Below are positions 1-49,450 of a stretch of 49,450 nt of DNA, in pieces (positions within the stretch are counted from its first letter, which is position 1; the number at the start of each line of letters is the position of its first letter). The stretch comes from a virus (taxonomy: Duplodnaviria > Caudoviricetes). The stretch spans positions 1 to 49,450 of IMG/VR virus record IMGVR_UViG_3300012933_000174. The stretch is one strand, 5' to 3'. The translations under genes were made by a program, and so were the position numbers. The notes below the pieces were generated by a model, which had not been told where the DNA came from, ran no database searches, and saw nothing but the letters and a program-made list of their open reading frames with translations.

Positions 1-45
1 GGTTTGAACACACTTACAGGTCTACCACCTGGCATTCCACAGTTG
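1..45. repeat. Terminal overlap copy 1 (circular permutation or assembly overlap)
   Basis: 1-45 matches 49405-49450 except for one missing C and one C/T substitution. Confidence 0.9.
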
Positions 46-83
46 GGTTCTTTCTCGTGTGTTGCAAATTCTTTCTTCTTCCC

Positions 84-866
84 TTAGTACGGGATGTCTT
101 CCTCAGCACCGTCATCAACATCAAGATCTGGAACGCCTTTTTTGCGATCTTCAATCAAGCGTTGTAGGCGGCTACCTTCCCATTCCAAGTTTTTCATGAT
201 TTTTTCTTGCAAGCGGTTTTTACTGTTTCCATCGTCATACACACCTTCAATGAACAGATTGTCCCAAGCTTGTAAGTAATGTTCATCAGAGACCACAGCT
301 GGTTCCCATACAAAACACTTCAGCGGTGATTTCGCTGGAGCAACGTTAATAGGTGTGTTATTTGTAGGATCTTCTGGATCTTCCTGAATTGGAGCTGTGA
401 AGTTCCATCCAGAATCACGAGTTTTCAGACGTGCATATGTTTTAGTACCATCGGCTGATTTTTCATGATAGATTCGAGATTTGTACGCGCCACCCAGGAA
501 TTGGGTAATGACAGCACCTTTCTCGTTCACATAATTCAAACAACGCATCAAAGGCAGGAAGTTACCTTTCGCCGACGTGCTTTTGTTCACTGTGACTGGA
601 ATTCGAGGATGTGTTATTTTGCCATTATTGTCAATGTTATGGCGCTTACTCACGATTTCGAACGTCAATTGACATTCCCGAGCATCTTTGTATTCAGGGT
701 TTCTGCTTTTCTGCAGTCCGAATTCAATATACTCCACAAACCGTGCCAAACACGCGCCATCGGCTGGCAATTTCGCAGCACCTTGTGACGGTTTTGTATG
801 ATCTTCACCTGCTTTTCGCATGTCTTCATTCATTCTTGCAATATCTTCTGCGGTTTGCGCACTCAT
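84..866 (-). CDS. Conserved phiKMV/SP6-type replication-region protein, probable ssDNA-binding protein
   Basis: N-terminal LARFVEYIEFG motif; acidic C-terminal tail ending in an aromatic residue (DDGAEEDIPY); lies between DNA polymerase and exonuclease. Confidence 0.6.
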   Translation of the reverse strand: MSAQTAEDIARMNEDMRKAGEDHTKPSQGAAKLPADGACLARFVEYIEFGLQKSRNPEYKDARECQLTFEIVSKRHNIDNNGKITHPRIPVTVNKSTSAKGNFLPLMRCLNYVNEKGAVITQFLGGAYKSRIYHEKSADGTKTYARLKTRDSGWNFTAPIQEDPEDPTNNTPINVAPAKSPLKCFVWEPAVVSDEHYLQAWDNLFIEGVYDDGNSKNRLQEKIMKNLEWEGSRLQRLIEDRKKGVPDLDVDDGAEEDIPY

Positions 867-867
867 T

Positions 868-975
868 CTATTCTCCTTCGTTCATGTTGTTATTAAGTAT
901 AAGAACGCCAATGACAATACCTATTGAAATAAGTACCATAATAATAGCGTCAAATTCATCTTGTGATAGCTCCAT
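868..975 (-). CDS. 35-aa single-TM peptide (MELSQDEFDAIIMVLISIGIVIGVLILNNNMNEGE)
   Basis: Translated by hand; GGAGG RBS; fills the gap between spanin and SSB-like genes. Confidence 0.65.
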   Translation of the reverse strand: MELSQDEFDAIIMVLISIGIVIGVLILNNNMNEGE

Positions 976-983
976 GCTACCTC

Positions 984-1484
984 CTATTTGTTTATTACTG
1001 TGTCTGGCAAGCCGTTTAAAAAGTCTAATGCGTAGTCTCTTTCGTCTCCACGCTCGTCGGCAATTCTTGCTGTGTCCGATACCAGTCTATCAAACGCTGT
1101 GTCTGAGACTGTGTTTTCTGGACTTTCCGTTTTTTCATCATTTCCTTTAGTCGCGGAGACGGTTCCACTTTCGGGCACTCTCTGCTTACTACAACTACTG
1201 GACTTTCTGTGGCGCAACTGCAAACGAGCAAGCTCAGCACCAAGATTAATATTTTCTTTTTGACTTTCATTCCATTTCCCCTCAAGGCTCTCGGCTAGTT
1301 CTAACTGTGTTTTGGTACTTTTACGGAGTTCATCCGCTGCTTTTTCTTTCTCTTTTACACTGTCTTTCTTAATGGTTTCAAGTTGAAATTTTAGAATCGC
1401 CGCATGTCTGTTCCCGAGTTTATATCCAACACTGAATATTAAAGCAACCAGGATAATGCAAACCGATTCTTTTATCCCTATCAT
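984..1484 (-). CDS. Inner-membrane spanin (Rz-like)
   Basis: N-terminal TM helix followed by coiled coil; nested lipoprotein ORF in another frame. Confidence 0.85.
   Translation of the reverse strand: MIGIKESVCIILVALIFSVGYKLGNRHAAILKFQLETIKKDSVKEKEKAADELRKSTKTQLELAESLEGKWNESQKENINLGAELARLQLRHRKSSSCSKQRVPESGTVSATKGNDEKTESPENTVSDTAFDRLVSDTARIADERGDERDYALDFLNGLPDTVINK
1025..1270 (-). CDS. Outer-membrane spanin lipoprotein (Rz1-like), nested
   Basis: MKVKKKILILVLSLLVCS-C signal peptide and lipobox; GAGGGG RBS; Pro-containing mature part; fully embedded in the Rz-like gene. Confidence 0.85.
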   Translation of the reverse strand: MKVKKKILILVLSLLVCSCATESPVVVVSRECPKVEPSPRLKEMMKKRKVQKTQSQTQRLIDWYRTQQELPTSVETKETTH

Positions 1485-1714
1485 ACTCCAATTTTTTCAG
1501 ACGTTGCAAACGTTAAATACGTAACGATAGCCGCGCATGTTGCTTGAATGGCTGTAACCCATACTTTCAAAGCAATTGCCGCTGGTGGCGAAATAATAGT
1601 TAGGATTGGTATAAGAACCAATAACACACCAACTTTCACTTGTACCATTTTCCATAAGGCTGGGTTTTTAACGCACTCACCTTTTTGAATAACTTTAAAT
1701 AATCTTCTCCACAT
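1481..1714 (-). CDS. Putative holin (2 TM)
   Basis: Two hydrophobic segments; ATGA overlap with the spanin gene; start moved to ATG 1714 (GAGG RBS). Confidence 0.55.
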   Translation of the reverse strand: MWRRLFKVIQKGECVKNPALWKMVQVKVGVLLVLIPILTIISPPAAIALKVWVTAIQATCAAIVTYLTFATSEKIGV

Positions 1715-4088
1715 CTTTCTGTTCCTCTTTCTCAAATTTATGTATACTGGTCATGCTATACAAGTCATTCCCAATCTCTGCGTCAACTCTAAAGTGGACT
1801 GGTAATTCTATGCCATACCCTTCAGCATAAAACACGTGGACGCTCTCCATTATTGTTGTTATATCCTTACAATACTCTAACAATCTTTCTTTTTTACCAT
1901 CCCAAATAACGCAGTCATGAACAGTGTTAACTAGTAATAATTCTTCTTTTACTTCGTCTGGTAGTTTAATCCACCATCTGAATAATCTTCCCAATACTGT
2001 CTGCACGATTTCCCCACCCGTACCTTGTACTGGGTAGTTCTTTCTTTCCGTTGGACTAAATCCTGTAACGATTCCGTCTCTTTTCATAAACTCTGGCGCT
2101 TCATGTTGTATCCACGAGAATATAGTTCCAAACGGACTTTGCCATGAGCTTTTCTTTGTTTTAACTATCTTCCCATCAACGATAATCTTTGAACCCCCTG
2201 TGTACGTCATGTTCTGGTTTATTTCAGCTTTCAGCCAATTATCGAACATTTTAACGCCTGGGTATAATATATCTTCGTTCTGGATTAAAGTTTTGACGGT
2301 GTCTAGTGGGAGTTTAGTTTGATCTACAATAGCAGTGGCGCCTGCACCAAATGCTCTTGCGAATGAGAAGTTCTTTGCTTTAACGCGGATTTCAGCTGTT
2401 TCTGGATCACCAGATAAGTATCTATTCAATACTGTCTCGTACTCCTCTCCTAACATCATACTTAATCTACGACAGTGGAAGTCAATCTCGTCCCAGATGT
2501 CTTTGATAAGGTTCTCATCGTTCGTGATAATAGCTTGTACGAGGATTTCAAGTTGTTTATAGTCAATACCTAACATCATTCCTTCTGAGCCAAATCTGCT
2601 CGTGAAGAATTGTTTAACTTTTGAGGTTCCCTGTCTTGGGATGTTTTGCATGTTTGGATCTGTACTACTCATTCTACCTGTTACTGTGTTTATATGACAC
2701 AGTTTATGGTGGATTAAGCCGTCTCTAACTAGTGTAAGCATACCTTTCCGTACACCTTTCTCATCTTCGACCCAGTAGTATGTTCCTAAATCTTTTGTAC
2801 TTGATACATAGTCTTGTAAGCTTTTACAAAATGGAATATCCATCTTTGCCACTTCTTCCATAACCTTTGAACCCGTACTGTAAATTGGCTCACCATCTGC
2901 GTCTGTATTCTTTACTTCCCATTCTGGGCGAGGTTCAATCTGTCTTGGCATATCAAACGCGTACTTCTGTTTACAACCTTTCGGTTTCTCCAGATTATCC
3001 ACTTTAACGTTCCTAAACTTTCCGAGTCCTTGCTGTTTCCCAGATTTATACTTGTCTTGTTGTAACCAATAATCACCTGATGCGCCTTTTATTGCACCTG
3101 GTTTACCTTTTTCACATTTTAGATACCAGAGTCCTCCAACCTCTTTCATACCCGTAGATTGTGGGTTCACAGGTGTGTCTTGTATTAAAGGCCATTTCTC
3201 CGTTTTCTTTGGATAAATGTTTCCACCATTCTCATCAAGGTGTGGTGTCCACTTCTCATACGGAATAGCTCCTCCAAACAGAGTACAGCTTTTATGTGTC
3301 GGACTTCCCCAATTGAAGTTCAACTCTTCTGGCATTTCTGGCAAGAAGCTGTTTAAATGCTCCAAGCTTTTCTCGATCGTGTCTAATTGTTCTTGTCTTA
3401 ATGGTTCAGCTAGGTCTTCATTAATGAATAATCCATTCCATTCCATTTCCGTACTTGCTAAGAGTCCATCCATTCTGTTCCCAACCATTACTAAGAATGC
3501 TTCTGGGTTTGGAAGTTCTTTTATCTTTTTCATTTGAGCTTTGAATACTCTGTACGTGCTGTTTATATCACCTTCAACATCATCCTTTTCAGAACCAAGT
3601 AAGTACGCCGTAAGTGTGTCTTCTGGTATTTCATTCGTCTGAACACCTTGTTTCCAAAGTTCTTTGATAACGTCTAACTTACCCGTACCACCGTACTTAA
3701 TAGCTGTATCTGCCAGGTTTACCATGTGCACGTCTTTTGTCATACCATGCAACAGGTACTCCACGTATTGGCAGTCGTATATCCTGCCGCCATCTTGTAA
3801 AAACTTTATCCACGCAGGATCTTTCCAGAACCAAAGCATATCGAATTTAATGTTGAATCCAATGATTACACTGACCTTCTCTAAGTCAGGTAATACTGAT
3901 TCTTTATGCTTCTCTTTCCAGTACTTTCCTTCACACTTCCCTGCTCCGTATTTCCAACCAGACATTACTACCCAGTTCCTACTATCGAACGGATTTGCTA
4001 CGCGTTTCTCACTTTTAAAGATCGTCGTTTCTAAGTCAAGTGTAAGAGTTCTTCCAGGTTTTTTTGCGTTCAGTCCGAGTAGATTCAT
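1695..4088 (-). CDS. Family A DNA polymerase with 3'-5' exonuclease
   Basis: ExoI DLETT, ExoII FNIKFD, TGRMSS..PNMQNIP, motif A DYKQLE, motif B RVKAKNFSFARAFG, NYPVQG, motif C VHD. Confidence 0.97.
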   Translation of the reverse strand: MNLLGLNAKKPGRTLTLDLETTIFKSEKRVANPFDSRNWVVMSGWKYGAGKCEGKYWKEKHKESVLPDLEKVSVIIGFNIKFDMLWFWKDPAWIKFLQDGGRIYDCQYVEYLLHGMTKDVHMVNLADTAIKYGGTGKLDVIKELWKQGVQTNEIPEDTLTAYLLGSEKDDVEGDINSTYRVFKAQMKKIKELPNPEAFLVMVGNRMDGLLASTEMEWNGLFINEDLAEPLRQEQLDTIEKSLEHLNSFLPEMPEELNFNWGSPTHKSCTLFGGAIPYEKWTPHLDENGGNIYPKKTEKWPLIQDTPVNPQSTGMKEVGGLWYLKCEKGKPGAIKGASGDYWLQQDKYKSGKQQGLGKFRNVKVDNLEKPKGCKQKYAFDMPRQIEPRPEWEVKNTDADGEPIYSTGSKVMEEVAKMDIPFCKSLQDYVSSTKDLGTYYWVEDEKGVRKGMLTLVRDGLIHHKLCHINTVTGRMSSTDPNMQNIPRQGTSKVKQFFTSRFGSEGMMLGIDYKQLEILVQAIITNDENLIKDIWDEIDFHCRRLSMMLGEEYETVLNRYLSGDPETAEIRVKAKNFSFARAFGAGATAIVDQTKLPLDTVKTLIQNEDILYPGVKMFDNWLKAEINQNMTYTGGSKIIVDGKIVKTKKSSWQSPFGTIFSWIQHEAPEFMKRDGIVTGFSPTERKNYPVQGTGGEIVQTVLGRLFRWWIKLPDEVKEELLLVNTVHDCVIWDGKKERLLEYCKDITTIMESVHVFYAEGYGIELPVHFRVDAEIGNDLYSMTSIHKFEKEEQKDVEKII

Positions 4089-4318
4089 TCTTGCTTCCCC
4101 TCCTTTCCCTTCACTCTTTCTTCTGTAACAGCTAAGAACTCACCTATACTTTCAAAGTGTTCTTTATCACCCGCTTCGTTATACAAGAAATATCCGTGCG
4201 CTGCTAGGAATGCGCATCCAAGGTCTCTAGCGCGTTGGTTTGCTTCTTGTCTTGGAGTTTTCTTTACTGGTTTTTTCTTCTTTAATTCAGGTGTCTGAGT
4301 TTCTCTGAATTTTTTCAT
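4085..4318 (-). CDS. Hypothetical protein
   Basis: ATGA-coupled to both helicase and polymerase. Confidence 0.7.
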   Translation of the reverse strand: MKKFRETQTPELKKKKPVKKTPRQEANQRARDLGCAFLAAHGYFLYNEAGDKEHFESIGEFLAVTEERVKGKEGKQE

Positions 4319-5559
4319 TCTTGGTAAAAGGCTCTGTCCATGTTTATTGTAACCATTGCTTTTAATGGTGGTGAGCCTTCCCTGCGGAGTTTATTCTTTG
4401 GTACTGATATATATCTTACATTTTCATTCCCCTCTAATAAATCGTGTCCAATAACTAAAATCGTATCTGTAGCACCTTGCTTACCTGTTCTGCTATCTTT
4501 CAGGAAGTTTTCACTTGGAAATGGTACTCCATGACCTGGGTCACTAATCTGGGATGTTTTAACTGTTATACAATCGAACTCTGTAGCACGTTCTCGTACC
4601 CAGATATATAAATGTTCAAGCACTTCATCTGTTCTGTCAGTCTTTCTGCTGCGTGCATATCTAACGTTATCCGCCATATCAAACACAATCATTGCAATCT
4701 TATACTTCGCACTAATACGCTTCAACTTCAAGCTTATGTCAGAGGTACTTTGCCCATGCACATCATAAATTTGTATCTTATGCTCGCCACCGATTGCTTT
4801 CGCATAATTCTTATTCACAGTTCCATCTAATTGCATCTGAGACAATTGACTTTCCGTTATCCGCATACTACTCTGTACTACACGGCGCAAAATTCTTTTC
4901 TTTGGTCCTTCATTATTTAACCATACTATAACTCCAGTCTCATCCGTTTGTTTTGCGATACAGCAAGCTAACTGTGCTAAGAATGTTGTCTTCCCTTTGT
5001 CTGGTCTGGCTGCAACGATTAAATCATCACCACCCTGTAATTCGCGTAGATGTTCATTCAACACGTCCAAGTGCCATTTAAAGCCTGTTTTTTCTTCTGT
5101 GTTTGTATTCACTAATTCATCGATTAATGCAAACGCATCTTCATCTGAGTGTAATTCAATGCCTTGCTCCGCTGATTCCACTTCCCGTTTAATCTCTTCT
5201 AGGAGGTCTATTTCCTCCCCAGCTTCCCAACGGTACAACGAGTCAGTAAGCGCTGATGCTACGTTCGCTTGTATCAACTGGTTTACCACACAATTCTTAA
5301 CGCTCTCTGTTAATGGCGTCTTCATGTTCTTAATCAGTTGTACGTAAACTTCCTTATCCTTCTGATGTTTCTTTTCCGATAAAAATATCTCGCTAAATAC
5401 TTTAAAGTCCAATTCAGTTATCTTATGCTCTTCATAATACTTCTCTAAGTACGTGAGCAAATTCTTTGAATGCTCTTCCAGTGTGTTTACCTTCACAAGT
5501 GATTGTACTTTCGCATACCCTACTGGGTCGTGTGCGAGAAGTCTAAGCAAAGTTATCAT
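4315..5559 (-). CDS. DnaB-family replicative helicase
   Basis: Walker A AARPDKGKTT, LNNEG, Walker B MIVFD, TSQ, K.G..D and KNK motifs. Confidence 0.93.
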   Translation of the reverse strand: MITLLRLLAHDPVGYAKVQSLVKVNTLEEHSKNLLTYLEKYYEEHKITELDFKVFSEIFLSEKKHQKDKEVYVQLIKNMKTPLTESVKNCVVNQLIQANVASALTDSLYRWEAGEEIDLLEEIKREVESAEQGIELHSDEDAFALIDELVNTNTEEKTGFKWHLDVLNEHLRELQGGDDLIVAARPDKGKTTFLAQLACCIAKQTDETGVIVWLNNEGPKKRILRRVVQSSMRITESQLSQMQLDGTVNKNYAKAIGGEHKIQIYDVHGQSTSDISLKLKRISAKYKIAMIVFDMADNVRYARSRKTDRTDEVLEHLYIWVRERATEFDCITVKTSQISDPGHGVPFPSENFLKDSRTGKQGATDTILVIGHDLLEGNENVRYISVPKNKLRREGSPPLKAMVTINMDRAFYQE

Positions 5560-6340
5560 CCGTCGAACCTCCTATTAATTCGCGTATTTCCATTTCCGTA
5601 AGATACTTCGGATCCCTGTCTGGACATAATATCCGAACATTAACTAAATCTTTTAATTTCTTTTTTATTTTTATACTAGCTACTCTGCCAGGTCTATCTG
5701 GATCAAGGAGAACTATCACTTCCTTATACCCAATCAATTTTTTTATACCAGCCCTATCCAAGGATGTTCCATTCAAACTGACACATTCAATCACTTCTCC
5801 TACTTTCATACAAGAGAAGCAATCCTCAACCAAAACTATTTTATTCTTCGTCTGTGCTAATTCTGCCTTTTTGCTGTAGTACCAAGTGTCGGTTCTGCCT
5901 TCTGTGTTCAGAGCTTTCAATTTTGCTTTTCCGCTCACGTCCCTTGCTATTATTCCGACCAGAACTCCTTTCTTCATACATGGAATTATCAGCCTTCCGA
6001 CGGATTCGCTCCACTGTAGGTTGTACTTCATCGCCAAAGCTGTGCCAATGCCCCTCTTCCAGAGCCATACATGTGCTTCCTTCGTCAGTGCCTTCGTCGA
6101 GTCCGGTGGTAGTGTTAGATTGTTGCATACTTCTTGTCCTATTCTGTCTAATTTATTGACTAAATCTGTTATTGTTTTTCTTTCTTTTTGTATTGCTTCA
6201 TTCTTTCCACATCTAAAGCAATAGAAGTGGTAATGATCAGTGTTATGAGATATTATCCCTGATCGATCATTACCACAACATTTAACTCTAACTGAGGAGT
6301 CTAGATCAAGTACTCGAGCCTTATCTCCCCAGTCAGACAC
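5543..6340 (-). CDS. DNA primase (Zn finger plus TOPRIM)
   Basis: CC...CFRC Zn-binding region; LVEDCFS and LLDPD TOPRIM motifs; directly upstream of the helicase. Confidence 0.92.
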   Translation of the reverse strand: MSDWGDKARVLDLDSSVRVKCCGNDRSGIISHNTDHYHFYCFRCGKNEAIQKERKTITDLVNKLDRIGQEVCNNLTLPPDSTKALTKEAHVWLWKRGIGTALAMKYNLQWSESVGRLIIPCMKKGVLVGIIARDVSGKAKLKALNTEGRTDTWYYSKKAELAQTKNKIVLVEDCFSCMKVGEVIECVSLNGTSLDRAGIKKLIGYKEVIVLLDPDRPGRVASIKIKKKLKDLVNVRILCPDRDPKYLTEMEIRELIGGSTDDNFA

Positions 6341-6341
6341 A

Positions 6342-6740
6342 TTATAAGCCTTCTACGGCTTCAGCGGTCGCGTCAGCCACGCCAGATGCCTTTTTGGCAG
6401 CACGAGTTGCTTTAGTTTTCTCAGCACTTGCTACTAATTTTTTCTGGGTTTCCAGCAACGCCTGGTCATAGACGCCGTTCAGACCTTCCGCATAGATTTC
6501 TTTAGTGTACACTTCTGCGTCACCAGCCGGTACGTTTTTCCAGCTTGAATCACCGTCTACGGTTGGCAAAGGCAAGATGCCCAATGTGGTACGCAGGTTT
6601 ACGGTACCGTCTTCATTCGGTTTACTTGTTACTTTAAACGCTGTGCGTAACTGTTCCAGCGTCATTGTTGCCAATGTAACCGCTACTACGACTGCTGCAG
6701 ATGCTTTAAAATTTTTTAAACCGGATAATGTTTTACTCAT
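6342..6740 (-). CDS. Hypothetical Ala/Lys-rich protein
   Basis: AAGGAG RBS; preceded by a structured leader. Confidence 0.75.
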   Translation of the reverse strand: MSKTLSGLKNFKASAAVVVAVTLATMTLEQLRTAFKVTSKPNEDGTVNLRTTLGILPLPTVDGDSSWKNVPAGDAEVYTKEIYAEGLNGVYDQALLETQKKLVASAEKTKATRAAKKASGVADATAEAVEGL

Positions 6741-6755
6741 ACTTCTTCTCCTTCT

Positions 6756-6823
6756 CTAATGCCCATTAGGCGTATGTGCTTCCGCACGTTCCTTTCCCGC
6801 GTCTGCGAGACACTTTTCAGTGT
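6756..6823 (-). other. Intergenic array of four small hairpins
   Basis: On minus strand: ACACT-GAAA-AGTGT, TCTCGC-AGAC-GCGGGA, GTGC-GGAA-GCAC, CTAAT-GGGC-ATTAG. Confidence 0.6.
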
Positions 6824-6829
6824 ACTATT

Positions 6830-7156
6830 CTACGACAGAAGCGCTGCCCTTTTACGTTTCAAGTTTTCAATTGCTGCAACTCGAGCCTGTACGTATTCGA
6901 CCGCCGCTGTTAATCTACCTTTTTCCAGATCTTGTACCACTAAATCATGCGCTAAACCTGCATTCTCCTGTGAAACTTCAATTTTGTTACATCTAAATCC
7001 AACGATTGCATCCAGTGGTACAACTCGACGACCATACCGTACTGAAATATACGATAACCCATCTTTACCCTGTCGCACCTGGACAACTGGAATTATTCTT
7101 TCTGAACTTTTTCTTGGTCGGGATTCAATTAACCCGAGCAGCGCCGTGTTTGCCAT
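6830..7156 (-). CDS. Hypothetical protein
   Basis: Start moved to MANTALL (AGGAG RBS). Confidence 0.7.
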   Translation of the reverse strand: MANTALLGLIESRPRKSSERIIPVVQVRQGKDGLSYISVRYGRRVVPLDAIVGFRCNKIEVSQENAGLAHDLVVQDLEKGRLTAAVEYVQARVAAIENLKRKRAALLS

Positions 7157-7380
7157 CTTTTCTCCTGTCTGAATTTGTTTTCTAATTCTCCCCGTTTCAG
7201 TCTTGCACGGAAGAGCGTTTCTTTTTCTGGGTTTGAGATACCTTCCCACTTCCCCGTTAAGTAATTAAATCCCGTAATCAGGAATGTATGCGTAACGTTC
7301 GGATGTGGTATTGTAACCTGATCTAAAACAGATTTATCCCAAGGTCCTTTGTCCGTTTCCAGGACGTCTAAAGCTTTCAT
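7129..7380 (-). CDS. Hypothetical protein
   Basis: ORF tiles the minus-strand operon. Confidence 0.6.
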   Translation of the reverse strand: MKALDVLETDKGPWDKSVLDQVTIPHPNVTHTFLITGFNYLTGKWEGISNPEKETLFRARLKRGELENKFRQEKRWQTRRCSG

Positions 7381-7383
7381 GTG

Positions 7384-7989
7384 TTACTCCGGTAGTTTGT
7401 TTTCTCTGATTTTAATTGGCTGTCTGTTTTCCAGTGTGCCCAGGCAGTCTGATAATTGTAGTCCTTTATAATCTGTGTGTTCTGGTTTTTTTGCCATTCT
7501 TAGGCACCGTTTTTCTATGTACTCTTGTCCGTTATCACCAAAATCGATTAGAAAATAGTTACCCTGTTCACGAATTACCTGATTGGTCAGTTTTACCCAT
7601 TTCCCTTTTTTAAATATCTCAGCTTCCACGCCGTTCGTGTACTCTCTCAAATTAAACGCCATGTACGTTGGCTCAGATCTACCCGTGGTAGATATTTCAG
7701 TCTCCATTGCCCTAGTTACTAAATCTGGAATCCATCCGTCTTTCTTTTCTGTGTAACCACGCCTGACGCTTTCTTCCTGATTTTCAATACTTACACGGAG
7801 TTTTTCATTGTACACCATGCATTTCCGCATATCTGAGTCGAATTGTCCTTTAAAATTTGCTCGAAGAGAATACTTCATTATATTCCCCAATAAAAAGCCA
7901 ATCCATTGTTCTTTAGTTAGTTTCGCCTGGATTACGTCAAATGTCTGTATTCCTTCGGCGTAGTGGTCGTCTGGATTCTCTCCTAACAT
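7384..7989 (-). CDS. DUF3310-like protein (related to the T7 gp1.7 nucleotide kinase family)
   Basis: HY..GIQTFDVI...GFLLGNIMKYSLR...KG...D.RK signature in the N-terminal 65 aa. Confidence 0.75.
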   Translation of the reverse strand: MLGENPDDHYAEGIQTFDVIQAKLTKEQWIGFLLGNIMKYSLRANFKGQFDSDMRKCMVYNEKLRVSIENQEESVRRGYTEKKDGWIPDLVTRAMETEISTTGRSEPTYMAFNLREYTNGVEAEIFKKGKWVKLTNQVIREQGNYFLIDFGDNGQEYIEKRCLRMAKKPEHTDYKGLQLSDCLGTLENRQPIKIRENKLPE

Positions 7990-8282
7990 TTTTTACCTCC
8001 ACCTTTTCCTTTCTTTCTTTTCTTCACAATGTCTCCTTTGCTGTTCACAGCATTGATGATCTTTAAATGGGCGAATTTGTCACGATCTTTCCATGGTTTC
8101 ACAACCTTCTCTTTTTTAAGATAAGTCTTCGGAAGACTAGGTACTTCATCGAACCACAGTTCTGGACGACTCTCACCAATTTCTCTTGCCAAGTACTCAT
8201 CAATGTATGTAAGAAATTCCGCAGTTGCTTTTTTCAGTGCGTCCCAATCAGGATCTCTTAATTGTCCGTCGTCGTTTTGCAT
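7983..8282 (-). CDS. Hypothetical protein
   Basis: Start moved to MQNDDG to reduce overlap; acidic N-terminus, basic C-terminus. Confidence 0.6.
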   Translation of the reverse strand: MQNDDGQLRDPDWDALKKATAEFLTYIDEYLAREIGESRPELWFDEVPSLPKTYLKKEKVVKPWKDRDKFAHLKIINAVNSKGDIVKKRKKGKGGGKKC

Positions 8283-8584
8283 ATCATCACCGATAAGTAG
8301 TTCCTGATAATAATCGTGTATCCAGTCTGATCCACGCTCCCCGAAATTGCACAGGCATTTCCTAAACCTGTCTCTTTCCGTTTCCCACACTCATTCATGC
8401 TATTAAGAGCCTTTACCAGTGCTTCACATTGTGATTCTTTGAGGCACTCTGGCATATCTGAATTCAATCGTATCTCTAGGTTCTCCTGATTTACACGCAG
8501 TGAGGAACTCTTCGCACTGAATACAAATGCTACGCTTTTCACCAGTGTATGTAACTCATCATACAGTTCTTTACTTATCATCAT
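8258..8584 (-). CDS. Hypothetical protein
   Basis: Tiles the operon; GGTGA RBS. Confidence 0.6.
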   Translation of the reverse strand: MMISKELYDELHTLVKSVAFVFSAKSSSLRVNQENLEIRLNSDMPECLKESQCEALVKALNSMNECGKRKETGLGNACAISGSVDQTGYTIIIRNYLSVMICKTTTDN

Positions 8585-8586
8585 AA

Positions 8587-9090
8587 TCACCAATCATTAA
8601 TAGTTGTTTGTACATGGTCAATGTCTTGTTGCAATTCTGCGCCTTTATTTGCTGCCGCATCCGCTCTTTCATTACCAATGTCACCATTGTGTCCTTTTAC
8701 CCATTTCCAGGATATACGGTCATATAAGCGCGTGTTTAATTCGTCAAGGCGTTTCCACTTCTCAAGGTTCTTTACTGCCCCTGTACTAGTTCTCCAGCCT
8801 TTCTGTTTCCATCCGTGCATCCATTTCCCTAAACCATCTAGGACGTATTTTGAATCACAAATAAATGTTGCTTTCAGTCTACTGTCGAAATCACATTCAA
8901 TTAGAATTTCTTCGAAGTGACCTAATGCGCGGATTGCTGCTTCCAGTTCCATGCTGTTATTAGTATCTTGTTCTTTGCCTGGTCCGTATACTTCTTCACC
9001 ATATTCAACAGAATCCATTGTAACAACAAACCCCCAACCGCCTTTTCCTGGATTACCTTTACAGGCTCCATCACAATAATACGTTATCAT
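8587..9090 (-). CDS. rnhA: Ribonuclease HI
   Basis: YCDGACKGNPG.GGWG, TNNSMEL, DSKYV, VKN, WVKGH.G..GNE.AD; all catalytic D/E/D/D residues present; AGGAG RBS. Confidence 0.95.
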   Translation of the reverse strand: MITYYCDGACKGNPGKGGWGFVVTMDSVEYGEEVYGPGKEQDTNNSMELEAAIRALGHFEEILIECDFDSRLKATFICDSKYVLDGLGKWMHGWKQKGWRTSTGAVKNLEKWKRLDELNTRLYDRISWKWVKGHNGDIGNERADAAANKGAELQQDIDHVQTTINDW

Positions 9091-9103
9091 ACTAGCTCCT
9101 ATT

Positions 9104-9404
9104 CTAAAAACGACAGTTTTGCCCATATTTTACTTTTTCCCCAGATATAATACGAACTTCTTTATACTCGTACGCTGCATATTGATTGTTTTGTAGGAAC
9201 TCATAAGCTTCCCTTTTAGACTTTGTAGCGCGTACAAATTTAGGTTCAGCAATATACGTTGCAGAGTCGTTTGATCTATCTGTACAGTATAAATTGTATA
9301 CAATATCCGCTTTTTTCCACTTTTGCTGGTTGTTTACATTCAATCCGCCGTACAAATTTTATCAGTACAGTTAATTCTTCATCTGTCATTTCAATTGTTG
9401 GCAT
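9104..9404 (-). CDS. Hypothetical protein, apparently frameshifted (ORF 9404-9276 plus ORF ending at 9104)
   Basis: Strong RBS at 9404; the downstream frame lacks a good start; the frames join at the A6 run 9311-9316. Confidence 0.5.
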
Positions 9405-9405
9405 A

Positions 9406-9984
9406 TTAACCTCTCCTGCGTTTAATACAATTTTTAAGGAATCTTTTACCATGGAATAGAAACTTTACTCGCTCCCATAAACTCCACCCATTAACCATTG
9501 TCAAGTTATTAATCGCATTAGTGTACTGTACTCTCGTTTGCTTTTCATTAACTGAAAGATTATCAATAATATCCTTCGCTGATGTTAGCGCTGATTCACT
9601 ACTTACACAGTCTCTTTGCATTGTTCTCAGGCTGTCTTTTAATTCCATTATCCGTTTTTCTTGTGCGCGTAATCTGTCATTCGCCGTTATTAAGTCCCAA
9701 GATAATAAATCCATAGGGATCTTAAGCATCTCCTGGACTTCTTTTGCTACGCCTAATTTGATTACATTTCTGTTTGGGTCTATGTGCGGTGTACTACCAC
9801 CTACCCACCAGAACTCTTTCAGTTCAATCGTTTCTTCTTCGAATTCTCTGATTCTATTCCAATTCGTACCCCGCATGTCTGTAAAGCCAAGTCCTGGCAT
9901 ACCTGCACTTCTTACACGTTGTCCTTGGATGTCATACGGAATATCTTCCCATGTTATCCCCGTTATTATTTTAGCCATTTTCAT
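9406..9984 (-). CDS. Hypothetical coiled-coil protein
   Basis: GAGG RBS; heptad-like C-terminal half. Confidence 0.7.
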   Translation of the reverse strand: MKMAKIITGITWEDIPYDIQGQRVRSAGMPGLGFTDMRGTNWNRIREFEEETIELKEFWWVGGSTPHIDPNRNVIKLGVAKEVQEMLKIPMDLLSWDLITANDRLRAQEKRIMELKDSLRTMQRDCVSSESALTSAKDIIDNLSVNEKQTRVQYTNAINNLTMVNGWSLWERVKFLFHGKRFLKNCIKRRRG

Positions 9985-10045
9985 ATCTGTTCCTCAAAGT
10001 TAATTTTCAGTTTGTTCGTGGTTCCCTGTAGTTCCAATCATTACA

Positions 10046-10070
10046 GAATCCCCGGGAGTACCGAGGATTC
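10046..10070 (-). terminator. Stem-loop after the split RNAP (terminator or RNase III-type processing site)
   Basis: GAATCCTCGG-TACTC-CCGGGGATTC, a 10-bp stem with one G-U pair on the minus strand; no strong U-tract. Confidence 0.55.
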
Positions 10071-10081
10071 AGAGTTTTTAT

Positions 10082-11578
10082 TTAAGAGAACATATTCCTT
10101 GCTGCGCCACACTCAGCGATGTCGAATTCTTCAATTACACAATGATGTGCATTCTTGACGTCATCACCCAACCAGATTCTTTCCAGAAAGTGATTCAAGT
10201 TGTCGCGGCTGTGAGTAATTACCCAAGCTTCTGAAATACATTCAAGCAGTCTATCCACATCAGTGATATGGCAACCATACGAATCATGAATACCAAGTAA
10301 CTCACCCTCGAACAAGTTCGTAGTTACACGGAAATGGTTCGCATCACAACTATGGATGAAGTTCGGAGACGCTGCCCCCATCATTTTCCCGTAGTCGTAA
10401 TAAATCGGAGTGTTTGTTTTGATCGCAATCTGACCAGCACGCACCAATGATTCTTCTTCGTTCTTTTCAAGCATTCGACAGAAGAAACCATCCTGTGAAA
10501 ACCATGTCAATGCCACGTCTTCATCAGTTAAATCTTTTTGCCAAATGCCACCATTCTGGTCTATCCAGCAATCAGACAGCATGATTAAGTTCGCTTTAAA
10601 CACACCTTTATCAGTTGGTATGTTAGCTGTGTATTTCACATCACCAGCGTCAGTTCCAGTTGCTGTAACTTTAATCCATTTTTGACGTTTAACGCCATCA
10701 GGACGATATCCAGTATACGCATTCAGTCGTAATCCACGATGTCTGCGACCTTGCTCATCACGAGGACCGAATTGTTCAGTCAGTCTTTTGTCCATCGCTT
10801 CTTTCACGATCATCGTTAAGTCTAAACATGCTGGAAATTCTTCCTGCACGCCTTCCATATACGCTTCACGTATCAATCTTGGACTGCCTTCAACGTGGTT
10901 CTTTTCCAGAACTTCGCTGATTCTGTTATCAATTGTGCTTTCAGTCGCACCGTACGCTAAAATCATTAATGGGGTTTTTGCCATGTCTCTACCCATGTTT
11001 CGGATAGCTTCAATAGCCTGTCTACCAGCGGGAGTGCTATTCCCCTTATTGTCCAAGGGTTCACACTGTAAAGCAGCTTTTGCGAGGATACCATACGGAT
11101 CATTTGGTCTTTCACCGTCTGGAATTGGTAATATGTTACTCGCGACTGCGGTCACTCTGTTCTTTAAACATGCTGCCATGTGTTGTAAGCCGTTAGATTT
11201 CCCATCCAGGTGGAATACGAAATCCGATTCCAGTCCCTCAGCACTGCCATCGTGGTCAGCAAGGTATTTTTGTATTCTTTTTATCTCCTGAACTACGGCA
11301 TACGCAGGCCATTCATCCGCACGACGTTGTAAACCTTCAGGTAAAGATGCAATCAACGCATTTACTGAGCGTATCGCATCCATCATTTCTTTCTGTGTAA
11401 AACCAGCCGCTTCATCCAGATACAGTACATCCTTCCATTCTGGAGATTTAATCAGGTTCTGTGCCCATTTTGCTTGTTCTTCACGGGTGTACTCTTTTCC
11501 ATCGCCAGCATCGATGAATCCTAATTCTCTTGCTAAAGCAACGTTCAACCAGAAGAAAGCGCGTTTTAAAGTTTTCAT
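10082..11578 (-). CDS. T7-family RNA polymerase, C-terminal catalytic subunit of a split enzyme
   Basis: Motif A LDGKSNGLQH, motif B RDMAKTPLMILAYG, PNFIHSCDA, motif C IHDSYG; begins at the ..FFWL.. helix; own AGGA RBS. Confidence 0.93.
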   Translation of the reverse strand: MKTLKRAFFWLNVALARELGFIDAGDGKEYTREEQAKWAQNLIKSPEWKDVLYLDEAAGFTQKEMMDAIRSVNALIASLPEGLQRRADEWPAYAVVQEIKRIQKYLADHDGSAEGLESDFVFHLDGKSNGLQHMAACLKNRVTAVASNILPIPDGERPNDPYGILAKAALQCEPLDNKGNSTPAGRQAIEAIRNMGRDMAKTPLMILAYGATESTIDNRISEVLEKNHVEGSPRLIREAYMEGVQEEFPACLDLTMIVKEAMDKRLTEQFGPRDEQGRRHRGLRLNAYTGYRPDGVKRQKWIKVTATGTDAGDVKYTANIPTDKGVFKANLIMLSDCWIDQNGGIWQKDLTDEDVALTWFSQDGFFCRMLEKNEEESLVRAGQIAIKTNTPIYYDYGKMMGAASPNFIHSCDANHFRVTTNLFEGELLGIHDSYGCHITDVDRLLECISEAWVITHSRDNLNHFLERIWLGDDVKNAHHCVIEEFDIAECGAARNMFS

Positions 11579-11579
11579 T

Positions 11580-11669
11580 TCAAATTCCTAATAAATAGTT
11601 TATAATTTCAAGTGTTAGAAGTGCACTCAGCGATATTAAACACATGAGTGCACGGAAACCTACCGACAT
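11580..11669 (-). CDS. Possible 29-aa hydrophobic peptide (MSVGFRALMCLISLSALLTLEIINYLLGI)
   Basis: ATG directly after the upstream TAA; stop 1 nt before the RNAP subunit ATG; no clear RBS. Confidence 0.3.
   Translation of the reverse strand: MSVGFRALMCLISLSALLTLEIINYLLGI
11621..11653. other. Inverted repeat GTGCACTCA-N15-TGAGTGCAC between the split RNAP genes
   Basis: Perfect 9-bp stem. Confidence 0.6.
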
Positions 11670-11759
11670 TTATTCTTTTTGTTCGAATAAAGTCGCCAGA
11701 TCGTAGAACGCTTTTGCAATTACTGCAACCAATGCGTTAACTAAGGCGTATTCAATCAT
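11670..11759 (-). CDS. 29-aa peptide (MIEYALVNALVAVIAKAFYDLATLFEQKE)
   Basis: Translated by hand; AGGAG RBS overlapping the upstream stop codon. Confidence 0.6.
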   Translation of the reverse strand: MIEYALVNALVAVIAKAFYDLATLFEQKE

Positions 11760-11767
11760 ACAATCTC

Positions 11768-12988
11768 CTATCCAGCTAAGGACGTTTTGTTAGCAAATTT
11801 AAGCATAGACTTCGCGAAGCCTGTACCCTGCGTGTTTAACATTCCAGACAGATAATAAACTCTGCCTCTGTGGTCAGTGCTTAGTGCTTGCCACAGTGGA
11901 ACTTCTGTTTCGGTTACTGCTCCTGCTTTGTACATTAAACATTGAGATGTGTACTTCTCCATCTTTTTCTTTGCTAATGCGCGACTCAGTCCACTTGTAT
12001 CTGGTTTAAAGTGCGCCGCGTTCTGATGCCTCACACGACTGAACAATCTTCCAGATTTTGTAAAACTTACTGGCACTGCCTGCAATTTATTAATAGCTGA
12101 CAATACTTCTTCTGACCAGTTCCCCAAGCGTTTCCCACTGTCATCATACTTCTGACCAGTATCGAACCGATCATCAATCATGCCGAACTGTGGTTTATAC
12201 ACTGGTGCGTCAACTGAACATAAATTCCGATTGTAGTCAGGATGAACCCCAGACTTTGCTGATGTCCAAGGATCTAATGGAAACGGACACAGAGGCAGTC
12301 TCAACGTTACCTTATCACGCAGATACAGTATCTCTTGTTGAATCCAATTCTCGGTTTCATCAGTCAGATTCCAGACTTTACTCTTTCTCAGAGTGCCTTG
12401 TTCATCACGATACTCGCGGATTTCACTACGTTTTTTAACCAGCGGGAATTTCTCCTCGCCAACTTCCCACGCATCAACGTTCCCCAGCCATTCCACCTGA
12501 GGTGCTATAGGAAATGCAATCAAATGCCCAATCGCTGCTTTCACAACGCCGAACATCCATTCTTCTGAATACTCAATCTTTTGAGCATCAGTGTAAACCT
12601 TTAAGGCTTCATCAGCCTCTTCGATGCTACCATACACCATACATCCGAATTCCTCCTCGGTGCAGTAGTCAGCATCTTTCTCCTGTGGCATGTGCTTTTT
12701 CAGCATATTCGCCATCAGTAAGTCGTTTGTGTACCCTGTACTCAAGATCTGAGTCAGGAGTATTGCCCACGCGCAGTGTGATTTAGTTTCTTCTTTCACA
12801 CGCTTTACGCCGCGTTTATCAAGGTATTCAACCAGTACAGTTCCTTCTACTATTTCTGGCATACTCTTCAGTATTTTTCCTATGACAACGTTCGCTGCGG
12901 TCAAGCGAGTAACTAAACCCTGCTCATGTGTTTTAATGTTATCAAGTAGTGTTTTCATATCAGCCTCTGATTTCTCTATATAGATCAC
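11768..12988 (-). CDS. T7-family RNA polymerase, N-terminal subunit of a split enzyme
   Basis: P..PW, AINKLQ.VP, and at the very C-terminus DHRGRVY...LNTQG..FAKSMLKFA (DxxGR motif). Confidence 0.88.
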   Translation of the reverse strand: MIYIEKSEADMKTLLDNIKTHEQGLVTRLTAANVVIGKILKSMPEIVEGTVLVEYLDKRGVKRVKEETKSHCAWAILLTQILSTGYTNDLLMANMLKKHMPQEKDADYCTEEEFGCMVYGSIEEADEALKVYTDAQKIEYSEEWMFGVVKAAIGHLIAFPIAPQVEWLGNVDAWEVGEEKFPLVKKRSEIREYRDEQGTLRKSKVWNLTDETENWIQQEILYLRDKVTLRLPLCPFPLDPWTSAKSGVHPDYNRNLCSVDAPVYKPQFGMIDDRFDTGQKYDDSGKRLGNWSEEVLSAINKLQAVPVSFTKSGRLFSRVRHQNAAHFKPDTSGLSRALAKKKMEKYTSQCLMYKAGAVTETEVPLWQALSTDHRGRVYYLSGMLNTQGTGFAKSMLKFANKTSLAG

Positions 12989-13427
12989 GTAAAATTGGTT
13001 TTAAGCCATCCTGGCATGTTTTTCCTAGTTGTTCAACTGCACCTGCTGGACCACGAGCATACCATAATCCTTTCGGAATATAAACTACACCCCGACTAAA
13101 AGTGACTTTTACTGATTTTCCATTCTTGCAGTCCTCAGCTTTCCAGGTTCTCACTGGCTCTGGAGCAGCCATACAAGGCACGTCTGTGAATGGAATCGCA
13201 TCTTGCTCGATTTCTTCCTCCAAAGAAACCTCAGCTCTCATTCTTTCTACCCACTGCTCTTCAGTTTCTGCAGGTATTTCTTCTTGCTCGATTTCTTCCT
13301 CATGGAAATCTTCGTAATCATAATCAGGGTTTGCAGCTACTAGTGCATCGATATCTTCCCATGGTGGTACGTCTAGTGTACCAGTCTTTGTATTCATCAT
13401 TTCGGATTCCTCATCTCGAATTTTCAT
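12960..13427 (-). CDS. Hypothetical protein with highly acidic N-terminal half
   Basis: ORF tiles the operon; true start may be near 13400. Confidence 0.7.
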   Translation of the reverse strand: MKIRDEESEMMNTKTGTLDVPPWEDIDALVAANPDYDYEDFHEEEIEQEEIPAETEEQWVERMRAEVSLEEEIEQDAIPFTDVPCMAAPEPVRTWKAEDCKNGKSVKVTFSRGVVYIPKGLWYARGPAGAVEQLGKTCQDGLKPILRDLYREIRG

Positions 13428-13468
13428 TAACAGTTTTATAACTGATCCAATACCCGTTCTGTGTCACT

Positions 13469-13861
13469 CTACCGTGTATCATCACTTGCCTCCAAGTGTT
13501 TATCTAAGAACCGTTTAATTGTCTCGCAATGACACCGCTTCGGCGCGCAGAAACAAGCAAGCTCAACATCTTGCGCGCGAGCTATTTTATACAACTCACG
13601 CATACGTTTATACATACCCATTGCTCTGTCTTTACCACCCAACAGTGCAAGTGCGTCTCCACTTACCTGACCTTTCTCTTTCATTACATGCTCGAATAAC
13701 GGCTCGAACTCATCACAAACCCGATCTCGATCAGCTTCCTTGCCCATCCAGAACGGATTCCCCAATAGCCCAGCTTGACCTTTACCAGGACGTCCACAGT
13801 ATTCTCTGTGAACGCCTTCTACAAGGATTCCAGGACCTCTGATGTTAATTATTCTGATCAT
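13469..13861 (-). CDS. DUF4326-family protein
   Basis: YCGRP, LGNPF, R..VC..F, LACFCAPKRCH.E motifs; GAGG RBS before MIRIINI. Confidence 0.85.
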   Translation of the reverse strand: MIRIINIRGPGILVEGVHREYCGRPGKGQAGLLGNPFWMGKEADRDRVCDEFEPLFEHVMKEKGQVSGDALALLGGKDRAMGMYKRMRELYKIARAQDVELACFCAPKRCHCETIKRFLDKHLEASDDTR

Positions 13862-13862
13862 A

Positions 13863-14312
13863 TTAACCTCTATACACGTGAACGTTGTCAGGGAGCGAAA
13901 CAAGTAGTGGCAACACATCTTCATGTTTTAAGCCACCATGCCCACAGCCTGGAAATGGTAAGTGGAACGTGAACTCTGGTCTTAGTCGAGCTACACGATC
14001 AAGCCGTGACACTGATTTTTCTATCAATTCAAGCGTGCTTCCAAGTTTCCAATCCGTTTTTGTTTGAAACGCTCCTATATTGTGAAATCTGAATTTGACC
14101 CATTTACAGCCATATACAGAGTTTGGTTTAATAATCTTCGCGAGTTCCATCGGAAGGTTTATTCCCAGAGAGGCAAAATACTCCTTAATCGCCTTTGCAT
14201 TCCCAGCACCCATTACAAGTCCAGAGCGACAGATTGTGCTATTCGCAGTGAACATTATCACTGAGTACGGGTTAGGTACTGGATACTCCAGTCTTTCATT
14301 TAATAGTTTCAT
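13863..14312 (-). CDS. Macrodomain protein (TARG1/DarG-like ADP-ribose processing)
   Basis: T.N.....LVMGAG.A, F.TK..W...S....I, LP.PGCG.GGL motifs. Confidence 0.85.
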   Translation of the reverse strand: MKLLNERLEYPVPNPYSVIMFTANSTICRSGLVMGAGNAKAIKEYFASLGINLPMELAKIIKPNSVYGCKWVKFRFHNIGAFQTKTDWKLGSTLELIEKSVSRLDRVARLRPEFTFHLPFPGCGHGGLKHEDVLPLLVSLPDNVHVYRG

Positions 14313-14590
14313 TTCACATCTCCAAACGGAAGGTTCATACTACGTTGCCACTCACGGAGCTTGTCTGACTGTTCGGTCACTATTTTACGATCACGGATCT
14401 GTTCATCTAGTAACAACAGTCTCATTTTAGCAAGCTCTTTACCCGCGAATGATGATACTGGATTACCAGCTTGATCAAGTTCAAGAGAACTCAACATTAA
14501 GTTCAACTCACAGTTTACATCAGCTTGCCAAAGTGTAAAATCATTCAACAGTACAGTTGCAGGTTTAATTATCGTTTTCATTTTAGTCAC
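14309..14590 (-). CDS. Hypothetical early protein
   Basis: ATGA-coupled to the macrodomain gene. Confidence 0.65.
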   Translation of the reverse strand: MTKMKTIIKPATVLLNDFTLWQADVNCELNLMLSSLELDQAGNPVSSFAGKELAKMRLLLLDEQIRDRKIVTEQSDKLREWQRSMNLPFGDVK

Positions 14591-14614
14591 CTTTATGTTT
14601 CTTTTATTAAAATT

Positions 14615-14893
14615 TTAAAGCAGGCTGCTAAGCCATACAAGCCCTTGATATAGCATGAGAAGTGGTAACGAGTAGCATACTGCTGGTAGCACGTACGCTT
14701 CCCAGATACTAGCGTTAACGTATGTGAATTCAAGCATATCACAGTCATCGAATCGATTCCACCGCTTGCTTTTCCCCCGTGGACAACGAGCGGTCAACTC
14801 TGCCTCCTGCTTTCTAAGCATCTCACGAGATTTAAGGATATCAATCTCTGTATTTAGCACTTCTAAGCGTGCAAGTCTCTCTGCGTCAGTCAT
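14615..14893 (-). CDS. Hypothetical early protein with C-terminal TM segment
   Basis: GGAGAG RBS. Confidence 0.7.
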   Translation of the reverse strand: MTDAERLARLEVLNTEIDILKSREMLRKQEAELTARCPRGKSKRWNRFDDCDMLEFTYVNASIWEAYVLPAVCYSLPLLMLYQGLVWLSSLL

Positions 14894-14906
14894 GACACTC
14901 TCCTAG

Positions 14907-15053
14907 TTATTGTATTTCAAGTAATAAAGCAATTTCATCCCAATACTTTTTATCCTCATTCATCATTTCGAGGATCTCTTCTTCTGTGTATCCACCATCT
15001 GGATCAATTACTTCTTCATTCCAGAGTGGATAATCTAAATCTAATGGGCTCAT
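14907..15053 (-). CDS. 48-aa very acidic early protein
   Basis: Translated by hand: MSPLDLDYPLWNEEVIDPDGGYTEEEILEMMNEDKKYWDEIALLLEIQ; AAGGTG RBS. Confidence 0.7.
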   Translation of the reverse strand: MSPLDLDYPLWNEEVIDPDGGYTEEEILEMMNEDKKYWDEIALLLEIQ

Positions 15054-15073
15054 GTCGTTCACCTTTAATTCAA

Positions 15074-15189
15074 TGTTGATAACCTGTTGATAACTTCCTC
15101 TCCAGGTACTAACAGGCAGACACAGTTTGTGGATAACTCCCTCTCTGTATCAATGCCCCAAGTACCCCGAAGACGGAAATTGTGGATAA
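15074..15189 (-). promoter_or_regulatory. Cluster of four DnaA-box-like sites
   Basis: TTATCCACA at 15181-15189 and 15128-15136; TTATCAACA at 15085-15093 and 15074-15082; all co-oriented and intergenic. Confidence 0.65.
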
Positions 15190-15202
15190 CTTTCCTTCCC
15201 TG

Positions 15203-15340
15203 CTACTGTCCTGCGATTCTGTCGATCTCTGCTGTGTGCTCAGTGACCACTGTACTGACGGTCGATACACTGTGTACAAGATTCTTGCAGAGAAACTGAA
15301 CAGACGCCAGCACTACACAGATGATAATTAACTTTCTCAT
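15203..15340 (-). CDS. 45-aa protein with signal-like N-terminus
   Basis: Translated by hand: MRKLIIICVVLASVQFLC...; GGAGAG RBS. Confidence 0.6.
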   Translation of the reverse strand: MRKLIIICVVLASVQFLCKNLVHSVSTVSTVVTEHTAEIDRIAGQ

Positions 15341-15610
15341 GACACTCTCCGAATAATGGCAGGAGACAACCCCCTACCTTAATAACTAACCCCAAGCCGC
15401 TTGCGGCAGAGTCTATACTAGAGTGGCATGGGGGGGGACATGGAGGAGCGAGCGCAGCGAGCCTAGCCCCTCATAAAATCTCACCACTTTTTTTGACAAC
15501 CTTCTTACTCATACAGTGCACACAGATTACCTCACCAGTAGTAGACCGTTCGTAATGATGCCGACAAGTATCCTTCTTCCCTATCGTCCATAAATTCAAG
15601 GGAGGGAACT

Positions 15611-15772
15611 TTAATTCAGCCCACCGTACCATTTTCTACCACACAACACGCACATACTGACGTAAAACCCATCTTCATTAAATCCTCTGATTTTATGTAC
15701 ACAAGTTCTCTGATTCCTACCTGAGCGTACCGTGTATATCTTTGGATACTTATCAGGGTGTTCGGGTTTCAT
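15611..15772 (-). CDS. Small Zn-ribbon-like protein
   Basis: C.H...CVLCG; ATGA-coupled start MKPEHP. Confidence 0.55.
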   Translation of the reverse strand: MKPEHPDKYPKIYTVRSGRNQRTCVHKIRGFNEDGFYVSMCVLCGRKWYGGLN

Positions 15773-15909
15773 AACACAGATGCATGCCAAGGACGACAAC
15801 TTCTGACTTCATACAACAGTGCATTCATCGTTTCAGGAGATACCAACGGATTCCATTGTAAGCATTTGTAATAATTCCATCTCCGTCTAGCTCTTTTCTT
15901 CTTCTTCAT
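15769..15909 (-). CDS. 46-aa basic protein (MKKKKRARRRW...)
   Basis: Translated by hand; ATGA overlaps at both ends. Confidence 0.55.
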   Translation of the reverse strand: MKKKKRARRRWNYYKCLQWNPLVSPETMNALLYEVRSCRPWHASVL

Positions 15910-16328
15910 TCCTTGCCTCCATTTAAACTTTCATCAAGAGCGAGAGTAACCCTTCCGTTACCCAGTGTCCGCAACTCTTTCAGTCTTCTATCCCACTCAA
16001 ACCAAGTCTTATCCCAAGGTCCGCGTACCGTAAATACCCATGTGTCCCTACCGATCATTGCGCTTACTCTATGGACGTCGTTCTTGTATATCCCGAAGAA
16101 CCCTGACTGTGGTGTGAACTTCCTAATCTTCCCACGAGCGTTCCTCTCAATCAGCCCGCCTGTTAGTACCAGACCAAAGCAATCAAAAGCGTGCGAGTGG
16201 AACACCTCCCGTGACCTGCCCGTAAAACGGAGCAATAATACTGAGAATCCACCTTTCCATTCAATCAGCCAGTAACCTGTGCAATTTGACTTTTTACCGC
16301 CATCCTTACGAGAAAACAGGAACTTCAT
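15906..16328 (-). CDS. Cupin-fold protein
   Basis: FHSH.F...L.GG..E ... H.V ... W.....GP pattern. Confidence 0.65.
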   Translation of the reverse strand: MKFLFSRKDGGKKSNCTGYWLIEWKGGFSVLLLRFTGRSREVFHSHAFDCFGLVLTGGLIERNARGKIRKFTPQSGFFGIYKNDVHRVSAMIGRDTWVFTVRGPWDKTWFEWDRRLKELRTLGNGRVTLALDESLNGGKE

Positions 16329-16821
16329 CCCAGTACCCCTCGTGCAATTTCTGTAGGTAATCCCATGCGAGGTTCGAAACCCACTCAGCTTTTACTGATA
16401 CTGTGACCACGGAGCGTCTCGCATCCACGAAGTTCATACAATCACCATTCACAAACGCTCTTAAAGGATGTCCAGTAAAATGCCCGTGAACCATGCCTGA
16501 AATTACTATCTCAAGAGCTGTATCTGCATTCATTACCATCTCGGGGAAGTCCACAATGTTTTTACCAATCAGATTCGCGAACTTGTTGTACCATTTTACA
16601 CCCTGGATCATTACATAACCACGGGAAAACCACTTATCATGTGAACTTTCAGAATCCCAGTAACCCACATATCTAGGAACCATCATACCATCTGTTTCAT
16701 GGTTTATAGTTGCTAGTATATAAGCTATTTGAGGGATTATTAAACCAATCTTTTTACAATGGTCTATAATACCTTTTTCAGCGGATTTAATAAATTTTTC
16801 TGATACATCTTTTTTATTCAT
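16306..16821 (-). CDS. Glycoside hydrolase family 19-like protein (divergent; endolysin candidate)
   Basis: QIAYILAT..HET, RGYV, P.......A..I...GM..G.FTG..L, F..ARR. Confidence 0.7.
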   Translation of the reverse strand: MNKKDVSEKFIKSAEKGIIDHCKKIGLIIPQIAYILATINHETDGMMVPRYVGYWDSESSHDKWFSRGYVMIQGVKWYNKFANLIGKNIVDFPEMVMNADTALEIVISGMVHGHFTGHPLRAFVNGDCMNFVDARRSVVTVSVKAEWVSNLAWDYLQKLHEGYWDEVPVFS

Positions 16822-16829
16822 TCTTTACT

Positions 16830-17200
16830 CCTTTAAAATAATAATTTAAGAATATTTAACTATGCTCTAATAAAGATATTTAAAGAGTATAATTAAAGAA
16901 TCTATTAATGGTGGTATTAATCTCTATATTAACAATTTTAAGTTGCTATAACCCGCTCGAATATACATCTTAATAGACACTTTATACGCTGCTATAACCC
17001 TTCCGAGGTGACCCTTACGGGAACTCTCTACCATATACATGGGGGGGGGGGGAGCTACAGCACTATGCCTAACGCGTCTGACTCTAGCCCTCTCCTCCCT
17101 TTATACGAGTTGTCTCAACCGTCCCTGATCAACGATTTTATAAAATAAGAACCCCGAGGGATTAATGTTTTATTAAGGTGTTGATTTCGCAACAAAAAAT
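16830..17200. promoter_or_regulatory. Large non-coding control region, probably near the genome end
   Basis: AT-rich degenerate repeats at 16830-16940; TGCTATAACCC twice (16944, 16990); G12 run at 17041. Confidence 0.55.
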
Positions 17201-17203
17201 CGA

Positions 17204-17632
17204 CTATGCGTGTTTTACACCCGTTTCGTAGTTCCAATCAGGAAATATCGTTGTGTAATCCGCCGTATCATCAAACGCAGTTGTTGCCAACTTTGCCGCC
17301 AAATCCGCAATAATATCTGGATCTGCACCTACGTAATCATCGACAGCCGCCTGAGCAACCCGCTCTTGCGCTGCTGAATACACTAAGTTCTGACCCTGTC
17401 CTGATCTTGTCCATGGATGCATGAAACCGTGACTGTGGTAAATAACCCGTCCTTCGTTCGTCGTACCATCTACACCTGGATCAAATGGATGATCCGTACA
17501 TACTACCAACAATGTGTCAGATTTCTGAACACGTTGTCCTTCTACACCTGACATAGTGTTCACTTCACTCGCCGCGTCAATTAATTGCGCCATTGTAGCT
17601 TTTACTATCCCATTCGTTTTCACTAAAGCCAT
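17204..17632 (-). CDS. Hypothetical, probably structural protein
   Basis: GGAGG RBS; last gene of the late block. Confidence 0.7.
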   Translation of the reverse strand: MALVKTNGIVKATMAQLIDAASEVNTMSGVEGQRVQKSDTLLVVCTDHPFDPGVDGTTNEGRVIYHSHGFMHPWTRSGQGQNLVYSAAQERVAQAAVDDYVGADPDIIADLAAKLATTAFDDTADYTTIFPDWNYETGVKHA

Positions 17633-17657
17633 ACTTCCTCCTTCCTTTTTTATTAAA

Positions 17658-18506
17658 TTATAAATCCGCTGAAGCTTTGATAGTTACAAACAATCTAGCT
17701 CCTATTGTTGCTGTTCCTGTAACAGTGTACGTCGACGCCCCTAAGTACGACATATTTCCAAGCGCTATTGCGGTTGCTCCTGAACCGTCATTATCTACAA
17801 ACCCAGAATATGTACACGTTGGAGTTGTCCTCATTGGTACTATAAATCTGAAGTCACTGTATTGTACAGATACACTTGATTTTCCTACACTCCGTGCGAA
17901 GTCCCATACTTGATAGTACCTCATACAGTCTCTAAGATCCTCAGCGTACGGCACTGTTCTATACGTATTCACTTGAACCTGTTCCAATTGTACTTGAGAT
18001 AATGTTCCTGTGTTAAACTCTACTGTACATGTCCCTGATGAGTACGACACTGATTCGTTCTGTCCAGTACCACTATATGCATGCCCATCTATTTTTCCTT
18101 GAGCAGTACCTACCCATGACAAGTACAATGTACTTGTCCCGAGTGGTAATCTTTCCGCTGGGATTATTTGTTTCAGACTTCCCGCTGATATTGTTAATGT
18201 CGTAATCCCAGAGGTTGCCATACTGAATGTATACGTGCATCCACTCGTGCCCGCTTTCCACCCATCATGTCCATACGCACCAGAAGCTAGTGTAACGGTT
18301 CCTGATACAGCCCTTTGATTCACTGCAAAGTTTGAGTTCCGTACTAGATTCCCGTACGGTACGTCTGAAGTCATGGCTATAGTTCCGTTTTTATCTGGTA
18401 ATGTGAAACTTCTTGCCGCTGTTAGACCAGACGCACTCAATGTTCCAAGTTTTATTTTAAACGTATTCTCCAAAGTCCCTAATAAGTCAGAGAGTATCTT
18501 GCTCAT
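17658..18506 (-). CDS. Tail fibre/receptor-binding-like protein
   Basis: R.FTLPDK.GT.A.TSD, NL..NSNF.VNQR, VQLE, L..C.RYY, F..PMRTTPT motifs typical of fibre C-terminal modules. Confidence 0.7.
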   Translation of the reverse strand: MSKILSDLLGTLENTFKIKLGTLSASGLTAARSFTLPDKNGTIAMTSDVPYGNLVRNSNFAVNQRAVSGTVTLASGAYGHDGWKAGTSGCTYTFSMATSGITTLTISAGSLKQIIPAERLPLGTSTLYLSWVGTAQGKIDGHAYSGTGQNESVSYSSGTCTVEFNTGTLSQVQLEQVQVNTYRTVPYAEDLRDCMRYYQVWDFARSVGKSSVSVQYSDFRFIVPMRTTPTCTYSGFVDNDGSGATAIALGNMSYLGASTYTVTGTATIGARLFVTIKASADL

Positions 18507-18508
18507 AC

Positions 18509-19192
18509 TTAGCTCGGTGTGCTATACGCAACAATTACTCTGGCTGCTCCAGATGATGCTCCACCCGCTGAATACGTCGTGATTAAACTTTCAATTCCCT
18601 GAGCCGATTTATTCGGAGTAATTTCAAACGACGTCCCCGCCGCCGCAGTTAAGTCAATTAAAGTAGCCGCCGCGTACTTACTCACACTTGATACAATACC
18701 AACTGACATACTCGGTGTTCCATTAAACGTTGTATCAATCACAACTGTCACGCTTTTAATTACATCTCCCACACCTGTTGTAAACATTGCCACACTACTT
18801 GTGCTTCCAAACGTAATGTCTGTGCTGTCTTCTTTTAAACAAGCGGCTGTACTACCTGCTGATACCCAACTCGTAACACCTGACCCATCTGTACTCAATA
18901 CTTGCCCTGGTGTGCCATCATCTACTGGCAATGTTAAATTCACCGCAGCTGTCATCCCAGAACTTGGTACTGTTAGTGTGTATTTCCAGTCTGCTCCAGA
19001 GCCTGCAGCATCTGAGTTCATGTCTAACACTAGTCCACTAACATTCAATTTCCCGACTGTTATATCTGCATCCGCTGTATCGCCAGCATTCCGCACCGTT
19101 AACGAGGTTGTACTCGCTGCTTTAATCCGTGGACCAGTTAGACCAATCCTAAAATATGATAATGATGTCCCATTAAGGTCTCTCCACTCCAT
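18509..19192 (-). CDS. Ser/Thr/Gly-rich virion or tail accessory protein
   Basis: LTLP.DDGT.GQVL.TDGSG..SW fibre-type motif. Confidence 0.6.
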   Translation of the reverse strand: MEWRDLNGTSLSYFRIGLTGPRIKAASTTSLTVRNAGDTADADITVGKLNVSGLVLDMNSDAAGSGADWKYTLTVPSSGMTAAVNLTLPVDDGTPGQVLSTDGSGVTSWVSAGSTAACLKEDSTDITFGSTSSVAMFTTGVGDVIKSVTVVIDTTFNGTPSMSVGIVSSVSKYAAATLIDLTAAAGTSFEITPNKSAQGIESLITTYSAGGASSGAARVIVAYSTPS

Positions 19193-19193
19193 T

Positions 19194-19655
19194 CTATGTC
19201 TCCAATATTAATGTAATAACACCTTTTCCTTGAGATGTCCCAAATCCTGGTATTAAATACGCGTTAACTAATGTATCCACACTGTATGCGTGAACGTTTG
19301 TGCATGAATATGCTCCTACTGAAGTCAAATCTATTCTACTTGCTCCAAATAATCTTAAGTTATCTCCAGAGTCTCCACACGTAAGTGTTCCTGATACATT
19401 AAACGCTTCGCTGATGAATATTTCAATCCCTAGAATCCTTTGATCAGCTTCTACCCATTGTATTGGCTTTGGCATTGGATCTCCATATGAAAACGCTGTA
19501 CTGATTCTGCCACCTCCCGCAGTTGCCCCTCCGAGTACTTCAATGAAAGCTGCTCCTGTGGCTGCATTCCCAGCCCATACGAACTCTCCTGGTATCAGTG
19601 GGTTTCTTACTCCTGGATGTTGGGTCAGGAGTATGTTATTTCTATCTCTTGCCAC
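19194..19655 (-). CDS. Hypothetical virion-associated beta-rich protein
   Basis: C-terminal domain resembles that of the next gene. Confidence 0.55.
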   Translation of the reverse strand: MARDRNNILLTQHPGVRNPLIPGEFVWAGNAATGAAFIEVLGGATAGGGRISTAFSYGDPMPKPIQWVEADQRILGIEIFISEAFNVSGTLTCGDSGDNLRLFGASRIDLTSVGAYSCTNVHAYSVDTLVNAYLIPGFGTSQGKGVITLILET

Positions 19656-19658
19656 TCC

Positions 19659-21536
19659 TTATCTCCTCTTTCCTCTGTTTCTAAAGCAAGCCCGTCTGTT
19701 CTTGATGTTCCCGCCACTCTTTTTATCATTTCCTAATAATTGATTAACCGTTGCCATGAATTCCGCACGTCTTTGTGCTTCTTCCTTTTCTTCCTCATCA
19801 ACGTTCATTCTGTTCTTCCAGTACCTTACTGCACTTGTTAATGCGTCTAGTCTATCGTCATGGATTAAACAATCTTTCATGTACGTCACTCTAGCCATTT
19901 GATGCAATAGTTGAAAACTTTCTTTTTGATAGTCTGGATATCTCGCAGTGCTCTTAACATCATAATCTAACACTTCAGGAGAGATTACTAGTTTATGCCT
20001 TGCCATAACTGGTTGCAAGTTATCAATCATTCTTTTCTGTTTATTCGCAGTTTCCCAATGGTTCTCAATTATAGGATATCCTGGTAATTCAGCATCTTTA
20101 AATGCTTTTCTAAGAACTGGTAATAGCATTACTCCGAATGCACCATGATCCATGTTCTCTTCAATTTGTATTTTGTAAATTCTGTACTTAACACATAACT
20201 CCGCTATTTCATTAAACACTCTCTGTCCATGACCACCTTCCGTCGCAAGCATTTCTGGTATATGGATGTAACCATTCAATAGGAAACTAACAACGGCTAC
20301 TGTTTCATCCGCGCTTCCGTCAGTTCCACCACCACCCGCAGGGTCAATAGCCATAACTTTATCTTCCCACTTAACAAACAATTCAGATATATTAAATGGA
20401 TAGAATAAGTCATGTTTCTTTTGTGACATATCAAGTATAACTTTCTTGTTCTGATCTGGTAACCACACTATGTTTGCAGGTCCTTTATCAGGCGCTACAT
20501 CAAGTACAATTAAGTTCCTAACTTTCAACGGATACAGATTTCTATCACTTAATGTTGTATCAAGCATAACCTGTAAGTTAAAATACGCTGGACCTTTATC
20601 CAACTCGTCAGCAGTTAGTTGTTCCTCGTTCTTTCTATCACTCGTTGGTTTTCCTCGATCACCATTAACACCACCGCCTCTTCTCAACGTTGGGTCATCA
20701 AGTACTTTCTTCTTAATGTACGGAGCAAGTCTATCTCCATAATATTCTTCTTCTTCGCGCGTAGGGTAACGACCTGGCCAGATTCTAACAGTAAATCCAC
20801 GTTCTTCAAGTCCATTATACAGTGAATCCACAGACTGTGGAGTTCCTAGATACAAAATATCTCCAGTGTTACAGATACTTGAAAAGTCTTTCGATAAATG
20901 AATTAACTGTTGTCTTTGTTTCTGGGTCAGGCCGTTCTTAGCGCTTTCAATATCGTCAGGAATCAGCAAGCCAGCGCGGCGACCCGCTAAGTTACTTGTG
21001 ATCCCAATACTCCGCACGGATGGACTCTTATCAGGTCCTTTAAGCATCCAATGAATATCGAACGCAGTTGCAGAGGTTCTGTCACCATGCTGCCTATCAG
21101 GCCGCAAACATTCCAAAATGTCCCAGTTGTCAATTACCAGCTTCACCCAAGTTGCGATCTCGTCAGCAACGTCAGCACCAGCAGATATAATTAATACAAT
21201 TAATTTCGGATCATGTATAATTCTCCAAACGGCATACGCGCCAGCAATCATACTCTTAGCCTGAGCTCGTTGGGCTTGTACCATTTTGTATCTAATCTTT
21301 TCTTGCATAAAGTTCGCGATGTCTTGTTGCAATTCATCTGTATCGAACCCTTTCACATCTTTAAAACAATCAATCATAAACGTCTTGAACAGTGGGTAAT
21401 GCTCTTGTAATGCTTTCAAGTCGTCCCATCTTTGGACGTATTCTTGATCCGCCTTTGACAGTCTTAAGTATTCACCTCGGCCTTCTAGGATTTCTTGGAA
21501 TTCCTCTTCTGTCCAATCATCCTCAATTACTGACAT
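19659..21536 (-). CDS. terL: Terminase large subunit (T7 gp19-like)
   Basis: QAQRAQAKS Walker A, LLIPDDIE Walker B, LGTPQ, IDPAGGG, HDDRLDAL. Confidence 0.95.
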   Translation of the reverse strand: MSVIEDDWTEEEFQEILEGRGEYLRLSKADQEYVQRWDDLKALQEHYPLFKTFMIDCFKDVKGFDTDELQQDIANFMQEKIRYKMVQAQRAQAKSMIAGAYAVWRIIHDPKLIVLIISAGADVADEIATWVKLVIDNWDILECLRPDRQHGDRTSATAFDIHWMLKGPDKSPSVRSIGITSNLAGRRAGLLIPDDIESAKNGLTQKQRQQLIHLSKDFSSICNTGDILYLGTPQSVDSLYNGLEERGFTVRIWPGRYPTREEEEYYGDRLAPYIKKKVLDDPTLRRGGGVNGDRGKPTSDRKNEEQLTADELDKGPAYFNLQVMLDTTLSDRNLYPLKVRNLIVLDVAPDKGPANIVWLPDQNKKVILDMSQKKHDLFYPFNISELFVKWEDKVMAIDPAGGGGTDGSADETVAVVSFLLNGYIHIPEMLATEGGHGQRVFNEIAELCVKYRIYKIQIEENMDHGAFGVMLLPVLRKAFKDAELPGYPIIENHWETANKQKRMIDNLQPVMARHKLVISPEVLDYDVKSTARYPDYQKESFQLLHQMARVTYMKDCLIHDDRLDALTSAVRYWKNRMNVDEEEKEEAQRRAEFMATVNQLLGNDKKSGGNIKNRRACFRNRGKRR

Positions 21537-22048
21537 ACAGAACCTGTTTCGATCATTCGTGCAATTGTCGAAAGAATTCCTTCTATATCAAATGCGATAA
21601 AGTGATCTTTATTGAGTTCTCTTCGTATTGTTCTGTCTAATTCTATTGCTTCATTTTCTGAGTGAACTCTACCATTTCCGTTGTATTCTATTTCCGAATT
21701 TCTACACAAAATAAAATTTATTGATTCTTGCTTATTGTGTAATTCTCTAGCTAATCTTCTAATTGATTCTTCCTTCGCATACACTGCACCTAATAATACA
21801 GGCGAGTCCGTAATTACAAAGTCCACTTGTCCGTTAAGTCTTTGTATGCGTCTGTTCTGTTTCGCTAATACATACAATGAATCTTCTAGTTTTTCCGTAT
21901 GACCTTCCCAGACTAAGTCCTTCGCGTACTCCTGTACTAATTCACACTCAACGTGCTGTTTCTTTAGTGCGTGAAATACTCCCGCAGCCATTGTGCTTTT
22001 ACCTATTCCTGGACCTCCAAAGAGGTTCACTACAACTGTATGCTTCAT
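21527..22048 (-). CDS. P-loop kinase/ATPase (AAA_28/NadR-like)
   Basis: NLFGGPGIGKST, EYAK...W, ITDSP..L, GR...E.EA..LD. Confidence 0.8.
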   Translation of the reverse strand: MKHTVVVNLFGGPGIGKSTMAAGVFHALKKQHVECELVQEYAKDLVWEGHTEKLEDSLYVLAKQNRRIQRLNGQVDFVITDSPVLLGAVYAKEESIRRLARELHNKQESINFILCRNSEIEYNGNGRVHSENEAIELDRTIRRELNKDHFIAFDIEGILSTIARMIETGSVCQ

Positions 22049-22353
22049 TCATCCTCCTCTGGTCTAGGTAATCTTTTCCGTTTTCTATTCTCCAACTTGT
22101 CTCGGAGTTTACCAAACGTTCCTTGTTGTTTCAATTCAGCTTTAATCTCATTCTGCTTCAGCAATGCCATTGCCATCATTAAATCATCCCGAGAAGCTGC
22201 TGATTCCGTTTTATCCGTTTTAATACTTACTGCGTTTCCTTCATCATCAATGATAGTTTCATACACTGCTTTCCTTGCTTCTAGCTTATCTAACACTATG
22301 TCAGTTACAGCTTCATGCATTCTCTGCAGTTTCTTAGCTAAATCATCCGACAT
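22045..22353 (-). CDS. terS: Terminase small subunit (gp18-like)
   Basis: Size and position; L...H..V and A...L..A...LKQN.I.A pattern. Confidence 0.65.
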   Translation of the reverse strand: MSDDLAKKLQRMHEAVTDIVLDKLEARKAVYETIIDDEGNAVSIKTDKTESAASRDDLMMAMALLKQNEIKAELKQQGTFGKLRDKLENRKRKRLPRPEEDE

Positions 22354-22759
22354 GTGGGAGTACCTCCAAGATTATATATACTAACGCCGCAGCAATCGTG
22401 CTCGCTGTTACATAAATTGTTTTTAACCATGTTTTATGGCTTGCTAATGCTGTGCTTGCTTTGCTTTCCGCTAAGTCTATTTTATCCAGTAGTGTTCTAA
22501 CATCTTTTTCATGTTCTTTTACAGTAATGTACTTCTGTGCTGTATGGTCTTTAACGTGCTGCTCAGATGCGTAATCATCTCTTTTTGCTGCTTCTACGTT
22601 CTTCTCGAGTTGCACACTCATTAACATCATCTTCTGATCCATTTCCAGCTGTTTCGTACGTAAGTCAATAATGTCTCTTTGGTTTTCAGTAGAAATCGAT
22701 AAAAGTGATTTAATGTCTTGTAATAAATTCGCTTCGTGCCGTGTTAATAATGAAAACAT
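22343..22759 (-). CDS. Coiled-coil protein with C-terminal TM helix (holin-position gene)
   Basis: Single C-terminal hydrophobic helix; directly upstream of terS. Confidence 0.6.
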   Translation of the reverse strand: MFSLLTRHEANLLQDIKSLLSISTENQRDIIDLRTKQLEMDQKMMLMSVQLEKNVEAAKRDDYASEQHVKDHTAQKYITVKEHEKDVRTLLDKIDLAESKASTALASHKTWLKTIYVTASTIAAALVYIILEVLPHVG

Positions 22760-25318
22760 CTACTCTCCTTTATGTTTCTCTTCAATAAAATTCGCGATCG
22801 CTCCAAAGAGGATCGTGTTTTGGTAGGGGAGTAATCCTCTTACTGCTTTGAACTGCTCATCTTTTTGTCCTGTGAGCGAAACCCCATTAGCTGCTACAAA
22901 CTTTTCTCCTAGACCAACTAGTGGTATAGTGCTTAAGTATTTTAATCCACCTTGACTTGCTGCCCCTTCTTTACCATTCCAAGCATCTTTCGATACCCCG
23001 AACGCAGCATGTCCAAAATCATAAACGTCTGGAAACACACCCATAAGCATGTTATACCGATAAATATCTCTCTCAATCTTACCTTGTTTATCTTCGATGT
23101 CTCCGAGTAATTCCCTTCCTTCAATGAAGTTCATACCCGCTGCTCCAATTTTAAATTGTGCAGTTTTCACGAGTGCAGCTAGTGCTGTGTTTATACCAAC
23201 TGATAACATACTTTCTGTATCAGCGAATTTGATTTGTCTTAGCAGTTGCTTGTTTGTTGCAACAATACTAAACTCTTTGAATTGTGTTACGGCTTGCCAC
23301 ATTACTGGGTTTATCCAGTTCGGCAGGTCGCTTATTAACGTTGTTTGTACTTCGTGGCTTTCTGCTTTAAAGATACCATACGCTAGTTTATCCTTTTGCT
23401 TCTCAGTCCATTTATCCAGATTCAAGTTCTCCAGTAAACCATCCGCATCCCATGTAGCATGTTTGAAAGCTGCTTCTAAGTCCGCATCTTTACCAAATTG
23501 ATCACATACTCCAGTTTCCATCATTCTTGGAATGCTCATGCTTCCTTTACCTGGATTCGTAGGATTAAAGTGTTTCGCTATATCAAGCATATAGCTTAGC
23601 ATGATTACTCTGCTTTGATATTTCTGTACCACGTCTTGTAAGTTCAGCTTTCCGAGTCCTCTTAACAGAGCTGATTTGCTGTGACCAAACGTAAGGGCAT
23701 TCGAAACTTTTAATGACATTTCTCTTGCTTTACTCATACTAATGTCCGCTGTATCTTCAAACCTTGCGTGGTTCTGTAACTCAGATAATCCATGTGCTAG
23801 TTTTGTCATTGCATGAATGTCCTGCATTAACGCATGTTCTGTCTTATTATTTCCAGATATACGTTTAACCTTTTTCACAAAATTTATGTCATGTGAATTA
23901 AAGATTACTCTTACTGCCGCTTGTCCAGAGTCAACCATTTGACTGATACCAGCTTTACCCATTCCTGATAGTGTTGCTAAGTTCATGAAGTTCCTCACCT
24001 CATTCGCTAACCCACCTCTGACTGGTCTACCAAACAATCTGTCCATGTAATCATCCATTAACTGGCTTATCTTACCTTCTTTATCTTCTGGCATATCGCG
24101 TAATAATAAGTCTTTTAATACGTCTATATCTGTTTGTGTTTTAATAACACCTTGAGTTCCCTTCGCGAGTCCTATCCACCCCGCAGCATTCCTCGCTTGA
24201 ATGTCAAATTGGGTTCTCAGGTCAGTGTTCAATAGGTCTGATATCTTAATACCAAACATTTCCGCATCCGCATCTATTGTTCTTAACAAGTCTGTTTTTG
24301 ATTGAAACGTGTTTCTATAACCTGTATCATCACCGAGTCTCTGTACTTCTTCGAATAATTTCTTGGCTAATATTCCAGCGTCTTTATCATCAAACTTGGC
24401 TCTTGAAAACCCTTCTTTGAATAATTTAATAACGTTCCCTGTACCGATGTCCTTGATTGCTTTGTCAATTTTAACTTTTTCGAATTTCAGTTCAGCGTAG
24501 CCTTCTTCAAACGGACCTTTAGCTAGACCATGTCTTGACAGTTCTGTGTAAATTCCTCTGTTCGATTCGTTTACTAAATCAGCTAGTGCTCTGACAACCT
24601 TCTCTTTGCTTCTTACTCGTCCCATTCTCATGTTATTCAAGTCTTCATAAGCTGCCCTATGTATTCTTTTTAATTCAGGATGTACCGCTTCATTTGTCTC
24701 AGCCAGAGTCCATTCTTTCCATGGGTTCATCTTTTGCTCTTGAGCATGTTCCCACATTAATGTTCTGTACTTTGGTTGAAAGTCACCCTGAAAGAGTTGT
24801 AGTTGTCTTTTTTGAGACTCTGCTGCCGTTTCCACGGCTCGCATTCTACCTGCTCTTCCCTCAGGATGACCAAACACTCTTACTGCAATCCACTTCCCGA
24901 CTGAGCTATTTGTCTGTTGTAATATTCTTCCTGGACCTTTATTCCAAGCTAATACTGTACTCATTACTGCTTCTGGTACTGATCTTGGTTCCATAGTCAT
25001 GTCAGCTAATTCAAGTAATTCCATATCGCTTTTGACAGCTTCAACTACCTTCTTCACGCTTCTATCATAGTTCTTTTTAAGAGCATTCTGCATTGCTACT
25101 TCAGCTTCTGGGTTGTCATCTAACACTTGATATCTTTTTAATTCAGATTCAGTTAACGTATGTCCCATGCTATCCTTCGCTCTTATCACTGGTTCTGCAG
25201 CATTCCGTTCTCTGATATTTGCTGCTTTAATCTGTTTTTTGGCTTCTCTAATTTCAGCATGTACCTTCTGTAGGTCTTCACGAATTTTTTCTGAGTTACC
25301 TAGTCTACATACTGCCAT
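22760..25318 (-). CDS. Internal virion protein, resembling the C-terminal part of gp16-like ejection proteins
   Basis: Helical; W..P.....TQFK.F...A..KQL.R and terminal LP.QN motifs; own GGAGG RBS. Confidence 0.65.
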   Translation of the reverse strand: MAVCRLGNSEKIREDLQKVHAEIREAKKQIKAANIRERNAAEPVIRAKDSMGHTLTESELKRYQVLDDNPEAEVAMQNALKKNYDRSVKKVVEAVKSDMELLELADMTMEPRSVPEAVMSTVLAWNKGPGRILQQTNSSVGKWIAVRVFGHPEGRAGRMRAVETAAESQKRQLQLFQGDFQPKYRTLMWEHAQEQKMNPWKEWTLAETNEAVHPELKRIHRAAYEDLNNMRMGRVRSKEKVVRALADLVNESNRGIYTELSRHGLAKGPFEEGYAELKFEKVKIDKAIKDIGTGNVIKLFKEGFSRAKFDDKDAGILAKKLFEEVQRLGDDTGYRNTFQSKTDLLRTIDADAEMFGIKISDLLNTDLRTQFDIQARNAAGWIGLAKGTQGVIKTQTDIDVLKDLLLRDMPEDKEGKISQLMDDYMDRLFGRPVRGGLANEVRNFMNLATLSGMGKAGISQMVDSGQAAVRVIFNSHDINFVKKVKRISGNNKTEHALMQDIHAMTKLAHGLSELQNHARFEDTADISMSKAREMSLKVSNALTFGHSKSALLRGLGKLNLQDVVQKYQSRVIMLSYMLDIAKHFNPTNPGKGSMSIPRMMETGVCDQFGKDADLEAAFKHATWDADGLLENLNLDKWTEKQKDKLAYGIFKAESHEVQTTLISDLPNWINPVMWQAVTQFKEFSIVATNKQLLRQIKFADTESMLSVGINTALAALVKTAQFKIGAAGMNFIEGRELLGDIEDKQGKIERDIYRYNMLMGVFPDVYDFGHAAFGVSKDAWNGKEGAASQGGLKYLSTIPLVGLGEKFVAANGVSLTGQKDEQFKAVRGLLPYQNTILFGAIANFIEEKHKGE

Positions 25319-25328
25319 TCTACCTCCA

Positions 25329-28300
25329 TTAACATTCTGGTAAGATACTCGTCGTACCGTGTATTTGTTCCTGAACTAGCTTCTTGCGTAATGCTGTCGC
25401 TTGAAGTTCAAGTACAGTGTGTTTAACTAATTCCCTTTGTGTATCCTTACGAGCTTGTTTCCAATTCTCCATATCTAGGAAACGCTGATTCTGTTCTTCT
25501 AAGATTGCTGACTTCAATAAATCTCCCATTCCTGGATCTACTTGATTCATCACTTCGTCTAACGCATTCTTAAATCCTAAGTCTTTACGCGCTTCCAATA
25601 CTCTAAGAGCATTTTGCACTTCGTGGTTTGCGACTTCAACTTCTACTGTTTTCCAAGTACCGTCTGCTTGTAGTCTGTATTCTGTTACTAATTCTTTCTC
25701 ATACGGTCTTTCAGCATTTTCCAGAATATTCACTGGCTTCGTACTAATACCTTTCTGATCACCTTTTATATTTATCCTACGAGAGTTCAACTTGTCAATT
25801 TTATCTTGGACGTCTTCTAGAGTTACTTTACCATCAATCATGTCTTTCTCGAAACCCTCAATTCTAGCATCAATGTCAGCGTTTATTTTCATCGCTTTCT
25901 CATGCATCTTATCCGTAAATTCTTTAGCCGCCTTAGCTGCTTCCATATTCTGTTTACGAGTTTCAATACTTTTCATAATTTCAGGAGTATCTATTTGAAG
26001 TCGTTCAGCATTCAAATGTTCAGCGCCTCTCAGTACTCTAACAGGCTCAGCGAATAATTCATCAGCCCATGCATCAAGTCTTTTCTTTTTCACGTCAACG
26101 ATGACATCAAGTGGATTCTGATACTTTATTTTCATTCTGTCTTTAACTGACATCTTTCTCATGATTTCGAGCAGTGGATCTTCTCTGCCCTTCGGAACTC
26201 GCTCAGTAATACTGAATCTTTTCTCAATATGTTCATTCGTTCTTTTAAGAGCTTCTACCATACCCTCATCAGATGCTAACATAATTGACGCTCTTCTGCT
26301 TGTATTCATGCTCGGTAACATCGAATGTTCATCTTGGAAGTAGTCTTTCTCCAGTTTCATAACGTCTGGTATGTCTCTACTGGTACTCTCGTCGAATCCA
26401 TCTAAGATTTTATCAATGTCTATTGTGTCTTCTATGCGGGTTCTTTCTTCTCCATCGTCCCACACCTTACTCTTTTGTTTTTTATTCCCTTCCATGTAAT
26501 GCAACGCTTGATCCCAATCCCGATTACTTCCTGGATCATTTGGATCAAATCCCTCATCTCTTGATAAGTTCGTCAGATCTTCCGTAGCGTCTAATTCATA
26601 AACTGGTTGTTGTCCTATTTCTTGGATTCTGCGTTTCTCATCAGTGTTCAAAGATACTTTCTTACTGACTTCCCTCACGCTTCCGCTCTTTTTGTATTTC
26701 GGATGTGCTTGAACTCTTTTCCTGAATTCAACTAGTTTTGGATTCTGTACCTTTGCTGTTTCCAACCACGATACAAATGATTTGACTTTTTCTGGTTTAC
26801 TTTCAACGTATTTATCATACTGTTCTTTGAAATATTTTTCTTTTTCTGAGATTTCTTTCCCGCTACCTGGTTTCCCTTTCACGCCTTTCCGTCTGATCTC
26901 AACTGAATACCGCGCTATTTCATTCCCCGCTAAATCTGTCACTGATTTTTGAGGAACTAACTTAGTTTCATGCCCCTTCTTTTCCCATTTCTCGGCAGTT
27001 TTCTTTGCTGCTTCTTCAGACATATTAGGTAATTCTTTACCCGTCTCAGTTTTCGCTTTTTCCCAAACTCCAGATGTACGACCAGGTTTACCTTTCCTGG
27101 ATAACACATCAGCTCTAACTCTTCGCGTATCATCTACGCCCCAAGTTTCTGGTACCTCCGTCTCTCCCATACTTTCTAGGACTTCTTTCTTAATCCCATT
27201 TAGTACTTCGGATCTTTTCACACCAATTCGTTTCTCTTCTTCAGCAATTCTATCATCAAGGAATTTCAACACTTCAGCATGTTCTGGTGGTCTGCCTAAG
27301 CTTTCTTCCATTGTACGTTTAATCATACTTAGTTTTTCGAGTTCAGGGAGTTTCTTTTGCGGATATCTGTTCACAACGCCTTGGTTTCTTTTCAATGCTT
27401 TGTACTCAGCTACCTTTGGATTTTGTTCGTCTCCATAAACTTCTTTCGTAATTTCTTCAGATGATTTATCAAAGTGTCTTTCCCCATACGGAATCACTCT
27501 TTGTCTTGATTTTAGTTTCTCTAACTCAGACGTAATACTTTCCACTTTCAGTTTTTTCTCAACTGCATCGCCATGTCCCGAGATATACTTATTCGCATTC
27601 CCTAATTCTTCTTCGGCAATTTCCAGTTCTCTTTCCAATCTTTCTAGTGTGTTTACTTTTGAGTAGAATACTTCAGCTATTCTTTTAAGTGCTGATTCTT
27701 GTATATCAGCTGATGCTCTGTTCGAATTCTCGAGTTCTTCCAGTATTTCTACTGCTTTTAATCCAGCGTTTCTTACAGACATGTGATTCAGGATACTTTC
27801 TTTGAAGTCTCCTTGTTCGTTGAATAAATCTTTTGAGGAGTGTATGCTTTCACGTAATGCTTTTAATTCATCTGCTTCTGCTTTTAATGCTTTAACCTTT
27901 CCGAATTCTCTTTTAATACTTTCGTACTCGGCTTCAACTTGGTCTATCTTTGTTTCAGACGTTTGTGCCAATTCTGAGTCTGTGCTTAACTCTCTAATTC
28001 TTTTTACGTCGAAGTACCACTTAACTCCGTTCTCAAACTCTTCTAATTCAATTCCAGCGAATGTTTCTTTCGAAATCCCTTCATAGTGATCTACCCAAGC
28101 GTTCAATTCTTCCGCTTGTAGTTTACCTGAGTTCAAATTCAAACTTGTTAATGGTGTAATCATTCTCCGATCTTCAATGCCTTGGAATACTCCAACCAAT
28201 TTCTGAATTTCATGCTCAGTTGGCATACTTTCAACAATTCTAGCGACCTTACTGTTGAACTCTTTCAACGCTTCACCGTGTTCAGTTGTTGTTTCAATCA

Positions 28301-31300
28301 GCCCTTCTCGGAATTGTTTATTCATCCAATTCAATTTTGCTAAACATCTTTCCAGTGGGCTTCTTTCAGATGCAATCGGATGCACCTTATAATCCAAGTA
28401 ATCAATTCTTGGTCCTTCATACGGAGTTGCTTCAGCTCGTTCTCCTAAGTTCCATACAAATTCTTCTTCGGCTTCTGGCTTTTTCGAGAACATTTCTTTC
28501 AACACTGTAAGTGTATCTGGTTCTGGTACTACGTCTTCTGACATTTTCATTTCACCAGCATCTGGCACGTCATACCAAGGTTCAATTTCTTCCCCATACT
28601 CTTCTACATTAGCTAAGTACGAGAAGTCATCTTTCGATACTCCACCTGTCCATTTCCTGTCTTCACCAGTTATCATTTCTTCCAAAATGCCTCTTAACTC
28701 TGTAAGTGCAGTACCCTCAGATGTTTCTATTTCACCAGCTTTTTTAACTGTACTCCAGCGGGTTCTTTCCATACCTACAGTGTTTAGTATTTTCATTATT
28801 TCTGGAGTACTTGATGCGTGAACTAACAACTCATCCACATCCGCTACTACATCATTGAATCTCGCTTTCCTTATGTCTGGCATGTCTGATTTCTCAACTG
28901 CTTCTCGTACTTTATTTAATACGTTCTCCAGTTCTACTTTATACTTTTCTCTGGTTAATGGTCTTGTTAATACGTGTAATAACTCGTGTACCACAACCGC
29001 TTTTAATTTTGCAGGATCTGCTTTTTTTGCAGCGTCCATAATACTGATTCCAGTATCTGTTGCTGTACCTAGTATTGAACCTGTTCTTCCCATTTTTTCA
29101 AATGATAATGTTTTTCCTTCAAATCCCTGTTTGTTCATCATATCTAATAACGTATTATACAGACCACTATCTTTACCTTGTTTTTTCAAGTGATCTATCA
29201 ACTCTGGAATACTATTCATATCCCAAACTGTCTTTGGCATTTTTCTTTTAATTATTCGGACTCTTCCTAATTCCGTTGCCGTGGTTATCAGTGATGGTCG
29301 TGCTTCCCATTCAGGAGGTAGTTTTTCAATTCTTTTAAGTGCTGATTCAAGAGTGTAATGTGATGTGTTCGGAGTGCCATCAAATTTCGGTGTGAACTCC
29401 CAATCACCTTCAGGTAATACATGACTTCTCTCTAATAGGTAGTCTCCATAGTTTTCTATGTCATGCCCTTCTTTCTTAACATGTCCACTATCGTACATCT
29501 TTCTGTTTATATCTGAGATTTCCGCTTGTACTTTCGCCATTTTCTCATCATACCCTTTCAGAATTTCAATCTTTGCTGGATTTCCTTCAGAGGTATATTC
29601 TTCGTAATGACCTAGTCTTTCATCTCTAAGTGCTTTATACTCTCCAGCTAATCTATCAAGTCTGACTTGATTCTCTTCTTCTGGTGGTACAACTGCTTCT
29701 TCACTCTTTTTCTGTACTTTCATTTCTTGTTCATGTACTTCGTCTGCAGCCTTTTCTACGGCTCTTTTACTTTCCGTAAGGGCTTCCACTTTCTTATCCA
29801 TTTCTGTTACTGGCGCCATGTTCAAGTCTGTATCTGACACATCAAGAACTTTCTCGTCACCTACATGAACTTCTTTCCCAGTTTCCGTTTCCACAACATC
29901 AGGTATCTTTAAAGCTTCTTTTAACTCATTTACACGAAGTGGAACATCACTTACAGGTGCTTCAGCAGGAGCATCAGGTATCTTTAAAGCTTCTTTTAAC
30001 TCATTTACACGAAGTGGAACATCACTTACAGGTGCTTCAGCAGGAGCATCAGGTATCTTTAAAGCTTCTTTTAACTCATTTACACGAAGTGGAACATCAC
30101 TTACAGGTGCTTCAGCAGGAGCATCAGGTATCTTTAAAGCTTCTTTTAACTCATTTACACGAAGTGGAACATCACTTACAGGTGCTTCAGCAGGAGCATC
30201 AGGTATCTTTAAAGCTTCTTTTAACTCATTTACACGAAGTGGAACATCACTTACAGGTGCCTCTGGTTTTTTACCTAGTTTTCTATCTATAAACCCATTT
30301 AAATCTTCCTTTGGACCCGCTTGCTCAGTAGCATCCATTAATTGATCGTCTGCAGCTTTCCATTCTTTCATACTTTGGTCAGTGTGAGAATCCATTTTCT
30401 TATACAAATCACTTGCTTCCGCTAGTTTAATTGCCAATGTTACCTCTGGTTTAGTTTCAACTTTTACGTTCAATCCTACCATTGCAGCCGCTGTTTGTTG
30501 TTTCTTATTTTTCCAAGCGTTTATTCCTGATTTAATCGCCATACCCACTGGCGCAAGAGCAAATCCTAACGCCGCTCCAGAAGCTATACCGTTCAGGTGT
30601 TCTTCGAGTGTCATGTTCTCTCTAGCCCAGCTTGGACCTTCAAAGTTCGCCATGAACAATCCAGCATGTGCACCACCCTTAATCATTCCTGCGCCTACCT
30701 GCAACGCTGTACTATTCTTTACTGCGTTCGCAACTGCGGATTTCGCAACTGCTGCTGTGACGCTTTTCTTAACTATCGCTCTCTCTACTGTACCCGCAGC
30801 ATAACCAATTAATTTCGCTTCTGCATTTACTAATCCGCCACCCAAATACGTAACAGGTTGTATTACTGTACCAAGAGCCATTAATCCAAAGTTCTCAATA
30901 CCTGAGCGTTTTGACATATCTTCTTCCATCGCTTTGTCAACTGAGAAATCTCTAGCTAATGCAACCGCTGAATGATCTCCCTTTTCCGCTTGTACTTCAT
31001 GTACCTTTTGTTGTTGTTCTGGAGTTAAGTCCTTTGTCATTCTTTTCAAATCAAGGCCTGGTATACTGCTTTTGTCTCTTTCCGCTGCCACCTTCCTTTC
31101 ATGCAATGATAACATTGCTACAGGATTTAACGCGTACGTATTTGATTCCAAACCAGTTGGCATTAATGTATCATCACCTGATAACATTCTTCCCCAACCT
31201 TCCAAAGACATACTTTGATTGTCTTCTTTTCTAAATCTTGCGTGGCTTGCTCCGAGGTTCTTCAGGCTCTCAATGTGAGCTGCTTCGCTCTGCATCGTCT

Positions 31301-31928
31301 GGCCACCTTTCTCTTTCATGCGTATATACTTCTGAATTAGTTCCCCTCGTTCATCAGTCATTACGTACCCAACTTGGTTCGCCCATTCATCTTTTGATAT
31401 TAATCCATTTGTATGGTTGTCATCAGCTTCTTTCAATCCTTTAACTAGATTCTCCGCTCGTGCTATATCAGCAGGTGATAATGTAATATCATCAAGTCTG
31501 TCAGGAGTCCAGTTCAATCTTGTTAGTGGATCTTTAGCTGTTTCAATACTGTCAACGTTCTTGTTATCAATGCTTGAATCCAACAATGAATACGCTTCTT
31601 TCTGTCCACGCACCTCTGTTGAATCTTTTGATTTATACGCCTGATCATACACTGCTTGACCTAATGTCATTTCTAATAAACCAATGTTAACATTCCCGTG
31701 AGGTGTTTTCATCTGAGCTTCTGAAACGATTCGATCTTTAGTGAAGTCCTTCTCTCTTGGAGTTGTACTTACTTCTTGACCTTTAAGTCTTTGTGCCCAA
31801 TCAGCAGCGTTATCTCCCGCTTCTGTTCCTATTTCAGGACCTGACGCGTCTAATCGAACCGTGTTCGTATCTGTTTTAAAGGTATCAATATCATGTACGT
31901 CTTCAATCTTTTTAAATTCTTCTGACAC
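25329..31928 (-). CDS. 2199-aa internal virion/polyvalent protein
   Basis: Position after the gp15-like gene; SNase-like N-terminus, TM-like region, 25-aa repeats, HELLH motif. Confidence 0.75.
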   Translation of the reverse strand: MSEEFKKIEDVHDIDTFKTDTNTVRLDASGPEIGTEAGDNAADWAQRLKGQEVSTTPREKDFTKDRIVSEAQMKTPHGNVNIGLLEMTLGQAVYDQAYKSKDSTEVRGQKEAYSLLDSSIDNKNVDSIETAKDPLTRLNWTPDRLDDITLSPADIARAENLVKGLKEADDNHTNGLISKDEWANQVGYVMTDERGELIQKYIRMKEKGGQTMQSEAAHIESLKNLGASHARFRKEDNQSMSLEGWGRMLSGDDTLMPTGLESNTYALNPVAMLSLHERKVAAERDKSSIPGLDLKRMTKDLTPEQQQKVHEVQAEKGDHSAVALARDFSVDKAMEEDMSKRSGIENFGLMALGTVIQPVTYLGGGLVNAEAKLIGYAAGTVERAIVKKSVTAAVAKSAVANAVKNSTALQVGAGMIKGGAHAGLFMANFEGPSWARENMTLEEHLNGIASGAALGFALAPVGMAIKSGINAWKNKKQQTAAAMVGLNVKVETKPEVTLAIKLAEASDLYKKMDSHTDQSMKEWKAADDQLMDATEQAGPKEDLNGFIDRKLGKKPEAPVSDVPLRVNELKEALKIPDAPAEAPVSDVPLRVNELKEALKIPDAPAEAPVSDVPLRVNELKEALKIPDAPAEAPVSDVPLRVNELKEALKIPDAPAEAPVSDVPLRVNELKEALKIPDVVETETGKEVHVGDEKVLDVSDTDLNMAPVTEMDKKVEALTESKRAVEKAADEVHEQEMKVQKKSEEAVVPPEEENQVRLDRLAGEYKALRDERLGHYEEYTSEGNPAKIEILKGYDEKMAKVQAEISDINRKMYDSGHVKKEGHDIENYGDYLLERSHVLPEGDWEFTPKFDGTPNTSHYTLESALKRIEKLPPEWEARPSLITTATELGRVRIIKRKMPKTVWDMNSIPELIDHLKKQGKDSGLYNTLLDMMNKQGFEGKTLSFEKMGRTGSILGTATDTGISIMDAAKKADPAKLKAVVVHELLHVLTRPLTREKYKVELENVLNKVREAVEKSDMPDIRKARFNDVVADVDELLVHASSTPEIMKILNTVGMERTRWSTVKKAGEIETSEGTALTELRGILEEMITGEDRKWTGGVSKDDFSYLANVEEYGEEIEPWYDVPDAGEMKMSEDVVPEPDTLTVLKEMFSKKPEAEEEFVWNLGERAEATPYEGPRIDYLDYKVHPIASERSPLERCLAKLNWMNKQFREGLIETTTEHGEALKEFNSKVARIVESMPTEHEIQKLVGVFQGIEDRRMITPLTSLNLNSGKLQAEELNAWVDHYEGISKETFAGIELEEFENGVKWYFDVKRIRELSTDSELAQTSETKIDQVEAEYESIKREFGKVKALKAEADELKALRESIHSSKDLFNEQGDFKESILNHMSVRNAGLKAVEILEELENSNRASADIQESALKRIAEVFYSKVNTLERLERELEIAEEELGNANKYISGHGDAVEKKLKVESITSELEKLKSRQRVIPYGERHFDKSSEEITKEVYGDEQNPKVAEYKALKRNQGVVNRYPQKKLPELEKLSMIKRTMEESLGRPPEHAEVLKFLDDRIAEEEKRIGVKRSEVLNGIKKEVLESMGETEVPETWGVDDTRRVRADVLSRKGKPGRTSGVWEKAKTETGKELPNMSEEAAKKTAEKWEKKGHETKLVPQKSVTDLAGNEIARYSVEIRRKGVKGKPGSGKEISEKEKYFKEQYDKYVESKPEKVKSFVSWLETAKVQNPKLVEFRKRVQAHPKYKKSGSVREVSKKVSLNTDEKRRIQEIGQQPVYELDATEDLTNLSRDEGFDPNDPGSNRDWDQALHYMEGNKKQKSKVWDDGEERTRIEDTIDIDKILDGFDESTSRDIPDVMKLEKDYFQDEHSMLPSMNTSRRASIMLASDEGMVEALKRTNEHIEKRFSITERVPKGREDPLLEIMRKMSVKDRMKIKYQNPLDVIVDVKKKRLDAWADELFAEPVRVLRGAEHLNAERLQIDTPEIMKSIETRKQNMEAAKAAKEFTDKMHEKAMKINADIDARIEGFEKDMIDGKVTLEDVQDKIDKLNSRRINIKGDQKGISTKPVNILENAERPYEKELVTEYRLQADGTWKTVEVEVANHEVQNALRVLEARKDLGFKNALDEVMNQVDPGMGDLLKSAILEEQNQRFLDMENWKQARKDTQRELVKHTVLELQATALRKKLVQEQIHGTTSILPEC
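29897..30260. repeat. Perfect 75-bp tandem repeat, about 4.9 copies
   Basis: Units start at 29897, 29972, 30047, 30122, 30197; encodes EAPVSDVPLRVNELKEALKIPDAPA. Confidence 0.97.
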
Positions 31929-31937
31929 TAACCCTCC

Positions 31938-34900
31938 TTAATTTGTGAATGATAATCCTGACCAGTCTTGACCAAAATCGTTTCCTGGTTTGTTTTTCAT
32001 CATGATTCTCTTCTGATGTAAATCAGCAGCGTAAACCGCTAGTTCTTCTTTGGATACTACGTAAATTGTATTATTCGCATGGATCATTAATTGATTCGTT
32101 ACGTTATCATACTGAACGTCATTTATCGACATATCTTTAAATGAGCGAAGTTTGTTTTTTTCTGTCACACCTTCATTAACAACACTGTCCATAAAGTCTT
32201 GTGAATTATTCAACACGTCTTCTACTGAGTACGTTGTTCCGTCATTTATTCCCGTTGGTTTAACCCAATTCAGATCTTGTGTACCCCATACTACATGACC
32301 GTTCAAGACTGTATTACCTTTCACCATAGCTTGTTTAGCCCACTCGACTCCAGCTTGTTGGTTTCCTTTTATTTGCATACCTGTTTTACATAATCTATTA
32401 AATCGTGATACGTCTGTGCTAGATTCTTGTAAAACATTCCAGAATCTTTTGTCTTGTTCAGTACCGTCTTTTGTAGGATTATTTTTAAGTAACCATTCTG
32501 CCGCGTCTCTATCAGACAGTGCCTTCTCACCTGTATCAAACTTCGATACTGATAAACTTCCTGGAGCATCTTTGTGGTTTTTAACCCACTCTCCCCATTC
32601 GTCACCAATTTGTTTCGGTGTTTTACCTTCATTTATTCCATTCGCGTAGATACTCAATTTAACTTGGTCTTCTTCACTTAGACTTCTATCAATTACCGCT
32701 GTATCCTTTATGTTTATTAGTGGTGCCCACGCTGCTTTAGCTTCTGGCATAAAATCCATTGTTTTCGGATCTACCTGACCTTGGATGTTTAACATCATTG
32801 CTTGCGCTAGTCCACCAATTATTTCGTTCTTTTTCGTGCTATTCATTACCCGTTTTAAGTATTTTTCTTGTTCCACTGGGTTTTCCATTAGATACCTTAA
32901 AGCATCCTGTGCTTGAGGTTCAGCTCCTGATTTCCCAAATGCTGTTAGTTTCACGTTATTCGCTGCTGCTAATTCAATAACTTCTTGAACATCAGCTAAT
33001 CGTTCTACCTTCTCTTTCTTTTCTCGAGGTAATACTTCAATACTTAAGTTTCCAGGACTATAACCAGCTCTGTTTGCTTGTTTTGCATTCTGTAAATCTA
33101 CGGCATTTTGTAATTCATCTTGTTCAACTTTATCTGTTTTCTTTTTTGTTTCTGCAGCGTCAATCGCACCATCTAATGATAACTCTGCTTTCATTAGTAT
33201 TCTTTTTTCTTCAGCTGTGGCATTCGGATTCTCTCTCTCGATTTGAAGTATAATAGCCTTCGCTTTACTTGGATCGTCATGGATTTTTGCATCTACCTTT
33301 GCTGCTAATTCAATACCTTCAATATCATCTTGAAAGTCTTTCTTTCTTTGATTCTGTTCATGCTCAACTGCTGTATATATTTCAGCCACTTGCTTTGGAT
33401 CCATTTTAGCTAGTACTTCTGGAGGAGGTAACTCTGGTGGTTTTCCACCATTCATTGCGTGTGCAATCAATCCAATAATATCACCATGTGTTCCATCATC
33501 TTTCATCATAATGTCACGCATTTCAAGTAAATTCTCTTGTATGGTCTGTGCTGACATTGTGGCTTTGTTACCATTCACACCGTCATATTTACCACTCCCT
33601 GAGCTGCCTTTAAACCCCGCCCATAAGCTTGCCATGCCGTCATTTGCTTTTTCAACGGAGCCTTTTCCTTGCAGGAATGCTCTTACATCGTCGTTTTTCC
33701 AAACAAGGTTTGCTATTAATCTTTTTTGATTATCCACAGTCATTGGTGCATCTAAATCAACTCCAGAACCCTCAACTGCCGAAGGCATTGTTGTAGCAAT
33801 TATTTGTCCACCACCAGCCGCGTTCAACACACCTGCTTGTTGTAATTTAATAACTTGTCTAAGGGATAATTGTGTAATATCACCGTCATACTTTGTATAA
33901 GATCCTTTGCCTTGTTTTGAGCTTAGTAATCCAACTCCCCAGTTCCCACCGTTCTCAGCATTAAACAAACCAAATAAACCATGCTCATCGTGTTTAAATA
34001 TTCTGTTCCCAGTCATAGAGTTCTTATATGCTTGGATGTTATTGTCTATTTCAATCTTGTCGCGTTTTCTTCCTATACCATTCGCCTGTACGTCCAGTTT
34101 ATTAATCAGGTATTTACTTTTTTCAGAGCCTAAGTCTCTTTGTGCAATAGCTAATCTACTTCTTTGATATATAGTTTCAACACTACTCGGATCAGACTCA
34201 ACTGCGTCTTTCATATCATCCACTGCACCTTGTACTATTTTATGAGTCTCCTCTTCGTACTTCGAAGCTGCTTGCATTATCCTGACTCTGTTCTTATGTG
34301 GCATCATATCAAAACCATGTATGTGTAATCCTGCTCTGTATAATCCCGCATGACCATTCGATAGTGCTGCTTCAATTGCATTCGATTGTGCGTTGTAGAA
34401 TCCTTCCTTGCTTATGTCCATACTAGGATTCCAAGTGAATTCCTTCGTTGCTTTTTCTCCGTACTCTTTCAACACGTCTGGATCACCAGCAGCAGCATCT
34501 TTCAGAATATCAAATTCATCCGATTTCTGTAAGAAATGTTGCGTCCATGTTTCTTCCGTTTGTTGCGCCGCGTAAGCAATATGATTCTTCATATGCTCTC
34601 TGGCTAATGTTCTTGTGTTATCTGTGTATTTGTCCATGATGATTCTTTGTGCTTCTGGATCATCTTTGTAATTTTCAATGTACTTCCCGAGCTGATCTTG
34701 TTTTCGTTTTAAGAATTCTTCTGGGGTATCTGCAGCGTATTTTTCTGAGTTCTGTAAGTCCTCAATGTAAATCGCATCCATCGTATTCTTCAAACCTTGG
34801 ACTTGTGCCGCTTTGTAGCTTACATTCTGCCCAGCTAAAGCTTCAATGAACCCAGTTCTTTTGTTTGCTTTATCAACTTCATTTACACCCAATTGAAATC

Positions 34901-35162
34901 CTTGTCTCGCTTGTGCTGCTAATTCAGATTCTTGATCAACTTCGTTCTGATGGCCTGCTAATATTCTTCCGAATGGTTCCGCTAAGGCACTCCCTAGTTT
35001 GTCCCAATTCTGTGAATCTTCGCCAGTTTCAATCGGATTCCCAGTTCTTAACGGTGAAACTTTTAAGTCTGCAAACGATCTCGTCGCTGTCTCTTTATTT
35101 AAAATCCCAGCGTTCGCATCGTCTGTCGCATTTCTAATTGGCTCTCCATACTCAGTTGTCAT
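31938..35162 (-). CDS. Internal virion protein (gp15-like) with lysozyme-like domain
   Basis: Position; ~33550-33980 encodes AE..G ... ITQLSL.QV...Q ... AAG..QII..T ... NQ ... A..WA.F ... Y.G..GNKA. Confidence 0.75.
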   Translation of the reverse strand: MTTEYGEPIRNATDDANAGILNKETATRSFADLKVSPLRTGNPIETGEDSQNWDKLGSALAEPFGRILAGHQNEVDQESELAAQARQGFQLGVNEVDKANKRTGFIEALAGQNVSYKAAQVQGLKNTMDAIYIEDLQNSEKYAADTPEEFLKRKQDQLGKYIENYKDDPEAQRIIMDKYTDNTRTLAREHMKNHIAYAAQQTEETWTQHFLQKSDEFDILKDAAAGDPDVLKEYGEKATKEFTWNPSMDISKEGFYNAQSNAIEAALSNGHAGLYRAGLHIHGFDMMPHKNRVRIMQAASKYEEETHKIVQGAVDDMKDAVESDPSSVETIYQRSRLAIAQRDLGSEKSKYLINKLDVQANGIGRKRDKIEIDNNIQAYKNSMTGNRIFKHDEHGLFGLFNAENGGNWGVGLLSSKQGKGSYTKYDGDITQLSLRQVIKLQQAGVLNAAGGGQIIATTMPSAVEGSGVDLDAPMTVDNQKRLIANLVWKNDDVRAFLQGKGSVEKANDGMASLWAGFKGSSGSGKYDGVNGNKATMSAQTIQENLLEMRDIMMKDDGTHGDIIGLIAHAMNGGKPPELPPPEVLAKMDPKQVAEIYTAVEHEQNQRKKDFQDDIEGIELAAKVDAKIHDDPSKAKAIILQIERENPNATAEEKRILMKAELSLDGAIDAAETKKKTDKVEQDELQNAVDLQNAKQANRAGYSPGNLSIEVLPREKKEKVERLADVQEVIELAAANNVKLTAFGKSGAEPQAQDALRYLMENPVEQEKYLKRVMNSTKKNEIIGGLAQAMMLNIQGQVDPKTMDFMPEAKAAWAPLINIKDTAVIDRSLSEEDQVKLSIYANGINEGKTPKQIGDEWGEWVKNHKDAPGSLSVSKFDTGEKALSDRDAAEWLLKNNPTKDGTEQDKRFWNVLQESSTDVSRFNRLCKTGMQIKGNQQAGVEWAKQAMVKGNTVLNGHVVWGTQDLNWVKPTGINDGTTYSVEDVLNNSQDFMDSVVNEGVTEKNKLRSFKDMSINDVQYDNVTNQLMIHANNTIYVVSKEELAVYAADLHQKRIMMKNKPGNDFGQDWSGLSFTN

Positions 35163-35800
35163 TCCCCGCCTCCCTTCAATGTATCCGTTGCTGTACTATT
35201 TAAGTAGAATGGTTCACCTGCTGGTGTACTTTCTTCACTTGGTCCTTTCCAAGCATCCCATGAGTTCACTACTCTATTCATAAATTCTTTGCTTCCAATA
35301 ATTGGAGCCATCTTAGCCGCTGTATCTAGCCAGATGTTTTTCATGCGTTTCTTTCTTACTTGAGGGATTCCTAACTGATTGTAACTTAATTGATAGGCTC
35401 TATCTTTATACTCCATTTTCTGAGCATGATATTCATCATTACTCGCGCCGATGGCAAGCCCCATATTGACTTTTGTTTGTTGGATTGATGAGTTCACTGA
35501 CCCACCTTGTACACCACCTACTGCTGCACTTATTTTAGCGCTCGCTTCAGCGTCATCTTGGTTCATTCTAATTCTGTTCTGACTTAACATCTTTCTACGT
35601 CCCAACTCAGTTAATCCGAGTTCATTCGCATTCACTTGACTCATTACTGATTTATGCGCAGCTAGTTTTTCACTCCACGCATCATACGTTTCATTCCAAG
35701 TTTGTCTGGTACTTGTCTTATCGAATAACGATGTTAAACCACTTAATGTTGTACCTACAAGGCTTTGGTAGAAGCCTCCGTAATTGTTTTCTTCTGACAC
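35159..35800 (-). CDS. Internal virion protein (gp14-like)
   Basis: A...SAA.GGV.G.SV motif; GTG start with AGGAGG RBS. Confidence 0.75.
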   Translation of the reverse strand: MSEENNYGGFYQSLVGTTLSGLTSLFDKTSTRQTWNETYDAWSEKLAAHKSVMSQVNANELGLTELGRRKMLSQNRIRMNQDDAEASAKISAAVGGVQGGSVNSSIQQTKVNMGLAIGASNDEYHAQKMEYKDRAYQLSYNQLGIPQVRKKRMKNIWLDTAAKMAPIIGSKEFMNRVVNSWDAWKGPSEESTPAGEPFYLNSTATDTLKGGGE

Positions 35801-35808
35801 TTCTCCTC

Positions 35809-38800
35809 CTATCGTAAGTCTTTTGCAACTTGGTGGTATTGACCTTCCCAAGATAATTCATTCACCGTTAACTGTAAGTGGCTGTTTGTCCAGAATACCA
35901 TATTCGCATTATGCATGTCATCTTTGAAATAGTACGCCCAGTTCCCAGTGTAATTCGGTGTATGTCTGTAATCCATACTGTTTAATGATGTACTTCTATG
36001 AGTTTGAATCCTTTCCGTGATACCTAATCCTGATTTCGTCATTTTCGCTTCATACGAATTCGATACTGTTAAATACACATTCGTGATTCTGACCTTACCT
36101 CTAATTAAGCTTTCATTCGTATCACCAATATCTTTTCTGTAAATAATTGATGGTTCATATGAACTTGTGTAACTTACGCCTAGATAAACCTTAAGAGTTC
36201 CACTCGTCCCGATAATACTTGCCATTTCCAGTGTACTTATTTCAATTATAATTTCCGTGCTCGTTGTTGATACTGACACAATATTCAATTTCTCGAATTC
36301 TTTGATACAGTTTTCACCTGATATACACGTCCATAAAGGAACATCCAATACTTTGTAATTATCTATTGGAAATGCTAGTGTTGTACTTGACTTTTTATAC
36401 CCAACTACCATGTCATCTAAATGGACACGTTCTTTACCTGCTAGTTGGTTTTTAAATAAACTCAGTTTTTTGACCACAACTGGAGTGTCACCTAAATCTA
36501 GACCTATAGCATCTTGCGGAATATATAATGGATACGTAAATGGTGCTGTTTCAACTATATAGTTTCCTTGTCCACCCGCTAGAGCTGTACCATCAAGATA
36601 CATAAATTCGTCTATCATTGGACGATTTTCGAATGTAGGTAAGTCATTCCCTGTGTGACCAATGTCAAATATTGCTTCTCTTGGTGTTTGAAATGCCCAC
36701 CAGTCTAAGTGTACGTTCGGTCTGGTATACTTTAATACCCCATCAAAATAAACATATACTGTATTTCCCAATCTTTCTATGCTAATTCGGCATGGTACGT
36801 TTGGTACTACCGTTGCTGAGAATTCTGGTTCATAATTGAATAGTATCCATGAAGTGTTACTGTGGTTGACCAGTTCAATGCCCCCTAAACTTACCACCCC
36901 TGTATACATATCTATGTTTTGTGTTGTTGGGGTGTATATAAACCTTACTGTCCAATCATTCCCCATCATTAAGTGGTCCGTAGGGTTTGCCTGTAGGTAT
37001 ACCGCAGTTGCGTGATGTCCCGATCCTTGATCAGCGATAAATTGACCACTTCCAAAGACTCCTGGTGTTGATATTTGACTTTCATACCCAGTTTGTGTTA
37101 TGTTATACATTCCTCCTGGTACTGCGTTCGCAGGTGGGAAAGTATCGAAGTGTAAAATTAAGTTCGGATAATATACTAAATCCGGTGGTTGTTCAATAAC
37201 AGCGCCATGGCTATTACTTACTACCACATGTAAGTCATACTGACTCATGTACATATTAATTATGTTATTACTTGGAGAGAGTATCCATTTAGACCAGCTA
37301 TTCCAAGCTGCTCCTTTCCAGTTAAACCTGTCCGCAACGTAAAATACATTCCCAGTATCTCCATCTGTTTTACACGCTAAGAAATGTAGGTTCGGATTCG
37401 CTGCCATTAGTGTACATTCTCCTTTAAGATATCCCATTACGCCAGATGTTAATTCACCCGATACGTCTTGTCCAGTGTATGGTTGTGCCGTGTATTCGAA
37501 CACTCCCGTGCTGTCACCATAATTAATGGCAAAATACACGAAGTTCCCCGCACTTACTGGTTTAATTTTCCATTGCGTGTCGTATTTTGTTGTTAACGCC
37601 ATACTGACTGTCTCAGGAGTAATCGGTTGATTTCCTGGTATTTTAAATTGCGCATTCCGAGATGTTATTAACATGTCTTTATTGTGCGTTGTAATATGTC
37701 TTATTTCATCTATGCCAGTCGCTGACGAGCTTATGTCTACTGGATCTGTAACCATCAGTTTAATTGCTGAGGCTTTAAAGAAGTTCCATATATCGTCTGT
37801 TTCTGACATTACTACATTATTTCCAGATAAGAATACTAATCGTTTTTGAAAGTATCCAATACTAGTTACTTGATGCCCTACAAAGGAAGGATTCGGACAT
37901 GTTAATTCGTCACCTTTAATCCTTTCTCTCCAAGCTACATCTTCAATCCATGAGTACTTAATTAATGGTTCGATCAATACCGAATGAGGCATCGTTTCTC
38001 TATTTAATCTGTTCTTTAACCAAGGGTCTACTGTTTCCTGCCAGATAACTTCTGTCATTGTACCATCAGCTACTGGATTCACCTGTGCCGCTTTCATGAA
38101 ATACACTCCATTACCTTTTCCCTTTGTAGCTTTTTGTGGGTCTGGATTTATTTCTACAATGCTTCCCGCTATTGCGTACTTTGGCATGTTTTCAATGTTA
38201 TTCGTTACTGGATGTATAATTATAATCCCTTTTTCACCTTGACCACTTGTAATTAATACTTGCACTGTATCTCTGGTTGTTGCACCTAATGCATACACGT
38301 CTATGTTCGTACCTAATTGAACCGCTTTAAATGTCCCCCCAGATAATACTTCAAAGGCGACTGGACCTTGTGCATACATTGTTTGTGCCGCTTGGAATGC
38401 GTTCTGTATTGTAATCAGTTGCTCCATGGTGATTTCACCACGTCCTTGACTAATTACCATGTTGCCCCAAACTATTATATTCGTAACAAGTGTTAATAAA
38501 TCTGTGTTTATAATGCTATTAAAGTCCGCCCATAACGCATTATACTCCGCTGTTGGTGCTGCTGCATCATACGCCGCTTGTGCTATTACTGTTGCCGCTA
38601 TTGCTGCATCCAGTTCAACTAATGCTGCATCTCTAATTGCAATCAGTGTACTGTTTCCAGGATTTAAAGCAAGGTCTGCTACTGCTTTATCGTACGCGCC
38701 TTGTTTAATAGCTTGAGTTGCTTGAGCATCTTGTAATGCCGCTCTAGCGCTTGCCACGCCACCACCATACAATAATGCCATCGCATCTAACACTGCTGTA

Positions 38801-39609
38801 ATGTCCGCTGTTATACTATCCACACTCGCTGTAAAGCCATTCGATGCTGCTATGTAATCAGGCCATCCATTATTCGTCCCAATCAGATTCATATAATTCG
38901 CAATTGATCCTATCCAAGAGAACACAATACTTACTTGTCCTAGGAAACCTCCCCAAGCTGCTCCATTCAATTGTCTTGTTATGTCTTCAGCAATTACGGC
39001 TGTTGATCTTGCTATGTCCGCTGGACCAAAGTCAATACCGTCTGGGTTCATGTAATCTGGATTTTCTACTGTGTGAGTTACTACCTTTGAATACAGGAGT
39101 TCACCTGTTCTTGATAATCTATTCACTTGAAGTGTCAACGTATCACCATAATTCATGGCGGTAGTCACGTTTATGTGGGTTGGTTGGTTGTAATATCCTT
39201 TAATGTACGGATCCATGCTTATTGTGATTTTTGGATTTAAAATAAACACTGTATCATTAATCTGTTCCATGATTAAGTCTGTTACGTTATGAACTGCTGG
39301 ATTGAAATACTCCGTCGGTAAAAATCCAGTATCAGTCATATCATCACCTTTCCAGATGACTACTCTACCGTTCTGTAATACTAAGATGTGGTATTCAATT
39401 TCCGTTCTCATGTAATAGAAGTGTTTTACCGCTAAGTCTGTTCTATACAGAACTCTTTCAGCTTCCAGTCTTGGTCTTCTTGATAATCCATGGTAATGGT
39501 TACTTCTAAAGTTCACTTGTTCTTGCGCTGTACCCGTAGGTCTAGTTATTTGAGCCAATGTACTTACGCCTAAGATAGGGGCTCCAATAACGTCTTGAAT
39601 TCTTGCCAT
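35809..39609 (-). CDS. Tail tubular protein B / nozzle (gp12-like), enlarged
   Basis: GVS..AQ..R......EQ.N......GLSRRP, W.ER..GD....P.PSFVG, FQ.RL.FLSG..V.MS, D.VD, W.KW. Confidence 0.9.
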   Translation of the reverse strand: MARIQDVIGAPILGVSTLAQITRPTGTAQEQVNFRSNHYHGLSRRPRLEAERVLYRTDLAVKHFYYMRTEIEYHILVLQNGRVVIWKGDDMTDTGFLPTEYFNPAVHNVTDLIMEQINDTVFILNPKITISMDPYIKGYYNQPTHINVTTAMNYGDTLTLQVNRLSRTGELLYSKVVTHTVENPDYMNPDGIDFGPADIARSTAVIAEDITRQLNGAAWGGFLGQVSIVFSWIGSIANYMNLIGTNNGWPDYIAASNGFTASVDSITADITAVLDAMALLYGGGVASARAALQDAQATQAIKQGAYDKAVADLALNPGNSTLIAIRDAALVELDAAIAATVIAQAAYDAAAPTAEYNALWADFNSIINTDLLTLVTNIIVWGNMVISQGRGEITMEQLITIQNAFQAAQTMYAQGPVAFEVLSGGTFKAVQLGTNIDVYALGATTRDTVQVLITSGQGEKGIIIIHPVTNNIENMPKYAIAGSIVEINPDPQKATKGKGNGVYFMKAAQVNPVADGTMTEVIWQETVDPWLKNRLNRETMPHSVLIEPLIKYSWIEDVAWRERIKGDELTCPNPSFVGHQVTSIGYFQKRLVFLSGNNVVMSETDDIWNFFKASAIKLMVTDPVDISSSATGIDEIRHITTHNKDMLITSRNAQFKIPGNQPITPETVSMALTTKYDTQWKIKPVSAGNFVYFAINYGDSTGVFEYTAQPYTGQDVSGELTSGVMGYLKGECTLMAANPNLHFLACKTDGDTGNVFYVADRFNWKGAAWNSWSKWILSPSNNIINMYMSQYDLHVVVSNSHGAVIEQPPDLVYYPNLILHFDTFPPANAVPGGMYNITQTGYESQISTPGVFGSGQFIADQGSGHHATAVYLQANPTDHLMMGNDWTVRFIYTPTTQNIDMYTGVVSLGGIELVNHSNTSWILFNYEPEFSATVVPNVPCRISIERLGNTVYVYFDGVLKYTRPNVHLDWWAFQTPREAIFDIGHTGNDLPTFENRPMIDEFMYLDGTALAGGQGNYIVETAPFTYPLYIPQDAIGLDLGDTPVVVKKLSLFKNQLAGKERVHLDDMVVGYKKSSTTLAFPIDNYKVLDVPLWTCISGENCIKEFEKLNIVSVSTTSTEIIIEISTLEMASIIGTSGTLKVYLGVSYTSSYEPSIIYRKDIGDTNESLIRGKVRITNVYLTVSNSYEAKMTKSGLGITERIQTHRSTSLNSMDYRHTPNYTGNWAYYFKDDMHNANMVFWTNSHLQLTVNELSWEGQYHQVAKDLR

Positions 39610-40175
39610 TAGTTTCTTGGTCTCCACCATGGTTTCACTCTGTGCATGACTCTGCCTGGTCTTGGCGAATCCATCTTATTGATTCTTAGCTGTCTAATGT
39701 TCATGCTTGATGCTGCTACGCTTGCTGCTATTAAAATCTTTTCGAGAGTTCTAATAATACTCTCATCGTTTATTTCAGCTCTTACGAATTCGATCGCGGC
39801 TTTTATTTTAATTAGGTGTTGTATTGTTTCTGGAATTTCTATCCAAGGCAAGTCAAAGCTTACGTATTCACATAAAACATCCGCAAAAGCCTTATTCTCA
39901 TGGTTCAAGTTGTCTCTAAAACCAGTTGATCTGTAAATCATGTTCTTATCATACGGTATAACTGATAAAGGCACGTACCCCTCTATTAAGCCATTCACAT
40001 CTAGGTAACATGTTTTTTCTCTGTTAAACCACCAAACATTTCCCAGTGTTTGTTGTCTGGTTGTATCTAGCCATTCCTTTGCTGATTCCGCCTGTGGGTG
40101 TAAACTGTTTATGCTATCTACTGAATCCGCACCAACTGTTTTCAGAAGGTAATTCAGTGCTTCTAGTTCTTGCAA
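39609..40175 (-). CDS. Tail tubular protein A (gp11-like)
   Basis: ELEA.N..L..VG...V.S, WWFN.E, L.W.E.P motifs. Confidence 0.9.
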   Translation of the reverse strand: MQELEALNYLLKTVGADSVDSINSLHPQAESAKEWLDTTRQQTLGNVWWFNREKTCYLDVNGLIEGYVPLSVIPYDKNMIYRSTGFRDNLNHENKAFADVLCEYVSFDLPWIEIPETIQHLIKIKAAIEFVRAEINDESIIRTLEKILIAASVAASSMNIRQLRINKMDSPRPGRVMHRVKPWWRPRN

Positions 40176-40198
40176 AATTCCTCCTACCTTATTGTGAA

Positions 40199-40222
40199 AT
40201 GAAGGGCATTTCTGCCCCTCAT
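40199..40222 (-). terminator. Terminator-like hairpin after the capsid gene (T-phi position)
   Basis: ATGAGGGGCA-GAAA-TGCCCTTCAT followed by TTC. Confidence 0.75.
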
Positions 40223-40234
40223 ATTACCTTTTAC

Positions 40235-41389
40235 TTACGACTGTGCGTCGATAGCTGCAATCAATGTCGCTTTCGTGTAATCACGGTTACGGAATACACC
40301 ACCAGCGCAATGGATTTTATCAGGACCCAAGCCAAACGCTCTAATATCGTCAAGATACCAGGTTTTGTCCATTTCATTCCAGTACAGACTTGATCTGTGT
40401 GAAATTAAGTCCAGACCTTGTACCGCAGCACGATCGAACCATACCATACAGCATAACGCATCATCCAGTGTAGTGTCATACAAATTACCGTTCACAGCAT
40501 TACTTAACAAATGCGTTTCACCGATGTCTTCAGGTTTAGGTAAACGATTTGTGACTTCAACAGTCAGGCCATTCACTCTCAACACACGACCTTTATCAGT
40601 AGTCGTTGCATTCTGTTCGAACGTAGTTGCCGCGAAGCGATCGTTCGTCATTAACGCGTAATACTGAATTGGACTCATCAACAAGATACCAGTTTCTGGT
40701 TTCAAGTTCTGCAATCGCAAACGTTTACACAACAACAGAATTGCTGCTTCAATCTTTTGCCAATCAACTTCATCACCAACGGCATCGAACTCAACCACAG
40801 TACCACCTTTAAAACCAGTCGGGCAGTTACGTTCATGTTTAGTCCAACCTGCTCTCCAGGTACCAGTGGCTCTATCCCACCAGCCGCCATTGTAGTTATA
40901 CGTACCGATTGGTTTACCAGTATCGTCCACGTCAGGCATTTTGGCTGTAAATTGAGCCGCTTTGATTGCCATTAACGGAATCAATGGTTCAGCGAACTCG
41001 GTTAATTCAACCGCATGTTCTTCTGAAATTTCAGCTTTATGATCGTAGTCCATTAAGAACGTATCAATCATTGCAATCGGAGTACGTGAGATTACACCAG
41101 TATCAACTGTGAATTTCACTTCTTCGAAGATTGGTGTGTTAGTTCCAGGAATTTCGGAACGACCCATTTTCTGGATTTTTGCACCAGACATTTGCTTTTT
41201 GACTAGCGTACCCGAGGCTACTTGACGCCATTGTACACGTTGTTGGAAGTTCGATAACTCGACAATCCGTCGTTGCATACCACTGTCATATTCCTCTACG
41301 AAGTTCGGATTGACAAGTCCTGAATCGAGACCCCCTTTCCAACCTGCACGTAATACACCATCATTTAAGGTTTGACCCACTAAACTCAT
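40235..41389 (-). CDS. Major capsid protein (T7 gp10-like)
   Basis: F.EEY...., ..VD....R.......F..DYD...E...E....L, P.QY..L, V..TNRLP; position after scaffold. Confidence 0.92.
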   Translation of the reverse strand: MSLVGQTLNDGVLRAGWKGGLDSGLVNPNFVEEYDSGMQRRIVELSNFQQRVQWRQVASGTLVKKQMSGAKIQKMGRSEIPGTNTPIFEEVKFTVDTGVISRTPIAMIDTFLMDYDHKAEISEEHAVELTEFAEPLIPLMAIKAAQFTAKMPDVDDTGKPIGTYNYNGGWWDRATGTWRAGWTKHERNCPTGFKGGTVVEFDAVGDEVDWQKIEAAILLLCKRLRLQNLKPETGILLMSPIQYYALMTNDRFAATTFEQNATTTDKGRVLRVNGLTVEVTNRLPKPEDIGETHLLSNAVNGNLYDTTLDDALCCMVWFDRAAVQGLDLISHRSSLYWNEMDKTWYLDDIRAFGLGPDKIHCAGGVFRNRDYTKATLIAAIDAQS

Positions 41390-41426
41390 ACTTTACTCTC
41401 CTTTTCTATTGTTTAAATTATACCGA

Positions 41427-42041
41427 CTAATTCCCTTCTTGGGCGCGGCTTCTGGTACGGCGGGCTTCCAACGCTTTGAAGCGTTTATCAGAGCGAGGCA
41501 CACGTTCTTTTTCCAGTTTTTGTACTTCGTCTAGGTATTTCCATCGATCAATGTAATCATCGGTGAATTTAGGTGCTGCGCCGTCACCATTAACTAAGTC
41601 CAGAGGGTACGTTTGTGGATTTTCTTTCATGTATAAGTCGGCAAGCTCTTTTAAAGCTGCTTTTTGAGCACGACCACCTTGTACTGACATGCGTTGTAGT
41701 TCTTGGAAGTCTTCTGGAGACATATTCGCTTTACCCCACGCCCGCATATCTTCGAATGCAGCTTTTACGTCTTTAACGGATGTACCTCTAAAGATTTCTT
41801 TTAAATACTCTTCCTGCGCGCCACGGCGTTTTTCGTCTTCTTTCTTTGCCTGCTCACGTTTAATTTTTTGACCTTCCAGATACAGTGTTGTAATTGCAGG
41901 TCCGTGCGTGTTCATTAACAACGCCACTTGACCATCAGTCAATTGACCTTCATTTGCTGAAACTGCCAGAATATTAATACCTGCTAGTGTTAGCAGTTCT
42001 TCTTCTGTTTTTGGTTTTTCTACTGGGATTGGATCCGCCAT
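41427..42041 (-). CDS. Capsid assembly scaffolding protein
   Basis: W...NMS..D..E motif, Arg-rich C-terminus; between portal and capsid. Confidence 0.8.
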   Translation of the reverse strand: MADPIPVEKPKTEEELLTLAGINILAVSANEGQLTDGQVALLMNTHGPAITTLYLEGQKIKREQAKKEDEKRRGAQEEYLKEIFRGTSVKDVKAAFEDMRAWGKANMSPEDFQELQRMSVQGGRAQKAALKELADLYMKENPQTYPLDLVNGDGAAPKFTDDYIDRWKYLDEVQKLEKERVPRSDKRFKALEARRTRSRAQEGN

Positions 42042-42052
42042 CTCTTTTTCTC

Positions 42053-43600
42053 CTATTGTTTCGGTTCTGTGTTTTGAGCTGCTGCTTTATTCTGTTCAAG
42101 AGCTGCCTGATGTTCTTGTTCTTGAGACATTGCTTGTTGCTGGTCTCGTGTATACTCTTCTAACGTTTTCAATACTGTAGTATAGTCTAAACCATACCCA
42201 GCTGCCAACACCTTAATTAATTCATCATATTTTATCCATGCTGCTGCTTGTGGTGGAATAGCTGCTGCATTTGCTAAGTCTGTTAATAATCTTTTCCAGT
42301 TCTCCAAATCAGAGAATCTTGATAAAGCTTCTAAACCAGTTAATATAGTAATATGAATCCGTTTATAACTTGGATTTAACGCGTTCAGTAATCGTTTAGC
42401 TAAAGGATATTGTAACAAGAAGCTCAAGTTCGTATAAACACCACCTAAGGTGCTTTCTAATTCAGCTGCTTGCATTCTAATCTCTTCTGCTGTTACTCTC
42501 TCCGCGTCTCTTGTTACTGCTGAAGTTAACAAGAAGCTAGCCCCAAGTTTTCTTTCCAGTCTCTCTTGCTGAGCTACTAAACTGTCAATTTGTAGTTTAA
42601 CATCTGCTGAGAAACATGTAATATCATCTGGTTCACCAGGTACGTAATCGCCACTTTCCGCACTTTCTAAGTCCGTAATACTTGTGCTACAAGATGGTTT
42701 AACTAAAAATATTATGTTCGCTAAGACAGTTACTAGTTCAGCTATACTTTCCGCCACGTTACTCAATTGGCTAAAATCACCAGCTAGTGCTTCAACGTGT
42801 CCACGTCCATAATTGTCTCTGCCAAAGCGTTGCCAGAAAACACTGATGTATGGTAAGTCGTCTTTGTTATACACGCCGTCTTTTTCAGTTAATTTCCCGA
42901 TCTCTTCCATACTCTGATATACTTTGTATCTGTCTGTATTTCCGATTCTCTCCACGTGAGTGTAAATGACTAGTGGGACTGTGTCGTCTTCTTTACATTC
43001 ATGTCCTTTATCTTTCAATTTCTTTTTTATTGCATCTGGAAAGTTTCGTGGTAATTTCTTTTCTTTAATAATCAGTATGTTTAAGCTTCCATCGTAACTC
43101 AATTCACGAACGTATTCGTTTATGTTATACACTATCAACCCATTATCAGTGAATTTTAACACGCAATCGCCTACAGCAATTAACAATTGAAGAACTTCAA
43201 TCATTTTACCACGCATGTTACCACTATTAAATCTTTCCATTACTTCAGTTTCAATTTTACTTAATACTGTGTCAATGTCTGCTTTGTTCATTGTACCTAG
43301 GGCTTTCATCTCCTCTGGTGGTACTTTTAACTTCAAAAACGGTTTACTTGGATGAAATAATACTAATCCAATCTTATTCGCTAAGTTTATTAAACCTCTT
43401 GCGCCTGTACTTTGAAAGTCGTGTTGAATCTCTCTTTCCACGTAATTAACATCTTTTCTAGGCATAATACCAGGAATAGTCCAGGCTGTGTATTGCATCG
43501 CTCTAATCGCGAACATGTCTCTCTCACCTGATAATTCAAAGTATCTGTTTACAAAATGTGGCGTCTGACTGTTTAAGTCATTCTTTTCTACATTCATCAT
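42053..43600 (-). CDS. Portal (head-tail connector, gp8-like)
   Basis: WTIP, QSTGARG..NLANK, YGRG.VE...GD, RDAERVTAEEIR..A.ELE..LGGVY. Confidence 0.97.
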   Translation of the reverse strand: MMNVEKNDLNSQTPHFVNRYFELSGERDMFAIRAMQYTAWTIPGIMPRKDVNYVEREIQHDFQSTGARGLINLANKIGLVLFHPSKPFLKLKVPPEEMKALGTMNKADIDTVLSKIETEVMERFNSGNMRGKMIEVLQLLIAVGDCVLKFTDNGLIVYNINEYVRELSYDGSLNILIIKEKKLPRNFPDAIKKKLKDKGHECKEDDTVPLVIYTHVERIGNTDRYKVYQSMEEIGKLTEKDGVYNKDDLPYISVFWQRFGRDNYGRGHVEALAGDFSQLSNVAESIAELVTVLANIIFLVKPSCSTSITDLESAESGDYVPGEPDDITCFSADVKLQIDSLVAQQERLERKLGASFLLTSAVTRDAERVTAEEIRMQAAELESTLGGVYTNLSFLLQYPLAKRLLNALNPSYKRIHITILTGLEALSRFSDLENWKRLLTDLANAAAIPPQAAAWIKYDELIKVLAAGYGLDYTTVLKTLEEYTRDQQQAMSQEQEHQAALEQNKAAAQNTEPKQ

Positions 43601-43680
43601 TTTCCATACCACCTATCTGTTGCGAATAACCACAAAATAATAGCTAAGACTGCTAGTCCGTCCCAAATCCATTCCATCAT
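43597..43680 (-). CDS. 27-aa membrane peptide (MMEWIWDGLAVLAIILWLFATDRWYGK)
   Basis: Translated by hand; ATGA overlaps with both neighbours. Confidence 0.55.
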   Translation of the reverse strand: MMEWIWDGLAVLAIILWLFATDRWYGK

Positions 43681-43949
43681 AACGTCAATCCCTTCGTATC
43701 TTTCACTGTGCCATCTCCCGTGTTTTTGTCAACTTGTAAATTCACTTGTCCTTGAGAACCTTGTCCTAAACCTTCTGTGATTGAGAACTGTTCTGCTTTC
43801 CTGGCTTGTAATTCCTGTTTGTTCTGTGCGATTTGAGCAGCTCTAGCTGCTTCCTCTTGCGCGTGTTTCTGTTTCTTCTGTTGCATCATATTTGTGCCCA
43901 CTGATACAGCTGCACCAATTAACGCTCCGCCGATTGCTATAAAACTCAT
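43677..43949 (-). CDS. Small virion assembly protein (pre-portal)
   Basis: Gly/Ala N-terminus, Q/A-rich helix; typical position. Confidence 0.7.
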   Translation of the reverse strand: MSFIAIGGALIGAAVSVGTNMMQQKKQKHAQEEAARAAQIAQNKQELQARKAEQFSITEGLGQGSQGQVNLQVDKNTGDGTVKDTKGLTL

Positions 43950-44365
43950 ACGCCAACCTCTATTCCTAAGATATATTCTTCTTCTTCGCCTGGTTGTACT
44001 TCTAAAGGAACGTTATGCAGAGTCATCCAGATAGTTTCTGATTGTGTAATACCAATCCGTACTTCTCCTTCTTGATCCCAGCCCATGTTGAATCCAGATA
44101 ATTTCAGCCCTTTTTCGTCGTTCGATTTCCGAGTAATCATTTCACCAGATAACATCATGTACGCATTCTTTTCACGGCGAGGTTTTCCAATAATTAGAAA
44201 CCCGGCTGGTATTTTAATTCTGCGAGTATAAGTTTTATTCACACGTGTTTCTGTTAAGAACACTGTTTCCGTCTGTTCTTCAAGAGCTTCTTCCATACAC
44301 TCTATCATAAGTTTAAAGTCTTCTTTTGTTCCGTTTAATAACACATCTTCAAGATAATGTCCCAT
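43946..44365 (-). CDS. Cupin-like protein
   Basis: Y.R.I.IPAG..I.GK ... ET.W.T.H pattern; usual His ligands replaced. Confidence 0.6.
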   Translation of the reverse strand: MGHYLEDVLLNGTKEDFKLMIECMEEALEEQTETVFLTETRVNKTYTRRIKIPAGFLIIGKPRREKNAYMMLSGEMITRKSNDEKGLKLSGFNMGWDQEGEVRIGITQSETIWMTLHNVPLEVQPGEEEEYILGIEVGV

Positions 44366-44373
44366 ATTCTCCC

Positions 44374-46611
44374 CTATTCAAAGAAGTTCTCTTCGTTTAT
44401 ATCATCTAGGTTCAATACCCCTAGAGCCTCTTCATCCATGTTCTTATACATATCCACAAATGTATCTCTAATTGTTTTCTGCAATTTACTTACGTAGTTA
44501 CAGTGACATGCGAAGTCATCATGTATTCCTCTGATGTCTTTTGGACCCGCATTTATGATCCTAACGGCATGGCTTGCGTCCATACTGTGGATGTAATTCG
44601 CTGGATAAGACTGTTTCTGTTTCCTGTTATTAACTTCTTCAGTGTCTGAACGAAGCTTCATACGTCTAGCTTTCTTAATCGTTAAATGAATAACAATCTT
44701 TTTCTGCTTAACGTACGGCTGATAAACTTTAAATCCTGTTGGTGTTACCCAAGTCATGAAGCTCTCCGTCCTGTTCTTAAGTATCTCCATACCTTTGATT
44801 ACAGCAACAAGTTCTTCCTCGAATACACCCCATATAATATCACTTAAGTACAGACATTCTGAACCTCTATATCCAAGTCCTTTCTCAAGCATTCCCATAC
44901 TGAGTTTCCTGGATAAACTGTTCTTAGTTATACCAAACGATAATAACATTACTGGTTTTTTCATGAAGTCTCTATCAATCCCTTGTTTTAACCAGAATCT
45001 CGCAATCTCTGAACTGTCTTCCGCTAATTTCTTTTTAACTATTTCAGCAACCTTTGAGTAAATATCACTCTTCGTTTTTCCTATCATACCTAGGTTTCTT
45101 GCGGTAATCTCATCTCTGAACATCGCCGCGTAATGTTGAAGTCCATTACAGACTCCATCAATACCTACTGGTAAGTTACTTGTTTCTAAATCTTCTAAAC
45201 ATGCTCTGAGGAAGCAGAACGGCTTCTTCGCTAATGTCCATCTGTAATCGGCTGGATTCTCCTTAATACTTTGAATCATGCTCAGGTTTCCAACATACCA
45301 TCGTATTAATTCTTTTCTAGTACCTTTCACTCCAAAGCATTTCGCTGTATGAACTCGTATCCAGTCCGCACCTTCCTTCGTAACTTTTACGGATGTCGCA
45401 AAATCTAGTAGACTCTTCTCAACATCTGTACCTTGTGTACTAAGATATATACTATTACAGTACATTCTTCCCACGAAGTCACAGTTATATACGAAATGAA
45501 TTCCATCCCAGTCCAATAGATCAGTTACCGTGCGAAGTGTTCTTCCAAGGCTTTTCATTCTAAAGTTAGCTTTAATTCGTTTTGTGTATACCTTTGATCT
45601 CTCAAGCTTCCAAGCTCTATACTCTTTCTCTTCTGTTTCTTCCATTTTATTCGGATCTTGGTTAAAGTGTTTCGGATATTCTTTTAATACTCCCAGATTA
45701 TACTTTTCAAGTTGTTCAATACCTTTACTGTTCACAGCATCTTTTATTCTTTTCAGCATTTCAGTGTTTATCTTCCACTTAACTCTACCTTGTTTATCTA
45801 AGGCATCCCTAACTTCTTGACTTACACCACCATGCTTTTTGTGTCCTGGACCTCTCCACTTCACAATGTTCACTTTTAATTTCTCTGTGTACCAACCGCC
45901 CCTGTTTCCTGTCCAAGGTTCAGGCGCTATTTTTAATGGTCCTCTGGATATGTTGAATAAACTTGCTTCATTCAGAAACTCTTCCTTCCATACTTTATAT
46001 TCTTCCGTAAACTTTAATACTGATCTTATCCTCACACCTTCGTTCACATCTTCCAATACAATAACATCATCGTACTCTTCCAATATTTCCGATAATACCA
46101 ACGTGCCTATATGCGCTGTGGTTTTTTTACTCCATTGTTCCCATTCCATGTTCTCCATTTTAGCTGTCAGCACTCTCTTTGCGTGATCATACTTCTTGCT
46201 ACCACGTTTCCGTAAGTCATCTTTTACTAAGTCGAATACCTTTTTGTTCTCAAGTTCAAACAACATGAATCTGTAATTGTCTTCAATCTCTTGACCAATC
46301 CGTAAAACAACCTCTTGTATAGTAGGAAATTGTGCTGTCATGCTCTCAAATACTATACTTAACCCTATGTAAGCAATTGTATTCCAGTCTTTATCTGGTA
46401 CACAATCATACAGAATCTTGTTATACCTTCCTACTGTACCCGCCCAATTCTTGCTTATCATTTCCAAGTTCTTCCCCACGTCCACCATCCTTTCACGGAT
46501 TAACGCGTTCACTGGAAGAACTTGTGACGTATCAAGTCTTATCCATTCAGCTCTATGTTTCGCCAAACAGCTTCTTTCATATTCGATTTGCTTTCTTTCA
46601 CCATCATTCAT
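44374..46611 (-). CDS. Single-subunit T7-family RNA polymerase (phiKMV-like position)
   Basis: DFVGRMY, DGVCNGLQH, RDFMKKPVMLLSFG, W.TPTGF, NYIHSMDASH, IHDDF. Confidence 0.95.
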   Translation of the reverse strand: MNDGERKQIEYERSCLAKHRAEWIRLDTSQVLPVNALIRERMVDVGKNLEMISKNWAGTVGRYNKILYDCVPDKDWNTIAYIGLSIVFESMTAQFPTIQEVVLRIGQEIEDNYRFMLFELENKKVFDLVKDDLRKRGSKKYDHAKRVLTAKMENMEWEQWSKKTTAHIGTLVLSEILEEYDDVIVLEDVNEGVRIRSVLKFTEEYKVWKEEFLNEASLFNISRGPLKIAPEPWTGNRGGWYTEKLKVNIVKWRGPGHKKHGGVSQEVRDALDKQGRVKWKINTEMLKRIKDAVNSKGIEQLEKYNLGVLKEYPKHFNQDPNKMEETEEKEYRAWKLERSKVYTKRIKANFRMKSLGRTLRTVTDLLDWDGIHFVYNCDFVGRMYCNSIYLSTQGTDVEKSLLDFATSVKVTKEGADWIRVHTAKCFGVKGTRKELIRWYVGNLSMIQSIKENPADYRWTLAKKPFCFLRACLEDLETSNLPVGIDGVCNGLQHYAAMFRDEITARNLGMIGKTKSDIYSKVAEIVKKKLAEDSSEIARFWLKQGIDRDFMKKPVMLLSFGITKNSLSRKLSMGMLEKGLGYRGSECLYLSDIIWGVFEEELVAVIKGMEILKNRTESFMTWVTPTGFKVYQPYVKQKKIVIHLTIKKARRMKLRSDTEEVNNRKQKQSYPANYIHSMDASHAVRIINAGPKDIRGIHDDFACHCNYVSKLQKTIRDTFVDMYKNMDEEALGVLNLDDINEENFFE

Positions 46612-46747
46612 CCACGTCCAACATCAAGTTCCCTTGTAATTCCCGCAGGTTTTCTTCAGCTTCTTCCCGTGTGTCACCTGATTCCTGGTTTCCCCAACGG
46701 TCTGTACTCCACCAGCGCCGCGTTACGTCACAGTATATAGTTTTCAT
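46604..46747 (-). CDS. Small hypothetical protein
   Basis: Start moved to MKTIYCD (ATGA overlap). Confidence 0.55.
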   Translation of the reverse strand: MKTIYCDVTRRWWSTDRWGNQESGDTREEAEENLRELQGNLMLDVDE

Positions 46748-46929
46748 TTCCTTCCACCCCCAGATATAACATAGACAAATATCATTACAGGCCACAGAGC
46801 CACACATACGAGACCCATTTTTACAAGCTCTTCGTACTTTGTTGTGTTCGTTTCGTTTTTGTTTAGTATGTAAGCCAGCAACGTACCTATAGTGATGTAC
46901 AATAATATCCAACTAATCATCATTATCAT
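46744..46929 (-). CDS. Small 2-TM membrane protein
   Basis: Hydrophobic, with LWP motif; start approximate. Confidence 0.5.
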   Translation of the reverse strand: MIMMISWILLYITIGTLLAYILNKNETNTTKYEELVKMGLVCVALWPVMIFVYVISGGGRK

Positions 46930-47107
46930 CCATTGTTGCAACTTCAATTAATACCAACATTGCACAAGTCATCGGCCAGATTACTGCACCTATTAAACAC
47001 GCAATTCTTGGCTTTCTTTTTCGTCTGTTCTTTCTTTTCGACATTGCCAATCGCATAAATTCGAAATAGGTTACAATTGCAAATGCGAGGTATACGTATA
47101 GTGTCAT
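46913..47107 (-). CDS. Small 2-TM membrane protein
   Basis: Start moved to MTLYVYL (ATGA overlap, GGAG RBS); IWP motif. Confidence 0.55.
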   Translation of the reverse strand: MTLYVYLAFAIVTYFEFMRLAMSKRKNRRKRKPRIACLIGAVIWPMTCAMLVLIEVATMDDNDD

Positions 47108-47472
47108 TTCTTTCTCCCAGGTCTTGTTAATAGTTTGACGGTTTTCTTTTCGTCTGGTGATAACCACGATGGGTGTATTAATTCCCTCGGGTTCGTTTTG
47201 TATTTTTGTAGATATATTCCAAGTGATATCATAAAGTCCGTTGGTGATACATTCGCGAAGCTCCATCGAGCTTGTATTCGCATTTTACCTTCTCCAGCAT
47301 TACAACTTCTATGTATCAACCCTCGGATTAATCCAGTTTCGTGACAGTGATCAAGTACAGCTCCATCAGTCTTTGTGAACGGGTACGCACATATATCACA
47401 TCTTCCACCCTGTCTTTCAAAAAGTCTTTTTCTGACTTCTGCTAGTTGAGCGTGGGATAGCCTTGCAGCCAT
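47104..47472 (-). CDS. Recombination endonuclease VII
   Basis: Q.G.C.IC ... LDHCH.TG.IRG..HRSCN..EG. Confidence 0.92.
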   Translation of the reverse strand: MAARLSHAQLAEVRKRLFERQGGRCDICAYPFTKTDGAVLDHCHETGLIRGLIHRSCNAGEGKMRIQARWSFANVSPTDFMISLGIYLQKYKTNPRELIHPSWLSPDEKKTVKLLTRPGRKK

Positions 47473-47473
47473 G

Positions 47474-47593
47474 TTATGTAATTAATTTTTCCAGGAATAC
47501 AATTAATGCTTTCAGGACACCAATAGACGCCTTAATACTTTGTACTTCCATGGCTGAGATTTTCCTGCCTGCTTCTATTTTCTTTTCTTTCAT
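47474..47593 (-). CDS. 39-aa hypothetical protein
   Basis: Translated by hand: MKEKKIEAGRKIS...; fills the gap; ATGA overlap. Confidence 0.5.
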   Translation of the reverse strand: MKEKKIEAGRKISAMEVQSIKASIGVLKALIVFLEKLIT

Positions 47594-48462
47594 AATTTAC
47601 ATCCCCATAATCTAGGTTCTCTTGGTTTACCCGAAGGTGTTATTTGCATACAAGATATGTCAACCAGTTTACCTCTGAGGTTCTCCGTTGTCCATCTCTC
47701 ATTCTGTTCATTCGATATCCCCGCCACAGTACCTTCAATGCCTGATGGGAATCTAATTAACAATGCGCCATTTCCTAATCCAGGAACACGTTTAATAATC
47801 TCACAATTCTTTATTTTCGTTTCAGCTTTCATTTTCAGTAAGTCTGGGTTTCTTTCTCCCCAGGAGTACCTTGAAGCCATGTTTATACCAACAATACCTT
47901 CTCCACCAAGTGCTACTATTTCACGATAGAACTTCTTTGCTTCTTCAATATCATCTGTAATTACAGGTCTATCAACTGGTATCGCACACGCTGATGCCCA
48001 TCCAGCGTTTCTCCGTGAGAGTTTCATTTTTGTGAATCTACCTTCAAAACTGCAGTCATCTTCATAGTCCAGTAAGTCATGTACAAAGTACGAACATTCC
48101 TGTTGAATTTTCTCTTTCTTTAGGATTGAGTTCATTTCATACACGTCTTTTGCTCTGTCATGAAAGTCCCGAATCTCGAATATAATTCTTCCATTCTGAA
48201 TAAATGCTTCTTTGAACATATCTCTCCAAGTGTTATCCGCTTCACTCACTTGATCATTCAACGTAATAATTACATTCCCAGTTTTACTGAACACGCCCTT
48301 TCGCATTTTACCATCGTATATTTCTCTATATCCGTACCAACCGTCTTTTTTGACTGACCATCCGTACATCTTTCCTATATATCCCGGTTTCCTTTTCGCT
48401 TCTTCTTTATGAAAGAATTTTACTAGTTGTGGTTTTCTGTTCTCGTAATTAATCATAATCAT
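47590..48462 (-). CDS. ATP-dependent DNA ligase
   Basis: Motif I KKDG, FVHD, EGIV, LLKMK, PREPR. Confidence 0.88.
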   Translation of the reverse strand: MIMINYENRKPQLVKFFHKEEAKRKPGYIGKMYGWSVKKDGWYGYREIYDGKMRKGVFSKTGNVIITLNDQVSEADNTWRDMFKEAFIQNGRIIFEIRDFHDRAKDVYEMNSILKKEKIQQECSYFVHDLLDYEDDCSFEGRFTKMKLSRRNAGWASACAIPVDRPVITDDIEEAKKFYREIVALGGEGIVGINMASRYSWGERNPDLLKMKAETKIKNCEIIKRVPGLGNGALLIRFPSGIEGTVAGISNEQNERWTTENLRGKLVDISCMQITPSGKPREPRLWGCKL

Positions 48463-49378
48463 TTGTCCAGGGTAGTAACACTTGTTTATGTTTTCTCTCG
48501 TTGTACACAAACCCTAAAGGTCGTAAGAACTTCAAAACGTCCCATACTGTCTCTTCTCTACGCATCCATAACAAGAACGCCTGCTCGAAGAATCTGTCAT
48601 GTGCTTCATCACCATACGTGTGTAAGTAACATTCCCAAACTCTTTTGTAACATTCATCATCATTCTCTGCTGTTTCAAGCACACCATACGCTGTCATTGC
48701 ACCACAAGATTTCGGTTTTCTGTTCTTTGGATTCTTAATTGGAAACCATTTATTCGCTGATGCTACTGCAAGTGTTGGCAATCCAGGTATATTATCTACT
48801 TGATCTCCCATTAACAATTGCGCCCAGAACCATTTAGTTCCACAGCCCCAAACTTTCTTCGTCTTTTCTGTACTTTGTATTTCCAACCATCCGAACGCAT
48901 CCGTAAACCAATACTTGCCAGTTCTGTGGTTGTAGTGCCAGCCTTCGACCATTCTCAAGTCTTTATCGTCTGAACATAATACTGAGTTGTAACTTAATCC
49001 TTGCATCTGGCATAAGCCATCATCTGCTTCCTGGTTTAACCATTCTACGCCTTGGAATTCAGGTCCTGTGATTCCTGCAATGTAGTGTCTTAAAAGAGTT
49101 ATCCGTTCTCTTTTCTCTTTCGTAATCGTGTCTACTCTGTTCGCTTGGTATCCTTTAACTGTAGCAATTACTTCTCTACCACCTTTGTTTCCTAGCGAAA
49201 CGTGTAAGTTAATCTTTTTAACACCTGATGCTACCTTTAAAGCTTCTATATTATTGTTTATACCTATCTGACATTGTTCTACTGTCTTATCAAGGTTCGC
49301 GAATGCCCAAGCGAGTCTATCCGCATCTAGTTGCATAATCATGTCAGCGGGGTTAATTCCATCTTTTATTAGTGTCAT
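48449..49378 (-). CDS. 5'-3' exonuclease (T7 gp6/FEN-like)
   Basis: DAD, YQANR, EADD, SDDKDL, GD.VDNIPGL. Confidence 0.92.
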   Translation of the reverse strand: MTLIKDGINPADMIMQLDADRLAWAFANLDKTVEQCQIGINNNIEALKVASGVKKINLHVSLGNKGGREVIATVKGYQANRVDTITKEKRERITLLRHYIAGITGPEFQGVEWLNQEADDGLCQMQGLSYNSVLCSDDKDLRMVEGWHYNHRTGKYWFTDAFGWLEIQSTEKTKKVWGCGTKWFWAQLLMGDQVDNIPGLPTLAVASANKWFPIKNPKNRKPKSCGAMTAYGVLETAENDDECYKRVWECYLHTYGDEAHDRFFEQAFLLWMRREETVWDVLKFLRPLGFVYNERKHKQVLLPWTNDYD

Positions 49379-49404
49379 TCTATCTCCTTCTATGACTATA
49401 CACG

Positions 49405-49450
49405 GGTTTGCAACACACTTACAGGTCTATCACCTGGCATTCCACAGTTG
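49405..49450. repeat. Terminal overlap copy 2
   Basis: Matches 1-45. Confidence 0.9.

What the first reader, a model, noticed from the sequence alone, without database searches (positions are those of the whole stretch)
10082..46611. Dual RNA polymerase system: a split N4-RNAPII-like enzyme plus a single-chain T7-type enzyme in one T7-like genome
Seen: two complete sets of T7-family catalytic motifs. One set is divided between two early genes (12988-11768 and 11578-10082). The other is a compact 745-aa chain (46611-44374) at the phiKMV-type position just before the structural genes. Known: Autographiviridae normally encode one single-chain RNAP, and heterodimeric T7-family RNAPs are the hallmark of N4-like phages, which are larger and also carry a giant virion RNAP. 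No virion RNAP is recognisable here, and the portal, capsid, tail and terminase are T7-type. Inference: a transcription cascade of host RNAP, then split RNAP for middle/replication genes, then single-chain RNAP for late genes. I do not recognise this hybrid architecture.
Basis: partly seen in the sequence, partly recalled or inferred. Interest (0 to 1): 0.92.

Follow-up and report, generated by a model that had tools for sequence, protein, structure and literature searches.

The report
Phage RNA polymerase split at N4 seam
This uncultured T7-like phage has two RNA polymerases, a layout already published for its relatives, but its early enzyme is encoded as two genes cut where coliphage N4 cuts its two-part enzyme, likely by a separate event, so split and one-piece sister enzymes could be compared directly.

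Summary
Observation confirmed: a complete 49.5-kb T7-like phage genome holds two sets of T7-family motifs, one on a 745-aa chain before the portal and one divided over two genes (396 + 498 aa). Two RNAPs are not new: gene order and both enzymes match Foturvirus/Tawavirus phages (26 GenBank records), in print in 2017 and 2025; this scan also noted that pair on other DNA. The new part is the split. It falls within about one residue of the N4 gp15/gp16 seam, has a ribosome-binding site and a 189-nt stop-filled, hairpin-rich spacer, and recurs in the same register in relatives at about 50% identity, so it is not an assembly error. The halves are predicted to bind. Trees place the enzyme with one-piece 'early' polymerases, not inside N4 RNAPII (AU p 0.02). 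The closest complete relative keeps it unsplit, so an independent split is most likely. No virion RNAP or N4 gp1/gp2 homologue was found. The host-early-late relay is plausible but untested; no phage promoters were found. The late enzyme naturally has Phe at T7 Tyr639. Verdict: new variant of a known kind.

The parts
11768..12958 (-). Early RNAP, N-terminal subunit (396 aa): N-terminal domain, short thumb, DxxGR motif; ends at the equivalent of T7 residue ~453, like N4 gp15
10082..11578 (-). Early RNAP, C-terminal catalytic subunit (498 aa): motifs A, B, C; ~80-aa insertion in the fingers shared with P0004/P0005; AGGA 7 nt before its ATG
11579..11767 (-). 189-nt spacer between the subunit genes: stops in frame, two stem-loops (about 11705-11660 and 11656-11615), folding z about -3
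11670..11759 (-). 29-codon hydrophobic ORF in the spacer, with AGGAGA upstream; expression untested
11580..11669 (-). Second 29-codon hydrophobic ORF in the spacer, start directly after the first ORF's stop (TAAATG); expression untested
10030..10075 (-). Stem-loop just after the catalytic-subunit gene (-15.9 kcal/mol); possible processing site or terminator (inferred)
44374..46611 (-). Late single-chain T7-type RNAP (745 aa), after endonuclease VII and before the portal; natural Phe (TTT at 44937) at the T7 Tyr639 position
1695..6340 (-). Primase, DnaB helicase and PolA DNA polymerase downstream of the split RNAP: likely targets of the early enzyme (inferred from order)
19659..43612 (-). T7-type virion and packaging block (portal, scaffold, capsid, tail tube, nozzle, internal virion proteins, terminase) downstream of the late RNAP; no virion RNAP recognised

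Best explanation
This phage belongs to the Foturvirus/Tawavirus-like lineage with two T7-family RNA polymerases, and its early enzyme is encoded as two genes cut at the N4 gp15/gp16 seam, likely through a split that arose independently of N4, with the two proteins predicted to form one enzyme. Shown: both ORFs, their motifs, the split point, its recurrence in relatives and the tree position. Inferred: host RNA polymerase transcribes the left end, including both subunit genes. Each subunit is translated from its own ribosome-binding site. The heterodimer, perhaps with an unidentified helper as N4 RNAPII needs, transcribes the replication block down to the late RNAP gene. The late single-chain enzyme then transcribes the virion, lysis and packaging genes. 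Odds: real two-gene enzyme about 0.85; independent split rather than shared with N4 about 0.65; the relay as described about 0.55.
For: Split point: N4 RNAP1 (6DT7_A) aligns to the end of the N piece (query 286-392 to chain 161-266 of 269; E 0.29 alone). In the alignment the N piece ends at T7 ~453 and the C piece begins within about one residue of gp16's start. Recurrence: P0039/P0036 (49-50% identical) end in the same register, and P0005/P0037/P0038 (51-52%) start with Met in the same register. P0036 and P0037 both come from a 20,439-bp JGI contig (same length; one contig inferred). Two more distant proteins, P0066 (382 aa) and P0069 (412 aa), also end at this seam. Lineage: both halves best match the early RNAP of Alteromonas phages R8W and H4/4; 26 listed GenBank records hold that enzyme plus a second RNAP, and five annotated genomes show the same order. 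4 of 4 complete IMG/VR relatives have two RNAPs without internal stops. Tree of catalytic halves: window + P0004 + P0005 (96/97) join single-chain P0006 (100/99), next to the other early enzymes (94/87); N4 RNAPII is apart (100/100); the N-half tree agrees; AU test p 0.0203. P0006 is the 719-aa unsplit early RNAP of complete genome G001, whose DNA polymerase is 54% identical to the window's. Models: C piece pLDDT 87.7, N piece 81.1, both T7-RNAP folds. Complex score 0.87 against best control 0.00; the mark was reached by 116 of 157 solved complexes and 2 of 215 mismatched pairs; runs agree in at least 84% of contacts, partner pLDDT at least 88. Halves of a split gene with a solved look-alike (T7 RNAP, 6DT7) tend to pass, so this shows likeness more than binding.
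Against: No expression or activity data exist. No phage promoter consensus was found upstream of middle or late genes in the window or in R8W and H4/4, and sigma-70-like sites are at chance level (18 found, 22.6 expected). The closest relative by tree, P0004, is continuous across the seam, so one origin of the split needs a re-fusion, or the split arose several times (3 changes at least on 25 rows). No relative's DNA across the split could be fetched, so stop codons and spacers in relatives were not seen; P0066 and P0069 lie on contigs of 1,446 and 2,761 bp and may be cut by contig ends. The short thumb is shared with N4 gp15, which leaves a shared origin open. PMC12361551 reads the enzyme before the structural genes, not the early one, as the extra one.
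Confidence: 0.6

Rival explanations
1. The split is old and shared with N4: the early enzymes and N4 RNAPII are one short-thumb lineage whose ancestor was two-part, and the one-piece Foturvirus/Tawavirus enzymes, P0006 and P0004 are later fusions.
For: Seam identical to within about one residue, and both C pieces start alike. Segment T7 330-421 is 57-69 aa in 5 N4 gp15, 63-68 in 4 split N pieces and 43-63 in 30 one-piece early enzymes, against 67-103 (median 97) in 22 canonical ones. In both unrooted trees N4 RNAPII and the early clade lie on one side of the branch to canonical enzymes (86/86; 91). Small ORFs also sit between gp15 and gp16 in 4 of 5 N4-like records viewed (none in N4).
Against: Needs at least three fusions against two splits plus one fusion (one search gives 3 changes as the minimum). 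The support is unstarred, the trees are unrooted, and long branches may attract. Identity to gp16-type proteins is marginal (best E 0.001).
Confidence: 0.2
2. The split enzyme was taken from an N4-like phage.
For: Same seam; a DUF4326 gene near the RNAP as in N4 gp12.
Against: AU test rejects window clade + N4 RNAPII (p 0.0203). Halves are 396 + 498 aa against 269 + 404. tblastn of both halves finds Foturvirus early RNAP first, and no Schitoviridae among the rows listed. No N4 gp1 or gp2 homologue in six frames.
Confidence: 0.04
3. The structured spacer is an intervening element (small intron or ribosome bypass) and the enzyme is made as one chain.
For: The halves abut with no residue missing against joined relatives. 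The spacer folds better than shuffles (z -3.48; z -3.0, with 2 of 109 genome windows at -3 or lower). One of 13 in-frame joins that obey the U/G rule would give the length seen in P0006 (my comparison). The last sense codon is GGA before TAG, as at the T4 gene 60 take-off site (recalled, from no call).
Against: No Rfam match at gathering or E-value level, no P7-like motif, and both GG[AG] triplets in the gap resume out of frame. The C piece has its own AGGA + ATG, and relatives at 52% identity start with Met in the same register. The hairpin is not found beside RNAP genes elsewhere (0 of 7 loci).
Confidence: 0.07
4. The early enzyme is real and two-part, but its main job is not middle transcription: it pulls the genome into the cell or makes primers at a replication origin.
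For: It lies near the inferred left end. Four same-strand DnaA-box-like 9-mers cluster at 15074-15189 upstream of it (5 in the window against 1.42 expected). No middle promoters were found. T7 RNAP does both jobs (established knowledge, recalled).
Against: The box cluster is absent from the related genomes and loci checked (0 of 10). Gene order fits an ordinary cascade.
Confidence: 0.12
5. Assembly chimera or decaying pseudogene.
For: No reads were available to check; the N piece has the lowest codon-usage fit of 13 genes (0.022 against 0.05-0.20).
Against: Both ORFs are intact with all catalytic residues, which are invariant in relatives. The split recurs in other assemblies. GC and skew are even. 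The genome is syntenic with G001 and Foturvirus. Another contig length (36,421 bp) is shared by relatives of both enzymes (P0004, P0049).
Confidence: 0.03

Closest known systems
Alteromonas phages vB_AspP-H4/4 and vB_AmeP-R8W (Foturvirus); Vibrio phages JSF7, phiV141 (Tawavirus) and K437b-type; group AG-14 of PMC12361551
   Same: Two T7-family RNAPs, one early with a short thumb and one before the portal; same order of primase, helicase, PolA, exonuclease, ligase, endonuclease VII, RNAP, portal, capsid, tail, terminase; terminase 47-49%, DNA polymerase 40-44%, late RNAP 30% identical.
   Different: Their early RNAP is one chain of 673-708 aa. Here it is two genes totalling 894 aa with insertions, only 25-32% identical in local stretches, and the late enzyme has Phe at motif B.
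Coliphage N4 RNAPII (gp15 269 aa + gp16 404 aa; PDB 6DT7), Schitoviridae
   Same: Two-gene T7-family RNAP cut just after the DxxGR strand; DxxGR on the first subunit, motifs A, B, C on the second; short thumb; early position.
   Different: Separate clade; subunits here are 127 and 94 aa longer; no virion RNAP, no gp1/gp2 homologue; late genes have their own phage RNAP instead of host RNAP with N4SSB; 49-kb T7-type genome.
T7 RNAP Y639F (engineered; PMC4551944)
   Same: The late enzyme has Phe at the aligned position.
   Different: Natural, in a chain about 22% identical to the early catalytic subunit and far from T7; effect on sugar selection untested.

Membership tests
[quoted passage not shown] | DxxGR, motif A Asp, motif B Arg/Lys/Tyr, motif C His-Asp in the split enzyme | tested here: met
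   Pfam 104.8 bits, cut-off 22
[quoted passage not shown] | Same motifs in the late enzyme | tested here: met
   All present; motif-B Tyr is Phe; Pfam 203.9 bits
[quoted passage not shown] | RNA synthesis from a promoter | not testable with these tools
   no activity or expression data
N4 RNAPII (Schitoviridae) | Two genes cut after the DxxGR strand | tested here: met
N4 RNAPII (Schitoviridae) | Truncated thumb | tested here: met
   63 aa against 57-69 in gp15 and median 97 in canonical enzymes
N4 RNAPII (Schitoviridae) | Descent within the gp15/gp16 clade | tested here: not met
   trees; AU p 0.0203
N4 RNAPII (Schitoviridae) | gp1/gp2 cofactors and a virion RNAP in the genome | tested here: not met
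   phmmer of N4 gp1, gp2 on six frames: nothing below E 2; no third RNAP region. A very divergent cofactor or virion RNAP is not excluded.
N4 RNAPII (Schitoviridae) | Stable heterodimer | tested here: inconclusive
   predicted only: 0.87 against best control 0.00, may reflect likeness to solved structures
Autographivirales, two-RNAP lineage (Foturvirus/Tawavirus-like, AG-14) | T7-type portal, scaffold, capsid, tail tube A/B, terminase, RNAP | tested here: met
Autographivirales, two-RNAP lineage (Foturvirus/Tawavirus-like, AG-14) | Compact early RNAP plus RNAP before the structural block, same gene order | tested here: met
Genus Foturvirus or Tawavirus | Genus-level nucleotide similarity | not tested
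   no whole-genome nucleotide comparison was run; core proteins at 27-49% identity suggest a separate genus
Group I intron | Rfam match and conserved P7 core in the spacer | tested here: not met

The most novel reading that the evidence does not exclude
The early polymerases of two-RNAP T7-like phages and N4 RNAPII are one short-thumb lineage, and this clade, with split and joined sisters at the N4 seam and no virion RNAP, shows how N4's two-part middle enzyme arose. Paired with a late enzyme that carries a natural Y639F change, it would form a fully phage-run three-step programme unlike both T7 and N4.
Probability: 0.2. Interest if true: 0.72.

Novelty: new variant of a known kind. Interest (0 to 1): 0.46.

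Why it matters
A 2015 review (PMC4496689, passages) says the origin and advantage of a heterodimeric over a single-chain T7-type RNAP are unclear, found only 24 heterodimers among more than 500 homologues, and tied them to phages with a virion RNAP. This clade has the same cut without a recognisable virion RNAP. It also has near sisters that are joined (P0004 across the seam at 50%; the complete 719-aa P0006). That gives matched split and unsplit enzymes for asking what the split buys. It also marks a second natural seam for split-polymerase tools. The natural Phe at Tyr639 in the late enzyme may matter for making 2'-modified RNA, if it behaves as in T7.

Tried and rejected
Fetching relatives' DNA across the split: viral contigs with P0002, A3 and P0004, and metagenome contigs with A4 and P0037, found none. 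Sequencing runs: none was listed, so no read check. Promoters: repeat search, 18-mer and 12-mer enumeration and sigma-70 scan gave nothing above chance. Virion RNAP in the 2,199-aa ORF: no motif, no PHROG or Pfam hit, Atlas hits only under 0.9 for residues 777-2199; not folded. Intron or bypass: see rival. Vibrio phage PhPV1.2, whose paper lists three RNAP ORFs (PMC13733069, passages): its record has many inverted and duplicated blocks against phiV141, and its early RNAP is broken by frameshifts and rearrangement, not at this seam. An earlier scan note said two-part RNAPs of marine T7-like phages were in print in 2019; I did not find this in passages of 10.1101/410191 or PMC6918029, so it stays unverified. 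Literature searches for a precedent of this split found none; PMC12361551's main text has no 'split' or 'heterodimer', but its supplements were not read. PMC8228385 (R8W) never mentions RNA polymerase. PMC11705849 concerns an N4-like phage. Tree rows: 42 of 64, 32 of 64, 33 of 63, 25 rows; dropped rows were mostly near-redundant early or late enzymes, and the long-branch D496 was left out.
Full report
Observation. The window is a circularly permuted, apparently complete phage genome with its genes on the minus strand. Three ORFs carry T7-family RNAP sequence: 12958-11768 (396 aa, DxxGR at 362), 11578-10082 (498 aa, motifs A, B, C) and 46611-44374 (745 aa, all motifs). A six-frame profile search finds these two catalytic regions and no third. 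The virion and packaging genes are T7-type.

Two polymerases are known. The best GenBank matches of all three ORFs are Alteromonas phages H4/4 and R8W, and for the late and early enzymes also Vibrio phages JSF7, phiV141 and the K437b group. Their annotations show an early RNAP of 673-708 aa and a second of about 800 aa before the portal, and the window follows their gene order. With the R8W early enzyme as query, 27 records cover at least 80% of it; the 26 top rows each have two matching places. The H4/4 announcement names two DNA-dependent RNA polymerases (PMC5658483, whole text). PMC12361551 (passages) has a section on Autographiviridae with two RNAP genes: 23 genomes in AG-10.1 and 17 in AG-14, function untested. 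Earlier notes of this scan reached the same view on other genomes.

The split is real. The halves lie in one frame, but the 189-nt gap is full of stops. It holds two 29-codon hydrophobic ORFs and ends in AGGA seven bases before the second ATG. No residues are missing at the seam compared with joined relatives. Among 32 proteins found with the C piece, two cover it fully at 50-52%. P0005 and its cluster members P0037 and P0038 start with Met in the same register; P0004 runs through the seam from about 20 residues before DxxGR. Among 17 proteins found with an N-piece profile in 1.84 billion, 4 end at the seam (the window's own, P0036, P0066, P0069), 10 are longer single chains of 605-747 aa and 3 are short fragments. 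P0036 and P0037 share a contig length of 20,439 bp; in that assembly the N piece is itself called as two parts (P0065 + P0036), while a cluster member from another source, P0039, is whole at 401 aa. I could not fetch DNA for any of these, so their stops are inferred from protein ends. None of the cultured two-RNAP phages I viewed is split at this seam; PhPV1.2's pieces come from a rearranged record.

The seam is N4's. N4 gp15 ends, and gp16 begins, within about one residue of the window's pieces, at T7 residue 453/454. PMC4496689 (passages) describes the same division: N-terminus, thumb and DxxGR on gp15, motifs A-C on gp16, with a truncated thumb. The thumb is short here too, and in all 30 one-piece early enzymes measured. 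Small ORFs between the subunit genes occur in 4 of 5 N4-like records where both genes were in view.

The enzyme is not N4's. In the careful tree of catalytic halves (32 of 64 rows) the window groups with P0004 (96/94), P0005 (96/97) and the single-chain P0006 (100/99), beside the Foturvirus/Tawavirus early enzymes (94/87); N4 RNAPII forms its own branch (100/100). The N-half tree (33 of 63 rows, quick method) agrees. Forcing the window clade with N4 RNAPII is rejected (p-AU 0.0203). P0006 is the 719-aa unsplit early RNAP of G001, a complete 44,940-bp genome that is the closest relative with DNA in hand. At least three split/join changes are needed on a 25-row tree: two splits and one re-fusion is the shortest reading, but a two-part ancestor with three fusions costs only one step more, and the trees are unrooted. 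No N4 gp1 or gp2 homologue was found. The 2,199-aa internal virion protein shows no RNAP motif, though it was not folded.

Structure. Both pieces model with confidence (pLDDT 87.7 and 81.1) and match T7 and mitochondrial RNAP; 6DT7_A ranks 25th for the N piece. The predicted complex scores 0.87 against a best control of 0.00; 116 of 157 solved complexes and 2 of 215 mismatched pairs reach the mark; runs agree in at least 84% of contacts, partner pLDDT at least 88. The surest contacts join the N piece's last strand (387-394) to the strand before motif A (116-121). Split halves with solved look-alikes tend to pass, so this adds little beyond likeness.

The spacer. It folds better than shuffles (z -3.48; about -3.0 for the gap alone, with 2 of 109 genome windows as low), through two stem-loops; a third follows the second gene. 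It has no Rfam match, no P7-like motif, no in-frame landing codon and no similar DNA in phage records. The hairpin pattern hit 7 viral loci, none with an RNAP gene. I read the hairpins as likely mRNA processing or stabilising elements that set subunit ratio, by analogy with T7 early RNase III sites (recalled). An intron or bypass remains a small possibility.

The late enzyme. It belongs to a distinct fast-evolving clade of 730-748 aa. It has Phe (TTT) where T7 has Tyr639. So does G001's late enzyme, while 5 of 7 clade members keep Tyr, as do 78 of 79 motif-B matches in 80 fetched loci. In T7, Y639F allows 2'-modified nucleotides (PMC4551944, passages). The catalytic Asp, Lys and Arg are kept, so the enzyme is probably active. 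One base separates TTT from TAT and no reads were listed.

Mechanism. Most likely host RNAP reads the left end; the two subunits assemble; the heterodimer transcribes primase, helicase, DNA polymerase, exonuclease, ligase, endonuclease and the late RNAP gene; and the late enzyme transcribes virion and packaging genes. This rests on gene order and on how T7, phiKMV-type and N4 phages work (established knowledge; PMC4496689 for N4). No promoter evidence was found, so the relay is inferred. The host is unknown; relatives infect marine Alteromonas and Vibrio.

Novelty. The two-RNAP layout is already known. The split at the N4 seam in a T7-like phage without a virion RNAP was not found in my paper searches nor by sequence in this scan's notes. 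The supplements of PMC12361551 were not read and may list such genomes. Natural splits of T7-type RNAPs at other sites appear often in this scan's notes (not checked by me), which lowers the surprise. Verdict: new variant of a known kind, interest 0.46.

Noticed in passing
window 15074-15189, minus strand: Four same-orientation DnaA-box-like 9-mers (TTATC[CA]ACA) within 116 nt upstream of the early genes; 5 in the window against 1.42 expected. No such cluster in 10 related genomes or loci. Possible origin or DnaA decoy.
   Followed up: partly
window 44937-44935: Late RNAP has natural Phe at the T7 Tyr639 position; also in G001's late RNAP, which further has Phe in place of motif-C His.
   Followed up: partly
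window 31928-25329: 2,199-aa internal-virion-position protein with no PHROG or Pfam hit, about five to six near-perfect 25-aa repeats (DNA 29822-30271, 75-nt period) and an HExxH motif; weak Atlas leads to polyvalent-protein domains under 0.9.
   Followed up: partly
L035 16480-19185 (G001): One 901-aa ORF holds five tandem tail-tubular-protein-A-like repeats, with a sixth match just upstream at 16150-16587.
   Followed up: no
L004 11291-14665, minus strand: A 42.8-kb viral contig has an 809-aa RNAP plus a cysteine-free 1,124-aa ORF on the opposite strand with RNAP motifs A and B, like a small virion RNAP.
   Followed up: no
window 39630-35809: Tail nozzle protein is 1,273 aa against about 790 in relatives, with large insertions.
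   Followed up: no
window 9126-8587, 14312-13469, 22048-21527: RNase H downstream of the split RNAP; a phrog_335 phosphatase and a DUF4326 gene upstream; a thymidylate-kinase-like gene between the terminase subunits.
   Followed up: no
window 17200-16830: 382-nt non-coding stretch with a run of 11-12 C and an AT-rich end, after the homologue of the last Foturvirus gene: likely site of the genome termini.
   Followed up: no
L133 (PQ511476.1, Vibrio phage PhPV1.2): Record has many inverted and duplicated blocks against phiV141; its extra RNAP ORFs look like assembly fragments.
   Followed up: yes
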